Shown here: positions 1 through 64,000 of the stretch, in pieces
Position numbering within the stretch: the first letter of the stretch is position 1
How the letters are laid out: each line of letters opens with the position of its first letter
Origin: a virus
Taxonomy: Duplodnaviria; Heunggongvirae; Uroviricota; Caudoviricetes
Length of the DNA: 64,000 bases
IMG/VR virus record: IMGVR_UViG_3300042868_014220
Reading direction: 5' to 3' (one strand)
Position numbers and translations under genes: made by a program
The notes under the pieces: model-generated
The model's input: only the letters and a program-made list of their open reading frames with translations
Databases searched by the model: none
Told to the model about the DNA's origin: nothing

Positions 1-821
1 GATTCATCAATTTTTCCTCTTGAGTATTCTCTTAATTTTTTAACAAACTCTCCAACTCCAACCAATTCATCAATCAAATCATTTTGATTTGGAAATGAAT
101 TTCTTAAATCATTAATATTAACTTGTCGGTCCTGAGCATCGTAAATCTCTTTAGTTCTATTTTCATCATTAACGTATAACGCCAATTTAGTATTATTTTT
201 TTTGTTAATGAAATAATATAAATTACCATTTACTGAATATCTTTGAAAAAAACCTGAATTGTCTTTTGCCGCGGTACACCATTTAGTATTAGCGCCATAA
301 TAACAAGAAGCGGCATGTGATTTTGGTTTAACAACCAAAACTTCATCATCTTCATATAATTTTTCAGCGTTGGCTTTGGCCTCTCTTTCTATATCCCCTT
401 CAGTTTTTCTACTATCAACAACTTTTATCAAGGTTTTTAAAAATACAATATTATCATATGAATTAATATCTTTTGGTGAATTTGCAATGTTTTCAACATT
501 AATACTTTCTCCATATTTTTCTTCAAAAACTTCCTTTGTCTTAAAAATATCTTCTGGTTTTATCTTATCATAATTTTCATGGAACCAAGGAACTACAGAA
601 CCTAAATTCTCTTGAATTGCATCTTGTTGTGACATATTAAGACCACCCTTTTCACCTGAAACCTGAGGGATTATTCTTTCAAGTATTTTTGCAATATAGT
701 CAACGTATTTATATCCTGTTGGGTCAACAGATAACATACGCTCCATAAATGGACCATCATATTCAAACCTCTGTTTAAGTCGTTTTAAAACGTCTTCTTT
801 TTTACCTTCAATTATAATCAC
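1..821 (-). CDS. Partial CDS (3' end outside window); paralog of the KYGSGTKWCT family. Likely GTG start near 821
   Basis: Minus-strand translation gives ...LVVKPKSHAASCYYGANTKWCTAAKDNSGFF..., matching conserved block of ORFs 2015-3514, 29564-30511, 42554-43576. Confidence 0.55.
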   Translation of the reverse strand, partial: MIIIEGKKEDVLKRLKQRFEYDGPFMERMLSVDPTGYKYVDYIAKILERIIPQVSGEKGGLNMSQQDAIQENLGSVVPWFHENYDKIKPEDIFKTKEVFEEKYGESINVENIANSPKDINSYDNIVFLKTLIKVVDSRKTEGDIEREAKANAEKLYEDDEVLVVKPKSHAASCYYGANTKWCTAAKDNSGFFQRYSVNGNLYYFINKKNNTKLALYVNDENRTKEIYDAQDRQVNINDLRNSFPNQNDLIDELVGVGEFVKKLREYSRGKIDE

Positions 822-986
822 GAGCAGTTTTTAATATAAATACCAGTTTTATTTGGAATTTCAATATTTATTCTTACCTTTGTATAACAAATCACGGGTG
901 GCTCCCTTAATAGTTAAGGCTGACCTTAAGCATCTGACGAAAGTCTATACAGGGGGTGAAAGTGATTTTTAAGTTCTTTAAATTAT

Positions 987-1377
987 GGGGGTATAATGGT
1001 ATTGATTGGCATTATTATTTATTTAGGGCACGTAGTGAGATGTTTCCTATCACTTTAATCTATGGTAATAAAAACTAAACGGCAACGTTTTAAACAAAAT
1101 GGCTCTAGTAGGTCTTGTTAAGCAAGATGAGCTTGTATCAGTAGCGTAAGCTTTGGTATATTCGGGTCGGGGAGACGTTAACCTAGGAACAGGAGTCTCT
1201 ATAGGGTGTGGTTTCTATCCTAAAAGAAACAAGTGGAGGATTAGTTCTCAGTAAACCGAACCACTTAAAAATAAGGGAATTGTGAATTTTGGAGTGTTAA
1301 CAAACACTATCCTAAACGTGTAGTCCTGATTATTTAGAGTGAACAAGACGAGATTTCGACTATCTCTACCTCCACCA
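987..1377 (+). ncRNA. ssrA: Candidate tmRNA (ssrA); encoded CCA at 1375-1377
   Basis: 5' GGGGGTA pairs with 3' TACCTCC (G3:U70 wobble, Ala identity); perfect T-arm GAGAT-TTCGACT-ATCTC; discriminator A + CCA; internal short tag-like ORF ending ..DELVSVA-TAA (~1102-1149); intrinsic terminator follows; smpB present at 53663-54097. Confidence 0.55.
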
Positions 1378-1380
1378 TTG

Positions 1381-1409
1381 AAAATGGGGTCTTAATTGAC
1401 CCCATTTTC
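1381..1409. terminator. Bidirectional intrinsic terminator hairpin (aaaatggggtcttaattgaccccatttt) with T-tract
   Basis: Perfect palindrome GGGGTC..GACCCC flanked by A/T runs. Confidence 0.6.
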
Positions 1410-1934
1410 TTTTATTAATTTTAACAAAAATTTAACATCTTGGTCTGACATATTATTTTTCATATAATTCATTGACCTTGAAATCCATTGTAAATTTCCT
1501 TTCTCATATCCTTTATTAGAGTCGATTCTGTCCAACGAGGCTGAAGTTATTGGGTCTTTTTTAATTTTTGAATACGAACTTAAAACTAAATTAATATTCA
1601 AGTAAGGACATTTACCTTCCTGTAATTCCCATAAATTTTTAAGGTCTTCAATTGTAATATCAACATTTTTATCTCTTTTTTTTATGTTACGAAAATGATA
1701 TTTAAATTTAGTATATTCATCTTTTCTGTTTCCTGAATGTTTTGATATATCATAAGTTTGTTTTTCTTTAGGAAGATTTTTAACATTATTTTTCCCGACA
1801 CAATATCTACTGCAAAAATTATCTCTATTTAATTTTTCATTTCTTCTAATTTCGGTGAGAGGTTTTTCAAAAATAACTCCACAATTTTTGCAAGTACATT
1901 CACCCATTTTATATTTTGTTGTTTTAATTCCCAT
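1392..1934 (-). CDS. HNH/zinc-finger-like putative homing endonuclease
   Basis: N-terminal CxxC..C.C cluster; C-terminal block SLDRIDSNKGYEKGNLQW resembling HNH_3-type motif. Confidence 0.5.
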   Translation of the reverse strand: MGIKTTKYKMGECTCKNCGVIFEKPLTEIRRNEKLNRDNFCSRYCVGKNNVKNLPKEKQTYDISKHSGNRKDEYTKFKYHFRNIKKRDKNVDITIEDLKNLWELQEGKCPYLNINLVLSSYSKIKKDPITSASLDRIDSNKGYEKGNLQWISRSMNYMKNNMSDQDVKFLLKLIKENGVN

Positions 1935-2014
1935 ATTGATAAATATATGGAGATGGGTAAAAAACTATGGAGGTGGATAAAAAATATTTATATGTTAATG
2001 GTATATTTATATAC

Positions 2015-3514
2015 ATGAGATTAACACCAATTCTTATACAAGAAGGTCGGAAAGAAGATTTACGTAAAAAATATTCATTTAAATTTAAAGAGTATCCTGA
2101 AACTTTGGATTTTATTTTTGGTATTTCGGATTTGGCAGATACTAATTTCAAATATGCTGACTTTGTATTAAGAGAGTTAGCTCCAAATGACGATGTAGAT
2201 GAGATTGAAGAGATTGTAGAACTTGTTAAAGATTTTGATAGATTCAAACAATCGTTAGAGGTTAAAGATATTAACCAATATGATTTGGAAAGTTTACAAA
2301 GGGCAATTAAAAAACACACAGAATCTTCCAAATCGCAATCAAATAAATTTGACCCATCTGATGTTAAAAAAATATACGAAGATGTTAATGTTTTAATTGT
2401 TAGACCATTAACTCATAAAGCCTCTTGTAAATATGGTTCTGGAACCAGATGGTGCACAACACAACAAGACCCAAATTATTTCTTTAATTATACAAAAGAA
2501 AAACGAGCATTATATTATATAATTCTTAAAAAATTTGATATAAATAATAAGTTTTACAAAATTGCAATCTATCTTGAACCAAATGATATTACTTGGTATG
2601 ACTCAACAGACCAAGTAATGACTGATAGGGAAATTGACGTTTTTAATTTAGGTGCTCCAAAGATAATACAAACAATCAAAGATGATTACACAAAATACCT
2701 ACATAATATGGCGGTAGGATTCTTTGAAAACTTGTTTAATCCTGCAGCTTATGAATATCTTGATATTAGTAGTGCGTTTGGTAATATTAACCATAAAGTA
2801 GGGATTGAATATTTACATGCCAGCATTATTCCTGACAAACCAGGGTATGCAAAAATGGATATGAATATTTCGGTTGATGAAGAAAATATTGCACAATATA
2901 CTGTTTTATTAAACTATGAAACAGGACAATTTATTTATTTTAATGTCGGTTTTGAAGATAACAACGAAATTAAACCTGATATTGATTTTAAATTTGATGA
3001 TTTGGTATTTAAATTCCAATTTGGACTACAAAGATACAATTTAGAATCAGACGAAGACCTTAAAAGATATTTTGAAGAATTGTGTTATGACATTACAAAA
3101 AATCTTATTCGGCCTATGAAAAAAGTTCGTAAATTCACTATGTTAATTCATGACGGAAATATAACTTGGACTCCAAACAGAAGTAGTTATGGTTTTACAT
3201 TTAAAGAAAATAAAGGTTTAATAAAAAAACTTGTTGATTATTTTGATTCAGGTTATGATAATGGAACCAAATTAGATTTCTTGGAATACATTGGATTATT
3301 AGATAAAAAAGTAATTAATGGAAAACCATATTACTCAAGAAAAGGTCAAAATGATTGGCATATTTCATCCAAATGGAGAGGTCAATATAGTGGTTTCTTT
3401 AACTCGGCAAAATTAGCTGGAATTATTGAATATACAAAAGATGGAAATCAGTTTATAATGAAACCAGGTCCAAATTTTGAAACGTTCAAATCAGGTGAAT
3501 TAAAAGCTCTTTAA
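2015..3514 (+). CDS. KYGSGTKWCT-family protein (unknown function); start probably ATG 2015 preceded by ATATTTATA motif
   Basis: Conserved block LIVRPLTHKASCKYGSGTRWCTTQQDPNYF shared with 3 paralogs. Confidence 0.6.
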   Translation: MRLTPILIQEGRKEDLRKKYSFKFKEYPETLDFIFGISDLADTNFKYADFVLRELAPNDDVDEIEEIVELVKDFDRFKQSLEVKDINQYDLESLQRAIKKHTESSKSQSNKFDPSDVKKIYEDVNVLIVRPLTHKASCKYGSGTRWCTTQQDPNYFFNYTKEKRALYYIILKKFDINNKFYKIAIYLEPNDITWYDSTDQVMTDREIDVFNLGAPKIIQTIKDDYTKYLHNMAVGFFENLFNPAAYEYLDISSAFGNINHKVGIEYLHASIIPDKPGYAKMDMNISVDEENIAQYTVLLNYETGQFIYFNVGFEDNNEIKPDIDFKFDDLVFKFQFGLQRYNLESDEDLKRYFEELCYDITKNLIRPMKKVRKFTMLIHDGNITWTPNRSSYGFTFKENKGLIKKLVDYFDSGYDNGTKLDFLEYIGLLDKKVINGKPYYSRKGQNDWHISSKWRGQYSGFFNSAKLAGIIEYTKDGNQFIMKPGPNFETFKSGELKAL

Positions 3515-3567
3515 AAATTTCTTATTTAAATTTGGTTTTATAACTAGGTTTACATTATCTTTACTCT

Positions 3568-4161
3568 ATGAAAGTAATATTTTTGGACCACGATGGAGTT
3601 ATCTGTTTGTCAGAAAATTGGGGTAGCAGATACAAAAAAGCTCATAAATGGATGACTTATGGTAATATTCAAGAATATTCTCCTGACGCATTGAATGAAC
3701 TAACTCGTCCAGTAAATGTTCGTTTTGACAATTTTGACAAAAAAGCAATTAAAGTTCTTAATGAAATTTTAGAAAAAACAGGAGCAGAAATTGTTGTATC
3801 ATCCGATTGGAAAAATTGGGCAACCGTTGAAGAAATGGGAGAATATTACGAATCTCAAGGTATTATCAAAAAACCAATTGCATTTACCGACACAAAACTT
3901 TTAGACAACTACGATAACTTTCCGTGGAATCGAGAATTAGACTTAGAACAAACTCGTAGTTTGGAAATTGCCGAATATCTAACTGCATATAAATCCATTC
4001 TTAAATGGGTTGCAATTGATGATTTAGATATGTCACTGAGAAGAACTGAAGATGGTGAGTATAGTTGGGGGTTAAATAACTTTGTTCACACACCAAAAAG
4101 TAATCAGGGAATTAAACAATCAGGAATTAAAGAAAAAATAATTAAATTCTTAAATGATTAA
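3568..4161 (+). CDS. HAD-superfamily phosphatase-like protein
   Basis: N-terminal motif I FLDHDGV (DxDG), downstream VVSSDW; TTATCTTT promoter-like element immediately upstream. Confidence 0.55.
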   Translation: MKVIFLDHDGVICLSENWGSRYKKAHKWMTYGNIQEYSPDALNELTRPVNVRFDNFDKKAIKVLNEILEKTGAEIVVSSDWKNWATVEEMGEYYESQGIIKKPIAFTDTKLLDNYDNFPWNRELDLEQTRSLEIAEYLTAYKSILKWVAIDDLDMSLRRTEDGEYSWGLNNFVHTPKSNQGIKQSGIKEKIIKFLND

Positions 4162-4331
4162 TGTTATGAAAAAAATCAAAACCATCATTAATTCTTTTAT
4201 TGAGAAAAGAAAAAGAATAAATTTTAACAGAGAAATGAAAAGAATAGAATCTAAAGAAAATTTAGAATCACACTAATATTACACAAAAACATATAATAAA
4301 ATGAAAAAAACACTATGTCCAAACAGGATTA

Positions 4332-4787
4332 TTGAATTTAAAAAAGGATGATATAATATCTTTTGACCATAGAATAACAAACTCTAGTGGTTCAGGTACT
4401 GTCAATGTATCTTATGTTGATTCCTTAGGAAATGTAACCAATATTAAAACAATCACATACAATTCCGCAAATAATAATACGGTAACAGATACTGTTAAAG
4501 TAAATAATTCTAAGAGGGTTAGAGTTAGGTTTGAATTCACTAAATTGGGTGGTAATAATACTGCAAGATTTGAATTAAGTTCATTTAGTGCTGTTGGTTT
4601 AGTTCCACTACCAATTAAACCCACTATTCAAAGACCCAAACAACAAGTTGAAGTCATTGAAGATGAAATTTTAATATACAACATATTTGGAGTGTGTGTT
4701 TATGAAGGATATCTTTCAGACTTTTATAAAATTGGAGAAAAGGGTCAAATGTATTTCACAAACAAAAAGAAATTTATTGTTTATTAA
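4332..4787 (+). CDS. Hypothetical protein (start uncertain, possibly TTG)
   Basis: Long ORF, Asn/Thr-rich beta-like sequence. Confidence 0.45.
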   Translation: MNLKKDDIISFDHRITNSSGSGTVNVSYVDSLGNVTNIKTITYNSANNNTVTDTVKVNNSKRVRVRFEFTKLGGNNTARFELSSFSAVGLVPLPIKPTIQRPKQQVEVIEDEILIYNIFGVCVYEGYLSDFYKIGEKGQMYFTNKKKFIVY

Positions 4788-4865
4788 TTATTGATATTTC
4801 CATTTAAAACATAAAACCAACTTATAGTTGGTTTTTTTTTATTTAAATATAACTATTTATTATGT

Positions 4866-5957
4866 ATGAGTAGTCAATCAAAAATAATTAAAGATATTTT
4901 ATCCACATATGATACTATATTAGAGAATAAAAAAATATCTGAAGCAACTGATGTATATGACAATGTTGATTTTAAAGACAATATTGTTAAAAATAGTACT
5001 CCATCAAGGGATAATATTAATACATCTCTTTTACAAGATGTTCAAACTGCTGCAAAAAACGCTGGTGTTAAAGTTGATATCACAACTGCAGTTTCAGGTC
5101 ATGACAAGGGTACGAGACATGAATCAGGTAATGCTGTGGATATATCACAAATTAACGGTAAAAAAGTAAGTCTATCAAATAGAACAGATGCCGATAAATT
5201 AGTTGCTGAGTTAGTTAAAATGGGGTATGTTAAAAATTCTGAATCAGGTAATCCTAAAGCAGTATTAACCTTTGGATTTAAAAACCATAATGACCACGTA
5301 CACATATCAAATACATCAGGAAGTTCATCGTCAGGAAAATCATCATCAGGAAAGACATCGTCAAGTACAACATCTGGAAGTACTGAATATAATCCATATA
5401 ATTATATTCAAAATATAGGTAAAGACTTATTAAATACCAATATAGGTAAATCATTGGTAAATGCAACTGGTTTAAGTGAAGGAAAGGTATATTCATCATT
5501 TGGTAAAAATTACATAACAAGAAATGGTGAAGTTATAATCCCAAAAGACGATAATAAAAAAATTAAAAGTCCTGTTTCAGGTGTTATTACAACATTTTTT
5601 TACAATAGTAATTGTAGTAATCAATTATTCATTAAATTTAAAGTCGACAACAACGATTTTTATTTAGAATATTGTGGATTAAAATCTATCTCAGTTAGAA
5701 GAGGAGAAACTGTTAATCAAGGAGATTTAATAGGTACATCAGACGACGACATTAGAGTTACATTATATGGTTCTAATGGTAATAAAAAATATATTGACAC
5801 TAGATTAGAATCTAAAGAAAATAAACCTAAAAATTATACTGACAATAGTGATTTAAATAATGGGTTATATACTTCGGCGTATAGAAAAATCAGGGATACT
5901 TGGTTTAAAAAAGATAATGTACAAGAAAATATAGATAGAATTAAAGGTCTATTATAA
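4866..5957 (+). CDS. Peptidoglycan hydrolase: M15 (VanY/L-Ala-D-Glu peptidase-like) N-domain plus M23/LytM-like C-domain
   Basis: SGHDKGTRHESGNAVDIS resembles the SxHxxGxAxD zinc-binding motif of M15 peptidases; C-terminal PVSGVITT..GDLIG M23-like; Ser-rich linker. Confidence 0.65.
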   Translation: MSSQSKIIKDILSTYDTILENKKISEATDVYDNVDFKDNIVKNSTPSRDNINTSLLQDVQTAAKNAGVKVDITTAVSGHDKGTRHESGNAVDISQINGKKVSLSNRTDADKLVAELVKMGYVKNSESGNPKAVLTFGFKNHNDHVHISNTSGSSSSGKSSSGKTSSSTTSGSTEYNPYNYIQNIGKDLLNTNIGKSLVNATGLSEGKVYSSFGKNYITRNGEVIIPKDDNKKIKSPVSGVITTFFYNSNCSNQLFIKFKVDNNDFYLEYCGLKSISVRRGETVNQGDLIGTSDDDIRVTLYGSNGNKKYIDTRLESKENKPKNYTDNSDLNNGLYTSAYRKIRDTWFKKDNVQENIDRIKGLL

Positions 5958-5959
5958 CA

Positions 5960-5996
5960 AAAAAACCCACAATAATGTGGGTTTTGTTTTTTAAGG
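5960..5996. terminator. Hairpin aaacccacaataatgtgggttt with T-run
   Basis: Inverted repeat CCCACA..TGTGGG followed by TTTTGTTTTTT. Confidence 0.5.
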
Positions 5997-6005
5997 ACTA
6001 TAGAA

Positions 6006-6173
6006 ATGTTATTTAACTTCTACAGAATCAACAACAACTTTTGTTGAATCAGATACCACTAAAGTAGAATCACATGATGTTGAATCGCATGAAGTACCTT
6101 TTTCACAGGTTGATGTTGAGCTTCCACATGAAGCTAATGCTACGATTGCTAATAACGCTACGATTTTTCTCAT
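6006..6173 (-). CDS. Small lipoprotein (55 aa), not in supplied ORF track
   Basis: Minus-strand translation MRKIVALLAIVALASCGSST... (signal peptide + lipobox LASC). Confidence 0.4.
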
Positions 6174-6260
6174 AATTGTTTGTATTTTGTTTGTTAATAT
6201 TTTGAATTATAAATATAAACAAAGATATGTGTTTTGTCAATTTTCTGTAAAAAAATATAT

Positions 6261-7517
6261 TTAAAATAACCAAGAATTTACCTCAGATAACGACTTAAGA
6301 GTAACTTCATCCAACGACTTTAAAATATCCTCAACATTGTTTGGGTCTACACCACCGATTGACATTCTAAACCATCCAGGATTCTCTTTTGAACCAAAGT
6401 ATTCAAATGGGACAACACCGATACTACACTCATCTATTAAGAATTTAGTATACGATTCCATTGATGGAAATGACACCGATTCCCCAAAGTAAATTGAGAT
6501 GTATATTCCTCCTTCAGGTCTTTGACAGTCAATACGGAATCCTTTATTTTTTAATCCATCAATCTTATCACAAATTTTAGTTGTGATATCAGAATATTGT
6601 TTGGTTTTTGTTTTCACAAAGTTAACCGTCTCATCATAATCGTTTAAATACTTTGCAACGGCGTTTTGCTCAGGTTTTGGAGCCCAAGCCCCAATGTGTG
6701 AGAGAACCTCTGTCATCTTACCTATAATGTACTGAGGACCGAATACCCAACCCACCCTAACACCTGTTGCACATAATGATTTTGAAACACCGTCAACGCA
6801 AATTAAGTATTCACGAATTTCAGGGCATAATGTTAATGGATGAACAAATAAACCGTCAACAGTAATGTCGGAATAAATTTGGTCAAAGAACAAATAACAA
6901 GGTCTTTCATTATCACCCCTACGTTTGTTTTCCTTAACAATTACCTCACAAATACCTTTTAATGTTTCGGGGTTAATTACACGTCCTGTTGGATTCTGAG
7001 GAGAACAAATACATACCATATTCAATGACGTGATATTCTCTTCAATATCTTGAACTGTAGGAAAGAATGAGTTCTCAGGTTTACATTCAATGGGAATGGT
7101 ATTCACACTGTGAAGAAATGAGTAGTGATTGTTATTCCAAGATGGAACAGGATAAAGAACGATGTCACCAAACTCAACAATTGATTTATAGATTGTGTAG
7201 ATTAACGGACGAACGCCAGCCCCAATCAATATCTCATTCTCGTTGTAATCAATACCTTGTCTTTTTTTAAGGTATTCACTGACCGATTGTCTTAGATTCA
7301 ATTGTCCTGACGATAATGGATAATTTGTTAAATTTTCGTTGTAAGATTCTATGATTAACTCTTTAAGTTTTTTGGGAATTGGGTTTATGTTTGAATCAAA
7401 ATCACCAATGGTTAAGTTTTGAACTTTTCTTGTTTTTGAGATTTCCTTAATTTTTTGTGAGATTTTGATGATTTCAGAACCCACAATATTGGTTCCTACT
7501 AATGATAATTTTCGCAT
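6261..7517 (-). CDS. PLP-dependent aminotransferase (class I/II fold)
   Basis: SKSLCATGVRVGW (PLP-lysine motif SKxxxxxGxRxG), overall aminotransferase-like. Confidence 0.75.
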   Translation of the reverse strand: MRKLSLVGTNIVGSEIIKISQKIKEISKTRKVQNLTIGDFDSNINPIPKKLKELIIESYNENLTNYPLSSGQLNLRQSVSEYLKKRQGIDYNENEILIGAGVRPLIYTIYKSIVEFGDIVLYPVPSWNNNHYSFLHSVNTIPIECKPENSFFPTVQDIEENITSLNMVCICSPQNPTGRVINPETLKGICEVIVKENKRRGDNERPCYLFFDQIYSDITVDGLFVHPLTLCPEIREYLICVDGVSKSLCATGVRVGWVFGPQYIIGKMTEVLSHIGAWAPKPEQNAVAKYLNDYDETVNFVKTKTKQYSDITTKICDKIDGLKNKGFRIDCQRPEGGIYISIYFGESVSFPSMESYTKFLIDECSIGVVPFEYFGSKENPGWFRMSIGGVDPNNVEDILKSLDEVTLKSLSEVNSWLF

Positions 7518-7560
7518 GTATTAAATATATATTTTTAAATTCTGTTTGTCAATTTTTTTG

Positions 7561-7644
7561 CGGAAGGTGAGGGGTTCGAACCCTCGCATCATTTATAGAT
7601 GTACGGTTTAGCAAACCGCTGCGTTACCACTCTGCCAACCTTCC
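7561..7644 (-). tRNA. tRNA-Ser (GCT), type II
   Basis: 7-bp acceptor GGAAGGT/ACCTTCC, T-arm GAGGG-TTCGAAC-CCCTC, anticodon loop TTGCTAA, long variable arm. Confidence 0.65.
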
Positions 7645-7704
7645 TTGTATTATTACTGTTCCAAAATGAATAAAAAAATAGAGTTTTGGAACACTAATAA
7701 TTTT

Positions 7705-8181
7705 TTATCTTATTTTCCAGGCTCCGTTGATGTGTTTCTTCATTTGTTTACCATCGGCAAGGTTTCCGATTACAACACCATCTTTAATGGTAAACGCATG
7801 GCGATTAACAGTAACAATATAGGTCCCTACAGGATATCTTTTAATAAATGAACCCGTGGTTGTCCTCCTAAGAGTTTTCATACCTTTTACGGTTACATAA
7901 TATAACATTGTATTATGTTCTTCGGTAACGATTTCAATACTTTTACCGTTAATTTGTTCGTTGTTTTTAGATAACAAGTTTATTGTGCTTGCAAATCTAT
8001 AAACACCTTTTTTATTGTTTCTACAGAATTTTTCTTTTGTGAATTTGTGTGCAGAATCATAATCCATATCAGCTGCGGTTGCGATTGCTCTTACAACACA
8101 ATCATTATCTTCAGATTTTGCAATTACAGATTCTGATATTCCTTTGATTACTTCTCTTGATGATATATATCCCTTATTCAT
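7705..8181 (-). CDS. Hypothetical protein
   Basis: Protein-like ORF between tRNA-Ser and ferritin gene. Confidence 0.5.
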   Translation of the reverse strand: MNKGYISSREVIKGISESVIAKSEDNDCVVRAIATAADMDYDSAHKFTKEKFCRNNKKGVYRFASTINLLSKNNEQINGKSIEIVTEEHNTMLYYVTVKGMKTLRRTTTGSFIKRYPVGTYIVTVNRHAFTIKDGVVIGNLADGKQMKKHINGAWKIR

Positions 8182-8269
8182 GGTACAAAGATAAAGAAAA
8201 GATTTTAAACCGCAAAAAAAAATCCCACCGAATACTCAGAGGGATTTTACTTTAATGTATTTGTGTAGA

Positions 8270-8857
8270 TTAAAAATAAGTTTGCTCAAAGTATAAAACT
8301 TGGAATTTGTCAGTTTTACTTATAAGATTGGATGCATTGATTAAATCATTGTATTCAACTACGGCATCTTTTTGAATTTCTCTTAATTCTTGTAAAAAGT
8401 CAAAAGTTGTGATATCATCAGAAAAAACGGTATGAGAATCTTGATTGTATGCTTTCATTAAACTTAATTCCATTGTATATGCACCATATACGATTTCAAT
8501 TAAACCTGTGAATGTATGTTTTGGATTTGCAGCTGGAATTTGGGGGATAATGTTAAACCCTGTCATATAATCTTCAATTTTCTTTGCGTGGGTTAATTCA
8601 TCCAACGCTTCACTTTCAAAGAATGCTCCTGCTTTTTTGTAATTAGCATCGTTACACCAATTAGCTGCCGCTCTATAGAAATAATGTGCGGTATATTCAT
8701 CTTTAATTCTATCAGTTAATAGTTTAACTGTTTTGTCCGATAATACATATAACTTAGGTTCTTTAGATGAACTTAGTTTATTTTCACCAGACTTTTGTTC
8801 ATTCAACTTAATAGCTTTGAACAATTGGTCTCTTGTCATTGTGATTTTGTCTTCCAT
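8270..8857 (-). CDS. Ferritin-like iron-storage protein
   Basis: EYTAHYFYRAAANWC ... EALDELTHAKKIEDYM ... FDFLQELREIQKD pattern matches the bacterial ferritin di-iron site layout. Confidence 0.7.
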   Translation of the reverse strand: MEDKITMTRDQLFKAIKLNEQKSGENKLSSSKEPKLYVLSDKTVKLLTDRIKDEYTAHYFYRAAANWCNDANYKKAGAFFESEALDELTHAKKIEDYMTGFNIIPQIPAANPKHTFTGLIEIVYGAYTMELSLMKAYNQDSHTVFSDDITTFDFLQELREIQKDAVVEYNDLINASNLISKTDKFQVLYFEQTYF

Positions 8858-8890
8858 AACTATAAATACTACGAGTAATGAAAAAAATTG

Positions 8891-8962
8891 TAGCGACGGA
8901 AGGAATCGAACCTTCGACTTCTCGGATATGAGCCAAGTGTTCTTCCACTGAACTACATCGCC
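8891..8962 (-). tRNA. tRNA-Met (CAT)
   Basis: Cloverleaf parsed manually; anticodon loop CTCATAT; T-loop TTCGATT. Confidence 0.75.
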
Positions 8963-8969
8963 ATTTTTG

Positions 8970-9041
8970 TGGTTTTGAAAGGACTCGAACCCTCACTAAA
9001 AAATCCGTAATTTTACGTGCTATCCGTTACACCACAAAACC
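8970..9041 (-). tRNA. tRNA-Arg (ACG)
   Basis: Anticodon loop TTACGGA; T-arm GAGGG-TTCGAGT-CCTTT. Confidence 0.7.
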
Positions 9042-9045
9042 ATTG

Positions 9046-9117
9046 TTATCCCTTAAGGATTCGAACCTCAATTCATTGGCCCAAAACCAATTGTCCTGCC
9101 AATTAGACGAAGGGATA
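9046..9117 (-). tRNA. tRNA-Gln (TTG)
   Basis: Acceptor TATCCCT/AGGGATA; anticodon loop TTTTGGG. Confidence 0.75.
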
Positions 9118-9124
9118 ATTTTTG

Positions 9125-9206
9125 TGGGAGCAGTAGGACTCGAACCTACGAACTCAAAAGAGGGGACATTTACAGTGTCCTGCCATTGCCGCTAGACGAT
9201 ACTCCC
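9125..9206 (-). tRNA. tRNA-Tyr (GTA), type II (bacterial-type long variable arm)
   Basis: Acceptor GGGAGTA/TGCTCCC; anticodon stem-loop GGACA-CTGTAAA-TGTCC; 13-nt variable arm. Confidence 0.75.
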
Positions 9207-9279
9207 AAATAAGTTAAACTAACACCCTGACTCCTTTCGAACTTTGGGGGCTCGTATCATTCATTCTGTGTTAGTTTTG

Positions 9280-9352
9280 CACGCCTGATAGGAATCGAAC
9301 CTATAACACCTGGTTTTGGAGACCAGTGCTCTACCAATTGAGCTACAGACGC
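9280..9352 (-). tRNA. tRNA-Trp (CCA)
   Basis: Anticodon stem-loop CTGGT-CTCCAAA-ACCAG; canonical D-arm TAGCTCAATTGGTAGAGC. Confidence 0.8.
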
Positions 9353-9359
9353 GTATTTG

Positions 9360-9431
9360 AGGTCGGTACAGGAATTGAACCTGTGTAGATAGTTTTGCAG
9401 ACTACCGCCTAAACCACTCGACCAACCGACC
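9360..9431 (-). tRNA. tRNA-Cys (GCA), U73 discriminator
   Basis: Perfect acceptor GGTCGGT/ACCGACC; anticodon loop CTGCAAA. Confidence 0.7.
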
Positions 9432-9437
9432 TTATTG

Positions 9438-9512
9438 TGACCCCGCCAGGATTCGAACCTGGGACTCCCTAGTTAAAAGCTAGGTGCTCTAAACCAACTG
9501 AGCTACGAAGTC
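9438..9512 (-). tRNA. tRNA-Lys (TTT)
   Basis: Anticodon stem-loop CCTAG-CTTTTAA-CTAGG. Confidence 0.8.
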
Positions 9513-9518
9513 AAATTG

Positions 9519-9590
9519 TTGTCACGATAGGATTTGAACCTATGACCGCTTCCGTATCAGGGAAGAACTCTACCGCTGAGTTACGTGACA
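9519..9590 (-). tRNA. tRNA-Ile (GAT)
   Basis: Anticodon stem-loop CTTCC-CTGATAC-GGAAG. Confidence 0.8.
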
Positions 9591-9721
9591 ATTTATTAAA
9601 ATCAATTGTGGGTTTCCATTTCCACTCCGACAACTTCAGTCAATGTGATTTGTGGTAGTGTACCTCTACCTTAGACACTTCGGAACGACCCACTGTATGT
9701 GGTCTGTCGTTAATTGATTAG

Positions 9722-9803
9722 TGGTTAGAACAGGATTCGAACCTGTGACAATACAACCTTTACAGGGTGACATAACCTCTTTGCCATTACGTATTACCTA
9801 ACC
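9722..9803 (-). tRNA. Type II tRNA, anticodon probably GTA (second Tyr-like) with imperfect anticodon stem
   Basis: Acceptor GGTTAGG/TCTAACC, T-arm ACAGG-TTCGAAT-CCTGT, loop CTGTAAA, long variable region. Confidence 0.45.
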
Positions 9804-9808
9804 ATTTG

Positions 9809-9892
9809 CGGAAGCGAAGGGAATCGAACCCCCAATACGTTGCAGTACTACTTGTTTTCAAGACAAGCTCCTCGTCCATTCGGACCACTTCC
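9809..9892 (-). tRNA. tRNA-Ser (TGA), type II
   Basis: Anticodon stem-loop CTTGT-CTTGAAA-ACAAG; long variable arm. Confidence 0.75.
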
Positions 9893-9898
9893 AATTTG

Positions 9899-9974
9899 GG
9901 TGACTAACGGGAGTCGAACCCGTGACCTCTTGAACCACAATCAAGTGCTCTAAACCAACTGAGCTATAGCCAAC
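9899..9974 (-). tRNA. tRNA-His (GTG) with encoded G-1
   Basis: Anticodon stem-loop CTTGA-TTGTGGT-TCAAG; extra 5' G opposite C73. Confidence 0.75.
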
Positions 9975-9980
9975 ATGTTT

Positions 9981-10073
9981 GCTGATTAAAAAGGATTCGA
10001 ACCTTAATCCTACTCCCTATTGTCTTCGGTTAAGAATATCGTCGGGTGGAGTGCTCCATTACACTATAATCAA
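9981..10073 (-). tRNA. Atypical elongated tRNA-like gene (93 nt) with ~20-nt insert in anticodon/variable region
   Basis: Acceptor TTGATTA/TAATCAG, D-arm GTGT-AATGGA-GCAC, T-loop TTCGAAT intact; no canonical anticodon arm found. Confidence 0.35.
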
Positions 10074-10122
10074 TCGGATGCTTCGAATCATCCATTCTCA
10101 AGGTAATTAATCTTGAGTTTTG

Positions 10123-10232
10123 CAGTCAGGACAGGATTCGAACCTGTATGTGATTTGACATGCTTTTTTATAATGCTTCCTAAATCACTTATCCGCCTTC
10201 AGTTTTTGCGTCTACCATTCCGCCACCTAACT
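10123..10232 (-). tRNA. tRNA-Leu-like gene with ~27-nt insertion (110 nt)
   Basis: Acceptor AGTTAGG/CCTGACT, Leu-type D-arm TGGCGGAATGGTAGACGC, T-arm ACAGG-TTCGAAT-CCTGT; internal GTGATTT...AAATCAC hairpin. Confidence 0.4.
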
Positions 10233-10293
10233 AAATTCTAATTCTATACAGTCACAACATGGGACCCTATGAATTAGTAACAGTCTCACCTCG

Positions 10294-10384
10294 TAGTCAG
10301 TAGAGGATTCGAACCTCCCATCTATGTGGCTACCGTATTTGTGGTGACTCGAACACCGCCTCTAAGACTGACCAACATCCGACT
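10294..10384 (-). other. tRNA-like element with two T-arm modules (double-T-arm), no anticodon arm
   Basis: Acceptor AGTCGGA/ACTGACT; hairpins GGTG-TTCGAGT-CACC and GGAGG-TTCGAAT-CCTCT. Confidence 0.35.
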
Positions 10385-10511
10385 ATTTTGAAAAGATATA
10401 TGGTGTCGCTCCACAGCCTCTACAACCTAAGGATTTTGCTCAGAAGGGATATTATCCGCTCCGTACTTATCCGAGTTGCTAACCCTGTCCTTTCGAGACA
10501 GATATCTTTTG

Positions 10512-10584
10512 TGGTACGAACTGGAATCGAACCAGTGGCACAAGGATTTTCAGTCCTTTGCTCTACCTACTGAGCTACCATACC
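10512..10584 (-). tRNA. tRNA-Phe (GAA)
   Basis: Anticodon stem-loop AAGGA-CTGAAAA-TCCTT; D-arm TAGCTCAGTAGGTAGAGC. Confidence 0.8.
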
Positions 10585-10591
10585 ATTTTTG

Positions 10592-10663
10592 TAGCCCCTA
10601 CGGGAATCGAACCCGTCTTTCTAGAATGAAAATCTAACGTCCTAACCGATAGACGAAAGGGCC
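10592..10663 (-). tRNA. tRNA-Glu (TTC)
   Basis: Acceptor GGCCCTT/AAGGGCC... anticodon loop TTTTCAT. Confidence 0.7.
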
Positions 10664-10797
10664 AAATTGACTTTACCTTACAAAGTCTAAGTAGGTTTAG
10701 TTGCGGTCTCTCCTACCTGATGAAGGCTCTTTTTGTGATTAATCATCACAGGCACGTTATTCATCATTTTAACACGAAGCCAACGTGTTGCTCATCG

Positions 10798-10863
10798 TAG
10801 TCAATACAGGATTCGAACCTGCCCTTGGTAATTACTCCCGTGGTGCCGCTCCACTAATTGACT
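10798..10863 (-). other. Short (66 nt) degenerate tRNA-like element
   Basis: Acceptor AGTCAAT/ATTGACT, D-arm GTGG-AGCGGCA-CCAC, T-arm GCAGG-TTCGAAT-CCTGT; anticodon arm absent. Confidence 0.3.
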
Positions 10864-10891
10864 TCTCCAAGATAATTAGTCTTGAAGATTG

Positions 10892-10966
10892 TAGTCCCTG
10901 TAGGATTCGAACCTACGACCTATTGTTTGTAAGACAACCGCTCTAAACCAACTGAGCTAAGGGACT
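10892..10966 (-). tRNA. tRNA-Val (TAC)
   Basis: Anticodon stem-loop GTTGT-CTTACAA-ACAAT; perfect acceptor AGTCCCT/AGGGACT. Confidence 0.8.
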
Positions 10967-11039
10967 GTTTTTTCTAATATGTCAAAGAACCATTTTCTAA
11001 ATCAACGATACAAAGGTAATGTTATTTTCGATATAAACA

Positions 11040-11080
11040 AAAAAACCCCAAACTTTATTTACAAGTTCGGGGTTTTTATA
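11040..11080. terminator. Intrinsic terminator hairpin (aaaaccccaaacttt...aagttcggggttttt)
   Basis: GC-rich inverted repeat CCCCGAACTT/AAGTTCGGGG-like with T-run. Confidence 0.5.
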
Positions 11081-11279
11081 TTTTATTATTTCTAACTAAT
11101 TTTAACCTATTGTATTTACCGAACTCCAATTTCGCACATTGCGATACCAGCTACAAACTTCTTGTTGCTTAATAAACGACGACTTATGTTCCATTGATGT
11201 TCTCATTTTCTAATAATTATAACAATAATAGGAAAAGTTTCTTATTTGTCAAATATATTTTTCAGAGTATTTATAAAAG

Positions 11280-11702
11280 ATGAGAAATTTAAGACAAATT
11301 ATTAAAGAGGAATTATTATTAGAGAAAAAAATTGGTCAGATTAGAGCCTCTCTTGAAATTGCGTTTTTATTTGATGTTATTAGAACAACTCATGCACATA
11401 TTAGAACGACTAGAACAGGTATTGAAAATTACGAAAAAAGAGATATTGGAAATGACGAAATCAATGAACTTATTAATATGTCAAAAAGTGAAATTGCTGA
11501 AAAAATAGCAATGAGAGAAATTGTTCATGAACAAGACTTTGTAATAAAATCTTTAAGATGGCAGTTGGCATTAGCAATTAGAGCTATTCACGTAGATGGA
11601 ACTTATTGGGAATTACTTGTTAAGACTGTTTTCAGAGAATCCAAAGATAATCCATTTAAAGTTGGTGAGGGTCAATTAGTCATTTATTTAGATTTTAGAT
11701 AA
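11280..11702 (+). CDS. Hypothetical protein with N-terminal IIKEEL motif variant
   Basis: Promoter-like TTATTTGTCAAAT upstream; protein-like ORF. Confidence 0.5.
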   Translation: MRNLRQIIKEELLLEKKIGQIRASLEIAFLFDVIRTTHAHIRTTRTGIENYEKRDIGNDEINELINMSKSEIAEKIAMREIVHEQDFVIKSLRWQLALAIRAIHVDGTYWELLVKTVFRESKDNPFKVGEGQLVIYLDFR

Positions 11703-11890
11703 AAAAAGGATAACACTTGTATCTGAATCGTTCCCGTGTTACCCTTGGTACCCATGTGATTAAGCTTGTGTATCTGAATCGTTCTCCTCAATCACAGTAC
11801 AAAGATACAACAAAATTCCGAACCACAAAATTTATTCTATAATTTTTTTAATTGTCTTTAATGAATTGATTACTATCTTCTATTTATAGG

Positions 11891-12907
11891 TTGATGAAAA
11901 AAATTTTATTTATTCTAAAACAAAGAAACATCTATTCAAATGGCGTTTATTCAAACGTTGACAGTGGATTACAAAACTCGGCGAGATTTGTAAATGATAT
12001 GTTGGTTAAAAACAAAGTTGACTCTACACTAGTACAAGTGGTAGATAATAACGAAATCGACAAATATTGTACTATACACAAACCTGATGTTGTAATCATT
12101 GAAGCAATTTGGGTTGTTCCAAGTAAATTTGAGGTTTTAAAGAAACTACACCCGAATATCACTTGGATAATTAGATTACATTCTGAGTTACCATTTTTGG
12201 CAAACGAAGGTGTTGCAATGGAATGGTTAAAAGAATATGTAAAATACGATAACGTATTTATCGGTTCAAATTCAATTTATTTGATTGATGCCTTGTCTCC
12301 GTATTTGGGAACCAACATCATCTATCTACCAAATTATTATAAAGTAACAAGTAAAGAATCTGTAATAAAGGAAAATAATTATGGTGAGATAAATGTTGGA
12401 ATCTTTGGAGCAATAAGACCAATGAAAAATGCATTAACCCAAGCGGTTGCTGCAATCAATTATGCTAATATGAATAATCTAAAATTAAGATTACATATAA
12501 ACACGGCAAGAGTTGAACAAAAGGGTGAAAACGTATTGAAAAATTTAAGAGCTTTGTTTGTTGATACAAGACACGAATTAGTTGAACATGCATGGTTGAA
12601 ACATGAGGATTTTGTTAAATTGGTTGGGACAATGGATATCTGTTTACAAGTATCAATATCCGAAACCTACAATATTGTTGCTGCCGATGTAGTTAATCAA
12701 AGAGTTCCTGTTGTAACCACAGATGAAATTCCATTTGTTAATAGTTTTAGTTCTGTTAATTCTAACAAAAATGTTGAAAACATTATCTACACTATGAAGT
12801 TTAATCTAAGATTCAAAACTGTGTTAACCATCTTAAATAAGTTCTATTTGTTTGTAAATTCAAAAAGAGCTAAAATGGTTTGGATGAATTTCATCCATAA
12901 TTTTTAG
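11891..12907 (+). CDS. Hypothetical protein (338 aa)
   Basis: Long ORF; no motif recognised with confidence. Confidence 0.5.
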   Translation: MMKKILFILKQRNIYSNGVYSNVDSGLQNSARFVNDMLVKNKVDSTLVQVVDNNEIDKYCTIHKPDVVIIEAIWVVPSKFEVLKKLHPNITWIIRLHSELPFLANEGVAMEWLKEYVKYDNVFIGSNSIYLIDALSPYLGTNIIYLPNYYKVTSKESVIKENNYGEINVGIFGAIRPMKNALTQAVAAINYANMNNLKLRLHINTARVEQKGENVLKNLRALFVDTRHELVEHAWLKHEDFVKLVGTMDICLQVSISETYNIVAADVVNQRVPVVTTDEIPFVNSFSSVNSNKNVENIIYTMKFNLRFKTVLTILNKFYLFVNSKRAKMVWMNFIHNF

Positions 12908-12988
12908 TACCTTGGGTCGGACTCGAACCGACACGACTTTCGCCACAAGTTCCTAAGACTTGAGTGTCTACCATTTCACCACCAAGGC
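12908..12988 (-). tRNA. tRNA-Leu (TAG), type II
   Basis: D-arm TGGTGAAATGGTAGACAC, anticodon stem-loop CAAGT-CTTAGGA-ACTTG, long variable arm. Confidence 0.75.
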
Positions 12989-12991
12989 ATT

Positions 12992-13083
12992 TCATTATCG
13001 CTTCAGCCACATCGGGAAAGACGCCTCCCCCGCGTTGTTTAAGTGTATATCTTGCGTCGTATCTCACTGAGCTACGATAATGA
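12992..13083 (-). other. tRNA-like element with 9-bp acceptor stem and non-canonical T-loop (possible pseudo-tRNA)
   Basis: TCATTATCG...CGATAATGA terminal helix; internal TAGCTCAGTGAGA D-arm-like segment. Confidence 0.3.
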
Positions 13084-13087
13084 TTTG

Positions 13088-13161
13088 TAGTCCCAGTAGG
13101 ACTCGAACCTACGACCTACGGTTTAGAAAACCGTTGCTCTATCCAGTTGAGCTATGGGACC
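13088..13161 (-). tRNA. tRNA-Arg (TCT)
   Basis: Anticodon stem-loop ACGGT-TTTCTAA-ACCGT. Confidence 0.8.
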
Positions 13162-13168
13162 ATTTTTG

Positions 13169-13248
13169 TACCTGGGGAGAGACTCGAACTCTCATTCACA
13201 AGGAACTGAGGCTTAAACCCAGCGTGTCTACCATTTCACCACCCAGGC
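13169..13248 (-). tRNA. tRNA-Leu (TAA), type II
   Basis: Anticodon stem-loop CTGGG-TTTAAGC-CTCAG; D-arm TGGTGAAATGGTAGACAC. Confidence 0.7.
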
Positions 13249-13250
13249 GA

Positions 13251-14024
13251 CTATAGTTTAAAACTCTCTTCAAACAATGTATGACTTTCGTTTTCTTCTG
13301 TATTCATTGTATGTAGAAGTAATATGGTTGAATTGTTAAAATTAAAAATAAACCTACCATCAGAACCTTCGTTGATTTCCCAACCACCAAAATGAGATTC
13401 TAATTCTCTATAACACCAATCTTCAATTCCTGCAGGAACAGCATCACCTGTTTCCTCAAATGAACCTTCAATATATCCAGAATCACCACCACCATTATAT
13501 GGTATAGTCAAAATACCATCTTCAGGAACTTCAATCTCTTTCATATCTGTTTCCATCCAACGCTCAAATCTTTCGATATCATCAGCAGCATCATATTCAA
13601 CTGAGTTTTCATTACCTCTACCATAATAAGAAAACCAATATACAACAGTAATTTCTCTATTAGGACAATCAATTTCAAGGTCAATTTTTTGATAATTTAC
13701 CATATCAATATCCACAAAATCTATTGATTCAAACTTACCTGATTTTATAACCTTGTCCATAATTTTTTGTAAAATTGGAGTTAGATTTTCAGGTATGTCT
13801 GCTCTATAGTTATTTTCAAAATGAGTAACGTATTTCCATTTAATATCATCTGATGTTAGTTCTTGTTGTTGAATATCTAATTCAAAACCTACCACACCAA
13901 CACTCATACCTAATGAACCAAGGTAGTTACATATCCTATTAAGATATTTTTTTTCGTCTAATGTTAAAATTCCATTCATAATTATAAATATCAGTCTTCT
14001 ATTTTCATTGTCCTTAGCATCCAC
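13251..14024 (-). CDS. Hypothetical acidic protein
   Basis: Protein-like ORF. Confidence 0.5.
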   Translation of the reverse strand: MDAKDNENRRLIFIIMNGILTLDEKKYLNRICNYLGSLGMSVGVVGFELDIQQQELTSDDIKWKYVTHFENNYRADIPENLTPILQKIMDKVIKSGKFESIDFVDIDMVNYQKIDLEIDCPNREITVVYWFSYYGRGNENSVEYDAADDIERFERWMETDMKEIEVPEDGILTIPYNGGGDSGYIEGSFEETGDAVPAGIEDWCYRELESHFGGWEINEGSDGRFIFNFNNSTILLLHTMNTEENESHTLFEESFKL

Positions 14025-14338
14025 TGAGGTCTTTTATTCTCTAATAAATTGTCAATCCACTCCTTTGCGGATGGGATATAGTTATTACAATCTTCTCTGA
14101 CGTGTTGTTCACCGACATAACGAGTGTAAACTATTTTCCCATCACTATTGGTAAATTCGGACCCAAATTTCTTCTCCATCTCAAAAATACCTTCACTATG
14201 GTGTCTAAACATTCTGTGTAAAGAATCCGCAATCCAACCTTTTGTTTCATCCAACCATTCGTGTAAATGGATGTAATCTTCAGGTTTTCCACCAAACTTT
14301 TTAACCGAACTTTTTGCGTGTATGTTAGGATGTGCCAT
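13991..14338 (-). CDS. Hypothetical His-rich protein
   Basis: ORF; possible metal-binding His residues. Confidence 0.45.
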   Translation of the reverse strand: MAHPNIHAKSSVKKFGGKPEDYIHLHEWLDETKGWIADSLHRMFRHHSEGIFEMEKKFGSEFTNSDGKIVYTRYVGEQHVREDCNNYIPSAKEWIDNLLENKRPQWMLRTMKIED

Positions 14339-14345
14339 AGTTTAT

Positions 14346-14801
14346 TTAATAATCTTTTCCTTTGTGAAGTAAGTAAGTTGCGTAATATTTTAAGTCCGTT
14401 CCTTGATAATAAATTACAACATAATAATCTAAATCTCCTGAGGGAATATAATTAATCCATATCTTGTCTCCGCACTCATTCACAGCTGAAATTAATCTTA
14501 AACAATCACGAGTACTATCTTCATCCCACTCTTCAATAATTGAAAACTTCATAACAATACCTGCCCTTGTCTTTGAAAACGTAAATGAAGAGTCAGTTAG
14601 GTTAACGTGAAAGTGGTCATATTCCCATTTAGTTTTTTTCTTCGGTTTTCTAATCTTAACATTTTCTGCATCTTCAATCATTTTTTTTGAATTTTTGAAT
14701 TGGTATCTGTATATGGAATCCGCTTCTAAATTCTGACCATTTGCTTCGGACAATCCGAAGATAAATAGGAACATAAGTCCTATGATAAATTTTAACTTCA
14801 T
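14346..14801 (-). CDS. Secreted/lipoprotein-like hypothetical (start set at MKLKFIIGLMFLF signal peptide)
   Basis: Upstream part of track ORF overlaps tRNA-Ala; internal Met followed by hydrophobic signal. Confidence 0.5.
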   Translation of the reverse strand: MKLKFIIGLMFLFIFGLSEANGQNLEADSIYRYQFKNSKKMIEDAENVKIRKPKKKTKWEYDHFHVNLTDSSFTFSKTRAGIVMKFSIIEEWDEDSTRDCLRLISAVNECGDKIWINYIPSGDLDYYVVIYYQGTDLKYYATYLLHKGKDY

Positions 14802-14815
14802 ATTATTTTTTTTTG

Positions 14816-14890
14816 TGGAGACAATGGGTATCGAACCCACCTCAAAAACATTGCAAGTGTTTTTCGCCAAGCCTTGGTACATTTGCCCCC
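14816..14890 (-). tRNA. tRNA-Ala (TGC) with G3:U70
   Basis: Acceptor GGGGGCA/TGTCTCC with G3-U70 wobble; anticodon stem-loop AAACA-CTTGCAA-TGTTT; atypical D-arm. Confidence 0.6.
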
Positions 14891-15077
14891 GTTGTTTCTT
14901 AAATGGAATCGCCATTTGTTGCTTTGTAAATTGCAATAACCAAACCAACCACCCAACCAACAATAACTAAAGTGATTAGGACATCTTTCATTGATAATTT
15001 TCTTAACATATTCATACTATTTTTTTATTTAGGTCACAAAGATACTATAAAATTCTTAATTACCAAATTTATTTTTG

Positions 15078-15160
15078 AGCCTCCTGACGGATTCGAACCG
15101 CCGCGTCCTTACGAAACCTGATTACAAGTCAGGTGCAATCAACCACTATGCGAAGGAGGC
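15078..15160 (-). tRNA. Type II-length tRNA with apparent anticodon TGT (Thr) - identity ambiguous
   Basis: Acceptor GCCTCCT/AGGAGGC, anticodon stem-loop CCTGA-CTTGTAA-TCAGG, ~14-nt variable arm, T-arm GGCGG-TTCGAAT-CCGTC. Confidence 0.45.
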
Positions 15161-15169
15161 ATGTTTTGG

Positions 15170-15241
15170 CGGTCTATGCGGGAGTCGAACCCGCCTCACT
15201 ACCGTGACAAGGTAGCATCCTAGCCGATGAACGAATAGACC
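15170..15241 (-). tRNA. tRNA-Asp (GTC), CCA encoded (15167-15169)
   Basis: Anticodon stem-loop CTACC-TTGTCAC-GGTAG; acceptor GGTCTAT/ATAGACC. Confidence 0.75.
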
Positions 15242-15464
15242 AAATTTCCCCACCCTGAGATTATGGATGAGTGGATTTTAACGGTTTAGTTTTCTTAAAA
15301 ACAAACACATTAGTGTCTTACCACATGAAACTATAAATCAACACTACTGGGAGGAATTGTGTCAGTTCCTTGGTCCCAAGACCCCCTCTGTAAAATCGTG
15401 GAGGGCTACAACTACATCATTGTTAAGAAACGATGCCAAATCTGTGAGTATCTCTTACTCATTG

Positions 15465-15538
15465 AGCGAGTAGTCGGTCTCGAACCGACCCTATTTCACA
15501 TTGGAAGTGTGATGCCATACCAACTAGGCGATACTCGC
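15465..15538 (-). tRNA. tRNA-Gly (TCC)
   Basis: Acceptor GCGAGTA/TACTCGC; anticodon stem-loop TCACA-CTTCCAA-TGTGA. Confidence 0.7.
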
Positions 15539-15973
15539 AATTTTTAATTTAAAATGTAAATCTCTATGACAATTAGAACACAAAATATCACACTTATCAA
15601 TTTCATTTAATATTTTTGTCTTATTTCCTCTCCTAATTAAAGTAGAAACATCAATATCTTTTTCCTCAGGATTTCTGTGATGAAAATCTAAAACCCAATA
15701 TCTATTCTCACCACACACCTCACATTTTAATGTTTTTTTATAATCCGTAAACCATTCAATTATTGATTGTGTAAATACTTTTGCTTTATCAATATATTTT
15801 TTTTTATTTTTTTCATAGTGTTTTTTTCTATAATCACTTTGACATTTTCTACAGATATGTTGAAACATTTTTTCTTTTCTATCATATCTCGATGCGAAAT
15901 GGATATCATCCAACGGCAATTCTAACTCACATTTAGGACATATTTTTATTTTCATATCTATAAATACTTCCAA
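15524..15973 (-). CDS. HNH homing endonuclease
   Basis: Zn-finger CPKC...CRKC plus LDFHHRNPEEK...CSNCHRDLH HNH motif. Confidence 0.75.
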   Translation of the reverse strand: MEVFIDMKIKICPKCELELPLDDIHFASRYDRKEKMFQHICRKCQSDYRKKHYEKNKKKYIDKAKVFTQSIIEWFTDYKKTLKCEVCGENRYWVLDFHHRNPEEKDIDVSTLIRRGNKTKILNEIDKCDILCSNCHRDLHFKLKIASIA

Positions 15974-16006
15974 ATTATAAAAAAACTTGGAAGTGTTAAT
16001 TATTTG

Positions 16007-16090
16007 CTGGCACGGTAGGATTCGAACCTACGGTGTGGTTGCCCAGTCAGGTTAACAGCCTGATGCTCTCGGCCTCTAAGCGACGTACCA
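16007..16090 (-). tRNA. Type II-length tRNA with apparent anticodon GTT (Asn) - identity ambiguous
   Basis: Acceptor TGGTACG/CGTGCCA, anticodon stem-loop TCAGG-CTGTTAA-CCTGA, ~14-nt variable region. Confidence 0.45.
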
Positions 16091-16097
16091 ATATTTG

Positions 16098-16170
16098 TCG
16101 AAAGTGTTAGATTCGAACTACGCCCCAACCTCCCAAAGGTTATGTGCTACCTGACTACACCACACTCTCG
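16098..16170 (-). tRNA. tRNA-Pro (TGG), weak T-stem
   Basis: Anticodon stem-loop TAACC-TTTGGGA-GGTTG; T-loop TTCGAAT. Confidence 0.55.
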
Positions 16171-16419
16171 AGTTAATTTTCCAATATTTCAAAGAACACT
16201 ACAAAGATAACAATTAAAACCATATAAAACAAAAAACCCCAAACTTTTTATGTTCAGGGTTTCTAATTTTTGGCTTTTATATTTCCGTTATTTTAGGTCT
16301 GAACATTTGCATAGATTCCCTGTACCGTCATTTGTCGGTGCTAAAGTCGCTCTATCAAGTGTATTCAAACTTTTCATAATGTCTTTATAAATATAACCAA
16401 TTATTTAAAAAAGTCAACC

Positions 16420-16683
16420 TTAAACGTATTTTTCAAACATTTTTTCCAAAGTTTTTTCTTCTTCAGGTATTAATCGGTAATAACAACCCGCTAATTTACT
16501 CATTTTTTCAAGGAACATACTTTCCATTAGTCCCATTTTTTTAGATTCTGAAGCTTCAACTAAAGGTTTGCTTAAGTAACCGTGAAATACTAATTCATCG
16601 ATGAGTTCATCGATTTCTTGTTTGTTACATGCTGATACGAAATCATCCACATCAACCTCAATGTAATTGTTAAATTCTGGCAT
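16420..16683 (-). CDS. Hypothetical protein
   Basis: ORF. Confidence 0.5.
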   Translation of the reverse strand: MPEFNNYIEVDVDDFVSACNKQEIDELIDELVFHGYLSKPLVEASESKKMGLMESMFLEKMSKLAGCYYRLIPEEEKTLEKMFEKYV

Positions 16684-16747
16684 ATTTTTATTTAATTTTA
16701 TTTTACAATAATATGGATAAATTTTTTGTTTTCCAAATTTTATTCAT

Positions 16748-17002
16748 TTATTTCTTTTTAAATTGTTCAAACCATTCTTTTATATAATCTGATATGTATG
16801 AATTTTGATTAACAGAATATTCAAATGAATCAATTTTATCTTTTAATTCTTCTGTAAATACTTCTATATCACTATACATCATTTGTTCTTGCCATTCAGC
16901 ACCAGCTTTAAAATCTGCAATTGGATATTCTTTTTCAACACCCATTGGATATTGCATTTTTACATAGTATTTAGCAGCCTCTTCTATTGTTTCTTCTTTC
17001 AT
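16748..17002 (-). CDS. ETIEEAA-domain protein (tandem paralog 1)
   Basis: MKEETIEEAAKYY...EQFKKK; paralogous to 17005-17235 and C-terminus of 17238-18137. Confidence 0.55.
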   Translation of the reverse strand: MKEETIEEAAKYYVKMQYPMGVEKEYPIADFKAGAEWQEQMMYSDIEVFTEELKDKIDSFEYSVNQNSYISDYIKEWFEQFKKK

Positions 17003-17004
17003 AA

Positions 17005-17235
17005 CTATTTCTTTTTATATTGTTGGATATGAGATTTATCTAATTTGTTTACTGAGTATTTTTGTGCAAATCTTAACATATCTTCCTCACTATACATTCT
17101 TTCTGCTTGCCATTTAGTACCTTTAATAAATCCTAATTTAAAAGGTCTAATATCTTTTTTTGATATAATAGGATTTTCTTTTTGAAAATTATTAAACAAT
17201 CTTTCAGCAGCCTCTTCTATTGTTTCTTCTTTCAT
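17005..17235 (-). CDS. ETIEEAA-domain protein (tandem paralog 2)
   Basis: MKEETIEEAAERLF...QQYKKK. Confidence 0.55.
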   Translation of the reverse strand: MKEETIEEAAERLFNNFQKENPIISKKDIRPFKLGFIKGTKWQAERMYSEEDMLRFAQKYSVNKLDKSHIQQYKKK

Positions 17236-17237
17236 AA

Positions 17238-18137
17238 TTATTTCTTTTTAAATTGTTCAAACCATTTATTAAATACTCCTATAAGAATATTATTTCTACC
17301 CATAGCATAAGCATCTTTAGCTATTACTTCAACTTCTTCCTCACTATACATTCTTTCTTTTTGCCAATTAGTACCTTCTAAAAACATATCTTTCCAATAT
17401 TCACTATCTTGCGGTGGATGGTATGGATACTTTTCATATAATAATTTAGTAGCCGCTTCTTCAATTGTTTCTTGTAAAGGTTCACAATCACAAGTTATAG
17501 TATGACCACAATAACATTTAATTTGTTTTTCTTGTGGAACCACAGCACTTATTCTTGTACCACTTAACTGATAAAACTCAGAGACTTGTAATAAGTAACC
17601 GGCTTGTTCTGATGTTAAGTTTTCAAATCTTATATGTTTATTGTGAAACAGAACATCTATAGTGGCTTTATCATTTATTACAATATCTTTGCAAGGATTA
17701 GGTTCTTCTTGTGGAATGATGATTTTGTAACCTAAATTCATCGGTTCTTCTAAATCAAATCCCCAATTACTATTTGGAATAGAGTCAATATTAATTGTAT
17801 CACAACTTGGATTCTTTACAAACCATTCTAAATATTCTTCATCAATCTCTTGAACACCATCTTTGATAAGGTCTGGGTCTGTTGTTAAAATGATTTTTTT
17901 ATCAAAACTTTGTGGCTGTAATAACAATCCATTTTTTGGATGATGTTTAATTATTTTTTTAGTATTAACTTGAACAAACCAATCTCCTCCTTTAATTTCT
18001 TCATCAGAAGTGATGTAGATGTGAAATCCTTTAAATTCCCCGTATCTAATTTTTTCTATAATGGAAAAGTGTAATCCATTTTTTGACTCGAATATACCTG
18101 TTGGTTTATCTGTTGGTATTAAATGTATGTTTTTCAT
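17238..18137 (-). CDS. Hypothetical protein with C-terminal ETIEEAA domain (paralog 3)
   Basis: C-terminus ...QETIEEAATKLLYEKYPY...WFEQFKKK. Confidence 0.55.
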   Translation of the reverse strand: MKNIHLIPTDKPTGIFESKNGLHFSIIEKIRYGEFKGFHIYITSDEEIKGGDWFVQVNTKKIIKHHPKNGLLLQPQSFDKKIILTTDPDLIKDGVQEIDEEYLEWFVKNPSCDTINIDSIPNSNWGFDLEEPMNLGYKIIIPQEEPNPCKDIVINDKATIDVLFHNKHIRFENLTSEQAGYLLQVSEFYQLSGTRISAVVPQEKQIKCYCGHTITCDCEPLQETIEEAATKLLYEKYPYHPPQDSEYWKDMFLEGTNWQKERMYSEEEVEVIAKDAYAMGRNNILIGVFNKWFEQFKKK

Positions 18138-18198
18138 ATTAAATTATTGTTTAGCAAAGATACATTCTTTATTTTTATCCACCAAATTTATTTTATTG

Positions 18199-18288
18199 TA
18201 GTCAGGACAGGATTCGAACCTATAATCCGTTCTATCACCGTTTCTAGGGGATTCGAACCCCGATAGATAGGACAACCGTCACCTGACT
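18199..18288 (-). other. tRNA-like element with two T-arm modules (double-T-arm), shares acceptor AGTCAGG/CCTGACT with Leu-like genes
   Basis: Hairpins CGGGG-TTCGAAT-CCCCT and ATAGG-TTCGAAT-CCTGT; no D-arm or anticodon arm. Confidence 0.35.
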
Positions 18289-18294
18289 ATATTT

Positions 18295-18558
18295 TTACGT
18301 TACAATTGTGTTATGAATTTCATTGAAGGTGTATCTCTTTTTTACATATTCCACATCCTCCTTAAAAATATCCTCCACTGTTTTTATTTTTTTGTAAATC
18401 TCAGGACACATATACTTTTTACCCAAAGAATGACCTTCAACTAAATTCCAAGATTTTTCTCTAGACCACCAACTTTTAAATTTCCATTCATAGACGGAAT
18501 ATTGATAACAATTGGCTATGGTGTTATCGACAATCGTTAATTTATATATTTTATCCAT
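18295..18558 (-). CDS. Hypothetical protein
   Basis: ORF. Confidence 0.45.
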   Translation of the reverse strand: MDKIYKLTIVDNTIANCYQYSVYEWKFKSWWSREKSWNLVEGHSLGKKYMCPEIYKKIKTVEDIFKEDVEYVKKRYTFNEIHNTIVT

Positions 18559-18572
18559 ATTTTTCTTTTTTG

Positions 18573-18702
18573 CAGTCAGGACAGGACTCGAACCTGTATA
18601 TCAACCTCTGCGACAGAGCAATTCTTATTATATGGTGCGACCCATTTTTATTATTGTTGTAGTTGACTATCTCTGTAGCGTCTACCATTCCGCCACCTGA
18701 CT
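18573..18702 (-). tRNA. tRNA-Leu-like gene carrying ~43-nt insertion in anticodon loop region (130 nt)
   Basis: Acceptor AGTCAGG/CCTGACT, Leu-type D-arm TGGCGGAATGGTAGACGC, anticodon stem ACAGAG/CTCTGT enclosing 43 nt, variable arm, T-arm ACAGG-TTCGAGT-CCTGT. Confidence 0.45.
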
Positions 18703-18850
18703 ATGTTATTTTATAACTTTAACGTATTGTGTATGAAACCAATGAGGTTCGTTTCTATGTACGTAAAAGCCGTAAAGTAATAATGATGTAAAAAATATCA
18801 TCAATACAACAACTTTTAATTTATCTTTTGTGTCTGTTTTCATAATACTT

Positions 18851-19069
18851 TTAATAGGTTTTAAGTTTGATTGTATCTCCCTCAAAATATTGTTTACTTG
18901 AAAAGATTACACCTGTTTGTGTTGTATCTTGTAAGTTTTTCACCTCGTATTTGTATTGACCGTCACTAACGGTTTGACAACACAATACTAAAAATAATTT
19001 AATTGCTATTATTGTTTTCATTTGTGAGTACAAAAGTAACACTATTAAATCAATTTTCCAAATGGTCAA
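18851..19069 (-). CDS. Small secreted hypothetical protein
   Basis: Short ORF with hydrophobic N-terminus. Confidence 0.35.
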   Translation of the reverse strand: MTIWKIDLIVLLLYSQMKTIIAIKLFLVLCCQTVSDGQYKYEVKNLQDTTQTGVIFSSKQYFEGDTIKLKTY

Positions 19070-19105
19070 AAAAAAAACTCTTAAAAAGAGTTTTTATTTA
19101 ATATT

Positions 19106-19699
19106 TTACCAAGTCCTACATGCCCAATATCTTGGTTTCCATCTTGGACCAGGAGTATCACATTTCATACGAGCTCTAAATGATTTTCTTCTTGCAGGGT
19201 TATTCTTTTTAATTGTCATTCTTTCACCGTGAGCGGATTTTCCACCAAAACCAAAGTTTACCTTAACAACCTTACCTTTATCATTTTTAACATATACCTT
19301 GGATTTCTTAACATCACCTTGCATTATTTTTCCCAATTGGACTTTTCTACCCTGATATTCCGCCTCAGTCAATAAGTCACCAACAACAAAGTTGGTCTCT
19401 TCCACCGAACCAAATTCATCCTCATATAAAGTTTCATTTTTGGGTTTAATACCCTTCTTCTTCATATTGATGGCAATTGCCGCTTGTTGTGCGGGACTTG
19501 AAGCTTCATCTGTTTCTCCAACAGATTCTTTTTTAACACAATTTGGATATTTTTTACCAAACATAGTTTTCATTCCCTTTTGAGTATAACCTTTCCAACA
19601 AGCTTCAGTGATTTCAGTTTCCTTACCTTTTTGTTCTTGGAGAACACGATTAACCAAATTAATTAAATCAGATTCAGTTAGTTTTATTATTTTTCCCAT
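19106..19699 (-). CDS. Hypothetical protein with N-terminal KLTESDL motif and basic Cys/Trp C-terminus
   Basis: MGKIIKLTESDLINLVNRVLQEQ... Confidence 0.55.
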   Translation of the reverse strand: MGKIIKLTESDLINLVNRVLQEQKGKETEITEACWKGYTQKGMKTMFGKKYPNCVKKESVGETDEASSPAQQAAIAINMKKKGIKPKNETLYEDEFGSVEETNFVVGDLLTEAEYQGRKVQLGKIMQGDVKKSKVYVKNDKGKVVKVNFGFGGKSAHGERMTIKKNNPARRKSFRARMKCDTPGPRWKPRYWACRTW

Positions 19700-19737
19700 A
19701 AAATTGTTATTTAATAATAAATATCCTGATTAGATAA

Positions 19738-20046
19738 TTATAACTCTACTCCGTCTCTAATCTCTTCAACTATATTTGATTTACGTTGTTGTATCATCAT
19801 TAATAACTTATCAAGATTTTCGGATTCCTCAATGGTATATTCATTTTCTATCTTGTAAATTTGACCATCATTACCATCTAAATGTAATATGATACCTTTT
19901 GTTGTTGTAATCGTTGGAGAATAATATTCTACAAGATTTTTTGTATCCATCACGGTGGTCCCACCACACGATTGAACTTCTCCTTTGTTTACACTACCAT
20001 ACTTGGTAAAATGTATGTATTTTGACCCTGGTTTAAAATTTGACAT
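19738..20046 (-). CDS. Hypothetical protein (start trimmed to MMSNFKPG)
   Basis: ORF; upstream extension overlaps next gene. Confidence 0.45.
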   Translation of the reverse strand: MSNFKPGSKYIHFTKYGSVNKGEVQSCGGTTVMDTKNLVEYYSPTITTTKGIILHLDGNDGQIYKIENEYTIEESENLDKLLMMIQQRKSNIVEEIRDGVEL

Positions 20047-20050
20047 CATA

Positions 20051-20319
20051 TTATTTATCTGTTTTATGTATTGAATTTTTGCAATTTCCTTTGTGTGTTC
20101 CCCAAGCACTATTAGTCCCTCCATTTACCTCAATATACTCACAACCGTCTAATGTGTAATTTTGGTAATATCTCTCGTATAGTTCAATAGACGTATCAAG
20201 TTCCTTAATCTCAATTGGTTTTGACACCGTGTTATCATTCTTGTCTTTTTTATCACCGATAAAATCATCACAACTATACATGAGGATTAAAACCGATAGA
20301 ATCATTATTCCGTATTTCA
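20051..20319 (-). CDS. Small lipoprotein (start trimmed to MKYGIMILSVLILMYSC)
   Basis: Signal peptide with lipobox; track ORF N-extension is antisense of tRNA-like element. Confidence 0.5.
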
Positions 20320-20334
20320 TATTTTCTTTATTTG

Positions 20335-20411
20335 TGGGCCTAGAGGGATTTGAACCCCCGTGTAACCAGCTACGCTTTCTACGCATTATGAGTGCGAGGC
20401 GATATAGGCCC
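20335..20411 (-). other. Degenerate tRNA-like element (intact acceptor and T-arm, possible CAT anticodon loop, D-arm missing)
   Basis: Acceptor GGGCCTA/TAGGCCC, T-arm GGGGG-TTCAAAT-CCCTC. Confidence 0.3.
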
Positions 20412-20623
20412 AATTGGATATCACCAAATTACCAAATCACCACTGATGTTATCCCAATCATCTTCAAGGAAGTGTGGTGGTTCGTTTTCTAAACCATCCA
20501 TTAATGTCACATCCCATTCTTTCATTTCTTCTAACTCTTCAAAGTTGTAAGAAAACTTTTCAATTTTAATTGTTGGGTCGTTTTTCATTTTAATTTAAGT
20601 TGTTTTTAATTAAATATACAACA

Positions 20624-20899
20624 TTAAGGTTCCATTAAACCTTTATCAATTAATTGTTTCTCATATTTCTGACACTTAAGACAAGTTTCAAAATGAACAC
20701 AAGAAGAACACATATCAAAGTAAACTGTATCTCTTCCTGATGGAACAATCACAGTTTCAATTTTAGGTGTTGGTGTTTCTGTTGGATTAAGTTTGGTATA
20801 TAAGTATTCACCAATAAATGAAGAAAACATAAATAGAGCACATAGAAGTGCTGTAACAATTACCATTCCCAATGTTTGTTTGTGGTTTAAATCTTTCAT
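20624..20899 (-). CDS. Small membrane protein with Cys cluster
   Basis: TM helix then CSSCVHFETCLKC. Confidence 0.45.
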   Translation of the reverse strand: MKDLNHKQTLGMVIVTALLCALFMFSSFIGEYLYTKLNPTETPTPKIETVIVPSGRDTVYFDMCSSCVHFETCLKCQKYEKQLIDKGLMEP

Positions 20900-21104
20900 C
20901 TTATTTAATACTTCTCATTTTACCCTCAATCCTCATCATTTTCTCTTGAATATCTTGTAATGCTTGCATCATAGCAAGTTGATTTTCAATTGTCATTTCA
21001 GTTATGTCACTTGAACCAATCTTCAAGTGTTCTCTTGTCTTATCAATGTTTTCCGATAAATTTTTCATAGTGCAAATATATGATTAAAAAATGTAATTCC
21101 AAAT

Positions 21105-21515
21105 TTAATTTACGGTATGAACCCATTGAACCCTAACACAGTTTTGAGGTAATCTGTTAATGTGTCGGTAATTGTTAATGTAACCCATCATATTGGCACT
21201 CCCAATAGCATTTGCAGAGTGAACAACAACCTCAACAACAGGACTTCCATCCATCCATTTCTCTACCAACCATTTCGTGCAATCCATACCCGTCTTTTCG
21301 GTAATGTTGTTATAATCTAAGGTGTAATTCTCATACACATTTTTATGCCATTCCGCCATTGCAGTGTCGCCCAAGTCGTGGTCCAAAGAAATTAATTCAA
21401 TATTCTCCAATCCAATTTCATTAATTTTATCTACGAACTCTTCGTAGTTTCTAACAACAACCCAATCTTTATCAATCGGAGTGCGAACATCATCTAAGTA
21501 TATTTTGTATTTCAT
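21105..21515 (-). CDS. Hypothetical; receiver-domain-like (LDHDLG) protein
   Basis: MKYKIYLDDVRTP...LISLDHDLGDT pattern. Confidence 0.45.
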   Translation of the reverse strand: MKYKIYLDDVRTPIDKDWVVVRNYEEFVDKINEIGLENIELISLDHDLGDTAMAEWHKNVYENYTLDYNNITEKTGMDCTKWLVEKWMDGSPVVEVVVHSANAIGSANMMGYINNYRHINRLPQNCVRVQWVHTVN

Positions 21516-21516
21516 A

Positions 21517-21918
21517 TTATTTTTCTTTAACTATTTCAATTAATTTTTTAAGACAAGCAAGTTCTGCTTCTTCGTAAGTATTATAAGTTTCTTCAGAATA
21601 GATGTAAGTATTTTTGTCTAAATAAATAATAGAGTACATCCACTTTTTAGTATCATTTTTTCTATTTGCACTAATACCTACATCATTTAATAAATCATGT
21701 TTTTCTCTAAACCATCTAAATGCTTGTTGGTAAAGTGGTGTTGAAATGGTAAACATAGAACCAATGTTATAAAATTCATCAAGTGAATCATATTGTTTAT
21801 CGTCAGCAAACTTCCAATCTTTTCCATTTAGTGTGTAATAATATCCAAAACATTGTTCATCAAATCCAAGTTCTTTTAACGCTAACGCTTGTTCGTAAGG
21901 TATAAATTCTTTATTCAT
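21517..21918 (-). CDS. Hypothetical protein
   Basis: ORF. Confidence 0.5.
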   Translation of the reverse strand: MNKEFIPYEQALALKELGFDEQCFGYYYTLNGKDWKFADDKQYDSLDEFYNIGSMFTISTPLYQQAFRWFREKHDLLNDVGISANRKNDTKKWMYSIIYLDKNTYIYSEETYNTYEEAELACLKKLIEIVKEK

Positions 21919-21987
21919 GCCACAAATGTAATAAAATTTTTTGGTTTTGGAATTAAAATTGACTATTCTTCTAAAAAAATTAAGAAG

Positions 21988-22473
21988 ATGAGTGGAGTAT
22001 TAGTGTTGAATTATGATTATACACCCCTAAATATAACTTCTACAAGGAGGGGTTTTATACTTGTAGATAAAGGTAAGGCTGAGATTATCAAGTCAGATGA
22101 AACACCTATTGCAGGTGGATATAATAACTATGTTAGACCATTAATCATCAGGTTGTTGAGTTACATAAAATTCCATACCCGACTTATCAGAGTTAATAGG
22201 TCAAGAATTTATAAAAGAGATAATCACCAATGCGTATATTGTGATTCAAAGAAACAATTAACCTTGGACCACGTTATCCCTAAGTCTAGGGGTGGTAGTA
22301 ATGATTGGACTAACTTGGTAACCTGTTGTTTTAAATGTAACCTTAAAAAAGGTAATAGAACTCCTGAAGAAGCAAAGATGACAATGAGTGTAAAACCATT
22401 TGTCCCATCATTATTAAATGATAACGGAGCATTAAATAAAATTTGGAACGATTATCAAAACTCATTTGTATAA
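21988..22473 (+). CDS. HNH endonuclease (start trimmed to MSGVLVL)
   Basis: CVYCDSKKQLTLDHVIPKSRGGSNDWTNLVTCCFKCNLKKGNR canonical HNH. Confidence 0.75.
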   Translation: MSGVLVLNYDYTPLNITSTRRGFILVDKGKAEIIKSDETPIAGGYNNYVRPLIIRLLSYIKFHTRLIRVNRSRIYKRDNHQCVYCDSKKQLTLDHVIPKSRGGSNDWTNLVTCCFKCNLKKGNRTPEEAKMTMSVKPFVPSLLNDNGALNKIWNDYQNSFV

Positions 22474-22513
22474 TTGAAAATAAATGATTAAACTTATAAA
22501 AAATATATAATAT

Positions 22514-22819
22514 ATGGAAAATTACGTAACCCCAGAGGAGCAAGGACGACCAGACCAACCTCAAGATTTATTAAACGCATCAATGTTATTTGCAAGAGCA
22601 TTGGGATTAATCTTCAAAGAAGATGAAGGTATTGTTGTTGATGTTAAAGGTGATGTCAAATTAGCTGACGATGTTAAAAAAGTAATCGTGTTCAAACAAA
22701 ACGACCAAATTCACATTTTTAAATGTGAAGAAGATGTAGAAGAAGGTATGATGGTTAACTTAGGTCCAAATCCTGATGAAACACCTGAAATGCCAGAAAC
22801 ACCACAAACTGAACAATAA
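22514..22819 (+). CDS. Small acidic protein
   Basis: Asp/Glu-rich ORF. Confidence 0.45.
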   Translation: MENYVTPEEQGRPDQPQDLLNASMLFARALGLIFKEDEGIVVDVKGDVKLADDVKKVIVFKQNDQIHIFKCEEDVEEGMMVNLGPNPDETPEMPETPQTEQ

Positions 22820-22872
22820 TTTTGTCAGTTTAAAATCTTTCAACTATATTTGCACCAACAAAAAAGAATAAT

Positions 22873-23553
22873 ATGAATTACGGAAAAGAATTTCAATCGT
22901 TTTACACAGGACATTTAGGTAAACCATCATCACATTTAGATTACTTTGCAAAAAGTATTGAATCATCAATGACTCCATATATTTTGGAAGAAAGGGAAAT
23001 GAGGGTTACTCAAATGGATATCTTCTCAAGATTAATGAGAGACAGACTATTATGGGTCGCAGGACCTGTCAATGATAATATGTCCACTATCGTTCAAGCT
23101 CAGTTAATGTTCTTGGATTCAACGGATAAAGCGGACATTACAATGCACATTGACTCTCCTGGTGGAAGTGTTAAATCGGGTTTGTCTATGGTTGATGTTA
23201 TGGAGTATATCTCTTGTGATATCAGGACTGTTAACACGGGTATGGCGGCTTCAATGGGTTCAGTACTATTAGGTGCAGGTACCAAAGGAAAACGTTCATC
23301 TCTGAAGTTCTCACGAACAATGTTACACCAATCATCAGGCGGTGCTGAGGGTAACATCCAAGACGCTCGTATTAGCTTCATAGAGTGGGAGAAAATTAAC
23401 AAAACTCTGTTTGATTTGTTGGGTTCTTATTGTAACAAAACTGCAGAACAAGTTATGGAAGATGCGTCTCGTGATTTGTGGTTGGATTCTAGCGAGGCAT
23501 TGACCTACGGAATTATTGACGAAATTGTTAAAACAAAAAAGAAGGGTAATTAA
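22873..23553 (+). CDS. clpP: ClpP-family serine protease
   Basis: GMAASMGS (Ser), MLHQSSGG (His), overall ClpP alignment. Confidence 0.8.
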   Translation: MNYGKEFQSFYTGHLGKPSSHLDYFAKSIESSMTPYILEEREMRVTQMDIFSRLMRDRLLWVAGPVNDNMSTIVQAQLMFLDSTDKADITMHIDSPGGSVKSGLSMVDVMEYISCDIRTVNTGMAASMGSVLLGAGTKGKRSSLKFSRTMLHQSSGGAEGNIQDARISFIEWEKINKTLFDLLGSYCNKTAEQVMEDASRDLWLDSSEALTYGIIDEIVKTKKKGN

Positions 23554-23614
23554 CCCTTCTTTTCCGAGATTTGGACACCCCCTTTTGTTTTATTTCTCGT
23601 TTATATTCAAGAAC

Positions 23615-23650
23615 TTTCGTTCTTAGAATCTCTTTGGAACCTTCAGTTAT
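23615..23650. terminator. Hairpin cagttacataactg-type terminator between convergent genes
   Basis: Inverted repeat followed by T-run. Confidence 0.4.
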
Positions 23651-24303
23651 GTAACTGAGGGTTTTATTTTTTCGGCAACTTTTTCTGCATTATCGGTAAA
23701 TTTACCGACTAACGAACAAATTGTATTCTCTAATCCTTTTTCTAAACCACCGACAAATTCAATGTTACGTATAACATCTGCCATAGTATTTCTAATTAAA
23801 TCGTAACCAGGAGCAGAAAACCCTTTTTCTTCTTGTATCGTTTTTACAATACTTTCAACAATACCACCAGCAACTAATTTTGTCATTAACTTACAATCAC
23901 TAAATGATTTAATAATATCAGATGGTCTTGAAGTTAAATATGATACTAGAAAATTTCTAATATAACCCTGATTTAGTCCAACTCCACCTAATATTTTTTC
24001 AATAAATGGTTCTACTAAAGTTTGTGTTACATTACCAAACGCTCCACCAAATAATGATTTTAAAATTGAGCTAAAGTCTATTTCAAGTAATAATCCATTT
24101 TTTTCCAAAAATGACATTTCTTGTAAGAATTTAATGCTTAATTTTAGTTTTTTATCGTCAGATAAATTATTAAAATCCTCAACACTTTTTACGTTTTCTA
24201 TAATCATAGAAAGTCTGTTTTTGATTAAAGTTTCTTCAATCAATTTTTTTTCTTTTCTTTCTTTGGTCTCAATCAAGGACTTTTTTATTTTTTTATCTAA
24301 CAT
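23647..24303 (-). CDS. Hypothetical protein
   Basis: ORF. Confidence 0.5.
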   Translation of the reverse strand: MLDKKIKKSLIETKERKEKKLIEETLIKNRLSMIIENVKSVEDFNNLSDDKKLKLSIKFLQEMSFLEKNGLLLEIDFSSILKSLFGGAFGNVTQTLVEPFIEKILGGVGLNQGYIRNFLVSYLTSRPSDIIKSFSDCKLMTKLVAGGIVESIVKTIQEEKGFSAPGYDLIRNTMADVIRNIEFVGGLEKGLENTICSLVGKFTDNAEKVAEKIKPSVT

Positions 24304-24322
24304 AATTAAATGTGTTATATTA

Positions 24323-25357
24323 TTATAATGCCCACTTATCTTTTTTAGCTGGTGTTGCAGAAGAATCGGGTGTTCCTGAATCTGTTGTAGGTGTAACCGC
24401 TGGTGTTTGTAATTTAGCGATTTTACCTTTAGTAATACCTAAATCATTATAATTAAGATTATTAGTAATACAAGCCTTAACAGCTATCTTCCAATTTTGT
24501 AACACTGCATTATCAACATAAGCCTTTCTTTCTTTGGAAACACTATATTTTTCGATAATATCTCTACAAGTTTTTCTATCACGATAATTGTTAGTTTTTA
24601 CTAATTGATTAAGTTCTTTAATTAAAACATCTATATCAATTGATTGTATTGGTTTAACTAATTTGTAACTTACCTTGAAATCCTCAGGGTAATCGTCCAT
24701 TAAGTCAAGACTTATATATTTATCCGCTTCAGCAGGATTTAATTTACCTCCAATATCTTGCCAACCTGCATTTAGATATGTTTTGATTATATTTTTCTGT
24801 TGAGGACTTTGAGTTTGTCTTAATCCAGTTTTTTTCCAAATAAAATAATCAGTGAATATAATATCTTTAAACTTATCTTCGGTTTTAAGATTAACTTTCT
24901 CCCATTCTTTTTTTGCTAATTGGTCGGCAGTTGGTTCTTCTTTTTTATATAATGGTTCAGGACCCTTATTATAAAAATTAATTAAATCATCAACACTTTT
25001 TTGTTGTTGAGGTGTTAATTTCGGTACCTCTTTACTATTTTGACCTATGTTATCACATTTCCAGTTACCACTAGCACTTCCATCGGTAAAACTGTATGTC
25101 ATGTCAGCAAAAAAATCAACGGTTTTATTTGGGTCTTTAGCACTTGCTTTACGATAATATGACTTACCTGTTGATTGACTTTTTCTCAATGAACCATTAG
25201 TTAAACATCCCGCGGCAATAGCACTTTTAAGTTTTGTTATATCAAGGTCTTCTGTTGCAGCAACTTCTTGTTCAACAATAATTGGACGATTATTTTTCAT
25301 CTTAGAATGCATTTCCAAGATACTTTTAGCTTCTTCAGTCGTAATTTTAAATCTCAT
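24323..25357 (-). CDS. Hypothetical protein (N-terminal ITTEEAKSIL motif)
   Basis: ORF. Confidence 0.5.
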   Translation of the reverse strand: MRFKITTEEAKSILEMHSKMKNNRPIIVEQEVAATEDLDITKLKSAIAAGCLTNGSLRKSQSTGKSYYRKASAKDPNKTVDFFADMTYSFTDGSASGNWKCDNIGQNSKEVPKLTPQQQKSVDDLINFYNKGPEPLYKKEEPTADQLAKKEWEKVNLKTEDKFKDIIFTDYFIWKKTGLRQTQSPQQKNIIKTYLNAGWQDIGGKLNPAEADKYISLDLMDDYPEDFKVSYKLVKPIQSIDIDVLIKELNQLVKTNNYRDRKTCRDIIEKYSVSKERKAYVDNAVLQNWKIAVKACITNNLNYNDLGITKGKIAKLQTPAVTPTTDSGTPDSSATPAKKDKWAL

Positions 25358-25359
25358 TT

Positions 25360-26439
25360 TTAAATTTGGTTAGGGTCTTTATCTTCAATTTCTACACTGT
25401 CAGGGTCTACAACAGGTTTAGGTTTAGTTTTACATATTATATCAACATCTGCATCTGTGAAAAAAGTTCTTCCTGATTCTCTCAATTTTGTATCGGTATT
25501 TGAACCATATTTACCATCAACAACTAATCCTAAACATGCCTGTACTTTACCAATTGGACCAGATGGGTCTGTCATACACCCTTTCTTATAAGGATTACAA
25601 TTTGATTTCCATCTTTGTTCTGGGTTAGGTTTTGGTTTAGGGTTAGGTTTTTTTTCTCCAGTTAAATCACTATCATCTATTTGCTCACTTAATTTTTTTT
25701 TTACGATTGACTCGGCAATAAAAGAAACTTTAGAACCTTGACATGAAACCCTCTTACCTGTTGATGTCCCGTCAGATTTCTTAACTCTGCCGTCAGCAAA
25801 TACTTGATATTGACCGCCTGATGTACCTTTAATTAAAATGTATACATAATTGTTTGCGTTTTTACGAACTGTTTGGTCAACATTACCATCGGAATCAAAA
25901 ATACAAGGATAATTCTTCTTAAACCAGTTAATATTTTTTTGTTCTGTACTATTAACTGCTAATTTAGACTCTTTGTCAGTCTTATATTTCATAGCTGAAA
26001 ATGTTTCCATTAATTCTGCTAACTCTTCGTCAGACAATTCTTCAACAAGTTGAGTTGCAAAATCGCCATATCCCGCATCTTCAAATTCTTTTTTAACATT
26101 ACATAAGTCATCATAATTACCTTTAATCATTTTGGATGCTTGACTTCTCCATAATGAATCGTCTGTACCACCCATAAAACCAAGTGTTTCATAGTTAAAT
26201 GACCTGTTGAATGCGGATGCAATTGCTGCGGCATCTACTGTACCTTCAGCTTCTGCACGACCACTACATCCATTTAATATTTTTTGAACTGATATTTCAG
26301 TTTTAGTGTCAATACTATCTTCTTTAAGTAGCGATTTAAGTTTTTGTTCATTTTCCGTTAAAGTATTTGAAGGGTCGTATCCCATCATTAACTTAGCTCT
26401 TTTTAAGGCCTCTTTAGGGCTGTATTTAGGTTGTATCAT
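25360..26439 (-). CDS. Hypothetical protein
   Basis: ORF. Confidence 0.5.
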   Translation of the reverse strand: MIQPKYSPKEALKRAKLMMGYDPSNTLTENEQKLKSLLKEDSIDTKTEISVQKILNGCSGRAEAEGTVDAAAIASAFNRSFNYETLGFMGGTDDSLWRSQASKMIKGNYDDLCNVKKEFEDAGYGDFATQLVEELSDEELAELMETFSAMKYKTDKESKLAVNSTEQKNINWFKKNYPCIFDSDGNVDQTVRKNANNYVYILIKGTSGGQYQVFADGRVKKSDGTSTGKRVSCQGSKVSFIAESIVKKKLSEQIDDSDLTGEKKPNPKPKPNPEQRWKSNCNPYKKGCMTDPSGPIGKVQACLGLVVDGKYGSNTDTKLRESGRTFFTDADVDIICKTKPKPVVDPDSVEIEDKDPNQI

Positions 26440-26470
26440 AGTCTTTTTTTTTTATATAAATATATCGTTA

Positions 26471-26710
26471 TTACCAAATTGTATTTGCAGGTCCTCTAGT
26501 TAAACCTGTTTCCCATTTCTCACCCGCCTTACCTAACATATTTCCAGGCCCTCTTGTTATCTTATATGAATCCGCCCATTTAGGAACACTACTTGTACTA
26601 CCCCCTCCTGATGGTGCCGCAGCAGCATCTTGTTCACCCATTTCTTCTTTAGACACTCTACTTGAAAGTTTATCAAAAAGGTTAATAAGATAATCTACGT
26701 CTAAATTCAT
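26471..26710 (-). CDS. Small hypothetical protein
   Basis: ORF. Confidence 0.4.
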   Translation of the reverse strand: MNLDVDYLINLFDKLSSRVSKEEMGEQDAAAAPSGGGSTSSVPKWADSYKITRGPGNMLGKAGEKWETGLTRGPANTIW

Positions 26711-26751
26711 AGTTATAAATATTTTAGTATTTGGAAAAAAACTATTTATGT

Positions 26752-27057
26752 TTAATACAATTCAGGTTTTGGTAATGATTTTGGATTTATTTCGTAATAT
26801 TCATTTAAAAACGAAACAAGCTCATCTTCATCCAATTCTATTTTAAGTTCTTCATCAAAAACTTCATCGTCGTCAAATTCATCGTCATAAAATCCAAAGA
26901 TTTCTGATTCAAGAACGAATCCGTATTCTTCGGTGATTGAATAGTCAATGTTATCAGTTCTAAGAACGTCATCCTCATCATCAAATGTTCTAAAGGATAC
27001 TTCAAGTATATTTGACTCAGAGTTCAAAAAATACGATACAATTTCTTTAATTTCCAT
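26752..27057 (-). CDS. Highly acidic small protein (DNA-mimic candidate)
   Basis: Runs of D/E: FGFYDDEFDDDEVFDEEL. Confidence 0.5.
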   Translation of the reverse strand: MEIKEIVSYFLNSESNILEVSFRTFDDEDDVLRTDNIDYSITEEYGFVLESEIFGFYDDEFDDDEVFDEELKIELDEDELVSFLNEYYEINPKSLPKPELY

Positions 27058-27104
27058 AGTGTTTAATTTAATAACAAATATTTGGAAAACTTGTAAAAAC
27101 CAAA

Positions 27105-27150
27105 AACGGCATAAAAAAACCCCTAATTTTTTGTTAGGGGTTTTTCTTTA
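27105..27150. terminator. Intrinsic terminator aaaaaaacccctaattttttgttaggggttttt
   Basis: CCCCTAA/TTAGGGG stem plus T-run. Confidence 0.55.
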
Positions 27151-28527
27151 ATTATATTTTTTGAATCTATTAAACATTTCGTTAATCTTGTTCTTTTGAA
27201 GAATAAGTGATTCTTTCAAATCCTCATCAACTTCTTCAAAATCATCTTCTTCGTCTAATTCACTTTCGTATGAGAATTCTTGGTATGGTCCTGCTTTACC
27301 AGGTCCATCACTATCAAAGTCAAACGCTTTTTTCATATCACCATAAATTCCTTGAACACCTGAAACATCTATTTCGTCCAATTCTTCTTCTAACTCATCG
27401 TCAGCCCAAGCAGATTCCATTGTTTCATAATTTTTTTCAGGTTCATAACCATACATATCATCTTCATTTACGTTATAACCACTATTTGGACCACCTGAAA
27501 CAAAATCAAATGCTGGTTCTTCACTATCGACATCCATATCATCTGCGTTTCCGCCTTGTTCATCAAGTTCTACTTCATCTCTTAAACTCTTAATGAAATC
27601 TTCAACACTTTTCTTACCCAATGCATAAGATTCACCTTCATCTTCACCTTTAAAACTATACATACTTCCACTTTCAGGATATTTGTGTTCGTCTCCAAAT
27701 TCAATTTCAGCGTGACGAGCAGGTGATTTATATTTGTATTTATTTCCTTTAACTAAATCGTTAACATCAATTTCATCCATTTCACTACTTTGAATGTCCT
27801 CAAATCCATCATCTTCATTATCAGGGTCTTCCATATCATCATCAGTATATGATGACTCATAATCCATAAAATCATCATCACTACTTGGGAAATCCATATC
27901 ATTATCTTCTTTGTATAATTTTTTATGACTTCCTTCAAAAGTTCCGTAGTCGTTTCCGCCACCTTCAACGTAATCAAAATCACCTTTTTTCAGGTTTAAA
28001 TCTCTTACACTATAGATGTCATCTAAATGACCTGTTTCTTCTTCCATTTTTCCTGAACCACATTGTTCGCAAACATCTTCTTTCATAGTACCGCCACATT
28101 GTTCACACATTTCGGAACCTTCCACGTATTCTTCTTCCATTTTTCCTGAACCACATTGTTCGCAAATACCTTCATACATTTCACCACCACACTCACACAT
28201 ATTACCTTCCTCAAGATATGATTCTTCCATATGTCCGTAATTACATTCGGTACACATACCATCCATAATCATTGCACCACAATCATCACAAACTTCTTTC
28301 ATTTCAACTTGTTCGTTGATTCCCATATTGGTGTATTTTTTAACTTCACCTTTGTTGTTAACAACCATACCATCTTTATCACTTATGTCATCATAAACAT
28401 ATAATGGTTGAGTGTTTGATACCTGTGGTTGCATTGTTTGGTATCCGTTATAAACGCTTTTGTGTTGGTTCAAAATATCTGACTTTTCAGTTGGAGATAA
28501 TTGACCTAATCCGAAATATCCTCTCAT
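27148..28527 (-). CDS. Extremely acidic protein with four tandem CxxC..CxxC zinc-ribbon-like repeats
   Basis: CDDCGAMIMDGMCTEC / CECGGEMYEGICEQCGSGKMEEE / CEQCGGTMKEDVCEQCGSGKMEEE; underlying ~36-bp DNA direct repeats at 28037 and 28131. Confidence 0.55.
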   Translation of the reverse strand: MRGYFGLGQLSPTEKSDILNQHKSVYNGYQTMQPQVSNTQPLYVYDDISDKDGMVVNNKGEVKKYTNMGINEQVEMKEVCDDCGAMIMDGMCTECNYGHMEESYLEEGNMCECGGEMYEGICEQCGSGKMEEEYVEGSEMCEQCGGTMKEDVCEQCGSGKMEEETGHLDDIYSVRDLNLKKGDFDYVEGGGNDYGTFEGSHKKLYKEDNDMDFPSSDDDFMDYESSYTDDDMEDPDNEDDGFEDIQSSEMDEIDVNDLVKGNKYKYKSPARHAEIEFGDEHKYPESGSMYSFKGEDEGESYALGKKSVEDFIKSLRDEVELDEQGGNADDMDVDSEEPAFDFVSGGPNSGYNVNEDDMYGYEPEKNYETMESAWADDELEEELDEIDVSGVQGIYGDMKKAFDFDSDGPGKAGPYQEFSYESELDEEDDFEEVDEDLKESLILQKNKINEMFNRFKKYN

Positions 28528-28602
28528 AGTTTTTTATTTATAAATATCCATAAAAAACCATTTTTATTTGACACACGAAAAAATAAGATTTATCTTTATC
28601 CT

Positions 28603-28860
28603 ATGGGTTTAATAGAAGATTATAATATTGATGAAATTGCCGATGGTGCAATATTATTGGACGGACTTGAAGAAGCAATTATTGGTGTTGTTGAAGAGTT
28701 TGGAAATGGTCCAAGAGTTTTATATTCTAAAAACAAAGTTTTGGATATTCTCTCTAAAAGAGATGGTATGACTTGGTCTGAGGCTGAAGAATTTTATGAT
28801 TTCAATATTTTGGGACTTTATGCTGGAGAACAAAATCCAGTTTTTTTAATTACAGAATAA
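28603..28860 (+). CDS. Small hypothetical protein
   Basis: ORF, TTATCTTTATCCT immediately upstream. Confidence 0.45.
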   Translation: MGLIEDYNIDEIADGAILLDGLEEAIIGVVEEFGNGPRVLYSKNKVLDILSKRDGMTWSEAEEFYDFNILGLYAGEQNPVFLITE

Positions 28861-28876
28861 TGCATATCTTTGACCC

Positions 28877-29551
28877 ATGATTAAGATAGATAAAGATTTC
28901 AAAGGTGATGTGTGGATTTTTTCTGACCCCCACTATAACCACACAAACATTTGTCGTGGTATTACCAACTGGCGTTTACTTAACGGAGAAATTCCAGTTG
29001 ACCAAACTCGTGATTTCCCGAGCTTAGAAAAGATGAACTCATCAATTGTTAACAACATCAACGAAGTTGTTATGCAGGATGACATTTTAATTTGTCTTGG
29101 TGATTGGAGTTTTGGTGGTTTTGAATCTATTAGAGAATTTTGGGATAGAATTGTTTGTAAAAACATTCACTTAATTTTTGGAAACCACGACCATCACATT
29201 GAAAACAACAGACAAGGTTGTCAGGGTTTATTTAAGAGTGTATCTCACTACAACACATTAAAGATTGGTGAATACACATTCCGTTTGATGCACTACCCAA
29301 TCAGTTCTTGGGACGGTTTAAATAAAGGTGTTATGCATCTTCACGGACACTGTCATCTTCCAACCAACTTAAGATTTGGTAAGGGACAAAGAATGGACGT
29401 TGGAATGGATGGTCACCCTGAGTTCCGACCATACCACATTGTTCGTGAAGTGGTTCCTTTGTTAAAGAACAGACCAAAAGTATCCGAAATGGATAATGAC
29501 CACCACACAGATGAAATCACAGGTAGAGAAAAAGATAATAAATTTTTATAA
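28877..29551 (+). CDS. Calcineurin-like metallophosphoesterase
   Basis: GDWSFGG, GNHDHH, LHGHCH motifs. Confidence 0.7.
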   Translation: MIKIDKDFKGDVWIFSDPHYNHTNICRGITNWRLLNGEIPVDQTRDFPSLEKMNSSIVNNINEVVMQDDILICLGDWSFGGFESIREFWDRIVCKNIHLIFGNHDHHIENNRQGCQGLFKSVSHYNTLKIGEYTFRLMHYPISSWDGLNKGVMHLHGHCHLPTNLRFGKGQRMDVGMDGHPEFRPYHIVREVVPLLKNRPKVSEMDNDHHTDEITGREKDNKFL

Positions 29552-29563
29552 AAATAAAAAAAA

Positions 29564-30511
29564 ATGTCAAGAATAGATAAATTAAAAGAACAACATCCTG
29601 AACTCAATGTCAGTGTAATTGATTTGTTGTCTAAAGTAGACCCAACAGATTCATACAAATACACCGAATTTTTGGTTAAAAAACTTAAATCGTGGTATGG
29701 TAATACCACCATAGAAAAAACTCATATTGCTATGGGTATTGAATTGGTTGGTGAAGAAAATACAAAAATTTTAAATGAGTTTGAGATTCATTCAAAGGCG
29801 GGTAGAATTAAGAAAAATGATATAAGTCAACATAAAGATTTTGGTTCATTGTCAGAGTCAGTTAAAGAAGCTGAGGAAATCGTTAAGTTGAAAGAAGCGG
29901 AAAAACAAACTGTCAAATTGATGGATACCGATGAATATTGTATTGTAATTCCGTTGAGCTATGAAGCATCCAAAATTTATGGGTCAGGTACTAAATGGTG
30001 CACTACTCAAGAAAGACATTGGTATGATTATATAGATAAATACAAATTAATTTACATCATTAATAAAATAACTAACACAAAATACGCGGTTTCAAGAAGA
30101 AAAAATGACGATACCAAAATTCAGGCGTGGTTAGATAATGATAATGAAGTTAGTCCTTTTCTATTACCACTATCACCAGAGGTTATGACAATCATTACCG
30201 ATGAGGTTAAAAAGAATGAATGTGTTAAAGATTTAATAAAGGAGGAAAAATCAGTTGGTTTTAAACCTTCCGCAAATAATATAACTCAATATATTACGAA
30301 ATATCTTAGTAATTCAAATTATGGTTCAAGTGAGTATGGTATGAATATTAACATGCTTCAAGACCTACTACAATATAGTCATAATCCATTCGGAGGAGGT
30401 GCTGGTGGTAATGTATACAACAGTTCGGTTGATTTAGCAACTGAAAGTGAAGAATCTGACGATGAAATGTATAGTGAAGATGACAATGATTTAACTAACT
30501 ATGTCTTGTAA
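29564..30511 (+). CDS. KYGSGTKWCT-family protein
   Basis: MSRIDKLKEQHPELNVSVIDLL N-terminus and IVIPLSYEASKIYGSGTKWCTTQERHWYDY. Confidence 0.6.
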   Translation: MSRIDKLKEQHPELNVSVIDLLSKVDPTDSYKYTEFLVKKLKSWYGNTTIEKTHIAMGIELVGEENTKILNEFEIHSKAGRIKKNDISQHKDFGSLSESVKEAEEIVKLKEAEKQTVKLMDTDEYCIVIPLSYEASKIYGSGTKWCTTQERHWYDYIDKYKLIYIINKITNTKYAVSRRKNDDTKIQAWLDNDNEVSPFLLPLSPEVMTIITDEVKKNECVKDLIKEEKSVGFKPSANNITQYITKYLSNSNYGSSEYGMNINMLQDLLQYSHNPFGGGAGGNVYNSSVDLATESEESDDEMYSEDDNDLTNYVL

Positions 30512-30695
30512 AGAATGTCCTTGGAAAGTTAAAAATAGTCATAATGATATGATTGTGGGATTTTCAATTAAAACTGATAAACCCCACAATTGTCATATGA
30601 CTGATAACGGAGGAAAAAACCTTTGGAATGTAAAAGAAAAAACAAAATGTAATGGAAGAAAAGAATACGAGAAATCTCTTGGTGTTTCAAAATAA
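30501..30695 (+). CDS. Small Cys/His protein
   Basis: CKECPW...HNCH. Confidence 0.35.
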   Translation: MSCKECPWKVKNSHNDMIVGFSIKTDKPHNCHMTDNGGKNLWNVKEKTKCNGRKEYEKSLGVSK

Positions 30696-30713
30696 AACAC
30701 TTATCTTTGTAGT

Positions 30714-31103
30714 ATGAAAAAACTATTCCTACTTCGTGGTCTTCCTGGTTCAGGTAAAACTACGTTATCCGAACAATTAGGAGGTTCTCATTTTGAAACC
30801 GATAAATACTTTATAGATGAACACGGAAATTATAATTTTGATGGTTCTAAATTAAAAATGGCTCACAAATGGTGTCAATTGCGTGTTGAGCATTCTATGG
30901 AAGACAATATTGATAAAATTGTGGTCTCTAACACATTCACCCAAGAATGGGAAATGGATACTTACTATGAGTTGGCCAAACAATATGGTTACACAGTGTT
31001 CAGTATCATAGTAGAAAACAGACACGGAGGAATAAATCAACACGGAGTTCCTGAAGACAAACTCCAACAAATGTCAGACCGATTCGAGATTAAATTAAAA
31101 TAA
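30714..31103 (+). CDS. P-loop kinase, polynucleotide-kinase-like
   Basis: Walker A GLPGSGKTT; TAtcTTTG promoter element 4 nt upstream of ATG. Confidence 0.6.
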   Translation: MKKLFLLRGLPGSGKTTLSEQLGGSHFETDKYFIDEHGNYNFDGSKLKMAHKWCQLRVEHSMEDNIDKIVVSNTFTQEWEMDTYYELAKQYGYTVFSIIVENRHGGINQHGVPEDKLQQMSDRFEIKLK

Positions 31104-31108
31104 CAAAA

Positions 31109-31336
31109 ATGCAAACCCTTATATTCAACACCGCAACAAAAAAAGTTAACCTCTTAAACGGACCAAGAGGTAATGCTCAAGTTTTAGAAACTTTTGAAAA
31201 TGTATCCACAGTTAAAGTGGAAGTAAATCATTACGAAATAATGCAAAAATTATCAACAGATGAAGAAGCAAAAAGTGTTCCCGTAATGAGAGTTCCAATT
31301 TCACAAACAAATATGATTTTAATCCATGAAAAATAA
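31109..31336 (+). CDS. Small hypothetical protein
   Basis: ORF. Confidence 0.4.
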   Translation: MQTLIFNTATKKVNLLNGPRGNAQVLETFENVSTVKVEVNHYEIMQKLSTDEEAKSVPVMRVPISQTNMILIHEK

Positions 31337-31547
31337 ATTATCAAACTTTTTAATCGCATTAGTCATTGGTATTCTTGCGATGGAAATGTCACGATTGGCA
31401 TTTCACTTAATGAATCAATCAGACTCATTACTATTTTATTTAGGTCTTTCAATAATTGCCATAGAAATTTTTGTTGGCGGTTGGTATCTTGTTAAATTCT
31501 TAAATAAGAAATTCCCAACAGAAAAAAATGATGAAGAATCAAAATAA
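31326..31547 (+). CDS. Small two-TM membrane protein
   Basis: Two hydrophobic helices. Confidence 0.45.
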   Translation: MKNKLSNFLIALVIGILAMEMSRLAFHLMNQSDSLLFYLGLSIIAIEIFVGGWYLVKFLNKKFPTEKNDEESK

Positions 31548-31583
31548 ATCACTATCTTTGTAATCAATTAAAAAAAAATATAT

Positions 31584-32432
31584 ATGTCAAGTTTTAAATT
31601 AGCGTTAGGAGCAGTAGTTGCAATTGCAATGTCTCTATTATTATTCAACTCATGTGAGCGTATTGACGCAGGTCACGTAGGAGTTAAGGTCAATCTTTAT
31701 GGTACAGGTAAAGGTGTGGGTGATGTTACGGAATGTACAGGTATAGTTTTCTATAACCCTTTATCAACCCGTATTTACGAATTCCCGACGTTTATGCAAC
31801 ATAAGGAGTATATCAAAACAGAAGATGCTGATAACTCGTTTGTTGTAAACTCAAAGGATGGTAGTGAATTTCACGTAGCACCAATCATCAACTATTCAGT
31901 TCAACGTGAAAAAGTTCCGTTTATCTTTGGAAAATATCGTAGGACATTGGAGTCAATTGAAGAAGGATTTTTAAAGACAACTATCTATGACGCGTTCCGT
32001 ATGACGGCAAACTCATACACGGCAGAAGAACTTATCTCAAATCGTCAAATATTTGAAACTAAAGTAAGAGCTAAATTGGATTCGGATTTACTTAAGGAGG
32101 GTTTTATAATTAGTCAATTAACCTCAAACTTAGGATACCCTGAAACGTTCAAGAAAGCGATTGAAGCTAAGAACAACGCGGTTCAACAATCTTTAACGGC
32201 TGAAAATCAAGTTAAGACGGCTGAGGCACAAGCAAAAATCAAAGTGGCAACCGCTGAAGGTAACGCACAAGCAATGTTGGCAACCGCAAAGGCTGAGGCA
32301 GAATCTTACAGATTGAAACAATCCGCAATCACACCGATGTTATTACAACAAATGTGGATTGAGAAGTGGGATGGGGCGATGCCGACTACACAACTTGGTT
32401 CAGGAACCAATATGATGTATAACGTGAAGTAA
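31584..32432 (+). CDS. SPFH/band-7 (prohibitin/HflKC-like) lipoprotein
   Basis: Lipobox LFNSC; band-7 core and Ala-rich coiled C-terminus AEAQAKIKVATAEGNAQA. Confidence 0.65.
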   Translation: MSSFKLALGAVVAIAMSLLLFNSCERIDAGHVGVKVNLYGTGKGVGDVTECTGIVFYNPLSTRIYEFPTFMQHKEYIKTEDADNSFVVNSKDGSEFHVAPIINYSVQREKVPFIFGKYRRTLESIEEGFLKTTIYDAFRMTANSYTAEELISNRQIFETKVRAKLDSDLLKEGFIISQLTSNLGYPETFKKAIEAKNNAVQQSLTAENQVKTAEAQAKIKVATAEGNAQAMLATAKAEAESYRLKQSAITPMLLQQMWIEKWDGAMPTTQLGSGTNMMYNVK

Positions 32433-32512
32433 AACAACTAAAACTATGATAAAAATCCTCATCTTAATCAGTGGGGATTTTTTTATTCCATAATTTTTAT
32501 TATATTTGCATC

Positions 32513-33724
32513 GTGAATCAATTTTTATACACATTAGAACAATACTCAAGGACTGGCCATCTATTCAAACAAGACCATCCTACACTACCATTGTCTATAT
32601 GGAACTACACACCTGAAGTTCAATATGGTCAGTCGTGGGATGAGGTTACTTTGCAGTGTCGTGGATTGGTTACCGATAATGAAGGTAATATTGTTGCTCG
32701 TCCATTCAAAAAATTCTTCAACATAGAAGAAGGTAAACATACTCCAACTGAAGAGTTTGATGTGTTTGAAAAAATGGATGGTTCATTGGGTATTCTTTTT
32801 TATTATGAAGGTGAATTGTTAACTGATGAGGAAAGATATAACATATGGTTTAATAACAATTACGAAACAGGTATGGAAAGGTTCTTTGACCCAAATAAAC
32901 TACCAGAATTTGATAATCCATATTATAAACCAACACCAAAAACAAAAGGTGAATGGATATTTGCAAGTCGTGGTTCATTTACTTCGGACCAATCAAAAAA
33001 AGGTCGAGAATTACTTGAAAAGTATAACTACCAAAGATTGGATACTAACTACACTTATTTGTTTGAAATAATCTTCACCAAAAATAGAATAGTTGTGGAT
33101 TATGGTGATATGGAAGATTTGGTATTACTTGGAATGATACATACCAAAACTGGATATGAGGTTGATATACATTTGGGTAATGATAGAGATATCAGGTTTA
33201 AAAACTTGGTAAGAAATCTTGGATTTAACATCGTTAAAAAATATGATGGTATAAAGGATTACAACGCCTTAAAAGAAATGGTGGAAAACAATGCTGAAGG
33301 GTTTGTTGTTCTATTTTCTAATGGGGATAGAATGAAAGTTAAAGGTGAAGAGTATATTCGTCTTCACAAAATAATGACAAATATATCAACCACTGGTGTA
33401 TGGGAAATGCTGTCTTCAGGTGGTGATATTAACGAACACTTAAAAGATGTTCCTGACGAATTTTATCAAAAAGTTAAACAATATGCAGACAATTTGAAAT
33501 ACGCTTATTTTCAAGTATCAGAGCATTGTGGAAAATCTCACGATTATTTCCGTTATGGAAAATATGGTGATAGGGAAATTGAACCAACAAAGAAAGAATT
33601 TGCGGAGCATGTTATGAAATATTGTCATCCTCCATATCGTGCGGTGATGTTTGCAATGTGGGATGGAAAACCATATGAAAAGATTATTTGGCAAATAATT
33701 AAACCTGAATTTAAAAAACTTTAA
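32513..33724 (+). CDS. ATP-dependent RNA ligase-family nucleotidyltransferase (GTG start after TATATTTG promoter)
   Basis: Motif I KMDGS (KxDG), motif IV EGFVV, motif V KVKGEEYIRLHK. Confidence 0.65.
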   Translation: MNQFLYTLEQYSRTGHLFKQDHPTLPLSIWNYTPEVQYGQSWDEVTLQCRGLVTDNEGNIVARPFKKFFNIEEGKHTPTEEFDVFEKMDGSLGILFYYEGELLTDEERYNIWFNNNYETGMERFFDPNKLPEFDNPYYKPTPKTKGEWIFASRGSFTSDQSKKGRELLEKYNYQRLDTNYTYLFEIIFTKNRIVVDYGDMEDLVLLGMIHTKTGYEVDIHLGNDRDIRFKNLVRNLGFNIVKKYDGIKDYNALKEMVENNAEGFVVLFSNGDRMKVKGEEYIRLHKIMTNISTTGVWEMLSSGGDINEHLKDVPDEFYQKVKQYADNLKYAYFQVSEHCGKSHDYFRYGKYGDREIEPTKKEFAEHVMKYCHPPYRAVMFAMWDGKPYEKIIWQIIKPEFKKL

Positions 33725-33726
33725 CA

Positions 33727-33930
33727 ATGGATAAAAAATTAAAACAAATCTATGATAAAAATATGAATACTAGCTTTGTATTAGATAAAGAAGGGGTATT
33801 TAAATCAATAGAAGAATCATATAATTTGGGGACAAAAGAAGTTTTAGATTGGTTATCTAAAATGGATTACTTATCGGATAATATTGATTATATTATTGAT
33901 GAATGGAATAATAGAAAGGGTAAATCATGA
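33727..33930 (+). CDS. Small hypothetical protein
   Basis: ORF. Confidence 0.4.
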   Translation: MDKKLKQIYDKNMNTSFVLDKEGVFKSIEESYNLGTKEVLDWLSKMDYLSDNIDYIIDEWNNRKGKS

Positions 33931-34121
33931 CAAACGAAAAACATTTAGAAGAAATCTTAATGGACGCTCACAAGTTAAAAATTAAAAACGAAGTTTTTGA
34001 CTTGGTAGATGAAATCTCCAAAAAAAATCCTACAATGTCAATGGTCGATTTATTTGATTTGGCACTAAAAACAATAAAAAACAATGGAATTATTAGCAAC
34101 ACATCCAGTCAAGAAATCTGA
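33927..34121 (+). CDS. Small hypothetical protein
   Basis: ORF. Confidence 0.4.
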   Translation: MTNEKHLEEILMDAHKLKIKNEVFDLVDEISKKNPTMSMVDLFDLALKTIKNNGIISNTSSQEI

Positions 34122-34485
34122 TTTAGGGTTTCACGGAAATTTATTTGGGGGGAAACTTTTATCTTGGGTTGATGCAGCCGTTGCAGCTTATGCAATGGAG
34201 AAATGTCATACCCAAAACATGATTACAATTGCAATTGATGAATGTGTATTCAAAAAACCTGCAAAGGAAAAACAATTGGTTAAAATCTATGCTGAGATGA
34301 CCAGAGTTGGGAACACCTCCGCAACATTTAAGATTGAGGCAAGAGCTTTCAATGTTTTTAGAGGTGATGAGGTCGTTTTATTGGCAACAAAGATGACATT
34401 TGTTAGAGTAGATGAAGAAGGGGTTCCAATACCCATCTCCGAACAAGTTAAAAGATTATTTAAAATACCTGAATCAAAATTATAA
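34084..34485 (+). CDS. Hotdog-fold acyl-CoA thioesterase
   Basis: HGNLFGGKLLSWVDAAVAAYAME typical 4HBT/YbgC-like. Confidence 0.65.
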   Translation: MELLATHPVKKSDLGFHGNLFGGKLLSWVDAAVAAYAMEKCHTQNMITIAIDECVFKKPAKEKQLVKIYAEMTRVGNTSATFKIEARAFNVFRGDEVVLLATKMTFVRVDEEGVPIPISEQVKRLFKIPESKL

Positions 34486-34487
34486 TA

Positions 34488-34688
34488 ATGAAACGAACAA
34501 TATCATCAGAAGAATTTGAAGAAGCTTACATTAAGTATGCTTGTGATGAAGTATCTCATAATACTATGACGAGAGGAGAGTTTTTAAAGAAGATTGAGAT
34601 AGATAAACAATTTTCTAATAGATTCTTTCCCGATTATTTAGAAAATACTTTTGATTGGTCTTATAATAATGAAAGTGAAATTAAATGA
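34488..34688 (+). CDS. Small hypothetical protein
   Basis: ORF. Confidence 0.4.
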   Translation: MKRTISSEEFEEAYIKYACDEVSHNTMTRGEFLKKIEIDKQFSNRFFPDYLENTFDWSYNNESEIK

Positions 34689-34707
34689 TGAATAAAAAAG
34701 AAGACAG

Positions 34708-35334
34708 ATGAATAAAATACAAGTAACACAACCAACATTTCTAATCAATTTAGATAATCCAACAGAAACTAGTTATGTACCTATGGAAGGTAATTGGAAA
34801 ACAATCACATCTCAAACATACCTAAATGGGTTTCCTGAAATAAAGGATGATGAGATTCTTTATGTCTATAAAAATAATAGAGGTTATATCTATAAAAATA
34901 ATATAGGTTATATTGCAATAAGTACAAATAACGAAAAATATAATCAGATTATTGATGATGTTTATAAATCTTATATAAAATCATTTTTTGAAGGACAATT
35001 AAAAGAAAATTATATATCAAGTGGTTATGATTTTGACGATTACTATACAGCTATAATGGATGTTCAAAATTTTTTAGGATTGCCTGGACCAATATCTCAA
35101 AAAGAATTCATCAACAAAATCAAAACAGATGGGGATTTTTCTAAGGAGTGGGGACTAAAGATTGAGGAAAGAGAGTTGAGTTTGGAAGAGAGAACAAAAT
35201 ATAAAAAGAAAAGAGACGGTATCGTTCGTACTTTTGCATCGTATACTCACCAAATGTTAGACGGTTCAAATATCCCAACCAAACTAATCACAATAACATA
35301 TAAAAACGAAACAATAGAAAGTTATGAAAATTAA
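34708..35334 (+). CDS. Truncated ThyA-derived paralog (no catalytic residues)
   Basis: KEFINKIKTDGDFSKEWG...RELSLEER...NIPTKLITITYKNETIESYEN aligns to insertion segments of thyA 36420-37559. Confidence 0.55.
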   Translation: MNKIQVTQPTFLINLDNPTETSYVPMEGNWKTITSQTYLNGFPEIKDDEILYVYKNNRGYIYKNNIGYIAISTNNEKYNQIIDDVYKSYIKSFFEGQLKENYISSGYDFDDYYTAIMDVQNFLGLPGPISQKEFINKIKTDGDFSKEWGLKIEERELSLEERTKYKKKRDGIVRTFASYTHQMLDGSNIPTKLITITYKNETIESYEN

Positions 35335-35536
35335 TAGACCAAAAGATGGTGACTATAGATATAAAACTAAGTTTTTATGGTTCCCTAAAAGATTTGATGG
35401 CGGGTGGTATTGGTTAGAAATTGTAACCATTAGACAAGTATATTTTTATTATGGACTAATCCCAGGATGGTATAATGTGTGTTTGTCAAACCCAGAATCA
35501 GGTCTCCCAATAAGTATTGACCCCATTAAAAAATAG
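35324..35536 (+). CDS. Small hypothetical protein
   Basis: ORF starting in ATAGAAAGTTATGAA context. Confidence 0.4.
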   Translation: MKINRPKDGDYRYKTKFLWFPKRFDGGWYWLEIVTIRQVYFYYGLIPGWYNVCLSNPESGLPISIDPIKK

Positions 35537-35542
35537 AAAGTT

Positions 35543-35872
35543 ATGAATAAAGAACAACAAGAATTGGTGGGTGATGTTTATAAGAACTATGAAAAATGGT
35601 GGAAATCTTACTCTCCAGGTGGTGCTCCAATACCACTATCAAAAGAAAAATTCATCAACAAATGTAAAAACGATACAGAGTTCTCTGGAAGGTGGGGATT
35701 AAAGATTGAAGAACGAGAATTAGATATGATGGAAAGATGGAAGATAGCCGACCTAACACCTAATATGGAAGAATTTGATTTTGCTAATTATATGTGCGAC
35801 AAACACAATATCCCAACCAAACTAATCACAATAACATACAACAACAAAACAATAGAAAGTTATGAAAATTAA
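35543..35872 (+). CDS. Truncated ThyA-derived paralog 2
   Basis: DVYKNYEKWW...EKFINKCKNDTEFSGRWGLKIEERELD...NIPTKLITITYNNKTIESYEN. Confidence 0.55.
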   Translation: MNKEQQELVGDVYKNYEKWWKSYSPGGAPIPLSKEKFINKCKNDTEFSGRWGLKIEERELDMMERWKIADLTPNMEEFDFANYMCDKHNIPTKLITITYNNKTIESYEN

Positions 35873-36059
35873 AATAGATGGAGGTGATTTACTAAGACAT
35901 ATGATGTTTTGGGGTGAAAAGACAGATGATGACTGTATTAAAATGGCAACTAATGATGAAGGTGAATTAAATGCTGAACAAGCTCTTATTAATATGTTGG
36001 AGAGAGATAATGCAGTAGAATTCAATAAGGAAGTTATTGAAGGATTAATGAATCTTTAA
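35862..36059 (+). CDS. Small hypothetical protein
   Basis: ORF. Confidence 0.4.
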   Translation: MKIKIDGGDLLRHMMFWGEKTDDDCIKMATNDEGELNAEQALINMLERDNAVEFNKEVIEGLMNL

Positions 36060-36150
36060 AAAAATATGAATAAATTAGATAAACCCCAACCACCTGCACC
36101 ACCAAAAGATAGAATCTATATAGAATCTTCTTGGTTAGAAACCATAACAT

Positions 36151-36423
36151 TTGGGTTATACAAAACTAAAAAATACCATAGAAAAGATGAACAAATTAGA
36201 TAAACAAGATTTAACTTCAGGTATAATTTACGTACCATATATAATTGAAACAACATCAACTTCAATTAACAACACTACTGTATGGTATAAAAATAAATGG
36301 AAAAATCTATGGTTAAAGATAAAGTTCTTCTTTAAAAAACCTGACGAGTTAAAACGATTTGAAAAATACTCTAAAAAATTAATAGACCCAAAATTTTACC
36401 AAGAAATAAAAATTACAAAATGA
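36151..36423 (+). CDS. Small hypothetical protein
   Basis: ORF. Confidence 0.4.
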   Translation: MGYTKLKNTIEKMNKLDKQDLTSGIIYVPYIIETTSTSINNTTVWYKNKWKNLWLKIKFFFKKPDELKRFEKYSKKLIDPKFYQEIKITK

Positions 36424-37559
36424 ACAACCTAGATAAACAATACACAGACCTACTCCAAGACATATTGGATAATGGTGTAACTAAAAAAGATAGAACAGGA
36501 ACTGGTACAATAAGTGTATTCGGTAGACAAATACGTCATAAAATGAGTGATGGTTTTCCATTACTTACAACTAAGAAGATGCCATTCAAAACAATTGTAA
36601 CTGAATTGTTATGGTTTTTAAGAGGTGATACAAACATTAAGTATTTGGTTGATAATAACTGTCATATTTGGGATGGTGATGCTTATAAGAATTATTGTAA
36701 GCACTTTATGGATGAATACTTAGAAAAAAATAAATTAGGTGAGTCTTATAGAAATAGTTTAAGACCATATCCAATAGAAAAATTCATCAACAAAATCAAA
36801 ACAGATGATGAGTTTGCTAAACAGTGGGGTGAATTAGGTCCAATTTATGGTAAGCAATGGAGAAAATGGACTAAAAAGAAAATGTATCTATCAACAGATG
36901 GTTCATATGAGAATATCTACGATGAAGCTGACCAAACTGTTATTGACCAAATATCAATTCTAATTAACGACCTTAAAACAAATCCAGATTCAAGACGATT
37001 AATGGTTAATGCTTGGAATGTAGGTGAATTAGACCAAATGGTGCTTCCTCCTTGTCATTATGGATTTCAGGTTTATACAAGAGAGTTGAGTTTAGATGAG
37101 AGAGTACAGTTATTAGGAGTAGAAAAAATCAACACAACTGACGCTGGTTATTATGAACATAGCTACGCTAAATTAAAAGTAGATGAAGAGAATATTCCAA
37201 CCAGAGCAATCTCTTTAATGTTCAATCAACGTTCAGTAGATACATTCTTAGGTTTACCATTCAACATAGCATCATACGGATTATTGTTAGAAATCATTGC
37301 TAAAACAGTTAATATGGTTCCCGATGAATTAATTGGTAATTTAGGAGACATACATCTTTACCTTAACCATATTGAACAAGCAAAGGAACAAATTGGTAGA
37401 GAACCATTTGAGTTATCTAAGTTAGTAATAAATTCAGGTAATGAAAACTGGCATTTGTTAGACATAGATGAAATTATTAATACCTTTAATACCGATATTA
37501 CATTTAAAGTAGATGGTTATCAGTCCCACCCCACAATTAAAGCACCATTAAGTAATTAA
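36420..37559 (+). CDS. thyA: Thymidylate synthase (ThyA) with two large lineage-specific insertions
   Basis: GTGTISVFGRQIRH, ELGPIYGKQWRKW, LPPCHYGFQVY (Cys nucleophile), LGLPFNIASY, C-terminus HPTIKAPLSN. Confidence 0.85.
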   Translation: MNNLDKQYTDLLQDILDNGVTKKDRTGTGTISVFGRQIRHKMSDGFPLLTTKKMPFKTIVTELLWFLRGDTNIKYLVDNNCHIWDGDAYKNYCKHFMDEYLEKNKLGESYRNSLRPYPIEKFINKIKTDDEFAKQWGELGPIYGKQWRKWTKKKMYLSTDGSYENIYDEADQTVIDQISILINDLKTNPDSRRLMVNAWNVGELDQMVLPPCHYGFQVYTRELSLDERVQLLGVEKINTTDAGYYEHSYAKLKVDEENIPTRAISLMFNQRSVDTFLGLPFNIASYGLLLEIIAKTVNMVPDELIGNLGDIHLYLNHIEQAKEQIGREPFELSKLVINSGNENWHLLDIDEIINTFNTDITFKVDGYQSHPTIKAPLSN

Positions 37560-37562
37560 ATT

Positions 37563-38186
37563 ATGAAATTAAATTCAAATATTCCATCCTTTAAAGGATT
37601 TGTTAAAAAGTCTTATTTTACTAAAAATGAAGAAGACGCAAACGATTATTATGGTGTTTATGTTTTTGGCATTCAATCTTGTGGTGGTCAAATACTTACC
37701 TTTCACGTTATGACTGACACTGGTATGTTGAGAAGTAGAGTACCCTTATCCGAAATCTACACAAAAATTCCGACAAATGATATCCCCTTCAACTTCAAAC
37801 AATTGTGGGATTGTTTCAGTGAAAACGTTTCTGTTATTGAATATGATTTTTTAGCGTTTCACAGAGCTCAGATAGTATTAAGAGACGGAACAAAAGTTTG
37901 GGGTACATATATGTTTACCGTTGATTGGTATAATAATCCATATAGTGATGAACCATCTGATTATAAATGTGGACATATATTTGAATCAGATGAGGGGTAT
38001 TTGTTGTGTCAACCAAATAATAGACTTTTTTGGAGGGATAGTAATTGGGTAACCAAATCACTACCTGAAGATTTAAAACAATTTAAAGTTGATACAGAAA
38101 TTATATCAGTTGAAAATCAATCTGATAGGTGGGTAACTGAAGATAGTAATTCGTTTTACTATGATATTAAAAATAATAATGTATAG
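37563..38186 (+). CDS. Hypothetical protein encoded by putative inserted cassette at thyA 3' end
   Basis: Flanked by synonymous duplicate of thyA last 14 codons (37518-37559 vs 38187-38230). Confidence 0.5.
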   Translation: MKLNSNIPSFKGFVKKSYFTKNEEDANDYYGVYVFGIQSCGGQILTFHVMTDTGMLRSRVPLSEIYTKIPTNDIPFNFKQLWDCFSENVSVIEYDFLAFHRAQIVLRDGTKVWGTYMFTVDWYNNPYSDEPSDYKCGHIFESDEGYLLCQPNNRLFWRDSNWVTKSLPEDLKQFKVDTEIISVENQSDRWVTEDSNSFYYDIKNNNV

Positions 38187-38572
38187 AATTATCAATCACA
38201 CCCAACAATCAAGGCACCATTAAGTAACTAAAAGATAATGTTTAGTTAATATGTATGTTAATCCCACACCATACTTATTAAAAATCGGTAAATTATCTAC
38301 ATACTATACATTATATTATTAATTACAAGTCCAAGTAAAGAACCATTATCTGGTGTTAAAATTGAATTGGTCGGCACAAATAAAACATACTATACTAATC
38401 TAAAAGGACAGGTATCAATTCCGTATAATTCTAATATTAGTTTGAGTTACATATCCTATAGAACAAAAATAATAAACAAGGATAGTATAAAACCTTTTAT
38501 TATATTAACGCCTAGATAAAAAATATGAAATTAAGTTTGGAACATTCCAAACTTTTTTTGTATATTCGCATT

Positions 38573-38920
38573 ATGGAAATTAAGAAAATTACATATAAAG
38601 AAGTTGAACATGAGTTTTTTAAATTAAAACCTGATTTGTTAGATGAATTTGCAACTTATTATGGTTGTTTTATTAAAGAAGAATTGGTCGGTATTGTTTC
38701 ATATGTGGAACATCCTGCAGTAATTTATCTTTGTCACGCTTATGTTAAAGAAGAACATAGAAGTAAAGGTATCTATAAATTATTGTGGCATTACAGGGAT
38801 TCTAAAATTGCTAAAACTGAGAAAGTGGTATATGCTCACTGCAATGTTGATAGTTTGAAATATTTCATCAACAACGGATACAATATTGATAAAGCCCTAT
38901 TTAAAGTAGTAAAAAGATAA
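38573..38920 (+). CDS. GNAT-family N-acetyltransferase
   Basis: VKEEHRSKGIYKLL (R-x-x-G-x-G/A-like motif A). Confidence 0.5.
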   Translation: MEIKKITYKEVEHEFFKLKPDLLDEFATYYGCFIKEELVGIVSYVEHPAVIYLCHAYVKEEHRSKGIYKLLWHYRDSKIAKTEKVVYAHCNVDSLKYFINNGYNIDKALFKVVKR

Positions 38921-38924
38921 TACT

Positions 38925-39119
38925 ATGTTTAGGGTTTTAATTTTGATGTTATTAATAAGTTCGTGTGAAAAAGACGACTTTATTGGTAATAGTGTTGAAC
39001 CTATAAAGGTTACTAAATCAAATAAAATATATTATAGAAAAAGAAAATTTAGGTTATTTAAGGGAAAGACATATAAAGTTGCAAAATATCCACGGAAAAC
39101 TTCCTCATTAAACGATTAA
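38925..39119 (+). CDS. Small lipoprotein-like protein
   Basis: LLISSC lipobox. Confidence 0.4.
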   Translation: MFRVLILMLLISSCEKDDFIGNSVEPIKVTKSNKIYYRKRKFRLFKGKTYKVAKYPRKTSSLND

Positions 39120-39708
39120 CCTTTTCCAATTCAATTTCCATATCTTTAGAGTCCATATATTTCATAACTCCTTGAATCATTTTGTTTTTGGATTCATCTG
39201 CCATTTCTAAAATCTCTTGGAATGTATCATTATCTTCTTCATCTTCACCATAATATCTTTCAATCCATTCTTTACCTGAATATAAAAATGGTGCTGATTC
39301 GAACATATTAACAGGGCTAGCTTCCCTTAATTTCATTAAAAATTTTCTTAAAAATCTCCAATCAAAATTTTCAAATATTTCAGGATTGTCACTAAAGAAA
39401 TTATATTCTGTAGATAACGTATTTGTCTTAGCCTCTTCAATAGGTTTTGGTTCCTCTTTAATCCATCTATCAGTTGCACTTAATAACCCCAACGTACTTC
39501 CGTTATCCCAATCAACAGTAATTATTTCACTATCAACCTCAAATGGGTCTCTAGTTGTACGAGATACGGTTCCAGTAGTGCCCATTGGGACTGATGTTTC
39601 TCCATCCATATGAAGACACATAACCCTATCACCTTTTGTTAATTTTGGATTTAACTCTTTTCTTGGTTTACTCATAACAATAAATATCTTTAGTATATTT
39701 ATTATCAT
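39058..39708 (-). CDS. Hypothetical protein
   Basis: ORF. Confidence 0.5.
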   Translation of the reverse strand: MIINILKIFIVMSKPRKELNPKLTKGDRVMCLHMDGETSVPMGTTGTVSRTTRDPFEVDSEIITVDWDNGSTLGLLSATDRWIKEEPKPIEEAKTNTLSTEYNFFSDNPEIFENFDWRFLRKFLMKLREASPVNMFESAPFLYSGKEWIERYYGEDEEDNDTFQEILEMADESKNKMIQGVMKYMDSKDMEIELEKVNRLMRKFSVDILQLYMSFP

Positions 39709-40326
39709 ATGGATTTTTTAATTAACGAATCTCAACTAAGAATTATCTTACAAGAACAAGACCAGTCTAAGATGACTGATTATATGAAAGAATTATATTC
39801 TTATACAAGTAATCTTGTTGTTAAGGCTAAAAAAAGTTTTGGACTTAATCTAAAGTTTCTTTTGACTTGGGGAACATCTGTTGGTGGTTTGGTTATGCCG
39901 TTGGACGCATATATTCGTACAGGTAGATTTGATTTAACTGAAGAACAGTCGTCTTTAATATTGTTTGGTGTTGCTTGTGCTTATTTCTATGAGAATAGTA
40001 AAGCATTTAAAACAATCTTAGTTAAAATAAAAGAGGAGGGATTAGAGGAAACTTTCAAAGAAGTTTTAATTAAATCTAAAAACCTAAAAGACTCTTTCTT
40101 AAAATTCTTATCGTCAATAAATTCGACATTAGGTTCATCTTCAGATTTATTAGCTTATTCATTTTTAATTCCTATTATTGGTGATATTTTATCTGCAAGT
40201 ACTGATGGTGATTTACAAACAACCGCAATGACAATTGCCAAGAGATTGGTTGCTTCAGGTGTTGTAGTTGTTGGACAAGTTGTTTTAACACAGTTAATTA
40301 AAAAGATTATTAAGAAGTTTTCTTAA
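39709..40326 (+). CDS. Membrane protein with N-terminal INESQL motif
   Basis: MDFLINESQLRIIL; several TM segments. Confidence 0.5.
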   Translation: MDFLINESQLRIILQEQDQSKMTDYMKELYSYTSNLVVKAKKSFGLNLKFLLTWGTSVGGLVMPLDAYIRTGRFDLTEEQSSLILFGVACAYFYENSKAFKTILVKIKEEGLEETFKEVLIKSKNLKDSFLKFLSSINSTLGSSSDLLAYSFLIPIIGDILSASTDGDLQTTAMTIAKRLVASGVVVVGQVVLTQLIKKIIKKFS

Positions 40327-41068
40327 ACATATTTTCCGAGAAATCGTCTCGGAAATAGTCACCATTTGCTTCAGTTTCCATTCCTTCTACGCTACTAATC
40401 CAATAAAATGGATTATAGTAAATTTCAGTATCTTCAATCTTTAAACTTGGTTCTAAAACACGAAATATTATGTCTTGTAATTTATTCAAAAATGACTCCG
40501 AATATTGTAATTTTTCGTTAAATACTTCTGCAAATTTATCAACCATTTTCATATCTAATTCAACGGGATTACCTTCTATTTTGATATTAGATAAACTATA
40601 ACTAAGATATATGTTAATATATTGGTCGGAATCCACTTCATAAAAATTAATTCCTTTTTGAGGTTTAAATGAAATGTTTGCTCCAACACTAAAACGGTTT
40701 GTGTGTATTTCGTTATTTGTTACTGTAATATATTTTACATTCTCGTTTAACGCACGAATAGTCTCATCACAATCTTCAGGATTAATATATACCCCATCTT
40801 TAGGTACGGGTCTTCCGTCCACTAAAATATGTTCCATATACACAATTGGTTCTCCAACATATTTTGATATGTTTCGTATTATCTTTGAAATGTCTCGATT
40901 AAATTTATCTACAGAAAAAGATTGTCCTTTTTTTGGTAGAACAACATTAACAGTAAAATCAATTATAGTGTCATCAAGTTCAACTGAAACAAATTGATAT
41001 TCAAAACCATCTTCAAAATATGGTTTGTACATTAAAAACTTCTTAACTATTTTGAATATTCTTTCCAT
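40310..41068 (-). CDS. Hypothetical protein
   Basis: ORF. Confidence 0.5.
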   Translation of the reverse strand: MERIFKIVKKFLMYKPYFEDGFEYQFVSVELDDTIIDFTVNVVLPKKGQSFSVDKFNRDISKIIRNISKYVGEPIVYMEHILVDGRPVPKDGVYINPEDCDETIRALNENVKYITVTNNEIHTNRFSVGANISFKPQKGINFYEVDSDQYINIYLSYSLSNIKIEGNPVELDMKMVDKFAEVFNEKLQYSESFLNKLQDIIFRVLEPSLKIEDTEIYYNPFYWISSVEGMETEANGDYFRDDFSENMFKKTS

Positions 41069-42057
41069 TAAGCAAGTTCAAGAATTCTACTTATAACTAT
41101 TTCAACCTTTTTAGGTGATAATCTATGTTTTGAGGGGTTCCTTTCAAACCATTTTCTAATTACCTCTTCCAATGGTTTACGTTCTTTTTTTGCTCTTCTT
41201 TTAAAACCAGCAATTTGAGCACCTAATTCATGTTTTTGGGTATAATATTTAAAAGGGTCTTTTGGTTCTCTTTTAGGGATATAATCTCCTCTGTCATATT
41301 GGATAATATGTTCCACTTCATGACGAATCAACTCATTAAGTTCGTAATAAAGTTCTTCCAATAATTCTCGGTCTAAATGAGGATTTGAAATTATCTCTAT
41401 TTCAATATAACCCTCTTCATCATAATAACCACCATCAACATCCACAGTATCTATTTCATCACTCAATTCCAATTTTAATTGAATTGTAAAGTTAGTCTCT
41501 AAGACAGGGAACTCATACGTCATCCCTTTATTGATATCTTCAGGTAATATAAATTCTCCTTCTTTTTGGTATTTGAATACTGACATAACATCTTTAACCA
41601 ATTGTCTTGTCATACTATCATATTTACCTTCGACGATTAAACTTTCATTCATATAATTGGATTTACTAAGATTATTAACAATTCTGGTGCAAGTAACGTG
41701 ATTATCAACCTCAAAGTATTTTAAGAAAGTTCTCAACATAGTACTAATATTAGAAGTTATTAAATAAAAAGTTGTATCTGTATTTACAATTTTGTAATCG
41801 TTTGTTTTTAATACTTCAAATTGAGCATTAAGAAGTTTACGAGCAAAGTCAGTATTAACATCTTCTAAAAATAGAGTATATTCAACAAAGTCTGTCCATT
41901 CACCTACGGATATCATTGGTTTAATCCCTGTTAATTCAACTTTGACCGTAAGTGTAATGGGATGGTTCATCCCACTACCAAATGGACTTTGAATCTCAAA
42001 AGAATGATTTTTTAAGAAATGATTTATTTTTTCTATTGGGAAATCTATTTGGTTCAT
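41068..42057 (-). CDS. Hypothetical protein with HEVEH motif
   Basis: IRHEVEHIIQ. Confidence 0.5.
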   Translation of the reverse strand: MNQIDFPIEKINHFLKNHSFEIQSPFGSGMNHPITLTVKVELTGIKPMISVGEWTDFVEYTLFLEDVNTDFARKLLNAQFEVLKTNDYKIVNTDTTFYLITSNISTMLRTFLKYFEVDNHVTCTRIVNNLSKSNYMNESLIVEGKYDSMTRQLVKDVMSVFKYQKEGEFILPEDINKGMTYEFPVLETNFTIQLKLELSDEIDTVDVDGGYYDEEGYIEIEIISNPHLDRELLEELYYELNELIRHEVEHIIQYDRGDYIPKREPKDPFKYYTQKHELGAQIAGFKRRAKKERKPLEEVIRKWFERNPSKHRLSPKKVEIVISRILELA

Positions 42058-42494
42058 CTATTATAAATACTTGAAAATGGAATTGATAACCCTACACCAT
42101 ACCTAAAACCTTCAGAATAATTTAAACCGAGACAAAAATCCACACCACTCTTATTTTTTGTAACCATTCTTATTGGGAAAATCTTTAACCAAATATCGGG
42201 AACCGTCTCAATACCATTGATATTCTTCTTGACAAATCCTCCACCCATTATACTATATGTGTTTTTTTTATTAACATAGGTAAAACCCATCCGATTCACA
42301 ATAACACTTGGGGTTATGTAAATAAACGGTTGTAGACTACTTGTCGTATAGGTTCCTCCGACATACCATCCGAGTTGTTTGAAGTTATATGAAGTAACTA
42401 AAGCCTGTTGGTTGGGGACATACATAATATCTGTTTGTTGTGCATTGACAATAACATATAAAAATAGTAAGATTGATGTTATTAAACTTTTCAT
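42054..42494 (-). CDS. Secreted outer-membrane beta-barrel-like protein
   Basis: Signal peptide MKSLITSILLFLYVIVNAQQ; alternating beta pattern, C-terminal aromatic. Confidence 0.5.
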   Translation of the reverse strand: MKSLITSILLFLYVIVNAQQTDIMYVPNQQALVTSYNFKQLGWYVGGTYTTSSLQPFIYITPSVIVNRMGFTYVNKKNTYSIMGGGFVKKNINGIETVPDIWLKIFPIRMVTKNKSGVDFCLGLNYSEGFRYGVGLSIPFSSIYNR

Positions 42495-42553
42495 AAAACA
42501 AAGATATAAATATTATTTGATATAATGAAAAAATAAATTTATAATTACAAAAT

Positions 42554-43576
42554 ATGTCACGAATAGAAGAATTAAAAAAACAAAATCCATCATTCTCGGT
42601 CAATTATATTGACATAATTAACAATATATTGCCCAAAAGTATCTATACTGAAATGGCGGTTAATTTACTTAAGAATGACAACTTAAATCGTAAAAATAAT
42701 CAGGAGAGAAAAGACCTTATTAGTGAGTTAGTCAATCAATATAAGGTAGATGAGAAAATACTTGAACCTATGTCATTTATGGAAGTTCATAACACTTTTA
42801 GAACTGTAGCGGATTATTTTGGATATGATAACTTTAAAACAATACAGAAATTTGCAGAATTAAATGATAGAAAATTAATTGAAAATAATGATTTAACATC
42901 ATATAAAAACTTTAAAGAACTTGAACTTCAGATTTCATTATCAGGTTTAAAGGTAATTGATAAAGAATTGGAAAAACAAATACTAAGATTATATGAAACT
43001 GATGAATGGTTGGTAATGAAACCTTTATCTTATTTATCATCATTAAAGTACGGTGCAAGTACTAAATGGTGTACCGCGGCAGATAACAATCCTGAGTATT
43101 TTTACAAATATGTTAAAAGAGGTATTTTAATATATGTGATTAATAAAAAAACAGGTGATAGGGTTGCAGCTTTTAAAACTACTGATACAGGTGAATATGA
43201 TAAAGAAACGTCATTTTGGAATATTACAGACCAAAGGATTGATTCTATGGAAAGTGGTCTATCTTATGAGGTTATGAACGTAATTAGAAATGAATTTACA
43301 AACAATCTAATATCTAATTGGAATATTTTAGATGACAAAGAAAGAAATAGACAGATTTTATGGTTAGAGAATGATTATTATAAATCTAAAAGAGGGAGAC
43401 TTACTATTTTACAAGAGGAAGATGAAATAGCGCCACCAAGGGATGTTAGATTTGAAATATTAACACCTATGGATATTAGTCATGATGTAGTTGAAGACCT
43501 TTACGAAACTTTTGGTGGTGGCTCTGGTGGAATGGTGGTGTTTAACGAGGATAGCGAACCTCAGACATCACAATAA
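42554..43576 (+). CDS. KYGSGTKWCT-family protein
   Basis: MSRIEELKKQNPSFSVNYIDIIN; LVMKPLSYLSSLKYGASTKWCTAADNNPEYF. Confidence 0.6.
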   Translation: MSRIEELKKQNPSFSVNYIDIINNILPKSIYTEMAVNLLKNDNLNRKNNQERKDLISELVNQYKVDEKILEPMSFMEVHNTFRTVADYFGYDNFKTIQKFAELNDRKLIENNDLTSYKNFKELELQISLSGLKVIDKELEKQILRLYETDEWLVMKPLSYLSSLKYGASTKWCTAADNNPEYFYKYVKRGILIYVINKKTGDRVAAFKTTDTGEYDKETSFWNITDQRIDSMESGLSYEVMNVIRNEFTNNLISNWNILDDKERNRQILWLENDYYKSKRGRLTILQEEDEIAPPRDVRFEILTPMDISHDVVEDLYETFGGGSGGMVVFNEDSEPQTSQ

Positions 43577-43613
43577 TGGCTTTTTATTCCAATAAATAGT
43601 CTATATTTGTGAC

Positions 43614-43808
43614 ATGAAAACACTGTTAATAATTTTTCTATTTGTATTACGAATTGTGATAGGACTTAAAGTAATGTTTTGGTTAATTCAGGAATACAAA
43701 TATCCTGATGACCATACATTTCTTGAGATAGAATTCTACTTAGTGTTATTATTACTTGATATTTGGATAACAAAATATAGTAGTATTGAACCTCCTCCTC
43801 AAGAATAG
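43614..43808 (+). CDS. Small membrane protein
   Basis: Two hydrophobic segments. Confidence 0.4.
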   Translation: MKTLLIIFLFVLRIVIGLKVMFWLIQEYKYPDDHTFLEIEFYLVLLLLDIWITKYSSIEPPPQE

Positions 43809-43848
43809 CTTTCCATATTAAAACATATTTATAATAAAACACATAATT

Positions 43849-44649
43849 ATGTTATTGAAAATTGGGTCTAAGGGTAAAGACGTAAAAAAAATCCAAGAAA
43901 AATTAAAACTTAAAACTGATGGAAAATTTGGTGATGATACTTTTGAAGCTGTTAAAAAATGGCAATCTGAAAATGGGTTAGAACCTGATGGTCTCGTTGG
44001 AGAGATTGATTGGTACATAATGTTTCGTAATGAGGTTTCTTCCGTAAAAGGTTTAAATCTTAATAAATTAAAAGGTAATATTCCTGATATTGTCTTGTCT
44101 CAAATTCCTGAAACTGCCAAAAAATTTAAGATTACAACCAACTTAAGATTAGCTCATTTCTTATCTCAATGTGCTCACGAATCTGGCGGTTTTAAAGCGG
44201 TTAGTGAAAATCTTAATTATTCGGTAGAAGGACTTAAAGATATTTTTGGAAAATACTTTCCTGGTAATTTATCTGAATCATACGCTCGTCAACCACAAAA
44301 AATTGCAAATAAAGTTTATGGTGATAGAATGGGTAATGGACCAGAATCCTCAGGAGATGGATTTAAATTTAGAGGTAGAGGTTATATCCAATTAACAGGA
44401 AAATCAAATTATACCAAATTTGGAAAATTCATCGGTGAGGATACAATTGGTAATCCTGATTTGGTTGCCAGCAAATATCCATTAGCTTCTGCAGCATTTT
44501 TCTTTGATTCAAACAATATTTGGGAAACTTGTGATAAAGGTTCTGATGTATCAACAATCACTTCAGTTACCAGAAGAATTAATGGAGGAACCAACGGATT
44601 GGAAGATAGAATAAAATATTTCAACAAATACTACAAATTATTATCGTAA
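43849..44649 (+). CDS. Endolysin: peptidoglycan-binding domain + GH19 (chitinase-like) catalytic domain
   Basis: GSKGKDVKKIQEKL..DGKFGDDTFEAVKKWQ; HFLSQCAHESGGF...GRGYIQLTGKSNY. Confidence 0.75.
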   Translation: MLLKIGSKGKDVKKIQEKLKLKTDGKFGDDTFEAVKKWQSENGLEPDGLVGEIDWYIMFRNEVSSVKGLNLNKLKGNIPDIVLSQIPETAKKFKITTNLRLAHFLSQCAHESGGFKAVSENLNYSVEGLKDIFGKYFPGNLSESYARQPQKIANKVYGDRMGNGPESSGDGFKFRGRGYIQLTGKSNYTKFGKFIGEDTIGNPDLVASKYPLASAAFFFDSNNIWETCDKGSDVSTITSVTRRINGGTNGLEDRIKYFNKYYKLLS

Positions 44650-45065
44650 TGGAAGAGTCAGAAGTAATGTATAATAGCGAATTTTTACCAAGTGTTAAAA
44701 TTGCTGTAGTGTTTGAAAATAATCCACAATATGAAACATTAAAAGAATATTTTGATGAATATGGTTACGGGTTTATGGTACCAGGTAATAATATGGTAAT
44801 TATTGATGGCGAACAACTGGTTAATGGTCTTGGTCCTGAAGCATTAAAATTTATTGAAGCTCATGAAATATCTCACGTCATTATGGGTCACGATGGTCCA
44901 AGAAATGAAGATGAGGAATTGGATGCAGATTTGGGAGCATACATTCTATTATCAAAGTCAGGTAATACGGATTCAATTAAAACTTTATTGAAACAATTTA
45001 AAAATAGGCATGGGGTAAGATTCAGTAAAAAACTTTTAGATAGGGTAACACATTACTTCAATTAA
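44649..45065 (+). CDS. Putative zinc metalloprotease (HExxH)
   Basis: IEAHEISHVIMGHDG. Confidence 0.5.
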   Translation: MEESEVMYNSEFLPSVKIAVVFENNPQYETLKEYFDEYGYGFMVPGNNMVIIDGEQLVNGLGPEALKFIEAHEISHVIMGHDGPRNEDEELDADLGAYILLSKSGNTDSIKTLLKQFKNRHGVRFSKKLLDRVTHYFN

Positions 45066-45154
45066 GATATGTTATATCATTTTATAAAAGACCTGTTAAT
45101 TTATTTTGACAGGTCTTATTTTTTTATTATCTTTGTATTCTAAATTTAAATAAA

Positions 45155-45397
45155 ATGGCATCAACAAGTAAACATTACGGAGACGTAAATAAGTGGATAG
45201 AAAGAGTTATTGATTCATGCACCACTCCATTGCAGGAGTGTTCTGTAAGAAGATTGATTAGATTGTTTGGAGAAGATTTGGAACGAAGTGGTGAGATTGA
45301 TAATGCCACAATAAGCTATATGCAAAGTGCTTTAAGATATAGGTTAGATGAGAAAAAGTATTCACGAATAGAAAAGGAATTAGAAAATGGAAATTAA
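45155..45397 (+). CDS. Small hypothetical protein
   Basis: TTATCTTTG promoter element upstream. Confidence 0.45.
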   Translation: MASTSKHYGDVNKWIERVIDSCTTPLQECSVRRLIRLFGEDLERSGEIDNATISYMQSALRYRLDEKKYSRIEKELENGN

Positions 45398-45989
45398 ATT
45401 TGCTGATAGTTTTGGTGATAGTATCAAAACACTAATAAGACACAACACTTGGTGGTATAAAATATACGATTTATTTCGTTATGACTTACCACGATTTTTC
45501 AAAAACATTTGGAGATTTAGAAAAGCATTATGGAATCACTATTGGTTTGACCATCACGGAACTTTAATGTTCCTTGAAACAGGATTAACTCATATTTCCG
45601 ATACTCTTGAAAAACACGGAAATGAAATTGATGAACCTAGATTAAAAAAGGTTGCAGTCATGCGTAGAGCAATCCAAATAATTCAAAACTACAACAATGA
45701 CTTCCCATATATTGAGATGGCGGAGAAAGAACTTGGTGAGTTGGTCATTCGTGATTGGAAGTTTGAATCAGTTCCTGACAAACCAAATTTAAGTAGATTG
45801 GTTGATAATGAAACCGAAGAGGAAAGTGCACACAATCGTAAAGTTTATAAAAGAGCTCATGAAATTGAGGAACAAGAATGGAGTGAATTATTTGAAATCT
45901 TGAAGGGTCAGGATTATACCAAATTTGATAAAGATAAAGATTGGTATAAACAATTTGATGGTTCAGGATTAAAAGGTTGGTGGGATTGA
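45387..45989 (+). CDS. Hypothetical protein
   Basis: ORF. Confidence 0.5.
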   Translation: MEIKFADSFGDSIKTLIRHNTWWYKIYDLFRYDLPRFFKNIWRFRKALWNHYWFDHHGTLMFLETGLTHISDTLEKHGNEIDEPRLKKVAVMRRAIQIIQNYNNDFPYIEMAEKELGELVIRDWKFESVPDKPNLSRLVDNETEEESAHNRKVYKRAHEIEEQEWSELFEILKGQDYTKFDKDKDWYKQFDGSGLKGWWD

Positions 45990-46011
45990 TAAAAAGTATT
46001 ATATTTGCATT

Positions 46012-46686
46012 ATGAAAATTGTATTCATTTCAGACACGCACGGTAAACATAAGATTTTAACATCTAAAGCGTATAATAACATCTTGGGTGAAGGTTTTTG
46101 TTTGGTTCATGCGGGAGATTGTACCAATGTTGGTAAAACTCACGAAATTAAGGAATTCTTGGATTGGTTTTCAGATACACCATTCACACATAAAATATTC
46201 ATTGCAGGTAATCACGATTTTGGATTTGAAAAGAACCACGATATTGACCAAGAATATAAAGACAAAGGTGTTCATTATCTTTTTGATAGTTCAGTTGAAA
46301 TTGAGGGAATTAAGTTCTACGGAAGTCCGTGGCAACCTGAATTTTATGATTGGGCATTCAACCTACCAAGAGGTGAAAAACTAGCTGAAAAGTGGGCTAA
46401 AATCCCTGAGGATAGTGATATCGTAATTACACACGGACCAGCATACGGAATGGTTGATGCCACAATCCAAGGTACGAATGTTGGATGTCACGATTTATTC
46501 CACCGACTTATGAAAGTTCAACCAAAAATTCACGTTTGTGGACACATACATTGGTCTTACGGTCAAAAATCATTTAATGGTATTGAGTTCTTAAATGCGT
46601 CTACCTTAAATGAAAGATATGAATATGAGAACAAACCAATTGTAATTGAATTTAATCCTGAGACAAAAGAAATTGACTATTTATAA
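46012..46686 (+). CDS. Calcineurin-like metallophosphoesterase
   Basis: FISDTHG, GDCTNVG, GNHD motifs; TATATTTG immediately upstream. Confidence 0.7.
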   Translation: MKIVFISDTHGKHKILTSKAYNNILGEGFCLVHAGDCTNVGKTHEIKEFLDWFSDTPFTHKIFIAGNHDFGFEKNHDIDQEYKDKGVHYLFDSSVEIEGIKFYGSPWQPEFYDWAFNLPRGEKLAEKWAKIPEDSDIVITHGPAYGMVDATIQGTNVGCHDLFHRLMKVQPKIHVCGHIHWSYGQKSFNGIEFLNASTLNERYEYENKPIVIEFNPETKEIDYL

Positions 46687-46696
46687 TAAAAACGAC

Positions 46697-46969
46697 ATGG
46701 CAACAGAAAACGATAAAGTAATATTAGTCTGTGAGTGTAACTCAACAGAACACCAAATAGTTATGTTTCACAGTGATGATGAAGGTACACCAATATCTTA
46801 TATTTACATCCATTTAAATAAAAAACCATTTGTATGGAGATTGTATTATGGAATTAGATACATTTTCGGTAGACAATGTAAATTCGGTGCATTTGATGAG
46901 TTTATTTTCAACACAGATGATACCGAAAAGTTACAGGAGTTGGTTGATTATCTTAAAAAAGACAAGTAA
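46697..46969 (+). CDS. Small hypothetical protein (start trimmed to MATEND)
   Basis: ORF. Confidence 0.4.
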   Translation: MATENDKVILVCECNSTEHQIVMFHSDDEGTPISYIYIHLNKKPFVWRLYYGIRYIFGRQCKFGAFDEFIFNTDDTEKLQELVDYLKKDK

Positions 46970-47014
46970 TTTAAGGGTGATAAGAAATTATCACCTTTTT
47001 TTATATTTATTATT

Positions 47015-47662
47015 ATGGCAACAGAACAAAGTCGATTTTCAAAATTACCAAAAAAACAATTAGTTTTAATTGCTGAAAAATTGGTTGATGGAGATTTTCC
47101 TTCAGGAAATCCTTACCAAGACAATGATTATGATGAACATTATAAAGCATTGGAAAACATTGCAAGATTTTTTAACCTTGACGTAATGGATGAAGATGTC
47201 CAATTTTTCTCCAAGTTCCTTGAAATTAATGATAACCTCCTTTCAAAAATCTTTGGTGGTGATAAAAGTTTAACTGAAGAACTTATAATACCCATGGCAA
47301 GAACTTACGAATTACAATATAGTGTTTGGGGTTCTTGTACTTATGATGAATATTTAGCTCAAAATTTTGACGCTTACGATAAAAATTGGGTTGAAGACTC
47401 CGCAAGACAACAACAAAATGATGGAAATTTTGACCTTTATGATGGTAGAAATAGGGGTGAAACTATTTACGACAATTTTGAAATGTCGGACTATGAGTTT
47501 GGTTTTGTTATTGAACTTAATGATGATAGAACTAACGGCATTAGAGAATCAATATTAAAACACCTTGTTGTTGAAAATACATCAAAAGTTGTATCGTCGT
47601 TAGATAAAAAAACTTTATTGAAATTAAAAAGAATTATTGATTCAAGACTTTCGTCTCTTTGA
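47015..47662 (+). CDS. Acidic hypothetical protein
   Basis: ORF. Confidence 0.5.
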   Translation: MATEQSRFSKLPKKQLVLIAEKLVDGDFPSGNPYQDNDYDEHYKALENIARFFNLDVMDEDVQFFSKFLEINDNLLSKIFGGDKSLTEELIIPMARTYELQYSVWGSCTYDEYLAQNFDAYDKNWVEDSARQQQNDGNFDLYDGRNRGETIYDNFEMSDYEFGFVIELNDDRTNGIRESILKHLVVENTSKVVSSLDKKTLLKLKRIIDSRLSSL

Positions 47663-47875
47663 TTTTAAAGGTTTTTTACCATCGTTTACCAAATCACCCA
47701 ATGTTTTTTTCTTACCTGATGGTAATGGTTCAAATCCCTTCTTCCATTTATATTCAACAGAAATAGGTCCATTGGTAGTTATTTTTGAATCGTATTTCCA
47801 AATAGAAATCTCCTGTTCATCTTCATACACAACCTCCCATTTTGTTGGTTTCTCAGGAATATTTTGTTTCGCCAT
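47642..47875 (-). CDS. Small basic hypothetical protein
   Basis: More protein-like than overlapping + strand ORF. Confidence 0.4.
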   Translation of the reverse strand: MAKQNIPEKPTKWEVVYEDEQEISIWKYDSKITTNGPISVEYKWKKGFEPLPSGKKKTLGDLVNDGKKPLKSKRRKS

Positions 47876-47892
47876 GGTGCAAATATACGGAA

Positions 47893-49080
47893 TTAAGTAG
47901 AAGGGAAAAAATCTTTTTCAAAAGATTGTGCAATACCTCCTTTTATTTTGTACAACCAATCACCATAATTTATTTTTTGTTCAGTTCCTTTATTTGGAAA
48001 TACCACAATACCACCAATATTATAACTTAATAATTTTGAATCTTTCTCAGAACTTTTTACTTGGATTGGTACTTTAACCCCATTTAACTCAAGTATTAAG
48101 TCAGTTTGAAAAGTTATATCAACTAAGTTACCATAAGACGAAAAACTATGTATCTTTGATTCTGGTACGTTTTTATCAATTATTAACCATTTAATAAATT
48201 CATCCTCACTTTTGTCACCAGATTTTGTTGTTTTTTTAATCCTATTAATAATATTATTCAACGGGTCAATACCTAACATTTCAGTATCTTCGTCGTTTTG
48301 ATGGTGAAACGCTTCAATTATATCAAACTCAGCAAAACTCAAAGTTTCAGCAGAATTTGACACTTTATTTTTTTCGTGTTTATCTAAATGTTCAAATTCA
48401 GTGTAAAAATCTGAAATTGATTGTTGTTCAAAATATTTTAACAAAGCGTCACGAGCAGAACCTCTACCCAAATCACCATTAAGATATCTTTTGGTAATCA
48501 TTCTCGCCCAGTTAATTGTGTTGGTATTAATTTTATTTAAAATTGACCAAGTTTTTTTCTCACCATCAACTTCAACAAATCCAACAAATTTTTCAGTTGA
48601 TAATTCTCGTATTAAACTAAGTGCCTCTTCGTGGGTAGTCGATTGATTTATTCTATCTTCAAATTTGTGTGAGCTTGGACTATTTTTTGTGTTTTTTATA
48701 AAAAATTTCAAATCATTTGAATTCCTAATGACCCATTCTTGAGTTGGTTTATCAACAATTATTTTATAATCTTTTGAAGGTTTTAAAAATTTTTTTTTGG
48801 ATGTTTTCATTAAATTTAGATAAGCCTCAATACCCAACTCTTTAATTTTACTTTGATAGTGTTTTTGAAGACTGTCATAAATTAAAGAATCTTTATAAAA
48901 ATTTGTTTTGAAAATTTCAATAGCCTTTTCCAATTGTGATTGACTCAAAGTTCCTTTTCGTTCTAATTGAGCCTTTATACTATTCATAAAAACGTTTGAA
49001 CCTTTGTAATCACGAATCAATTGAAGCGTATCAAATTTCTCAACTTCTTCTTTAATAATTTTTCTGATTAAATCCTTCAT
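47893..49080 (-). CDS. Hypothetical protein (N-terminal IIKEEV motif); first gene of minus-strand operon
   Basis: ORF. Confidence 0.55.
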   Translation of the reverse strand: MKDLIRKIIKEEVEKFDTLQLIRDYKGSNVFMNSIKAQLERKGTLSQSQLEKAIEIFKTNFYKDSLIYDSLQKHYQSKIKELGIEAYLNLMKTSKKKFLKPSKDYKIIVDKPTQEWVIRNSNDLKFFIKNTKNSPSSHKFEDRINQSTTHEEALSLIRELSTEKFVGFVEVDGEKKTWSILNKINTNTINWARMITKRYLNGDLGRGSARDALLKYFEQQSISDFYTEFEHLDKHEKNKVSNSAETLSFAEFDIIEAFHHQNDEDTEMLGIDPLNNIINRIKKTTKSGDKSEDEFIKWLIIDKNVPESKIHSFSSYGNLVDITFQTDLILELNGVKVPIQVKSSEKDSKLLSYNIGGIVVFPNKGTEQKINYGDWLYKIKGGIAQSFEKDFFPST

Positions 49081-49112
49081 ATCATGATAAATACCACAGT
49101 AAAATAAAAATG

Positions 49113-49400
49113 TTAAGAATCCTCAGTTGGTTCCTCTAATTTCTTTTCTTTCTGAATTTGATTTACAATATAACCAGCAATTGCAAATTCAATACTAGCC
49201 CAAAGTGCAATGTCAGAAGCGGTAAGTTTATCGATATTAATTAACAAGAAATAAATCATACCCCATTGCCCAACAATAACTGCAATACCTGATTCAACTC
49301 TTTTTTTAGAAAAATAAGATTTCTCATTACTATATAGTTTAACGATTTCTTTAATAACCCATTTTAAATTTGTCCATCCTAAAAAATATTTTTTCTTCAT
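49113..49400 (-). CDS. Small membrane protein
   Basis: Hydrophobic segments. Confidence 0.45.
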   Translation of the reverse strand: MKKKYFLGWTNLKWVIKEIVKLYSNEKSYFSKKRVESGIAVIVGQWGMIYFLLINIDKLTASDIALWASIEFAIAGYIVNQIQKEKKLEEPTEDS

Positions 49401-49464
49401 AGTAATTTCTCTTTACTTATAAATATCTTGTAATAAAAAAAGGAAACATTTGTTTCCTTTATAA

Positions 49465-49707
49465 CTAACTTACTTTGACTATCTGAATTGTAATCCCCGC
49501 ACTCCCTGAAGATATATTATATCTGTTACCGACATTAGTGTTGATGAATCCGTAATCTTTAAATCTGAATATAACACATTCCTCGTTTTCAAACCAAGCA
49601 TGTATAGCATTTGTTGCATAATCAATATGTGGATGAGTAATTTTTTCCGCTCTCCAAGAACTCTTAAATTTTTCTTCTAATTCTTCAACACTTATATGTA
49701 TTAACAT
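49465..49707 (-). CDS. Small hypothetical protein
   Basis: ORF. Confidence 0.45.
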   Translation of the reverse strand: MLIHISVEELEEKFKSSWRAEKITHPHIDYATNAIHAWFENEECVIFRFKDYGFINTNVGNRYNISSGSAGITIQIVKVS

Positions 49708-49843
49708 TCTATTTGATATTTATAATTAAATCAGCCTCCCCACAATGATGGGGACTTTTAGGACCGTTATCGTTATGGTAACATTAAAAGGGGAAGTTCG
49801 CTACTATCCCCTTTTTTCATTTAAATAATAGTAAAAATTATGG

Positions 49844-50137
49844 TTATAACAAATAACCATCAATATATTTTTTGATAGTTCTTCTTAAAACTTCAGTCCC
49901 CAAATGTCGCCACTCATCCTCAATTTCACCATATATTTTTCCAACCAAATACTTTTTATTATGTTCGATGGTGTGTGACCTATCATCAACATACATTTGT
50001 TTTATTGGTTTTTTCATCCAGTCAAATTTGAATTCACTAACAGGAAAATTTCTCTTCAGGTGGTTCAATAATTCATCTGAAGTTTTTCCATCATATTTAG
50101 ATAGTATTTGTTTTTTTTCTTCTTCTGTGATATTCAT
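49844..50137 (-). CDS. Hypothetical protein (N-terminal ITEEEKKQIL motif)
   Basis: ORF. Confidence 0.5.
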   Translation of the reverse strand: MNITEEEKKQILSKYDGKTSDELLNHLKRNFPVSEFKFDWMKKPIKQMYVDDRSHTIEHNKKYLVGKIYGEIEDEWRHLGTEVLRRTIKKYIDGYLL

Positions 50138-50187
50138 AATAATAATAAATATAGTTGTATTTATTTAAAAAAATAGCAACAAATATA

Positions 50188-50340
50188 ATGGCAAAATTAG
50201 CAAAATCCAAAGGCTCAACAACAACTTCTATAAAAAGAGCTAAGAAAAAAATTTCAAGACCTGGCGTTCACGCTAAGACTAAAACTTCTAAAACTAAAAC
50301 CTCTAAGAATTACAAAAAACGTAATAGAGGACAGGGGTAA
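50188..50340 (+). CDS. Small lysine-rich basic protein
   Basis: MAKLAKSKGS...KTKTSKTKTSKNYKKRNRGQG. Confidence 0.4.
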   Translation: MAKLAKSKGSTTTSIKRAKKKISRPGVHAKTKTSKTKTSKNYKKRNRGQG

Positions 50341-50382
50341 TCTACATTTTTTTATATTTTTTCGTATACTATTGTTATTGTA

Positions 50383-50664
50383 ATGGATAATAAACGGAGA
50401 GTCTATCGCCTGTTGGAAGGATTTATTAACGAATCTAATAAAGAGTCTGTTGAAACTTGGTATGGTAAAGGTTCGGTTATTAAAATTCACAATATGACAT
50501 TCACTCAGAAAAAAAGCGTTGTCATTGAGATTGTTATTGTGTTGGGTGATGTAATATCGGAAGCCGTTATGGATGAGAGAATGGCAACTGTATTGGTTTC
50601 TGATGGGTTAGGATATTTCTTTCCTGAGTTATCTGTTCACCTAATTCATAGGTGGGATTCTTAA
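50383..50664 (+). CDS. Hypothetical protein
   Basis: ORF. Confidence 0.4.
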   Translation: MDNKRRVYRLLEGFINESNKESVETWYGKGSVIKIHNMTFTQKKSVVIEIVIVLGDVISEAVMDERMATVLVSDGLGYFFPELSVHLIHRWDS

Positions 50665-51278
50665 TTTCCTCTATTTGAAGATAGATACCCTGCAACTCTT
50701 TCTGAACGTATTTTTAAATATTCAATCTGCCCTTCTGTAAGTATTGTTGGGTCCAAGAAATCAACTCCAAGAGAACCCATTAGTTTTCCCGTTCCAAAGT
50801 CAAATAAACCAACCATATAAGTCGCCTTTGCACCTGTTGCTTCAGCTCCTGGTTTTAAACCATAAGTTGCAACGGTTTCATTATCATAATCTGAAATTCC
50901 TATGAATTTTGAATTCATAATCTCAGCAAAACATCTTGAATATAATGATATTGGAATATTGGTAAAAACAGTTGATACTGGTAATATTCCTGGTCCGTCT
51001 ACTTCATAAACTACCGAGAATTTTTGCATTGATTTATTTGAATGTAAAAAATGACCTCCATTATGGAATTGAGTAATCCAAACTCTGTCTCCACCTATTT
51101 TTTGTAAAACTTCTTCAATTTCTGTTGTTATTTTTTCAATTGAGAAAAGTTCAATAACCATTTCGTCTTTAGGTTTAGTTAATTTTTTCTTAACCCATAA
51201 TAGTACAACAGGTCCAAACAATGCGGTAATTAGCGCTACCAATACACTACCAAATATTTCCATCATATGCTGATTCAT
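50661..51278 (-). CDS. Hypothetical membrane-anchored protein
   Basis: N-terminal TM helix. Confidence 0.5.
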   Translation of the reverse strand: MNQHMMEIFGSVLVALITALFGPVVLLWVKKKLTKPKDEMVIELFSIEKITTEIEEVLQKIGGDRVWITQFHNGGHFLHSNKSMQKFSVVYEVDGPGILPVSTVFTNIPISLYSRCFAEIMNSKFIGISDYDNETVATYGLKPGAEATGAKATYMVGLFDFGTGKLMGSLGVDFLDPTILTEGQIEYLKIRSERVAGYLSSNRGN

Positions 51279-51356
51279 TTACCTTTTAATTTAACATATA
51301 AATACTAAAAAATACTAAAAGATGAAATATTAAAATAAATTAATTTAGTGTTAGTT

Positions 51357-51668
51357 CTATGAAAAATCCACACAACACTCAAAACCTAATAAAGATTCTA
51401 ATAAGTTTGTAACATTAAGTGTTTGTAAAGTTTGAGAATAACCCTCATTAAGACTTGTTCCCCTTTTTAATGAAATAAATAATGTATACGAAAATGGTTC
51501 CCATTTATTGTCGTCAGTTAACTGACTTGTTTCCAACGCTTTAAATTCAGTTATTGTTAACCCACTAAACGAAATATCCAATGCAGATTGAACTACTTTT
51601 TTTAATCTATTTTCGTCCATGTCATATCTGAATTTAATACCACAGAATAGACATGTTTTTTCTTCCAC
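51357..51668 (-). CDS. Small hypothetical protein
   Basis: ORF. Confidence 0.4.
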   Translation of the reverse strand: MEEKTCLFCGIKFRYDMDENRLKKVVQSALDISFSGLTITEFKALETSQLTDDNKWEPFSYTLFISLKRGTSLNEGYSQTLQTLNVTNLLESLLGFECCVDFS

Positions 51669-52012
51669 TCCGATGGAGCAATAATGGATAATGAATATCC
51701 ACCATCCAAATCCTCATATAAGTGATATATTTCACCTATAAGAGGCTCAAATTTATATTTGGACTCGTATATCCTCTGAGTAATTAAAAACGATTTCTGA
51801 AGGGTTTCTGCTTGTTCTACAATCTCTTTGTATCTTCTATCAAAAACTTTATTTACTTTATCAAGACCATTTTTCTTGAATGTGGTTAAATCGGTTGGTT
51901 TTATAGATGGTGAACCGACATTACTACCGTATGGAAGTAATCCAGGATTGTCCGCAACGTTATCAGGTTTCTTGTTAGTCATAAAAAAAAATGTCCCACT
52001 ATTGTGAGACAT
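51602..52012 (-). CDS. Hypothetical protein
   Basis: ORF. Confidence 0.45.
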   Translation of the reverse strand: MSHNSGTFFFMTNKKPDNVADNPGLLPYGSNVGSPSIKPTDLTTFKKNGLDKVNKVFDRRYKEIVEQAETLQKSFLITQRIYESKYKFEPLIGEIYHLYEDLDGGYSLSIIAPSEWKKKHVYSVVLNSDMTWTKID

Positions 52013-52044
52013 TAATTATAATCTTTAAAAATTAAAAAACAACA

Positions 52045-52545
52045 TTAGTGTCCTTTAATCATGTTAATTCCGTGTTTCAAGAACTCTTTTGCTCTTGGTG
52101 AAATGTGTTTCATCGAATACACTTTTTCAATATCTTTAACAAGTTCCTCCCCGTGTTCATTCTCTTTATAAAGTTCAATAATTTTATCCATAGCAGAACC
52201 ACACTCTTTTTTGGTTTCATCAAAGTAGTTGTAAGGCTTAAATGATTTCAAGTGATTCATAATCTCACTTGCCAAGTGTTCACCACCATCAGAAACTTTA
52301 TTATGCATTCTAAGGGTTTTCAATAACTCTAATTTATCTACCAAACCATTAATACCTCTAGGTCTAATTTGTACACCTTCAATATAATCTTCGGCATCAT
52401 CATCACCAACAATTTCCTCTAAAGATTTTACGTTTCCACCATGGCAGAATTTACGGTCATCTTCTTTTGTTTCGGATTCTTCTATAAGATAAAGTTTTTT
52501 AATTGATTCTTTATCGCTTTCAGTAAGTTGAAATCTTTTTCCCAT
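52045..52545 (-). CDS. Hypothetical protein (N-terminal QLTESDKESI motif)
   Basis: ORF. Confidence 0.5.
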   Translation of the reverse strand: MGKRFQLTESDKESIKKLYLIEESETKEDDRKFCHGGNVKSLEEIVGDDDAEDYIEGVQIRPRGINGLVDKLELLKTLRMHNKVSDGGEHLASEIMNHLKSFKPYNYFDETKKECGSAMDKIIELYKENEHGEELVKDIEKVYSMKHISPRAKEFLKHGINMIKGH

Positions 52546-52587
52546 ACATATAAATATACAGAGTCTAAGTTAGTTAGGGGTTTCTTG

Positions 52588-52785
52588 TTAAAATAATTTT
52601 TGTGTATCGTTATACAATTTTTTCATCGTTGATTCGATAACATTGATTCTTCGTTGGTCTTCGTCACTAACTTCAAAGTTTTTTGCTTTAATCAATCTCA
52701 CTTCTTCTTGAAGTCTTTGATATCTCAAAAGCATATCGTCATACAATTTTGCTTTTTCTTGTTGGTTTAAATGTTGAGCTCCCAT
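52588..52785 (-). CDS. Small coiled-coil protein
   Basis: ORF. Confidence 0.4.
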   Translation of the reverse strand: MGAQHLNQQEKAKLYDDMLLRYQRLQEEVRLIKAKNFEVSDEDQRRINVIESTMKKLYNDTQKLF

Positions 52786-52833
52786 AATTTCTTTTTCTAA
52801 AAATAATATAACTTTTAGGATTATAAATAGTCT

Positions 52834-53028
52834 TTAGTTTTTATTAGTATCTTTCCACTCTAACCAAAATCCGATTCCAACTATTAAATTCATGCCAACA
52901 GATATTAATATTTCATAAATGTCTTTATAGATATTCATGGTTAAATGAATATGACCAACAATCCAAAAAGGTATTGATAAGTTAGATGCAATCCATTTTA
53001 TAGTATATTTTAAGAATTCCATGACCAT
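52834..53028 (-). CDS. Small membrane protein
   Basis: ORF. Confidence 0.35.
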   Translation of the reverse strand: MVMEFLKYTIKWIASNLSIPFWIVGHIHLTMNIYKDIYEILISVGMNLIVGIGFWLEWKDTNKN

Positions 53029-53279
53029 TGATAACCTAAGACATAATCTCTATTATGTTTTAATGTTGTAAATTTTTCTATTCTATTTGTTAAATCATAA
53101 CCAAGTGTGTCATCATAATCACTTTTTTTGGCATCATATTTAATAATAAATCTTGGACAATCACCATCATACGCTGACAATATATCATAAGATATCTCAA
53201 CTATTGGGTATTTGTGGACACCGTCAATATTCAAATAAGTCTCTATTAATTTTTTAACTTGTTCGGGTGTTTTTCTCAT
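53010..53279 (-). CDS. Small hypothetical protein
   Basis: ORF. Confidence 0.4.
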   Translation of the reverse strand: MRKTPEQVKKLIETYLNIDGVHKYPIVEISYDILSAYDGDCPRFIIKYDAKKSDYDDTLGYDLTNRIEKFTTLKHNRDYVLGYQWSWNS

Positions 53280-53651
53280 TTAAGCATCGAGAGTTTTAAC
53301 TGGTAATTCAAAATTTTCCGTAAACCATTTTTTAAATGGTTCATACCACATTTCATTAAAATATCCATTCAATATCTTTTCATATTCATATTCAACAGAT
53401 ACCATTGGACAAGAAACTTTTATTTGATTATCGGGATAAAAATATTCACAATCATACCATCTAAAACACGTATCTTCATCACCATAATCTCCAATATAAA
53501 ATTCAACTCTGGTTTCATCGTCATAGTTTTCACCAGTTTCATCATCATATTCTGTAGGATTTGTGGAGTTTATGTTATCAACGGGAAATAAAACATTAAT
53601 ATACTCAATAATGGCGGTTTCCAATTTAGATTCAGTGATGATATACTTCAT
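53280..53651 (-). CDS. Hypothetical protein (N-terminal IITESKL motif)
   Basis: ORF. Confidence 0.5.
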   Translation of the reverse strand: MKYIITESKLETAIIEYINVLFPVDNINSTNPTEYDDETGENYDDETRVEFYIGDYGDEDTCFRWYDCEYFYPDNQIKVSCPMVSVEYEYEKILNGYFNEMWYEPFKKWFTENFELPVKTLDA

Positions 53652-53662
53652 ACCTTTAAATA

Positions 53663-54097
53663 TTAGGAATTTTGGTTAATTTCCCTGTCAATATCCCTCT
53701 TTTTCATCGTTTCCCTTTTATCATACAGGTTTTTACCCTTTGCAAGAGCTATTTCGACCTTAATTAGACCCTTTTCGTTGAGAAATACTCTATATGGGAC
53801 AATGGTTAACCCTTTAATCAATTCCTTCTGTAAACGAGACAATTCTCGTCTTTTTAGTAAAATTTTACGGTCTTGATTGGATTTATGGGTATAATCTGAC
53901 AATATTTCACTAATATTAGCGTTTTTTAGGTATAATTCACCATCAATAAAGGTACAAAACGCTTCAGATATTGACATTTTACCATTACGAATTGATTTCA
54001 CTTCGGAACCCATCAATACAATACCACCAACTTCAGTACGGATGAATTGATATTCAAACTTGGCTTTCTTATTTATTATATTAACTTGACTATTCAT
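53663..54097 (-). CDS. smpB: SsrA-binding protein SmpB
   Basis: KKAKFEY...GIVLMGSEVKSIRNGKMSISEAF...TIVPYRVFLNEKGLIKVEIALAKGKNLYDKRETMKKRD matches SmpB conserved blocks. Confidence 0.75.
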   Translation of the reverse strand: MNSQVNIINKKAKFEYQFIRTEVGGIVLMGSEVKSIRNGKMSISEAFCTFIDGELYLKNANISEILSDYTHKSNQDRKILLKRRELSRLQKELIKGLTIVPYRVFLNEKGLIKVEIALAKGKNLYDKRETMKKRDIDREINQNS

Positions 54098-54149
54098 AGT
54101 GCAAATATAATAAAAAAACTCTCAAGGTGTTGAGAGTTTTAAATATTTT

Positions 54150-54710
54150 TTAAGCAATATTTGTATCAATTGGTTTTGGTTTTGGAGATGCACCTGCTAA
54201 ATATCCGTCGGCTACTTTAGCCAACAATGGACCAGTTCCCCATTTTTTAAGTCCTTGCATTCTTGATAGTTTGTAAAGACCGACATCATTCTTTAATCCA
54301 TTAACAATGTCCGTATAATATCCTAATTTCAAAGTTTCGCATGTTGCTTTAATCCCATCTTCCATTGACCGATAGTTTTTAACTCCTTTACTATTAAAGT
54401 TTGTTGTTCCTGACATTTTTTTAGTTGTATTAAATGGGTTGAATTTTGCGGTTGCTCCTTCAGCTTGTCTCCAAGCATACATAAATGACATATTACCTTT
54501 AGTTGGTTGAGCACCAAGACATTGTAATACCTTCTTATAAAACTCATCATCAGATGTTGTTTTAGATTGGACTTTATCATCCAATTTTTTTGAGTCCAAA
54601 TCTATTTTTTTTGAATTCAAGTCTGATGAGTTACCACCCATTGTCATTTTTAAAATGTTACTAAGCAATTTTGCTAAATCTTGTTCATTAAGTCGTATAA
54701 CTCTTTTCAT
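54150..54710 (-). CDS. Hypothetical protein (N-terminal IRLNEQDL motif)
   Basis: ORF. Confidence 0.5.
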   Translation of the reverse strand: MKRVIRLNEQDLAKLLSNILKMTMGGNSSDLNSKKIDLDSKKLDDKVQSKTTSDDEFYKKVLQCLGAQPTKGNMSFMYAWRQAEGATAKFNPFNTTKKMSGTTNFNSKGVKNYRSMEDGIKATCETLKLGYYTDIVNGLKNDVGLYKLSRMQGLKKWGTGPLLAKVADGYLAGASPKPKPIDTNIA

Positions 54711-54719
54711 ATACTAATC

Positions 54720-55061
54720 TTATTTTCCTAATTTACCTAACATACAACTAGGTAATGCAGTATTTTTTGAATCGGTAACACCAACCATGTACCACATGGT
54801 ACCTGATTGTTTTAATGTTCCTTTTGAATTTACGGAACACATTTTCATCCCTGCAAAGTTTTGCGGAGATTGTGTCGGTTTATTAATTGGAGCTGACACT
54901 TGTTCATCAATTGAATATTGATGAACTAATGGTTTTAAATCACCAAGTTTTGAATTTGTTAATTTATTGAAATTTTCGGTAATAACTTTTATTCCACCTG
55001 TATGTTGTTCACGAATACTATTTTTTTCCTCTTCAGTTAAATTATTTAATATGTGTTTCAT
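54720..55061 (-). CDS. Hypothetical protein (N-terminal LTEEEKNSI motif)
   Basis: ORF. Confidence 0.5.
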   Translation of the reverse strand: MKHILNNLTEEEKNSIREQHTGGIKVITENFNKLTNSKLGDLKPLVHQYSIDEQVSAPINKPTQSPQNFAGMKMCSVNSKGTLKQSGTMWYMVGVTDSKNTALPSCMLGKLGK

Positions 55062-55091
55062 AAAATTTGTTTATTATAAATATAAGATAAA

Positions 55092-56465
55092 TTAAATTTC
55101 GCCAAGTTCTGACTGTAATGTTTCACTATCAGGTATATTCTTGGATTTTAATATTTCCGCCATTTTTTTTGCAGTATATCTATCCATCTTACCTACTGAT
55201 GACGTTAATTTATTTTCTTCTTGAAATTTAGTTAATTGTGATTGCGTTTCAGGACCGAACTTACCGTCCACACCGAATTTAGGTAAAGTATATCCTAACT
55301 TAATTAATGCATTTTGGAATTTAGTAACGTCATTATTTTCCGTATATACTCCTGATTCTCCTTCATATCCTGCAACCTCTTCTGCCATAAAATCTAACGA
55401 TTCTTTTGATGTTTCATCAGGATTTAAATCTTCCATGTTATCCAAAGCATTATAATCAATTGACCCATCATCCAACACAACATCAGATAATCTTTTTATA
55501 AATAAAGGTACCAAAACACTATATCCTCTTCTCATCCAAGGTGCTCCAATTGCGTTTTTAACAAATGTCTCAACAGGAACCGCAGTTTGCCAAGTTCTAT
55601 TACCACCTTTAAATAAAATTTTTACACCAGTATCTGTAACTTCTTCAATTGTTCCAGTCATTGCCTTTCCTGAAGGTCCTATATACCTATATGGTTTACC
55701 CTTAACAAATCCCATTCTTCTTAAGAAGAATGAACCTTTTTGTATTTTAGGTATTTTACTTAAAAATGAAGTTAATGCTTTTTTACCTCCCGCTCTCATA
55801 CCAGTCATTATTGCAGCCTTTGGAGTTATTTTTGAAAGTAATGCAGTGACTCTTGTAGAAAATTTTGAAACGTATCCTGATATTTTAGTCCCAAATTTGC
55901 CTAAAATCTTTTTGGCTAATGGAGATTTTAACGCTTTCCCAATTAAATTTGGAATTGCACCTAATATAAATTTTAAACTTTTACCGATAATACCCAAACC
56001 TTTAACCACAACTTTTGAAGTTAAACCTACACCTGTTTTTACCGCTCTTTTAAGTGGTATAGAAATTGCTTGTAATGGTCCAGGTAATATAACAAAAGCA
56101 AAGGTAATTGCTGCCATTAAATATAAAGAATCTTTTTCCTCATCTCCTTTAAATTGTGCCTCAATGATATAACTAACAGCGTTTAAAACATCAACAACCG
56201 CACCACTTCCAGGTATTACAAAATCTAATCCTGCAGATAAAACGTCAGCTCCAGCGTGTAAAATATCACTAAGTGTCCATCCTTCATTTAATAATGTTTC
56301 TTCACCTGTTTCAGTATAATATGCTTTACCTTCATAAACAACATATTTACCATCAGACGTGAATTTACATTCCATTAATTTTTGTAATGGTTTTTTATCT
56401 TCGACCAATAGTCCATACATTTTTAATATATCGTTTCTATCTGATTCAGTAATTATAAATCTCAT
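55092..56465 (-). CDS. Membrane protein with N-terminal IITESD motif and C-terminal peptidoglycan-binding domain
   Basis: C-terminus DVTKFQNALIKLGY...VDGKFGPETQSQLTKFQ; central hydrophobic region. Confidence 0.55.
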   Translation of the reverse strand: MRFIITESDRNDILKMYGLLVEDKKPLQKLMECKFTSDGKYVVYEGKAYYTETGEETLLNEGWTLSDILHAGADVLSAGLDFVIPGSGAVVDVLNAVSYIIEAQFKGDEEKDSLYLMAAITFAFVILPGPLQAISIPLKRAVKTGVGLTSKVVVKGLGIIGKSLKFILGAIPNLIGKALKSPLAKKILGKFGTKISGYVSKFSTRVTALLSKITPKAAIMTGMRAGGKKALTSFLSKIPKIQKGSFFLRRMGFVKGKPYRYIGPSGKAMTGTIEEVTDTGVKILFKGGNRTWQTAVPVETFVKNAIGAPWMRRGYSVLVPLFIKRLSDVVLDDGSIDYNALDNMEDLNPDETSKESLDFMAEEVAGYEGESGVYTENNDVTKFQNALIKLGYTLPKFGVDGKFGPETQSQLTKFQEENKLTSSVGKMDRYTAKKMAEILKSKNIPDSETLQSELGEI

Positions 56466-56486
56466 GTACTTATAAATATCATAAAC

Positions 56487-56522
56487 AATAAAAAACCCAT
56501 CCTTGTGAGACGAGGTTAATCA
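56487..56522. terminator. Conserved intergenic terminator module copy 1
   Basis: aaaaaacccatccttgtgagacgaggttaatcattt. Confidence 0.45.
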
Positions 56523-56923
56523 TTTACGTCTTTAACGTTAGCATCAATATTTCCGTCAACAGATGTTATTGAGAAATTAAGTCCAACATATACCAAAAGT
56601 TTAGACATTGTTCCTCTCATATTACTAAAATAATTAAAACCATAAGCATTATCCGCCATTTCAGTGGTAATCTCATCTTCACCATTCCATCCATTATCAA
56701 ACAATGGTTTAGAATCCATTATAACATTAACATCAAAATCTAAAAATCTTTCACCGATACGATAAGGACCGATTTTACGTGTGGTATAAACTTCTTTAAC
56801 ATAATTTGTTTTGAATTCCAAAACAAACGGATAGGTTGAGGGCATCATAGTATCCCAAAGCTTAGATAATACTTTTGTGTGGTCAGCAACCACATCTTCT
56901 TCCTTAAAATCTTTCCGTGACAT
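56516..56923 (-). CDS. Hypothetical protein
   Basis: ORF. Confidence 0.5.
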   Translation of the reverse strand: MSRKDFKEEDVVADHTKVLSKLWDTMMPSTYPFVLEFKTNYVKEVYTTRKIGPYRIGERFLDFDVNVIMDSKPLFDNGWNGEDEITTEMADNAYGFNYFSNMRGTMSKLLVYVGLNFSITSVDGNIDANVKDVND

Positions 56924-56949
56924 AATCTATAAATACAATAATTTTAATC

Positions 56950-57864
56950 TTACACAATTCGTGTGTTGTTATTTTGTTTTGTATCTTGGTAAGCCAACTG
57001 ATTTATTTTGTTTATCATAATATTAATATCTTGATAACCACTCAAAGCCCAACAACATAAAACCCAATAAATTTGACCATCATATTTTTCTTTTTTAATA
57101 TATGGTATTAACATTTCTTTAGTTATGTTTTCTCCTGGCTTTAAATTAAAAAGTTTTCTAATTGCCATAATATTAGACATTTTTTCAGTTTCTTTACAAG
57201 CATAATTTGGATTGTTTTCTTCTTGACTTTTAGCGGTTCTTAACCAAGTAAATAAAGTGAATTCATCTATTCCATATTTTTTTGATACTTTTCTAATATT
57301 AACCCAAAATTTACTTAAAGCTTCATAACTAACTTCAAAATCTTTTGGTGTCATTTTTTTTGTCCCATCTTTAACAAATACATCACCAATTTTAACAGAT
57401 GGATTTAATGGTTTAATTTTGTAAAGAGTATGTTGAATTTCGTGAACTAATGTCGTTAATGGTTGTTCATCATTTTTAGAACAATTAACGAAAAGTTTAG
57501 TTGGTTGCGTATCAATAACATATGCGAATGTATTTTTAGTTGAATCACTAGATGCAGTTACATTATCATAGTAAACCAAATTAATTGCATTTATTGCGTT
57601 AATATATTTTTTAAATAAATCATCTACAGTAATTCCATCAATTTTATTATCAACACCAACACCCCAATTTTTCTTAAATTTAGACTTAGTAATAGGACTT
57701 GATAACCATTGAATCCAATAATCTTTTGCTTGTTTAAGATAACTTATCCATTTTGATTTACAGAATGGACCAACTCTTGCAACATTATTTGAGCTCTTAC
57801 CTGAGATTGTAGTTTGTTCTGTTAAAATTTTTGAAAGTTGAGATTCTGTTATGATAAATTCCAT
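56950..57864 (-). CDS. Hypothetical protein with IITESQL N-terminus and HEIQH motif
   Basis: MEFIITESQLSKIL; LVHEIQHTLY. Confidence 0.5.
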   Translation of the reverse strand: MEFIITESQLSKILTEQTTISGKSSNNVARVGPFCKSKWISYLKQAKDYWIQWLSSPITKSKFKKNWGVGVDNKIDGITVDDLFKKYINAINAINLVYYDNVTASSDSTKNTFAYVIDTQPTKLFVNCSKNDEQPLTTLVHEIQHTLYKIKPLNPSVKIGDVFVKDGTKKMTPKDFEVSYEALSKFWVNIRKVSKKYGIDEFTLFTWLRTAKSQEENNPNYACKETEKMSNIMAIRKLFNLKPGENITKEMLIPYIKKEKYDGQIYWVLCCWALSGYQDINIMINKINQLAYQDTKQNNNTRIV

Positions 57865-57885
57865 ATCATTATAAATACAAAGATA

Positions 57886-57927
57886 AACAAAAAACCCCAT
57901 CCTTAAGACGGGGTTAGTGATTTAAGA
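57886..57927. terminator. Conserved intergenic terminator module copy 2
   Basis: aaaaaaccccatccttaagacggggttagtgattt. Confidence 0.5.
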
Positions 57928-58206
57928 TTTTATCATCGCGTCGATAAACAATATTGTATTTTCAACTTTACTCCAATTTTCTTCTCGGATTGCGGACTTT
58001 AACATTCGTCTAACATATTCAATTTTATTTACAACTTCACCTGATAAATCTCCTGACGAATCATCAAGATGAACGTATTCATCATCCTTTAAATCATCAT
58101 ATAAATTTTTAATATCTCTACCACCGTATACTCTGTCATTTTCATTGATTACTTTTTTAACAATTCTTGTTAAATCATCTTCCGTTAATTTTATAACTTT
58201 TTTCAT
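57922..58206 (-). CDS. Small protein with KLTEDDL N-terminus
   Basis: MKKVIKLTEDDLTRIVKKVINEND. Confidence 0.5.
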   Translation of the reverse strand: MKKVIKLTEDDLTRIVKKVINENDRVYGGRDIKNLYDDLKDDEYVHLDDSSGDLSGEVVNKIEYVRRMLKSAIREENWSKVENTILFIDAMIKS

Positions 58207-58212
58207 ATTTTT

Positions 58213-59052
58213 TTATTTTTTTAAAATTAAGAATTCATAATAATATTTACCTGATTCACCTTTCCATTCGTCTTCTCGTTTCAAGTTGGGGTAAAGGTTT
58301 TCTATGTTTTTTTCAATTCTATCATCTAATTCTTTTCTATTAATGTCGGACCATACTAGTGTCATACCTGCTATTTTGGTTTCACCTGTTGAGTATGATA
58401 CTTTAAACACATTATTGGTGTATGAGAAAACCACACTACTCTCATCTATTGATGTACCACCACTTGTTTTAGATTTTACCTTGTTTCTAAATTCGTCAAG
58501 GGTGGTTCCTTCTATAGTTTCAGGTACGTTTGGTTGTGATTGTGAATTTTTTGAAACTATAAAAAATGCCTGTATATATTCCTCATTTGTTCCTTTTACT
58601 TTATAAATGGATGGTCCAATTACCCTTATTTGACTTGGAGTTACTTTGAAAAGTGCCTGTAATCTATCAATTAAACCATTGGTATTATCTTTAAAACGGT
58701 TTTTATAATCAGCACCAATAGCACCTCTAGATGTAAATCCAATATCAGGATTGTTAGTGTCTGAAACTAAAGTAACAGTTCCGTCGGTAATAATTTTTTT
58801 ACCACTAACATATGATGAAACTTTGATATCGGTAATTCTATAACTTCCACTCTTTAATTTTTTACTTACTCTATCTTCCAAATCATCGGATAAATTCTTA
58901 GAACTTAATATACCGTGTACTAAATCCCAATTAGTTTCCCCTGGATATGGTTGTTCTCCTCTGATTGAAACAGTCTCGCTTGACTGTTCATTTAACCCGT
59001 ATAAACTACGAATTGATTTTTTTTCTTCTTCCGTTAGAATAAATTTTCCCAT
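58213..59052 (-). CDS. Hypothetical protein (N-terminal ILTEEEKKSI motif)
   Basis: ORF. Confidence 0.5.
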   Translation of the reverse strand: MGKFILTEEEKKSIRSLYGLNEQSSETVSIRGEQPYPGETNWDLVHGILSSKNLSDDLEDRVSKKLKSGSYRITDIKVSSYVSGKKIITDGTVTLVSDTNNPDIGFTSRGAIGADYKNRFKDNTNGLIDRLQALFKVTPSQIRVIGPSIYKVKGTNEEYIQAFFIVSKNSQSQPNVPETIEGTTLDEFRNKVKSKTSGGTSIDESSVVFSYTNNVFKVSYSTGETKIAGMTLVWSDINRKELDDRIEKNIENLYPNLKREDEWKGESGKYYYEFLILKK

Positions 59053-59074
59053 ATCATTATAAATACCTCATAAA

Positions 59075-59113
59075 ACAAAAAACCCCATCCTTTTGAGACG
59101 GGGTTAGTGATTA
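59075..59113. terminator. Conserved intergenic terminator module copy 3
   Basis: aaaaaccccatccttttgagacggggttagtgatt. Confidence 0.5.
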
Positions 59114-59539
59114 AATTACTTCAATGGAGTTAATCTTATCTCCTTGTTGGATTTGGTCAATCACATCAAGTCCTTCAACAACTTTACCGAAACAGGTATG
59201 GTTTCCGTCCAAGTGTTGTGTTCCTTGTCTGTTATGACAGATGAAGAACTGAGAACCACCAGTGTTTCTTCCTGCGTGAGCCATAGATAGAATACCTTTG
59301 TCGTGGAATTGTTTTGGTGCGGTTACTTCACATTCGATGGTATAACCTGGTCCACCATTACCAAGTCCATTTGGGCATCCACCCTGAACTACGAAATTTG
59401 GAATAACTCTGTGGAAATTTAATCCATCATAGAATTTTTTTTCAATTAAACTTTTGAAATTGTTTGTTGCGATTGGCGTCTCGTCATACAACTCGGCAAC
59501 CATATCACCTTTGCTTGTAGAAATTTTTACTTTACTCAT
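59111..59539 (-). CDS. Cyclophilin-type peptidyl-prolyl cis-trans isomerase
   Basis: HRVIPNFVVQGGCPNGLGNGGPGY...SMAHAGRNTGGSQFFI. Confidence 0.8.
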   Translation of the reverse strand: MSKVKISTSKGDMVAELYDETPIATNNFKSLIEKKFYDGLNFHRVIPNFVVQGGCPNGLGNGGPGYTIECEVTAPKQFHDKGILSMAHAGRNTGGSQFFICHNRQGTQHLDGNHTCFGKVVEGLDVIDQIQQGDKINSIEVI

Positions 59540-59566
59540 AAATATATTTTCAACAAGTATAAGAAA

Positions 59567-59944
59567 TTAATTTTTAAAATCCAACACAAATCTTATATCA
59601 AAACTAGCACCAAATAAATTAGTTTTATACCCTAACATTTTATTTACGGTATGTAAATCATTAACTAAATTATTTTTTTCAGTATAAAACCCATTTAAAA
59701 CACAATCGTCCATATCCGCAATATGTAAAATTGCCAAACCTCCACCAGTAGAAAGAAATCTTTTTTGACAACGATTAACAAACATTATATCTGCCCACGA
59801 TGCTTTAAGATAAAAATTAACTCTAATACTGATTCTATCAATATCATCTTTAGTAACTTTTAAAGCTTCAATTCCTGAGATGAAATCATACTTTGGAACG
59901 ATTACCAAATTAATTACCTTCTCGTAAGTTTTATTTAAATCCAT
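59567..59944 (-). CDS. Hypothetical protein
   Basis: ORF. Confidence 0.45.
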   Translation of the reverse strand: MDLNKTYEKVINLVIVPKYDFISGIEALKVTKDDIDRISIRVNFYLKASWADIMFVNRCQKRFLSTGGGLAILHIADMDDCVLNGFYTEKNNLVNDLHTVNKMLGYKTNLFGASFDIRFVLDFKN

Positions 59945-59946
59945 AA

Positions 59947-60285
59947 TTAAAAAGGTCCACCGAAAGGTCCACCAAAATTTGCAATTAACTCACCATCAAC
60001 TCCATAAACTTGAAACTGAACACTTCTAAGTTTTATTCCAAAATATTTTGAAAGAGATTGTATATGATTGTCAACTAAATAGTGTGGGTCAAAATTGTAT
60101 TTATACATATTAAATTTATTTATTTCGGGGTCATTAAGATAAATGTTGACATACATATCGTAACCTTGGAAAAAAAGATTTTTTTCAAGTGAGACAATAT
60201 CAATATGGTCCACCATTGGATAAACCGATTTTAATATATCCGAATTAATTATTTTTGAAAACGCGGAAATTAATTTATCATCCAT
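59947..60285 (-). CDS. Hypothetical protein
   Basis: ORF. Confidence 0.45.
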   Translation of the reverse strand: MDDKLISAFSKIINSDILKSVYPMVDHIDIVSLEKNLFFQGYDMYVNIYLNDPEINKFNMYKYNFDPHYLVDNHIQSLSKYFGIKLRSVQFQVYGVDGELIANFGGPFGGPF

Positions 60286-60286
60286 A

Positions 60287-60553
60287 TTAATATCTATTTT
60301 TTAAAAATACATATACTACTTCAGGTATTTTTGTACATACATGCATTTCTCCTTTGTCATTTTTACAATCAATATATGGTAATTCTTTGATTATTTTTTT
60401 TAGTTCTCTAGGCCCGTTTTTCAACCTATTAACAATATAATCTCTGTTATATAATTTTTGGGAGTCGTATATCTCTTCATTGATTATTCTTTCAACCAAT
60501 GAAATCATTTGTGATTCTGTTAATCTTAATACTTTTGATTTACGTTTTTCCAT
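60287..60553 (-). CDS. Small protein with LTESQM N-terminus
   Basis: MEKRKSKVLRLTESQMISLVERIINEE. Confidence 0.5.
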   Translation of the reverse strand: MEKRKSKVLRLTESQMISLVERIINEEIYDSQKLYNRDYIVNRLKNGPRELKKIIKELPYIDCKNDKGEMHVCTKIPEVVYVFLKNRY

Positions 60554-60584
60554 ATTTAAAGTCCTTTAGATTATAAATACTTTG

Positions 60585-60773
60585 TTATTTAATAATCTTC
60601 CAAACTTTATCAATTGGAGCACCGAGCATATCGTCAAACATTCCAACTATAAAATCTCCGTCAATCTCAAAGACAATCTCTTCTTCTGGGTTATCAAATT
60701 CTTCTTCGTCAGTGATTTTGTATTCAAAATCCTCAATGTAAATTGTCTGCACCATAGTTATATATTGTTCCAA
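60585..60773 (-). CDS. Small acidic protein
   Basis: More protein-like than overlapping + ORF. Confidence 0.35.
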   Translation of the reverse strand: MEQYITMVQTIYIEDFEYKITDEEEFDNPEEEIVFEIDGDFIVGMFDDMLGAPIDKVWKIIK

Positions 60774-60978
60774 AATTATTTATTTTTTCAATCATCTTAA
60801 CGATTGTTTCATCGCTTTCTGTGACTCTATAGGTTATTGATGAGCCAAATCCCATTGTAATGTAAGTATAAGATTCCTTAGAATTAATGGAATCAACTTC
60901 TTCAATACTTTGAATGTAATTTGGATTTAGGTAAAGAGATTTACCGTCTTGTTTTGTTAATTTTATAAAATTTTTCAT
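60733..60978 (-). CDS. Small hypothetical protein
   Basis: ORF. Confidence 0.4.
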   Translation of the reverse strand: MKNFIKLTKQDGKSLYLNPNYIQSIEEVDSINSKESYTYITMGFGSSITYRVTESDETIVKMIEKINNFGTIYNYGADNLH

Positions 60979-60979
60979 A

Positions 60980-61426
60980 TTAGTTTACTGTTAAGTTTTC
61001 AATTATTACAAATCCAAGTAATCCTTCAATGTAGTTAACAACTTCTTCTTCAGAACAATCTTCAATTCGTTTCATTGACATTCTATTGATATCTTCATAT
61101 TCGGATACAGGTATTACTTTTAAGTCCTCAAGAACTTTGAGGTTTTTTAATTCAATGGCATACTTATCCATCGTATCATCAAAGACAACATTACAACCCA
61201 GTAAAGTTTTTCTGTGATTATCGTAATAATCGGGATGAAGTAATCCTTCAAGTGCTGGATACATTGTAATTGTATCTGCACCACCTCTTAAAGAGTTTAT
61301 CCTAATTTGTAATGAAATCTGTGTGAATTTCTCCAGTAATGTTTTGTTCCATTTCAATTGTAATCCGACTTCAGGTTCACTGGTTTCTTTCCAACCCATA
61401 AAGTCCCATTTAATTATATTTTCCAT
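60980..61426 (-). CDS. Hypothetical protein
   Basis: ORF. Confidence 0.45.
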   Translation of the reverse strand: MENIIKWDFMGWKETSEPEVGLQLKWNKTLLEKFTQISLQIRINSLRGGADTITMYPALEGLLHPDYYDNHRKTLLGCNVVFDDTMDKYAIELKNLKVLEDLKVIPVSEYEDINRMSMKRIEDCSEEEVVNYIEGLLGFVIIENLTVN

Positions 61427-61432
61427 ATTATA

Positions 61433-61687
61433 TTATACTACATCATTTACAGGATAATCGTGTGCAATCTTAAACCATTTACTCACAACCTCAAATAAAA
61501 TCTTATCAATAAAGACCCTACCAAATTTTTTACCTAACTCATCTTTAACAACATCGGAAACAAATATGGTTCCACTTTTAATGTCGTATAAGAAAAACTC
61601 ATTGTGCCAAGTTTGTTCCGTCTTATTGTAATAAAGATAGGGAAAACTAAACTTATTCTCAATAAACTTTATAATTTCTTTCTTCAT
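61433..61687 (-). CDS. Small hypothetical protein
   Basis: ORF. Confidence 0.4.
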   Translation of the reverse strand: MKKEIIKFIENKFSFPYLYYNKTEQTWHNEFFLYDIKSGTIFVSDVVKDELGKKFGRVFIDKILFEVVSKWFKIAHDYPVNDVV

Positions 61688-61731
61688 TTAAGCAAATATA
61701 GACAAATTTTTTGGAATAAAAAAAACCCCTC

Positions 61732-61932
61732 TTATAAAGAAGGGGTTGGCTGTGATTTGTCAATACTTGATATGAGATAGTAAAAATCTCCTTTGTATTT
61801 AATAAACTGTTTGATTGGAGTTTCAGTTGGTGGTGTTGTCATCCACGTTTCAACTAAACCTTTACCCTCCATAGGTTTCATAACGATTTTTCTGTCTGAA
61901 AAACGAATTGCTCTTGTTAGTGTATTTTCCAT
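61732..61932 (-). CDS. Small hypothetical protein
   Basis: ORF. Confidence 0.35.
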   Translation of the reverse strand: MENTLTRAIRFSDRKIVMKPMEGKGLVETWMTTPPTETPIKQFIKYKGDFYYLISSIDKSQPTPSL

Positions 61933-61975
61933 ATCCCTAATTTAAGTTAATTTGAGAGTTTATAAAGATAAACCC

Positions 61976-62254
61976 TTATAATTTTCGTTTATCTATAAGT
62001 TCTGCGTCTTTAAAAGAATTTAAAGATATAAATTCGTTATTTAAATGGTCAATAATCGTTTGCATTAGTTCATAATCTTTAATCTCTCCTTCGTCTTCAC
62101 ATAATTTAACACAAAGGGATATTCCACCTGCAAACATATGAGCCATATCGTTAAGGGATAGTTTTTGTTGTTCTTTGGGATATGTAATATACAATCCCAT
62201 CAAACCTGTATCTTCTTTTGGTTCTATTGTAATGGTTAAACTTAATGAGCTCAT
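61976..62254 (-). CDS. Small hypothetical protein
   Basis: ORF. Confidence 0.4.
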   Translation of the reverse strand: MSSLSLTITIEPKEDTGLMGLYITYPKEQQKLSLNDMAHMFAGGISLCVKLCEDEGEIKDYELMQTIIDHLNNEFISLNSFKDAELIDKRKL

Positions 62255-62386
62255 CTTTTCATTCTATATTAGATGAAAAAGAATCAAAAGTCAAACCATC
62301 GTTTAATTTATTAAATGTTTCTTATCCATTAATAGGAACCTTGTTAACCTCACCTTATCAACAAGTAAGTTATATTGATTATTCAA

Positions 62387-64000
62387 CTAGTCTTTTATAA
62401 ATTTGGAATAGAATCTTAATCCACTTTTCTTAACCAATTGGATGATATAAAATCCTTTTTGTAATTCTTCGGTATTAATTTTTATTAATTCCCCGTTAAA
62501 TTGACTCAAATCTATTTCTTGGATAGTTTTTCCTTGAATATCGGTAATTAAGATTGTTTCATAAGTTTGTAATTGTCCTTGAATTAGTAAATTCAAATTT
62601 TTTTGATTTGGATTAGGGTACAAAGCCTTTATACCAGTTTGGGTATTGCTGTGCTCTAATTGTACAATATTACTAAAGGTAATTAATCCACTATTTTCTG
62701 TAATTCTGAGTTGGTAATAGGTTGAATTATAAGCCAGATGTTGTGTGTTTATAAATTCATAGTGTGTCAATGAATTGGTGTTATTTAATGCCGTGATATC
62801 ACCTATCGGATTAAAATTGAAACCATCATAAGAAATCATAATCTCATATTTATCGATGTCACTTTCATCGGCAACCTGCCACTCAATATAATGATGATTC
62901 ATTACTTGATAGGCTTCAAAAGAAATTAATTTGACGGGTAAAGGAATACAAAACGGAGTTAAAATAAAGGTGTCTCTAATGGTTTGGCAAATGTTATTTT
63001 CTATTTGCCACACAAGACTGTAAGTTCTTAGTGAATCCCCTGTGAAGGTGGCATTAGGATTGTGAATATCACTGATAGTGCCTCCCGAACCGCTTATAAT
63101 AATCCATGTGCCCTTAGAATTTCCGTTTGTTGATTGTGCATTTAATTGACAAGACCCACAGTGAGTATCAGAATCTGATGCAGATGAAATGTGTCGGTCA
63201 ATAATGGACGAAACAATGAATAATCCATTGGTTGTACCCGCACCTCCTCTCGTAGCTCCATTCGCTATAAATTCTGTTAATGCTGCAGAAGTAGTAGTAC
63301 CATTTACACCACCATTTGCTATTCTTGTTGGGCTCCCGTTTGAGATAGAAATAGTTCCACCGCCACCTCCACCTCCTGGACCTTCTGCTTCGTTACTAGT
63401 TATTAATTGATTACCTCCATTACCGCCATTTGTAAATAAGTTTAAAGTGTTTGCTATTGTGCCATCAACGCTTAATAAGACTGTACCACCACCGCCACCA
63501 CCACCAGGAGCATCATTGTGTCCCGCCGTTGTATTGGGTGAGTTTCCTCCACTTGAGGTAATAACGCCACTTCCTGATAAATTACCATAGCAAAGAATCA
63601 AAACTATTCCACCCCCGTGGCCACCTCTTGTTGCTGCCGAATTATTACCATCACCTGCACCTCCTCCGCCTCCAAAAAATGTTCTAGTATTGCTAAAAAC
63701 CAAAGGCCTTCCACCATAGCCACCCGAATTTCTTCTCCAATCTCCACCCCAAAGACTATTACCAGGTGCGGTTATTATTGCATCTCTATTAGCCCCAGAA
63801 TAAGTATATCCCCCTCTACCTCCTCCAGATGAAGTATTTGTTGAAAATGTACCTCCTTCCAAATTCCATGCGGTTGTCCAATTAATTGGTCCGTTGTCCG
63901 GATTTCCTAGTCCGTTCCAAGCAGATACAACCCCACCATTTGCACCACCCCCACCACCAGCATTGTGAGAATTACCCCCTCCCCCTCCATTTGCAGGAGC
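62387..64000 (-). CDS. Partial CDS (N-terminus outside window): glycine-rich repeat protein with Bacteroidota T9SS C-terminal sorting domain
   Basis: Reading frame open to window edge; GGGGG/NGGNGG repeats; C-terminus ...LYPNPNQKNLNLLIQ...ITDIQGKTIQEIDL...LQKGFYIIQLVKKSGLRFYSKFIKD typical of the Por-secretion CTD. Confidence 0.6.
   Translation of the reverse strand, partial: APANGGGGGNSHNAGGGGGANGGVVSAWNGLGNPDNGPINWTTAWNLEGGTFSTNTSSGGGRGGYTYSGANRDAIITAPGNSLWGGDWRRNSGGYGGRPLVFSNTRTFFGGGGGAGDGNNSAATRGGHGGGIVLILCYGNLSGSGVITSSGGNSPNTTAGHNDAPGGGGGGGTVLLSVDGTIANTLNLFTNGGNGGNQLITSNEAEGPGGGGGGGTISISNGSPTRIANGGVNGTTTSAALTEFIANGATRGGAGTTNGLFIVSSIIDRHISSASDSDTHCGSCQLNAQSTNGNSKGTWIIISGSGGTISDIHNPNATFTGDSLRTYSLVWQIENNICQTIRDTFILTPFCIPLPVKLISFEAYQVMNHHYIEWQVADESDIDKYEIMISYDGFNFNPIGDITALNNTNSLTHYEFINTQHLAYNSTYYQLRITENSGLITFSNIVQLEHSNTQTGIKALYPNPNQKNLNLLIQGQLQTYETILITDIQGKTIQEIDLSQFNGELIKINTEELQKGFYIIQLVKKSGLRFYSKFIKD

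Follow-up and report, generated by a model that had tools for sequence, protein, structure and literature searches.

A probable one-piece tmRNA with a long conserved tag frame in an uncultured phage most likely infecting Bacteroidota

The window analysed here—the whole stretch of DNA, 64,000 nt in length—carries a 391-nt one-piece tmRNA (ssrA) gene on its plus strand (Table 1). The gene is richer in GC than its flanks (0.37–0.41 inside versus 0.24–0.33 outside), as the first-pass annotation, which had singled out this segment as a candidate phage tmRNA, had described. The neighbourhood likewise corresponds to what was noted there: an HNH-type endonuclease gene, identified with PHROGs, converges on the tmRNA from the minus strand, and the flanking proteins (601 aa and 515 aa) are paralogues of each other (blastp E 3e-17).

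Table 1. Coordinates of the tmRNA locus, its structural elements and associated protein genes within the 64,000-nt window.
Feature	Positions	Strand	Details
Putative Bacteroidota-type promoter	851..881	+	-33 TTTG 851-854, 19-nt spacer, -7 box TACCTTTG 874-881
Optional structured leader element of tmRNA precursor	888..968	+	Outer stem AAATCAC/GTGATTT
One-piece tmRNA (ssrA)	987..1377	+	Rfam RF00023, model 1-374, E 2e-23; 105 distinct homologues with covariation
Acceptor stem, 5' strand GGGGGTA	987..993	+	Pairs with TACCTCC 1367-1373; G989 opposite U1371, equivalent to G3:U70
Helix 2, 5' strand	1006..1033	+	Pairs with 1316-1349
Pseudoknot 1	1034..1070	+	Stem 1 RNA 48-53/63-68; stem 2 RNA 55-61/78-84
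Tag reading frame	1081..1149	+	Resume codon GGC 1081-1083, 22 codons GNVLNKMALVGLVKQDELVSVA, stop TAA 1147-1149
Pseudoknot 2	1171..1207	+	Stem 1 RNA 185-190/209-214; stem 2 RNA 195-199/217-221
3' hairpin (pseudoknot 4 region)	1291..1312	+	RNA 305-326; 97.6-98.4% canonical, 4-5 pairs with compensatory changes
T-arm and 3' end	1350..1377	+	T-arm GAGAT-TTCGACT-ATCTC 1350-1366, acceptor 3' strand 1367-1373, discriminator A 1374, CCA 1375-1377
Predicted intrinsic terminator	1380..1409	+	12-bp stem, then T-run; overlaps 3' end of convergent HNH gene
HNH-type endonuclease gene	1392..1934	-	PHROGs
ClpP-family protease, 226 aa	22873..23553	+	Pfam PF00574, 187 bits
SmpB, 144 aa, tmRNA-binding partner	53663..54097	-	Pfam PF01668, 150 bits

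Judged from its flanking signals, the gene appears to form a self-contained transcription unit, composed of a promoter, a leader of ~100 nt, the 391-nt tmRNA and an intrinsic terminator. The promoter, whose motif we take to be the Bacteroides/Flavobacterium consensus, is conserved in nine syntenic relatives. More broadly, of 103 distinct tmRNA copies, 68 are preceded by TTTG-N17-21-TAnnTTTG (as opposed to 0.9% of shuffles), and in 57 the spacer measures 19 nt. The terminator previously annotated after the CCA was recovered, and every relative examined has a terminator of unrelated sequence at the same site. Between promoter and tmRNA, 30 loci (14 distinct versions) contain a structured leader element, always on the tmRNA strand, which is missing from other clade members. 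Its main hairpin harbors one compensatory change, the single-sequence fold z-score is only -1.47, and it returned no Rfam match (800–1500, E up to 1). A hammerhead ribozyme, prompted by the sequence CUGACGA...GAAA, was rejected for this element, as stem II cannot form and Rfam gives no match.

The Rfam covariance model for tmRNA (RF00023), one of the checks named in the first-pass annotation, matched the gene over its full length (65.8 bits, the gathering score being 47; model positions 1–374 of 374), with a span of exactly 987–1377, although the posterior probability of the alignment is low in the middle of the tmRNA (average 0.56). No other RNA family was detected at 800–1500 (Rfam, E up to 1), group I introns, riboswitches and ribozymes all being absent. 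ARAGORN, the second of those checks, left the gene uncalled, both on the whole window and on 800–1500. Applied to 18 loci of the clade, it called three, one of them with the right tag (L064); the L170 member was missed as well. Because most relatives fail too, we read the ARAGORN miss as a limit of the heuristic, not as a defining property of the tmRNA family.

From viral contigs, we gathered 105 distinct relatives with a median pairwise identity of 0.56, an nhmmer profile serving as the clade search model; the window tmRNA itself recurs at 100% identity in five independent metagenome contigs. The ends of the RNA pair as the tRNA-like domain that had been proposed, with the G3:U pair, T-arm, discriminator A and CCA all present in the sequence. 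Throughout the relatives, all seven acceptor-stem pairs are canonical (105/105), with an invariant G3:U and compensatory double changes at four of the seven pairs, while the T-arm is 98.8% canonical, shows compensatory changes at all five pairs and carries an invariant T-loop UUCGA. The discriminator is A in 105/105 sequences, CCA is encoded in 69/105—the window included—and GG occupies RNA positions 12–13, the D-loop analogue, in 100/105. The window T-stem closes with a U-A pair rather than the usual G-C, as is the case in only about six of the 105 sequences. With its invariant G3:U, the tRNA-like domain appears to be of the alanine type.

Helix 2 was recovered by RNAalifold. Its top segment, CACGU/ACGUG, is 100% canonical, and its middle segment is 85% canonical with double changes at six of eight pairs. 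Across the tmRNA homologues, an independent pair count yielded 93.0% paired, compared to 79.4% in shuffles and at most 54% in slid registers. The covariation score amounted to 0.397 versus 0.153 in shuffles, and none of 500 shuffles matched either the observed pairing or the observed covariation.

In the 58 sequences of the window type, 85.5% of the pairs in stem 2 of pseudoknot 1 are canonical, as compared to at most 48% when slid, and six of the seven pairs show double changes; stem 1 of the same pseudoknot has double changes at four pairs. In pseudoknot 2, stem 2 is 78–89% canonical. Stem 1 is perfect in the window, paired in 44% over all 105 sequences and in 73% when slid by +1, its low global count reflecting a register that shifts by one base between subgroups rather than loss of the stem. 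The putative pseudoknot 3 and, in pseudoknot 4, a putative second stem show modular variation between subgroups.

As for the tag, a frame from about 1102 to 1149, ending in DELVSVA-TAA, had been suggested in the first-pass annotation. Its end and stop codon stand, whereas the start is the GGC at 1081, giving a tag of 22 residues. The ATG at 1102 was rejected as the tag start because tmRNA tag frames have no start codon; both the conserved frame and the RF00023 alignment begin at 1081, the latter placing the resume codon there with high posterior probability. In L064, the one correct ARAGORN call in the clade, the coding part falls at RNA 95–160, the same position as the window tag frame.

The frame is open in 105/105 relatives, which together specify 63 distinct tags. 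All of them resume at GGC or GGA, and 98/105 tags end in A. L12 is found in 102 of the 104 clade tags with 21–22 residues; G1 and G11 are invariant. The clade consensus reads G-N-V-L-x-K-M-x-x-x-G-L-V-R/K-x-E/D-x-V-x-V-A, with V-x-V-A as the usual ending. The window tag ends in VA, in contrast to the canonical LAA; its final residue is hydrophobic, the type of C-terminus expected in the first-pass annotation of a genuine tag. Entropy at the three codon positions of the frame is 1.01/0.47/1.26, as opposed to 0.99/1.14/0.87 in a control region, a coding periodicity which suggests that selection acts on the tag frame at the protein level; the stop codon is conserved. Canonical cellular tags in a genome scan were ANDERYALAA and AEDQLPLAA, and the phage tag resembles neither. 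For comparison, we presume the Bacteroidota host tag to be GENNYALAA; literature searches for that tag and for a description of the present tag family found none.

The smpB homologue reported elsewhere in the window was confirmed, its PF01668 match covering profile positions 3–139 of 143. Residues 6–142 of the protein align to PDB 7ljp and residues 8–140 to Thermus SmpB (144 aa), and the motif YDKRE..KKRD..RE is intact in the C-terminal tail, the part of SmpB that contacts the decoding centre. This SmpB clusters apart, in a group of at least 120 sequences from metagenomes (69–98% identity), the largest contigs of which measure ~310–320 kb (309 kb and 319 kb). Similarly full-length SmpBs, with 41–49% identity to that of the window, exist in the Lak megaphages of Prevotella (45–47%) and in the uncultured phages LR756501-4 (636–735 kb). 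Those phages, too, infect or are thought to infect Bacteroidota, yet their genomes of 540–735 kb compare with ~310–320 kb for contigs bearing the window-type SmpB.

With respect to distribution, the IMG/VR contigs that bear the tmRNA clade, classified as viral, number more than 120, the longest reaching 304 kb. Among 185,579 species genomes, a single one has it, next to a tRNA cluster on a contig of 248 kb, and one member of the clade had been placed in the bin of a Flavobacteriaceae MAG. A search of 50,697 deposited phage records detected no nucleotide similarity to the tmRNA (blastn, distant mode), and a 12-kb megablast against the same records returned only a tRNA fragment. Among deposited sequences, the closest relatives of SmpB and ClpC come from megaphages of 540–735 kb. 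The clade is a virus-restricted tmRNA group with an unusually long conserved tag. Many genes of the window are ORFans; others specify a T4-type RNA ligase, endolysins, HNH endonucleases and 23 tRNAs. PHROGs and Pfam searches of 45 ORFs from the 64-kb window gave neither capsid nor portal nor terminase genes, which leaves the evidence for a viral assignment indirect. The promoter type, the type IX secretion system (T9SS) sorting domains on phage proteins and the binning with a Flavobacteriaceae MAG point to Bacteroidota as the most likely host.

Lack of these structural genes, together with a set of cell-like ones (tRNAs for all 20 amino acids, SmpB, ClpP, a cyclophilin, an aminotransferase and a ferritin-like protein), could indicate that the contig stems from a small AT-rich bacterium, ssrA and smpB being the cell's own pair. 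We consider this very improbable: rRNA and ribosomal protein genes are absent from the window, in which Rfam gives tRNAs and the tmRNA only, and the ORFs there are mostly ORFans, accompanied by the T4-type RNA ligase, the endolysins and several HNH endonucleases. Moreover, the related contigs are classified as viral, with the solitary hit among the species genomes on a contig of 248 kb; the largest contigs with linked SmpB reach ~310–320 kb; and it is megaphages that hold the closest deposited SmpB and ClpC.

A phage-encoded RNA of this kind might instead be a tmRNA mimic that competes for host SmpB, EF-Tu or stalled ribosomes, thereby blocking or diverting host trans-translation without productive rescue. 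The RNA of mycobacteriophage DS6A, comprising a tRNA-like domain only, offers a precedent, as such molecules inhibit tmRNA (PMC4131195), and the tag described here is strongly unlike canonical ones. However, the phage encodes its own SmpB and therefore has no need to titrate that of its host, protein-level selection on the tag and a conserved stop codon would be pointless in a pure decoy, and every element for productive trans-translation is conserved—all of which makes a mimic most unlikely. We give practically no credence to a functionless host-derived remnant, be it an ssrA piece captured at an attachment site or a decaying recent acquisition, for although ssrA is a frequent phage integration site, with its 3' part carried along and prophage ssrA fragments known (PMC9004378), the tmRNA is full length with both halves of its tRNA-like domain, has its own conserved promoter and terminator, keeps its helices paired and its tag frame open and codon-periodic across 105 diverged sequences, encodes a tag unlike the canonical cellular ones and has no integrase for company among the ORFs scanned.

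Beyond SmpB, components of a proteolytic machinery accompany the tmRNA. The ClpP of the window scores 156 bits to solved ClpPs, with conserved sequence contexts of Ser (AASMG), His (HQ) and Asp (RD), which we take to be the positions of the ClpP triad. A ClpC-type AAA+ unfoldase devoid of the N-terminal domain is encoded upstream of the tmRNA and on the same strand in all 50 loci whose flank extends over 6 kb or more (not all of them independent), at a gap of 1.1–6.5 kb. The ClpC gene that we examined lies outside the window (L007, 7016–9031). Residues 13–656 of its product align to S. aureus ClpC 149–793 (741 bits), a span that includes the two AAA+ modules as well as the middle domain; the position of the ClpP-docking loop is taken by an IGF motif. 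These traits and the ClpP motif contexts are common to the phage proteins and the ClpC–ClpP systems of Firmicutes (S. aureus, B. subtilis), whereas the ~148-residue N-terminal domain of Firmicutes ClpC (residues 1–148) is missing from the phage protein. In cellular ClpC, this domain binds adaptors and phospho-arginine. The linkage of ClpC to the tmRNA could be a matter of inherited gene order rather than of function.

With a probability of roughly 0.85, we regard 987–1377 of the window as a functional one-piece tmRNA from a large and AT-rich uncultured phage whose most likely hosts are Bacteroidota, an assessment made from sequence comparison. The full-length RF00023 match, the covariation in 105 relatives and the presence of SmpB bear out the original candidate. 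How such a tmRNA would work we infer from the established trans-translation pathway. Host RNase P would presumably trim the precursor at G987, and the host alanyl-tRNA synthetase would charge it with alanine. Phage SmpB would then bind the tmRNA, and host EF-Tu would deliver the complex to ribosomes stalled on broken or stop-less mRNAs. Upon switching to the tag frame, the ribosome would add (A)GNVLNKMALVGLVKQDELVSVA, terminate and be freed, and the non-polar tag end would mark the product for an AAA+ protease. Tagged products may go to phage ClpC/ClpP besides, or in place of, the host protease, with phage ClpP as a possible downstream effector, a link that we infer. The likely benefit would be that ribosomes are kept available, and perhaps amino acids recycled, while mRNAs are being cut during infection. 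The tmRNA may be connected to mRNA damage and phage RNA repair, as suggested in the first-pass annotation.

The features shared with E. coli SsrA (tag ANDENYALAA) and other bacterial one-piece tmRNAs comprise G3:U70, the T-arm, discriminator A, CCA and helix 2, and likewise pseudoknot 1 before the resume codon, a non-polar tag end, a stop near a hairpin, an SmpB partner and, probably, further pseudoknots. Unlike its bacterial counterparts, the window gene is phage-encoded, has a T-stem that closes with U-A and belongs to a clade on most members of which ARAGORN fails. While bacterial tags have ~10 residues and end in LAA, those of the phage clade have 21–22 and usually end in V-x-V-A.

Phage tmRNAs have been known from Bxz1-type mycobacteriophages and Bacillus phage G (PMC4131195), two-piece forms occur in phage Melnitz and pelagimyophages (PMC9004378), and huge phages are reported to carry both tmRNA and SmpB (PMC7162821). 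By ARAGORN, tmRNA is present in 2.3% of isolate phage genomes (PMC9004378). Like the gene described here, earlier phage tmRNAs are complete ssrA genes in large lytic-type genomes rich in tRNAs and translation genes, with SmpB in some huge phages. The permuted marine phage tmRNAs, in contrast, are two-piece, that of the window being one-piece, and the window clade appears to be set apart by its distinct conserved tag family and conserved ClpC neighbour. A phage tmRNA/SmpB pair, called uncommon in the first-pass annotation, is indeed present, but it is less novel than that wording implied, given that both components are documented in huge phages (PMC7162821) and that Lak phages have SmpB. Since the combination has been documented, the kind of system is known. 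Less ordinary are the restriction of the clade to viruses, the long tag, usually ending in V-x-V-A, of a clade whose members ARAGORN mostly misses, and the ClpC linkage together with a ClpP in the window.

The finding is a further sign that large phages do more than borrow parts of translation quality control: they take them over. As the lineage escapes ARAGORN, the tool used in published surveys, frequencies such as 2.3% are likely to be too low; the tmRNA genes so missed would be found by scanning with Rfam or with a model built for the clade. For this uncultured group of ~300-kb phages, Bacteroidota hosts are suggested by the promoter type and the T9SS domains, and the tag can be searched for directly in metaproteomes by its peptide end AGNVLNKMALVGLVKQDELVSVA. 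The conserved long tag and the fixed ClpC association provide a testable hypothesis on how phages dispose of incomplete proteins. At its furthest—and here we remain doubtful—phage tmRNA and SmpB might add a degron of 21–22 residues that is recognised by the phage's own N-domain-less ClpC and ClpP, forming a private circuit of rescue and disposal independent of host adaptors. If this were true, the constant placement of ClpC 1–6.5 kb upstream of the tmRNA would represent a functional module, and the phage would itself clear stalled ribosomes and recycle amino acids during infection.

The segment that the first-pass annotation had proposed, from sequence alone, as a tmRNA gene matches the Rfam tmRNA model RF00023 over exactly 987-1377, covering all 374 model positions (65.8 bits, gathering score 47; E 2e-23), and at E values up to 1 no family other than tmRNA matched the region in Rfam. 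The tRNA-like ends, T-arm, terminator and GC contrast are as that annotation described: the terminal heptamers (GGGGGTA/TACCTCC) pair perfectly, with G989 opposite T1371 at the G3:U70 position, the T-arm GAGAT-TTCGACT-ATCTC (1350-1366) lies directly 5' of the 3' heptamer, and GC content is 0.37-0.41 as compared to 0.24-0.33 in the flanks. ARAGORN, which had been named alongside Rfam as a check, made 23 tRNA calls in the window and none for a tmRNA.

Relatives were sought to settle this disagreement. The window tmRNA recurs with 100% identity in five independent metagenome contigs, which therefore carry no covariation. Homologues of the neighboring 515-aa protein (54-58% identity) were present on 11 IMG/VR contigs, each with a full-length tmRNA immediately upstream in the same orientation, detected by Rfam on nine and by a nucleotide profile on the other two. 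Two pattern scans of the viral collection, one built from the conserved tag start and one from the 3' domain, returned 28 and >120 contigs, the second figure being a lower bound. An nhmmer profile extracted 142 full-length copies, 105 of them distinct, with a median pairwise identity of 0.56 (window copy versus others, 0.47-0.88).

Compensatory changes support most of the tmRNA fold across these sequences. The 7-bp acceptor stem is fully paired in 105/105, with G3:U invariant and compensatory double changes at four other pairs; the T-arm is 98.8% paired, with double changes at 5/5 pairs, and the T-loop UUCGA and discriminator A are invariant. In helix 2, the top (CACGU/ACGUG) is 100% paired and the next eight pairs 85%, six of them compensatory. 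Both stems of pseudoknot 1 are supported; among the 58 sequences sharing the window's register, its stem 2 is 85.5% paired, versus at most 48% with the partner slid, and 6/7 pairs are compensatory. Stem 2 of pseudoknot 2 is 78-89% paired, and a hairpin in the pseudoknot 4 region 98%, with four compensatory pairs. Pseudoknot 3, like the remainder of pseudoknot 4, varies by whole modules from one subgroup to another. An independent count over 35 pairs of a MAFFT alignment gave 93.0% pairing and a covariation score of 0.397, versus 79.4% and 0.153 in 500 shuffles, none of which reached either observed value; slid registers gave at most 54% and 0.095. Since the defining features of a tmRNA that could be resolved are all present, the window gene is a member of the tmRNA family, a kind already known in phages. 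The window copy encodes its 3' CCA; 36/105 clade members (L019, L020, L021 and other related loci) have other triplets, such as CUU, CAA, CUG or CCG, behind the discriminator and would depend on a CCA-adding enzyme.

With respect to the tag, the reading frame in the first-pass annotation was correct and its start at ATG 1102 was not: the frame begins at resume codon GGC 1081-1083, which follows an A-rich CUAAAC and aligns with high posterior probability in Rfam, and encodes GNVLNKMALVGLVKQDELVSVA before the stop TAA 1147-1149. In 105/105 relatives this frame stays open for 20-22 codons, beginning with GGC or GGA and ending in TAA (95), TAG (8) or TGA (2), and it yields 63 distinct peptides with the consensus G-(N/D/E)-(V/T)-(L/F/I)-x-K-(M/L)-x-x-x-G-L-(I/V/L)-(R/K)-x-x-x-V-x-V-A. 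G1 and G11 are invariant, and L12 occurs in 102/104 tags of 21-22 residues. As would be expected if the tag frame is translated, its column entropy by codon position was 1.01/0.47/1.26, versus 0.99/1.14/0.87 in a control region. Tags end in VA in 78 relatives, in AA in 11 and in TI, TA, VS, GA, NA or IA in the other 16, whereas bacterial tmRNAs caught by the same 3' motif have the short canonical tags ANDERYALAA and AEDQLPLAA. Because GFP-ssrA-tag variants ending in LVA reportedly underwent degradation at roughly the rate of the LAA form (Andersen et al. 1998), the VA end appears compatible with ClpXP-type recognition. ARAGORN called 3 of 18 clade loci, with a single plausible tag (L064, ending in AA; coding part RNA 95-160, the same position as here when RNA 1 is window 987) and implausible frames far downstream in L019 and L111; a further clade member, in L170, was missed as well.

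The promoter motif in the window matches the Bacteroidota consensus, TTTG-N19-TAnnTTTG. This block is conserved in nine syntenic relatives, and the motif occurs upstream of 68/103 distinct copies (19-nt spacer in 57) as compared to 0.9% of shuffled sequences. In all relatives examined, a strong terminator follows immediately on the tmRNA, its sequence differing from one to the next. The conserved promoter and the terminators therefore suggest, at the sequence level, that the gene is transcribed on its own by a Bacteroidota-type RNA polymerase. The ~100-nt window leader contains a structured element with the hairpins UUAAGG-CUGA-CCUUAA and GAC-GAAA-GUC, for which Rfam held no match. Only 30 loci (14 versions) have this element, in each case between promoter and tmRNA, and other clade members lack it. 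Its conservation far exceeds that of the tmRNA, and it may act as a cis-regulatory RNA or else be a co-transcribed small RNA.

Coordinates of the tmRNA locus and associated genes (window positions unless a locus, L001 or L007, is named; L007 extends beyond the left window end)
Feature	Position	Strand	Remarks
p601, 601 aa	1-821, reaching into the window	-	paralogue of the 515-aa protein
Promoter	TTTG 851-854, 19-nt spacer, TACCTTTG 874-881	+	read from sequence
Leader element	888-968	+	81 nt; outer stem AAATCAC/GTGATTT, inner stem CUCCCU/AGGGGG
tmRNA gene	987-1377	+	begins GGGGGTA, ends TACCTCC-A-CCA
Terminator	1380-1409	+	12-bp hairpin, then T-run
HNH-type endonuclease, 180 aa	1392-1934	-	matches phage endonuclease and HNH families
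515-aa protein	1967-3514	+	paralogue of p601 (blastp E 3e-17)
phrog_17056 family (PHROG, unknown function)	1-821 (-), 1967-3514 (+), 29564-30511 (+), 42554-43576 (+)
RNA-repair-like set	3568-4161, 28877-29551, 32471-33724, 46012-46686	+	HAD_SAK_2, T4 Rnl1-type RNA ligase, two metallophosphoesterases
Cell-like auxiliary genes	6261-7517 (-), 8270-8857 (-), 36420-37559 (+), 37563-38186 (+), 59111-59539 (-)
tRNA array, 23 genes	7560-16170	-	all 20 amino acids; includes tRNA-Ala(TGC)
Second HNH gene (Pfam HNH_5)	21889-22473	+	just upstream of ClpP
ClpP	22873-23553	+	Pfam 187 bits; catalytic motifs AASMG, HQ, RD intact
SmpB, 144 aa	53663-54097	-	Pfam PF01668, 150 bits
T9SS sorting domain (Por_Secre_tail), C-terminal, in phage proteins	62387-63862 (-); L001 1-1711
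ClpC orthologue, 671 aa	L007 7016-9031	-	~3.7 kb beyond the left window end

The replicon is very probably a phage. The window carries a T4 Rnl1-type RNA ligase, two endolysin-like proteins, HNH endonucleases, phosphoesterases, thymidylate synthase, tRNAs for all 20 amino acids and many ORFans. A scan of 45 window ORFs turned up no capsid, portal or terminase, and the window held no rRNA or ribosomal protein genes. The >120 IMG/VR contigs with a clade tmRNA reach 304 kb, and members of the SmpB cluster sit on contigs 309 and 319 kb long. Searching 185,579 species-representative genomes for the 3' motif gave 11 MAG contigs, of which only one, 248 kb long and binned with a Flavobacteriaceae MAG, holds a full-length clade member, beside a tRNA cluster and with the tag GNVYSEMAVLGLVSDNVAVNA. 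The nearest deposited SmpB (41-49% identity) and ClpC (57%) belong to Lak megaphages and 634-735 kb uncultured phages. The T9SS secretion signal is specific to Bacteroidota, and a host from that group is indicated by these sorting domains, by the promoter type and by the Flavobacteriaceae binning.

The neighbors, too, are as first annotated: a minus-strand gene matching HNH families, and flanking proteins that are paralogues. The HNH-type gene looks like a mobile insertion because its position is empty in L019, L020, L023, L024 and L025, in which the 515-aa gene comes immediately after the terminator. At least four phrog_17056 paralogues, with a CKYGSGTRWC-like motif, lie in or reach into the window, two of them flanking the tmRNA; among deposited phages the sole, weak match was the 440-kb Salicola phage SCTP-2, with four copies. 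The RNA ligase, the HAD domain of 'Swiss Army Knife' RNA repair proteins (3568-4161) and the phosphoesterases fit, circumstantially, the earlier idea of a phage coping with RNA damage. Auxiliary products comprise a class I/II aminotransferase, a ferritin/rubrerythrin-like protein, thymidylate synthase (379 aa versus 266 Pfam profile positions; it may carry an insertion), a ferredoxin-like protein and a cyclophilin-type prolyl isomerase. A 24th tRNA-like match (20335-20411, minus strand; Rfam 34.6 bits) drew no ARAGORN call and overlaps a mechanically called ORF.

The smpB homologue noted initially is indeed encoded in the window. It aligns to solved SmpBs over almost its whole length (Thermus SmpB also has 144 aa) and keeps the C-terminal tail YDKRE...KKRD..RE. 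The ClpC orthologue is encoded on the tmRNA strand, 3.7 kb upstream. Aligned with S. aureus ClpC it reaches 741 bits, and where the ClpP-docking loop lies it shows an IGF motif; unlike S. aureus ClpC, it lacks the N-terminal adaptor-binding domain, since the alignment starts at ClpC residue 149. Where the flank reaches at least 4 kb, ClpC lies upstream on the same strand in 74/76 loci, and where it reaches at least 6 kb, in 50/50 (gap 1.1-6.5 kb, median 2.9 kb), p601 being a neighbor in only 38 of those 50. Such constant linkage hints at a functional module but could also reflect inherited gene order, and not all of the loci counted are independent. A peptidase-like gene (phrog_4191) and a UVR-domain protein also sit beside ClpC.

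Onto the observed gene anatomy, conservation, promoter, terminator and SmpB, ClpP and ClpC genes, the established trans-translation pathway can be projected. The tmRNA would be trimmed 5' at G987 and alanylated by host AlaRS via G3:U70; phage SmpB would bind it, and the complex would enter stalled ribosomes. The tag (A)GNVLNKMALVGLVKQDELVSVA would be added, the ribosome would terminate and be released, and the tagged product would then be degraded.

Listings of phage tmRNAs go back at least to 2014, with Bxz1-type mycobacteriophages and Bacillus phage G (PMC4131195), and an ARAGORN survey found tmRNA in 402/18,146 phage genomes (PMC9004378). Like huge phages reported with both tmRNA and SmpB (PMC7162821), the window encodes the pair. 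A literature search of incomplete coverage found no paper describing this tag family. The window SmpB matches phrog_6791 of PHROGs v4 (125 bits), annotated 'unknown function', and phage SmpBs annotated from PHROGs v4 alone remain unnamed. What goes beyond the routine is a large virus-restricted lineage with a long conserved tag, a V-x-V-A end and a constant ClpC neighbor, and because ARAGORN systematically misses this lineage, ARAGORN-based surveys undercount it.

Follow-up and report, generated by a model that had tools for sequence, protein, structure and literature searches.

tRNA genes and further features of the island

The window, i.e. the whole analysed stretch of 64,000 nt, stems from a large uncultivated freshwater phage. 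ARAGORN predicts 23 tRNAs between 7560 and 16170, all on the minus strand and together covering all 20 amino acids; 22 of them reach the gathering score of the Rfam tRNA model. A first-pass annotation had described a large island of about 24 canonical tRNAs, and ARAGORN reproduces every isotype assigned there by hand (21/21). The genes are listed below. Each is called by ARAGORN and backed by Rfam unless indicated otherwise.

7560-7644 (-), tRNA-Ser(GCT), Rfam 55.6 bits
8890-8962 (-), tRNA-Met(CAT), elongator type
8969-9041 (-), tRNA-Arg(ACG)
9045-9117 (-), tRNA-Gln(TTG)
9124-9206 (-), tRNA-Tyr(GTA)
9279-9352 (-), tRNA-Trp(CCA)
9359-9431 (-), tRNA-Cys(GCA)
9437-9512 (-), tRNA-Lys(TTT)
9518-9590 (-), tRNA-Ile(GAT)
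9808-9893 (-), tRNA-Ser(TGA)
9898-9974 (-), tRNA-His(GTG), G-1 encoded at 9974
10511-10584 (-), tRNA-Phe(GAA)
10591-10663 (-), tRNA-Glu(TTC)
10891-10966 (-), tRNA-Val(TAC), first gene of the 8.9-11.0 kb array
12907-12988 (-), tRNA-Leu(TAG)
13087-13161 (-), tRNA-Arg(TCT)
13168-13248 (-), tRNA-Leu(TAA)
14815-14890 (-), tRNA-Ala(TGC), G3:U70, aberrant D arm, below the Rfam gathering score
15077-15160 (-), tRNA-Thr(TGT), long variable arm
15167-15241 (-), tRNA-Asp(GTC), CCA encoded
15464-15538 (-), tRNA-Gly(TCC)
16006-16090 (-), tRNA-Asn(GTT), long variable arm
16097-16170 (-), tRNA-Pro(TGG)

The earlier isotype list lacked tRNA-Thr and tRNA-Asn, and it had placed tRNA-Ser(GCT) within 8.9-20.4 kb while the gene lies outside that range. 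There are 28 copies of the T-loop motif GGTTCRANTCC (0.19 expected), of which 27 lie on the minus strand at 8.9-20.4 kb. Between 8.9 and 11.0 kb we count 13 canonical tRNAs and five tRNA-like elements, i.e. 18 genes where 18-20 had been stated; the further tRNAs reported at 18.2-18.7 and 20.3 kb are tRNA-like and not canonical. The special features noted for tRNA-His (G-1, a 'g' at 9974 opposite C73), tRNA-Asp and tRNA-Ala are each present. For tRNA-Ala the ARAGORN start is 4 nt too late and was corrected to the span given above. CCA is encoded by tRNA-Asp only. Hence maturation of the others needs host RNase P, a 3' processing nuclease and a CCA-adding enzyme.

The anticodons cover every codon box but AUA. 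In many boxes the Watson-Crick codon of the U34 tRNAs is the commonest A-ending codon, and the GC3 of the phage genes is 0.22. The set thus looks like a complete minimal decoding set for the phage's own AT-rich codons and not like a targeted supplement. A member of the Bacteroidota is the most likely host, since promoter motifs and ClpP affinities point there. Such a host would itself be AT-rich, which weakens the argument for codon compensation.

Further features lie within the island:

9207-9278 (-), structured spacer S2 between tRNA-Tyr and tRNA-Trp, 10-bp closing stem, MFE z-score -2.8
11011-11077 (-), upstream of tRNA-Val, terminator-like hairpin (11077-11041) followed by the promoter-like -7 motif TACCTTTG (11018-11011)
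13251-14024 (-), DUF6878 protein within the island (Pfam 3e-10)
13991-14338 (-), DUF6915 protein, highly conserved island marker (Pfam 1.8e-38)
15524-15973 (-), HNH endonuclease (phrog_2255, 5e-36)
16202-16264 (-), upstream of tRNA-Pro, terminator-like hairpin (16264-16232) followed by the motif TATCTTTG (16209-16202)

Both hairpins are thus followed by a TAnnTTTG motif just 5' of a tRNA gene. Spacer S2 has copies of 93-97% identity in three related loci (L010, L027, L031). HNH endonucleases had been described as interleaved with the tRNAs, which applies to the one listed, whereas a second lies beyond the island at 21889-22473. The predicted TTG start of the former overlaps tRNA-Gly, so its real start is probably later. 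The island is common to hundreds of uncultivated freshwater phage contigs. Together with the gene order it recurs in the 80 relatives examined, with up to 27 tRNAs per relative, and the island phage genome also encodes tmRNA and ClpP. The DUF6915 protein has 576 relatives in IMG/VR and lies likewise within the tRNA island of Streptomyces phage Bmoc.

Candidate RNA-repair enzymes

Five ORFs on the plus strand had been proposed as an RNA-repair set, and all of them exceed the curated family cut-offs in profile searches:

3568-4161 (+), HAD_SAK_2 phosphatase, DHDGV motif (Pfam 1.1e-17; 65 bits, cut-off 27.5)
28877-29551 (+), metallophosphoesterase with DPH, GD, GNHD and GHCH motifs (Pfam Metallophos 1.5e-6)
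30714-31103 (+), stand-alone polynucleotide-kinase-like P-loop kinase (AAA_33 2e-10)
32513-33724 (+), Rnl1-family RNA ligase, GTG start at 32513 (Pfam RNA_lig_T4_1 2e-17)
46012-46686 (+), second metallophosphoesterase (Metallophos_2 4e-11)

The catalytic motifs of ligase and kinase are found on alignment. The ligase matches T4 Rnl1 (2c5u) with an E-value of 1.8e-10, whereby motifs I, III, IV and V are aligned: EKMDGS corresponds to TKEDGS of T4, FEII to FEFV, EGFVV to EGYVA and MKVKGEEY to FKIKSDWY. It scores 67.5 bits against NCBIfam TIGR02308, whose equivalog cut-off is 242 bits, and is therefore a distant relative of Rnl1. The kinase carries the P-loop GLPGSGKT and invariant D30, N73, R103 and H104. 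Its top long matches in a PDB profile search are the kinase domains of CthPnkp and T4 Pnk, at marginal sequence similarity (E 0.005-0.04). In a Foldseek search with the AF2 model (pLDDT 83.5) the nine best matches are T4 Pnk, with 1ly1 at the top (E 4.8e-6). Although the predicted fold is closest to T4 Pnk, the protein has only 129 aa and lacks the fused phosphatase. The phosphoesterase at 28877-29551 gives no informative sequence match in the PDB; its motifs DxH/GD/GNHD/GHxH, like the HAD motif DxDG, can be read in the translations. These comparisons show that the enzymes required to heal and seal broken RNA are encoded, with their catalytic motifs intact.

In 55 of the 80 related loci phosphoesterase and kinase each adjoin the ligase; the HAD_SAK_2 phosphatase is present in 38 of 80 island loci. 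The order of phosphoesterase, kinase and ligase varies between lineages, which favours functional linkage over inherited order. The module also occurs in relatives without tRNA-like elements nearby. To call these enzymes co-located with the island, as the first-pass annotation did, is overstated because the ligase module lies about 13-20 kb away and the HAD phosphatase 4 kb away on the opposite side. The arrangement as such is nevertheless kept, with island and ligase ~20 kb apart on one contig in six relatives.

It is possible, if rather unlikely, that the island provides translational autonomy only and that ligase, kinase and phosphoesterase are unrelated to anticodon nucleases. The phage would then shut down or degrade its host, or have a different codon demand, and the enzymes would take part in other nucleic-acid transactions, for example the general repair of RNA or DNA ends, or would attach tail fibres like T4 gp63. 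The latter is a second role of T4 Rnl1, and some of the nearest cultured ligase homologues are annotated in GenBank as 'RNA ligase and tail fiber protein attachment catalyst'. The distance of the repair genes, the presence of tmRNA and ClpP in the same genome and a decoding set that is complete instead of restricted to a few nuclease targets would agree with this. However, the phosphoesterase-kinase-ligase neighbourhood persists through gene rearrangements and is therefore the signature of a healing and sealing pathway and not of a lone assembly chaperone. Moreover, the sole well-studied phage pathway with this enzyme set, that of T4, mends cleaved tRNA: T4 Pnkp and Rnl1 are described to repair tRNA-Lys cut by PrrC (PMC10264068, PMC1484252).

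tRNA-like elements with constant ends and variable cores

Eight elements on the minus strand combine the acceptor stem and T arm of a tRNA with an abnormal body:

9722-9803 (-), element F: 7-bp acceptor, T arm, GUAA-capped hairpin in place of the anticodon arm; Rfam tRNA 20.2 bits
9982-10072 (-), element E: conserved ends, 8 nt upstream of tRNA-His
10123-10232 (-), element L1: acceptor AGTTAGG/CCTGACT, Leu-type D arm, core of ~59 nt, anticodon arm absent; aligns to the Rfam tRNA model at 36.3 bits with a large insertion
10294-10373 (-), element C: two T-arm-like hairpins
10798-10863 (-), element D: 66 nt long, with acceptor, D-like arm and T arm but lacking an anticodon arm
18199-18288 (-), element B: AGTCAGG/CCTGACT acceptor, two T-arm hairpins, begins 6 nt past the stop of an 87-aa ORF
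18573-18702 (-), element A: acceptor AGTCAGG/CCTGACT, Leu-type D arm, core of ~75 nt, located 14 nt upstream of the 87-aa ORF
20335-20411 (-), element G: rearranged tRNA-Ile2-like RNA, anticodon loop CUCAUAA, no normal D arm; Rfam tRNA 34.6 bits

Element G reaches the gathering score and is not called by ARAGORN. Its site is occupied by a canonical ileX-like tRNA in relatives, and three variants of it show compensatory changes.

From the window and the 80 island loci we collected 99 family members (64 unique sequences). Their ends are constant, with an AGTCAGG/CCTGACT acceptor and ACAGGTTCGAATCCTGT in the T arm, and the cores are unrelated. Compared pairwise, members are 90% identical in the 9 nt at the 5' end and 84% identical in the 26 nt at the 3' end; the identity of the cores is 0.457, compared to 0.457 for shuffled sequence. 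Most elements possess the N73-CAA trailer of the true tRNAs. Small ORFs are tightly flanked by family elements (6-30 nt). The first-pass annotation had not recognised these items as a distinct family. A related family in the relatives has a TGTAAGG acceptor and a length of 144-171 nt, with compensatory changes in an internal helix.

We consider it doubtful that the elements are non-functional debris, i.e. copies of a tRNA-Leu-like gene that are decaying or have recombined, generated in a fast-evolving region by exchange at T loops and the action of homing endonucleases. The two closest relatives do contain chimeras with breakpoints in the T loop, in which element C contributes the 5' part and either E (L163) or L1 (L165) the 3' part, and in the 80 IMG/VR island loci C is found solely in this form. 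None of these loci holds a full-length counterpart of element F, C, D or B, and the surrounding ORFs are mostly orphans. The closest relatives gain, lose and fuse tRNA-like elements and shuffled cores are about as structured as the real ones (mean z -0.29); weakly selected debris therefore fits too. In contrast, the ends are preserved even where the core has been exchanged. Orthologous clusters show 82% identity at the 5' end and 92% at the 3' end versus 68% in the core, and element E keeps its ends with a different core in five loci (L165, L007, L014, L018, L011). More than 120 IMG/VR contigs contain the exact 23-mer from the 3' end, and as many as 7 copies can lie within 5 kb. Several members have the anticodon arm replaced by stable GNRA- or UUCG-capped hairpins. 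Finally, element A and its 83% identical ortholog in L017 keep an apical hairpin by differing sequence.

Less probable still are decoys that soak up host factors binding the tRNA elbow or acceptor end, or functional RNAs with variable cores. The constant acceptor and T arm, the tetraloop-capped hairpins and the often constant Leu-type D arm would suit such a role, as would the internal helix of the TGTAAGG family, and through this D arm and A73, the discriminator of most members, the elements might even be chargeable. However, L1 and A of the window carry a G instead, the cores are overall not unusually structured, and no core has an antisense or target match in 2.8 Mb of related phage DNA. 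Moreover, no Ro/TROVE partner was detected, and the score of the Rfam YrlA model falls far short of its threshold.

That the elements are intron-containing tRNA genes, with ligase, kinase and phosphoesterase as a phage tRNA splicing pathway, is very improbable: ARAGORN in intron mode does predict a tRNA-Ile(AAT) interrupted by a 45-nt intron for element A, and the enzyme set is similar to the fungal Trl1 domains as described in PMC10946426, but this intron lies at 34/35 instead of 37/38, the anticodon that would result is unlikely, no intron model is obtained for L1 or G, the members share no conserved anticodon stem-loop, no splicing endonuclease is among the ORFs scanned, and relatives without nearby elements have the repair module as well.

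A proposed three-layered support of translation

We favour, at a probability of roughly 0.55, a reading in which a decoding set, a split T4-like RNA-repair kit and tRNA-shaped RNAs form three linked layers supporting translation. It builds on the observed genes, motifs, folds, conservation and synteny; from these we infer the substrates of repair, which way the conflict runs and whatever role the tRNA-like elements may have.

The 23 canonical tRNAs together with the tRNA-Ile2-like RNA would make up a self-sufficient decoding set. TAnnTTTG-type promoters would drive their transcription, off a single strand, into precursors that each contain several tRNAs. If host tRNAs are depleted or cut, phage translation could continue via the phage's own tRNAs and the repair of cleaved ones. 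The metallophosphoesterase, along with the HAD_SAK_2 phosphatase encoded elsewhere, would strip the 2',3'-cyclic or 3' phosphate, consistent with the description of the CthPnkp metallophosphoesterase domain as a 2',3'-cyclic phosphodiesterase (PMC2190708). The stand-alone Pnk-like kinase would phosphorylate the 5'-OH and the Rnl1-type ligase then reseal the break. A counter-defence role of island and repair genes is plausible by analogy to T4 and PrrC; the idea that phages evade tRNA-targeting defences by means of their own tRNAs has been put forward (PMC10264068).

The eight tRNA-shaped RNAs would add a third layer, in which the acceptor/T-arm minihelix is kept and a normal anticodon arm is absent. 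Our best guess is that the minihelix serves as a signal for RNase P and 3'-end processing, by which polycistronic transcripts carrying tRNAs and small ORFs are punctuated. In the DNA itself the minihelix sequence may act as a repeat driving cassette turnover. Taken together, the combination of a tRNA set with a T4-style repair kit is a strategy already known in phages. The family of tRNA-shaped RNAs, which has no match in GenBank phages, is the new and hitherto undescribed part.

tRNA genes and decoding capacity

By ARAGORN the window has 23 tRNA genes; they lie between 7560 and 16170, without exception on the minus strand. 22 of the 23 reach the gathering score of the Rfam tRNA model RF00005 (38-75 bits, threshold 29 bits). 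As canonical we regarded genes with a 7-bp acceptor, a D arm, an anticodon arm with a 7-nt loop, a T arm and a score above the RF00005 gathering threshold. By these bacterial-type criteria the window has 23 tRNAs, tRNA-Ala with its aberrant D arm being called by ARAGORN only. Rfam shows an extra tRNA match at 20335-20411, and a permissive scan adds a 110-nt match at 10123-10232. There are 28 copies of the T-loop motif GGTTCRANTCC in the window (0.19 expected by chance), 27 of which are on the minus strand between 8.9 and 20.4 kb.

All 21 isotypes read manually in the first-pass annotation are reproduced. Its claim of about 24 canonical tRNAs holds as to a large set, the count being 23 by ARAGORN and 22 with backing from Rfam. 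For the 18-20 tRNA or tRNA-like genes placed at 8.9-11.0 kb we find 18, namely 13 canonical and five tRNA-like ones. The items listed as tRNAs at 18.2-18.7 kb and 20.3 kb turned out to be tRNA-like, and the range proposed for the island (8891-20411) misses tRNA-Ser(GCT) at 7560-7644. tRNA-Thr(TGT) and tRNA-Asn(GTT) had been overlooked.

Several peculiarities of single tRNAs noted at that stage are correct. tRNA-His has an encoded G-1 (the 'g' at 9974 faces C73) and CCA is encoded in tRNA-Asp. tRNA-Ala has the G3:U70 pair provided that its 5' end is shifted 4 nt upstream of the ARAGORN call; the corrected gene spans 14815-14890 (minus strand) with the acceptor GGGGGCA/TGTCTCC. A tight CCAAG/CTTGG hairpin stands in for its D arm, and relatives keep this form, which ARAGORN often misses there. 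tRNA-Thr(TGT) at 15077-15160 and tRNA-Asn(GTT) at 16006-16090 (both minus strand) exhibit long class-II-like variable arms. Such arms are sporadic in relatives (Asn 10/61, Thr 4/70; also Cys, Trp, Gly, Gln and Pro).

The anticodons serve all 20 amino acids and every codon box but AUA. U34 tRNAs serve the four-codon and NNR boxes, G34 tRNAs the NNY boxes, and the anticodons ACG, CAT and CCA complete the set. GC3, computed over 65 long ORFs of the window, is 0.22, and ATA accounts for 2.2% of codons. The commonest codon in many boxes is the Watson-Crick partner of the U34 tRNA (GAA 0.80, AAA 0.84, CAA 0.88, TTA 0.54, AGA 0.65, and likewise GCA, CCA, ACA and TCA). Codon compensation as the purpose of the set is not especially favoured. 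All tRNA genes but one lack an encoded CCA and nearly all have the trailer N73-C-A-A. These genes therefore require host 3' processing and presumably CCA addition.

Three spacers of 130-137 nt within the array (9591-9721, 10374-10510 and 10664-10797, minus strand) contain no tRNA-like element and match no Rfam family. Long stems close the two flanking ones in the MFE fold; the third has a z-score of -2.5. Copies with ~80% identity to two of the three are seen in single relatives (L008 for one, L080 and L068 for the other).

The island in related phages

The DUF6915 gene in the middle of the island (13991-14338, minus strand) has 576 relatives in IMG/VR. The island recurs in the 80 DUF6915 loci that were fetched, with up to 27 tRNAs in largely the same order. 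A metagenome scan with DUF6915 found nothing closer than 94% amino-acid identity, mostly on short contigs, and an exact 37-mer of element B is without match in IMG/VR. The two closest relatives, L163 and L165, were reached via a 515-aa ORF of the window (92% and 86% amino-acid identity). GenBank phages offer no close relative in DNA: megablast of 7.5-21 kb and 28-40 kb returned a tRNA-sized match and thyA only.

Across the clade DUF6915 shows 81-94% amino-acid identity, compared to 56-67% for the RNA ligase. It is also found in tRNA-rich Streptomyces phages and in Bacillus (Tsamsa-like), Sinorhizobium and Ralstonia jumbo phages, inside a tRNA island in Bmoc and not in Tsamsa. PDB searches with single sequences of DUF6915 and DUF6878 were uninformative.

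tRNA-like elements that share their ends but not their cores

Eight minus-strand elements of the window combine a 7-bp acceptor and a canonical T arm with an abnormal body.

tRNA-like elements of the window
F, 9722-9803, minus strand: anticodon arm replaced by a GUAA-capped hairpin
E, 9982-10072, minus strand: relatives keep the ends, the core differs
L1, 10123-10232, minus strand: Leu-type D arm, 59-nt core
C, 10294-10373, minus strand: two T-arm-like hairpins
D, 10798-10863, minus strand: 66 nt, without anticodon arm
B, 18199-18288, minus strand: two T-arm-like hairpins
A, 18573-18702, minus strand: Leu-type D arm, core of ~75 nt
G, 20335-20411, minus strand: tRNA-Ile2-like, rearranged

All eight fall outside the canonical definition and none is called by ARAGORN. 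Just two pass the Rfam threshold, L1 with 36.3 bits and a large insertion and G with 34.6 bits and no D arm; F scores 20.2 bits and the remaining ones are not reported by Rfam. G stands where relatives have a canonical tRNA that closely resembles E. coli ileX (tRNA-Ile2, anticodon CAU). It retains the acceptor, the CUCAUAA anticodon loop and the T arm, lacks a normal D arm and has a D-like segment after the anticodon arm. Among its three known variants, substitutions compensate each other in the anticodon stem and in a pairing of 3 bp (CGC/GCG versus CGG/CCG).

Outside ARAGORN calls, a scan of the window together with the 80 island loci retrieved 180 elements that have a T arm and a pairing acceptor. 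In 99 of them (64 unique sequences) the acceptor is AGTCAGG/CCTGACT within one mismatch. The T arm of this family is usually ACAGGTTCGAATCCTGT, and a Leu-type D arm is often present (GGCGGAATTGGTAGACGC). Pairwise identity amounts to 90% in the first 9 nt and 84% in the last 26 nt, while the cores of 18-118 nt are as dissimilar as shuffles (0.457 versus 0.457). Within orthologous clusters identity is 82% at the 5' end, 68% in the core and 92% at the 3' end; hence the ends are more strongly constrained than the cores. That the elements are pure debris, a serious if doubtful rival explanation, has to be seen beside both the shuffle-like cores and these constrained ends.

The idea of generally structured cores was rejected (mean MFE z -0.29, only 5% below -2). 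As whole molecules the window elements have z-scores of -0.5 to -1.8. Some members in relatives exhibit a GNRA- or UUCG-tetraloop hairpin in place of the anticodon arm, and A and its ortholog in the related locus L017 keep an apical hairpin through different sequences. A function as decoys or scaffolds, for which the elements offer tRNA-like ends on the one hand and cores without general structure on the other, appears unlikely. Guide-like cores were likewise rejected: BLAST of all cores against 2.8 Mb (window and loci) retrieved orthologous elements only and no antisense targets. Matches to the Y RNA model (YrlA, RF02553) reach 19.5-20.7 bits at a threshold of 69 bits and overlap true tRNAs, and no TROVE (Ro) protein was matched among the window ORFs scanned.

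The exact 23-mer CAGGTTCGAATCCTGTCCTGACT is present in more than 120 IMG/VR contigs, which is a lower bound, with up to seven copies in 5 kb among the matches listed. Element A has no match in GenBank phages, even in 'distant' mode. Literature searches found no description of such a tRNA-like family, and we know of no phage or bacterial example.

A second tRNA-like family with the acceptor TGTAAGG and a length of 144-171 nt is seen in relatives (L051 15098-15267, L076 15747-15897, L032 12339-12497 and others) and is absent from the window. Its members share the segment CCCTCCTGTCTCGGGGG, and changes in an internal helix clearly compensate one another (ATTGATAA/TTATCAAT, ACAAATAA/TTATTTGT, GTAAGGA/TCCTTTAC).

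Layout, turnover and possible role of the elements

The elements adjoin small ORFs on the same strand. On the minus strand of the window A is followed by a 14-nt gap, an 87-aa ORF, a 6-nt gap, B, a 61-nt gap and a 299-aa ORF. The interval between tRNA-Phe and tRNA-His has grown to 5.4 kb in the related locus L018, where at least 11 elements alternate with ATG-initiated ORFs of 54-115 aa. These ORFs start 16-60 nt past one element and stop 6-10 nt short of the next.

This arrangement differs between relatives. Most ORFs between 16.2 and 20.6 kb of the window have no counterpart there, and the Phe-His intervals of L163 and L165 each have a different complement of elements. Both contain chimeras: the 5' part of C is joined to the 3' end of E in L163 and to an L1-type 3' end in L165. 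As both breakpoints lie in the T loop, recombination at this site makes and destroys elements.

Our preferred reading, to which we assign a probability of about 0.3-0.35, is a processing or punctuation signal that is at the same time a cassette-shuffling repeat. The acceptor/T-arm minihelix and elbow would be retained because they signal RNase P and 3'-end processing, which in turn would punctuate transcripts of tRNAs and small genes. As repeated DNA the minihelix could drive the shuffling of cassettes, comparable to the PeSL repeats of T4-type phages. By contrast, it is very unlikely that the elements are intron-containing tRNAs spliced by the repair enzymes: the intron mode of ARAGORN gave an implausible Ile(AAT) for A only and nothing for L1 or G.

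tRNA-like processing signals are known from plant mitochondrial t-elements (PMC1920247), the mitochondrial tRNA punctuation model, MALAT1 mascRNA and the TMERs of MHV68. In all of these, as here, non-decoding tRNA shapes adjoin coding or other RNA units, and RNase P or RNase Z could set the ends in our case as well. The window family differs by being constant in sequence and not in shape alone, and by occurring in multiple copies with hypervariable cores. In the hyperplastic regions of T4-type phages, PeSL cassettes consist of variable orphan ORFs flanked by short repeats, and recombination between the repeats reshuffles them. The likeness lies in short conserved repeats around variable small orphan ORFs that are reshuffled by recombination. 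However, the PeSL repeat is an early promoter with stem-loop, whereas the repeat of the window is a tRNA-like minihelix.

Tentatively, the AGTCAGG/CCTGACT elements and sister families such as that of E may represent an undescribed class of anticodon-less, tRNA-shaped phage RNA modules with a constant minihelix and free cores, serving as punctuation and as portable recombination sites and in some cases perhaps as decoys. The constant minihelix would be processed by host RNase P, 3'-end nucleases and CCA-adding enzyme. In this way polycistronic transcripts that contain tRNAs and small accessory genes would be both punctuated and stabilised by the elements. As DNA they would be portable recombination sites that reshuffle accessory-gene cassettes in a hyperplastic region, and some might also decoy tRNA-directed host defences. 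We consider the tRNA-like family with constant ends and variable cores, along with the structurally deviant tRNAs (Thr, Asn, Ala and G), the most interesting result of this analysis.

RNA repair enzymes

The RNA ligase with a KxDG motif (32513-33724) is borne out by Pfam RNA_lig_T4_1 (PF09511, 64 bits, cut-off 28.3) and by phmmer against T4 Rnl1 structures (2c5u, E 1.8e-10). The Rnl1-family motifs are present, including the lysine nucleophile of motif I; the ligase/T4 pairs are EKMDGS/TKEDGS (I), FEII/FEFV (III), EGFVV/EGYVA (IV) and MKVKGEEY/FKIKSDWY (V). As to the C-terminal helical domain that confers tRNA specificity, the alignment extends, with low confidence, to residue 320 of 375 in T4. 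With 67.5 bits the protein stays far below the equivalog cut-off of NCBIfam TIGR02308 (242 bits) and is thus a distant member of the Rnl1 family, not an equivalog of T4 RnlA.

The P-loop polynucleotide-kinase-like protein (30714-31103) is likewise supported, by the P-loop GLPGSGKT, an AAA_33 match and a T4 Pnk-like model. It has 129 aa and consists of the kinase domain only, without a fused DxDxT HAD 3'-phosphatase. D30 and R103 are invariant in the family; the catalytic Asp and Arg residues of T4 Pnkp are D35, R38 and R126. A profile of 14 relatives has its best long PDB matches to the kinase domains of Clostridium thermocellum Pnkp and T4 Pnk at marginal E-values of 0.005-0.04 (T4 Pnk 1ly1 and 1ltq, 0.018-0.036). 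When an AlphaFold2 model made with database homologues (pLDDT 83.5) was searched with Foldseek, the nine best hits were all T4 polynucleotide kinase (E from 4.8e-6; TM-score 0.68-0.72 on the query). Motif and model point to a Pnk-fold P-loop 5'-kinase domain.

Two metallophosphoesterases had been proposed and both score above their Pfam cut-off (28877-29551 with 29.3 bits at a cut-off of 21.5, 46012-46686 with 43.6 bits). All five motifs of the calcineurin-like type (DxH, GD, GNH(D/E), H, GHxH) can be read in the translation of the first (SDPHYNH, LGDWS, GNHDHH, HGHCH). The HAD phosphatase (3568-4161) proved to be a HAD_SAK_2 protein (65.1 bits, cut-off 27.5) with a DxDG-type nucleophile motif, FLDHDGV, at residues 5-11. 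From its Pfam description we take HAD_SAK_2 (PF18143) to be the HAD domain of 'Swiss Army Knife' RNA repair proteins. PDB searches with single sequences of kinase, phosphoesterase and HAD protein were uninformative.

Conservation and possible purpose of the repair genes

Of 80 loci anchored on relatives of the ligase, 55 contain the phosphoesterase and 55 the kinase. The closest relatives have the three genes in the order phosphoesterase-kinase-ligase, whereas the ligase comes first in more distant relatives (ligase-phosphoesterase-kinase). A neighbourhood that outlasts rearrangement is good evidence for a shared pathway. The trio of the window is broken by ORF 29564-30511 and a Band_7 gene. 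The former (plus strand), which like ORF 42554-43576 (plus strand) matches phrog_17056, splits phosphoesterase and kinase, contiguous in closer relatives; the Band_7/SPFH gene (31584-32432, plus strand) is inserted between kinase and ligase.

The HAD gene is found along with the island in 38 of the 80 island loci. On six contigs belonging to both locus sets the ligase is ~20 kb from DUF6915, as in the window. To call the tRNA island 'co-located' with the repair enzymes was therefore loosely worded, yet the arrangement as such is conserved on these contigs. Taken together, island and repair genes are real and conserved.

The enzyme set was also rightly described as one for healing and sealing, its chemistries matching T4 Pnkp/Rnl1 and bacterial Pnkp. 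According to PMC1484252, PMC3592404 and PMC2190708, T4 Pnkp and Rnl1 mend PrrC-cleaved tRNA-Lys, and the metallophosphoesterase domain of bacterial Pnkp opens 2',3'-cyclic phosphates. By analogy, tRNA would be the repair substrate here and a host nuclease the source of the breaks. A counter-defence role of tRNAs and repair genes is plausible, and phage tRNAs as a counter to tRNA-targeting defences are an already published idea (PMC10264068). The strategy is the known T4 paradigm, into which tRNA-rich Streptomyces phages fit too. The variant features are the complete minimal tRNA set, the split kinase/metallophosphoesterase/ligase with separate HAD_SAK_2, and the Bacteroidota-type setting.

Comparison with known repair systems

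T4 shares the one-strand tRNA cluster with a homing endonuclease nearby, the heal-then-seal logic, an Rnl1-family ligase with conserved motifs and a Pnk-fold kinase. However, T4 has eight tRNAs as opposed to 23 for all 20 amino acids, and its Pnkp fuses kinase and HAD phosphatase, whereas the kinase of the window stands alone. The candidate for 3'-end healing beside it is a metallophosphoesterase, with HAD_SAK_2 ~25 kb off, and the ligase differs from T4 RnlA as its equivalog score indicates.

Clostridium thermocellum Pnkp (Pnkp/Hen1) unites the same three chemistries, provides the top long PDB profile match of the kinase and includes a metallophosphoesterase, whose motifs are intact in the window. 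It is one polypeptide, in contrast to three ORFs with other genes between them, and has its own Pnkp ligase domain instead of an Rnl1-type ligase. No Hen1 or other methyltransferase was matched among the window ORFs scanned.

At the protein level the nearest cultured homologues of ligase (32% identity) and DUF6915 belong to Streptomyces phages of the Stanwilliamsviridae (e.g. Bmoc, Paradiddles, Coruscant). Bmoc, too, has DUF6915 within a long tRNA island that occupies one strand and includes HNH endonucleases. These phages are however unrelated in host phylum and virion lineage. Moreover, Stanwilliamsviridae islands such as that of Bmoc carry a Ro-like protein, of which none was found in the window, and the AGTCAGG family is without match in GenBank phages.

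Transcription signals and probable host

Promoters of Bacteroidota have TAnnTTTG as their -7 element. This motif (11018-11011 and 16209-16202) comes after each of two strong terminator-like hairpins of the minus strand (11077-11041 and 16264-16232), and the two pairs precede tRNA-Val by 45 nt and tRNA-Pro by 32 nt, respectively. The window contains 138 TAnnTTTG (108 ± 9.5 expected). In 12 ORFs of at least 50 aa it stands 2-5 nt ahead of the ATG, with a gap of exactly 4 nt in 10 of them, compared to three cases for the reversed motif. Among these ORFs are the phosphoesterase, the kinase and the second phosphoesterase. The same spacing precedes a GTG at 32513, which is thus the likely start of the ligase. 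TA(T/C)NTTTG with 4 nt and a start codon is found at 28865-28880, 30702-30717, 32501-32516, 46000-46015 and eight other sites. Such proximity of a Bacteroidota-type -7 element to the start codon implies that the mRNAs have no leader or almost none.

Bacteroidota provide all of the nearest cellular homologues of the phage ClpP (46-49% identity), thyA resembles Flavobacterium phages (megablast), and the G+C content is 27-38%. The metagenomes in which the related contigs were found are those of lakes and rivers. A Bacteroidota host is hence suggested by the promoter motifs and the affinities of ClpP, together with thyA and G+C, and the window probably belongs to a large freshwater phage.

Other genes in the window

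A full-length tmRNA uncalled by ARAGORN (987-1377, plus strand; Rfam 65.8 bits, threshold 47) has G3:U70 and an encoded CCA. Its tag, read from the alignment as GNVLNKMALVGLVKQDELVSVA*, resembles the ARAGORN tag of the relative L032, GNTFAKLAALGLTKEAGVTVA. ClpP is encoded at 22873-23553 (plus strand; NCBIfam PRK14514, 2.5e-70), to which close relatives (L163 3385-5987) add genes for a UVR-domain protein and for a double AAA+ ATPase resembling ClpB/ClpC. With the tmRNA included, these genes have the look of a phage-borne set for tagging and proteolysis.

The 515-aa protein (1967-3514, plus strand) adjoins the HAD_SAK_2 gene in the window and in the two closest relatives. It has 943 database homologues, all unnamed, and an invariant SCKYGxGTxWC motif; no Pfam domain was found, and its AF2 model (pLDDT 78.7, pTM 0.44) gave no PDB fold match at E <0.05. 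The thymidylate synthase (36420-37559, plus strand) is 379 aa long with a PHROG profile match over positions 29-307 of 335, suggesting an insertion; its DNA similarity to Flavobacterium phage immuto is in three pieces. Auxiliary genes flank or interrupt island and repair features: a class I/II aminotransferase (6261-7517, minus strand), a ferritin-like protein directly downstream of the tRNA array (8270-8857, minus strand) and the Band_7/SPFH gene.

Implications

Why phages carry tRNAs has been debated for decades. This clade joins a complete minimal decoding set to a conserved, split healing-sealing module, tmRNA and ClpP. It is therefore a good natural test of the idea of phage tRNAs and tRNA repair as two arms against tRNA-targeting immunity. 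With it the T4 paradigm reaches abundant freshwater phages, probably of Bacteroidota. Both the stand-alone Pnk-like kinase and the metallophosphoesterase that partners it are compact, and they are candidates for new enzymes of RNA end healing. If processed as proposed, the tRNA-like family would be the first phage counterpart of mitochondrial tRNA punctuation and a natural version of the engineered 'tRNA scaffold' for expressing RNAs, and it would explain the turnover of accessory-gene cassettes in tRNA islands.

Follow-up and report, generated by a model that had tools for sequence, protein, structure and literature searches.

What is the product of a gene that has the ends of a transfer RNA and no part with which to decode? 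This question is raised by a locus in the stretch of DNA analysed here (64,000 nucleotides, called the window below), a phage genome of ~30% G+C that encodes a thymidylate synthase and endolysin-like proteins. Between 7560 and 16170, 23 canonical tRNA genes of the window form an array that lies entirely on the minus strand. They serve all 20 amino acids, and Leu(UAG) and Leu(UAA) are among the ARAGORN calls. Inside this array lies our gene, read on the minus strand from 10232 to 10123; its 110-nt RNA has an acceptor stem of 7 bp, a D arm of Leu type and a T arm. Its flanks match those of the 23 canonical tRNAs (U at -1 and N73-C-A-A on the 3' side). The original prediction had seen here a tRNA-Leu-like frame, shared with a second gene of the window and interrupted by a different, possibly intron-like, insert.

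In RNA order, the 5' part of the element is AGUUAGG-UG-GCG-GAAUGGUAGA-CGC and the 3' part, after a 60-nt interior, is ACAGG-UUCGAAU-CCUGU-CCUGACU-G; all parts lie on the minus strand. The 5' acceptor strand AGTTAGG (10226-10232, RNA positions 1-7) pairs with CCTGACT, or CCUGACU in RNA (10124-10130), with one G.U pair at position 4, and is followed on the 3' side by the discriminator G73 (10123), C74 (10122) and then AAA. The D arm TGGCGGAATGGTAGACGC (10208-10225, 18 nt with U8 and G9 included) is of class II, or Leu type, GCG-GAATGGTAGA-CGC, with A14, A15 and G18G19 present, and differs by 3 mismatches from the D arms of the tRNA-Leu genes found in the window itself. The T arm ACAGG-UUCGAAU-CCUGU (DNA ACAGG-TTCGAAT-CCTGT, 10131-10147) is placed by Rfam and by pairing in homologs. 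Between the D and T arms, the 60-nt interior is made of three parts. A 19-nt purine-rich linker, AAAAACUGAAGGCGGAUAA (10189-10207), without a stable stem, takes the room of the 17-nt anticodon arm together with positions 26 and 44. It is followed by a 7-bp hairpin, P2 (10150-10188), in which GUGAUUU (10188-10182) pairs with AAAUCAC (10156-10150) around a 25-nt A-rich loop, where a class II tRNA has its long variable arm. Last comes an AU spacer (10148-10149), whose U is U48, the Levitt-pair partner of A15. The acceptor stem, the D and T arms, the hairpin and the missing anticodon stem had all been predicted, and all are there, on the minus strand.

Can such an RNA decode? The Rfam tRNA model RF00005 matches 10123-10232 end to end with 36.3 bits (gathering score 29), and does so by skipping the anticodon arm, which is replaced in the alignment by a 36-nt local end and a 21-nt insert. 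In fact, the 5-bp anticodon stem and the 7-nt loop with U33, anticodon and purine 37 that define a functional decoder are absent, and ARAGORN makes no call on the element whether or not introns are allowed. Both the MFE and the alifold structures show the tRNA frame plus the hairpin, with positions 26-44 essentially unpaired, and the folding energy of the interior is modestly better than that of shuffled sequences (z -1.39 for the element, family mean z -0.83). A tmRNA-like tag was not supported, because pair 3:70 is U:A and not G3:U70 and ARAGORN makes no tmRNA call; the sole window match to the Rfam tmRNA model is sub-threshold (17.1 bits) and lies elsewhere, at 14813-14890. Known ribozymes and other RNA families were rejected as well: across 9950-10520, no intron, ribozyme, riboswitch or phage sRNA model of Rfam 15 matched at E<=10, in a set that included hammerhead, twister, pistol, hatchet, HDV-like, C4 and YrlA models, and no family matched 16 loci with other interiors at E up to 0.1.

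A gene with no anticodon and no ARAGORN call could simply be a tRNA in decay, and conservation in related genomes bears directly on this. When the interior served as query, the same 60-nt core came up in 19 further places, on 10 viral and 9 metagenome contigs. Counting the window, the 20 places represent at least 8 unrelated flank contexts and 12 distinct sequences, which have a mean column identity of 97%. Variation is confined to the first two bases of the linker, which is otherwise invariant in the 12 distinct homologs, to one A-U→G.U change in the hairpin and to two positions of the loop. In every copy, each helix is paired: P2 is 100% paired, with the A-U→G.U change in two homologs, and the acceptor stem is paired in 12/12 distinct homologs, one of which (L137) has a compensatory change of acceptor register. 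Inside this class, covariation is almost nil, being limited to the single G.U change in P2. L103 and L138, two phages that share the element, have it at 96-98% identity, yet a comparison of 13-14 canonical tRNAs gives no more than 57-84%, with many compensatory changes in their stems. The frame itself has some latitude, since U14 replaces the universal A14 in 7/19 of the other copies, so the canonical tRNA core is not always kept. A decayed pseudogene is contradicted by the intact helices and the near-identical core in unrelated contexts, and we give it an almost negligible chance; the original claim that this is not random decay stands. Extreme conservation of the core could also come from recent horizontal spread instead of selection on every base. 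In the closest phage relatives, recognised by a ferritin-like neighbour that is 81-88% identical, the arrays carry other interiors and not that of the element.

The genes of the phage show no Shine-Dalgarno sequences (6/52, equal to background), and several ORFs have, by eye, TAnnTTTG-like boxes just upstream of their ATG (e.g. 7705-8181 and 28877-29551), which suggests Bacteroidota-type promoters with very short leaders. Together, these two features point to a Bacteroidota host. On the plus strand of the hairpin loop (10155-10174), two perfect sigma-70 hexamers occur as TTGACA-N8-TATAAT, at an impossible spacing; the sole base of the TTGACA hexamer that varies among homologs is the last one (A, C or G). 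We rejected a sigma-70 promoter here, and we take the motif as a coincidence because of the wrong spacing and because the host appears to use TAnnTTTG boxes.

The element is not alone in the window. The 18-nt D-arm string has exactly two copies, at 10208-10225 and 18678-18695, and no match in any of 100 shuffles even with 3 mismatches allowed. The second copy belongs to the predicted paralog (18573-18702, minus strand), which has the same frame with an AGTCAGG acceptor and an unrelated 80-nt core that is also found in another contig (L106). The two interiors, 60 and 80 nt, cannot be aligned and the frame is common to both, as had been noticed. ARAGORN calls the paralog as a tRNA-Ile(AAT) with a 45-nt intron, a call that relies on the stem ACAGAG/CTCTGT, which is lost in the L106 homolog.

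Seven further genes of tRNA shape, none of them canonical, came to light on this strand in a scan for T arms and acceptor stems combined with an Rfam scan. A third element at 18200-18288 (minus strand) has the acceptor and T arm of the 10123-10232 gene and a replaced D arm. Together with it, the genes at 9723-9803, 9982-10072, 10295-10373 and 10799-10863 (all minus strand) have good acceptor and T arms and aberrant bodies, and ARAGORN calls none of these five. Two of them contain a second, internal T-arm-like hairpin, GGTG-TTCGAGT-CACC in one and GGGG-TTCGAAT-CCCC in the interior of 18200-18288, and the gene at 10799-10863, just 65 nt long, has the palindrome GTAATTAC in the place of the anticodon arm. 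Another gene of tRNA shape, 76 nt long, lies at 20336-20411 (minus strand) and has the loop CTCATAA, with a CAT anticodon. It has no ARAGORN call, and a D-arm-like GTAGCTGGTTA is placed after its anticodon arm, not before; the tRNA array holds one ordinary tRNA-Met only. The 98-nt spacer between tRNA-Arg(UCU) and tRNA-Leu(UAG), at 12989-13086 (minus strand), has a closed branched fold whose stability far exceeds that of shuffled sequences (z -3.07, 0/200 shuffles) and matches no Rfam family. Another spacer, the 60-nt one at 10233-10294 between the 10295-10373 gene and the element, begins with ACGAGGTG, as does the ~57-nt spacer of tandem pairs in five other contigs (L123, L322, L332, L370 and L391).

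Do two such genes make a family? Conserved frames with differing interiors turned out to be kept in many other genomes, so that the family foreseen by the original prediction is real. An exact-frame scan of viral contigs with interiors of 25-85 nt returned at least 119 loci, plus 106 further DNA stretches. All loci together gave at least 244 exact-frame hits, at least 177 distinct elements and at least 154 distinct interiors; by crude 8-mer clustering, these interiors form about 113 unrelated sequence classes among the matches listed. With a relaxed frame, there are at least 343 distinct elements, 74-190 nt long, and ~220 such cargo classes among the matches listed. Retrieval by exact frame patterns biases the sample toward invariant frames, and the invariance of the frame is therefore partly built into it. 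The frame is specific to phages, and to uncultivated ones only: no GenBank phage carries it, and its 5' half is absent from isolate genomes and occurs in just 8 MAG contigs among 185,579 species genomes, three of them binned as Chitinophagaceae or Sediminibacterium. A copy of a host tRNA or an att site was rejected on these same counts. The cargo, for its part, was never found outside the frame. Our literature search found no description of the family, which is apparently a large and undescribed one of uncultivated freshwater phages.

These numbers bear on the idea of a tRNA-Leu gene whose removable, intron-like insert would leave a decoding tRNA. One could cite for it the Leu-type D arm, the length of the gene, which exceeds that of tRNA-Leu, and the T4 Rnl1-like RNA ligase encoded by the phage (32471-33724, plus strand). 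This ligase could form a tRNA-repair set with two calcineurin-like phosphoesterases, encoded at 28877-29551 and 46012-46686 (both plus strand). Yet the interior cannot form an anticodon stem-loop, even for the intron mode of ARAGORN, and no family member has one among the matches listed. The interiors form a continuum of lengths between 24 and 95 nt, with no peak at the size of tRNA-Leu and no tRNA-sized "empty" allele among the matches listed, and viral contigs hold no canonical tRNA-Leu body with this frame among the matches listed. Further, no model of an intron, group I included, or of a ribozyme matches, and the window already has tRNAs for all 20 amino acids, two for Leu included. We find it extremely unlikely that such an intron exists, and the proposal of an intron-like element, or of an insertion into a normal tRNA-Leu, is not supported. 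In fact, the "~27-nt insert" is a mere excess of length over a normal tRNA-Leu and has no mark of a discrete insert. What varies is a whole exchangeable module that stands in for the anticodon arm and reshapes the variable arm.

Unrelated as they are, the cargos share an architecture. In half of the classes (50%, compared with 26% of shuffles), a closing helix of at least 5 bp leaves exactly 2 nt up to the T stem. The pair that closes it is most often G-C, preceded by A in 63% and followed by A/U and then U, the last interior base being U in 95%; the junction consensus across the family is A, then the pair G...C, then AU and the T stem. We take this geometry to be that of the long variable arm of a class II tRNA such as E. 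coli tRNA-Leu, with U48 facing A15. Upstream of the closing helix lies a mostly unpaired, purine-rich segment whose commonest lengths, 16-19 nt, correspond to the space of the anticodon arm plus positions 26 and 44. Within classes, 7/8 double substitutions in predicted cargo helices are compensatory and 1 is disruptive, and several classes appear by eye to be pseudoknotted and to vary by compensatory changes (e.g. L172/L208 and L161/L183). The processing context is shared as well and is that of a tRNA, with U at -1 in 85% and C74 in 97% of the family. A TAnnTTTG box stands at -12 to -22 of 20/167 elements, compared with 3.5% of control windows.

Single classes show further variations. In one (L350 and the second element of L391), the D loop has a 32-nt insertion between AATG and GGTAGACGC, and the frame thus tolerates a payload at a second site. 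In three contigs with related cargos (L179, L180 and L177), a perfect 8-nt palindrome is altered and yet still palindromic, CCGCGCGG versus CCTCGAGG, which might be a sign of RNA-RNA dimerisation. Cargos are enriched in motifs of the RAGG and AGGTG types, though not in the stricter GG..GATA[AG] motif; mimicry of a Shine-Dalgarno sequence was rejected, given this and the phage's own genes, which have none.

An unpaired linker ahead of a helix might also be a seed, and the RNA could act as an antisense or guide RNA whose linker or loop pairs with phage, host or rival-phage RNA, the cargo setting the target. The mostly unstructured linker, commonly 16-19 nt, stands before the closing helix in 78/113 classes, the unrelated cargo classes are very numerous, and there is a precedent in C4 of phages P1 and P7, a regulatory RNA freed from its precursor by RNase P (PMC11143913). 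However, the whole 60 nt of our element are conserved and not merely a seed. Complementarity to the cargo did not exceed shuffled controls anywhere in the 64-kb window or within 8 kb of the copies elsewhere. A cis target was rejected, since the lone 10-nt match, in L032, is missing in the other copies with a downstream flank. Among 2.9 million viral contigs, none carries a reverse complement of the linker or loop, and 17- and 19-mers of these parts occur only inside framed copies and in four chance-like, same-sense matches to unrelated sequence (L314-L317). An antisense role is, in our estimate, quite unlikely.

Where do these genes sit? Clustering of 3,912 ORFs from 244 loci, all against all, places the family in very different phages, and several carrier contigs are longer than 160 kb, the longest having 281 kb. 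A conserved protein partner beside the element was rejected, because no cluster occurs in more than 33/244 loci. In every array examined, the element lies on the tRNA strand. In small phages, it lies on the strand of the genes, in the packaging or late region near terS and terL. This position between late genes, on their strand, is what would be expected if the tRNA-like fold served as punctuation, giving RNase P and RNase Z cuts that separate transcripts around an interior of mere filler. But filler would not stay 97% identical where tRNAs are 57-84% identical, some copies have a promoter box of their own, and two thirds of a set of near-identical phages are empty at the same site (see below). 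Punctuation is thus highly improbable as the function.

The cassette behaviour is clearest at one orthologous site, between two conserved genes and with flanks ~90% identical, where the frame stays while its interior is exchanged as a whole. The site is occupied by four unrelated cores (36, 43, 60 and 69 nt), the class of our element included, and the breakpoints are the boundaries of the frame. The same pattern of replacement is seen at three positions upstream of terL. An unbiased sample of the orthologous site, fetched via the neighbouring protein (93-100% identical), gave 79 near-identical phages: 52/79 are empty (...TAG/ACAC...) and 27/79 are filled with one or two tRNA-like genes, with 11 different cargos in the 27 filled sites. 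Immediately before position 1, every insertion brings TATATTTGCATT, which includes a -7 box of Bacteroidota type. Some tandems have as their second gene a canonical tRNA-Ile(UAU) with the body of a tRNA from L103 and a different acceptor stem. One tRNA-Ile(UAU) body with two acceptor stems implies modular recombination among these genes.

Could the cassette then be selfish, acting only as DNA, with the frame serving for recombination, through short arms of homology or as a folded site, around a functionless RNA? Presence and absence at one site, replacement of the cargo at frame boundaries, near-identical copies in very different phages and chimeric tRNA genes, such as the tRNA-Ile(TAT) body with two acceptor stems, are all compatible with it. 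The conserved parts, however, build a tRNA fold (T loop, G18G19, U48), both the acceptor stem and the cargo helices undergo compensatory changes, and a promoter box travels with the insertions. Nor is there a target duplication, an inverted repeat beyond the acceptor stem or a linked recombinase. A cassette that is purely selfish is therefore very unlikely.

A last alternative takes the Leu character of the frame at face value. The element would be a leucine-accepting tRNA mimic, kept in shape by LeuRS charging and acting via LeuRS, EF-Tu or aminoacyl transfer, and the cargo would only modulate the action of the charged RNA. The element has A15, U48, G18G19, the GGUAGA loop and P2 in the variable-arm position, and across the family A15-U48 (U48 in 95%), G18G19, the GGUAGA D loop and A73 (87%) make up the E. 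coli-type identity set. The D arm is of Leu type and not arbitrary, and what is lost or remodelled, the anticodon and variable arms, is just what LeuRS does not need. In fact, minimalist tRNA-Leu (Larkin et al. 2002), with acceptor, D and T arms, A15-U48 and G18G19 and without anticodon and variable arms, is still charged by LeuRS (PMC9976931). Those are laboratory constructs; the element likewise keeps these arms but has G73, an antideterminant for E. coli LeuRS (PMC9976931). G73 is also found in 11% of the family, A and G alternate at 73 inside one cargo class, seven copies of the element's class have U14 and U13 in the D loop, and many elements with the same acceptor and T arm have non-Leu D arms. 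These identity rules are those of E. coli and may not be those of a Bacteroidota LeuRS. Leucine charging is an attractive idea, yet it is weakened by G73, by the alternation at 73 and by the U14 variants, and we consider it unlikely.

To explain these results, we propose, with moderate confidence, that the gene makes a small RNA in a tRNA frame, processed and stable, and that the core, which can be exchanged, is its functional part. The acceptor stem, T arm and Leu-type D arm would form the "top half" of a tRNA, with its elbow, in an RNA that would not decode. The anticodon arm would be replaced by the 19-nt single strand and the variable arm enlarged into the 7-bp hairpin with its 25-nt loop. 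Given its position in the array, on the tRNA strand and with the same 5' and 3' context, the RNA would most likely be excised by RNase P, 3' maturation and CCA-adding enzymes as a stable product of ~110 nt. The 60-nt core would be the cargo, a sequence-specific module that presumably binds some host or phage partner. While the frame would remain constant among phages, the cargo would be exchanged by recombination at the frame boundaries, and the gene would act as an accessory, horizontally moving "RNA moron". We speculate that such a moron plays a role in host takeover, anti-defence or inter-phage competition.

How does such an RNA compare with known systems? The element belongs to none of those considered here, by sequence or by defining features. 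YrlA and tmRNA are similar in that they do not decode and join a tRNA-like acceptor and T-arm module to another domain; in YrlA the ends are on the opposite side, at the Ro-binding stem, and tmRNA requires G3:U70 and a tag reading frame. A further parallel is offered by phage RNAs that RNase P processes, such as C4, in which variable loops set the specificity of immunity; unlike the element, C4 has no full tRNA frame, and the element does not match the Rfam C4 model. In function, no design comes closer than the tRNA scaffold that Ponchon and Dardel reportedly engineered in 2007 for recombinant RNA expression. Its acceptor, T and D arms serve processing and stability, as we propose here, and an arbitrary structured RNA replaces the anticodon arm. 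That scaffold is man-made, whereas the element is natural, has its cargo mostly at the variable-arm position and belongs to cassettes swapped between phages.

Among natural phage RNAs, RNAC and RNAD of T4, its species 1 and 2 RNAs, are the closest in setting: they are small stable RNAs from a phage tRNA cluster, on the tRNA strand, and RNAC ends in a T-arm-like hairpin, CCGGG-TTCGAAT-CCCGG. Their function is still not established (PMC9697503; PMC3014915). They have no sequence similarity to the element, however, and no family with exchangeable cores has been described for them; by eye, RNAC has neither the perfect 7-bp acceptor complement nor the Leu-type D arm. The present family goes beyond such T4-type stable RNAs in having a constant frame and hundreds of conserved, unrelated cores, in both small and very large phages. 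In its genetics, the family rather recalls moron or anti-defence (anti-CRISPR) loci, which show presence and absence, unrelated alleles at one site, a promoter of their own and horizontal spread. Those loci encode proteins, whereas the payload here is RNA, small and structured, within a tRNA frame that stays constant.

For genome annotation, these genes carry a warning, as they are missed by ARAGORN or scored as tRNA by Rfam, though unable to decode. More broadly, and more tentatively than for the element itself, we envision that the nearly invariant, tRNA-Leu-derived frame could be a portable module of expression, processing and recombination for more than 200 unrelated RNA effectors in freshwater phages that probably infect Bacteroidota. 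If so, these effectors might act as inhibitors or aptamer-like decoys against factors of host defence or translation, would be gained, lost and swapped as protein anti-defence genes are, and would form a new class of RNA-based accessory genes. If the cores are indeed effectors, the family would do with RNA what accessory and anti-defence genes do with proteins, and nature would have its own version of the laboratory tRNA scaffold. The family would then also be a large untapped catalogue of small RNA folds, each with a built-in expression handle.
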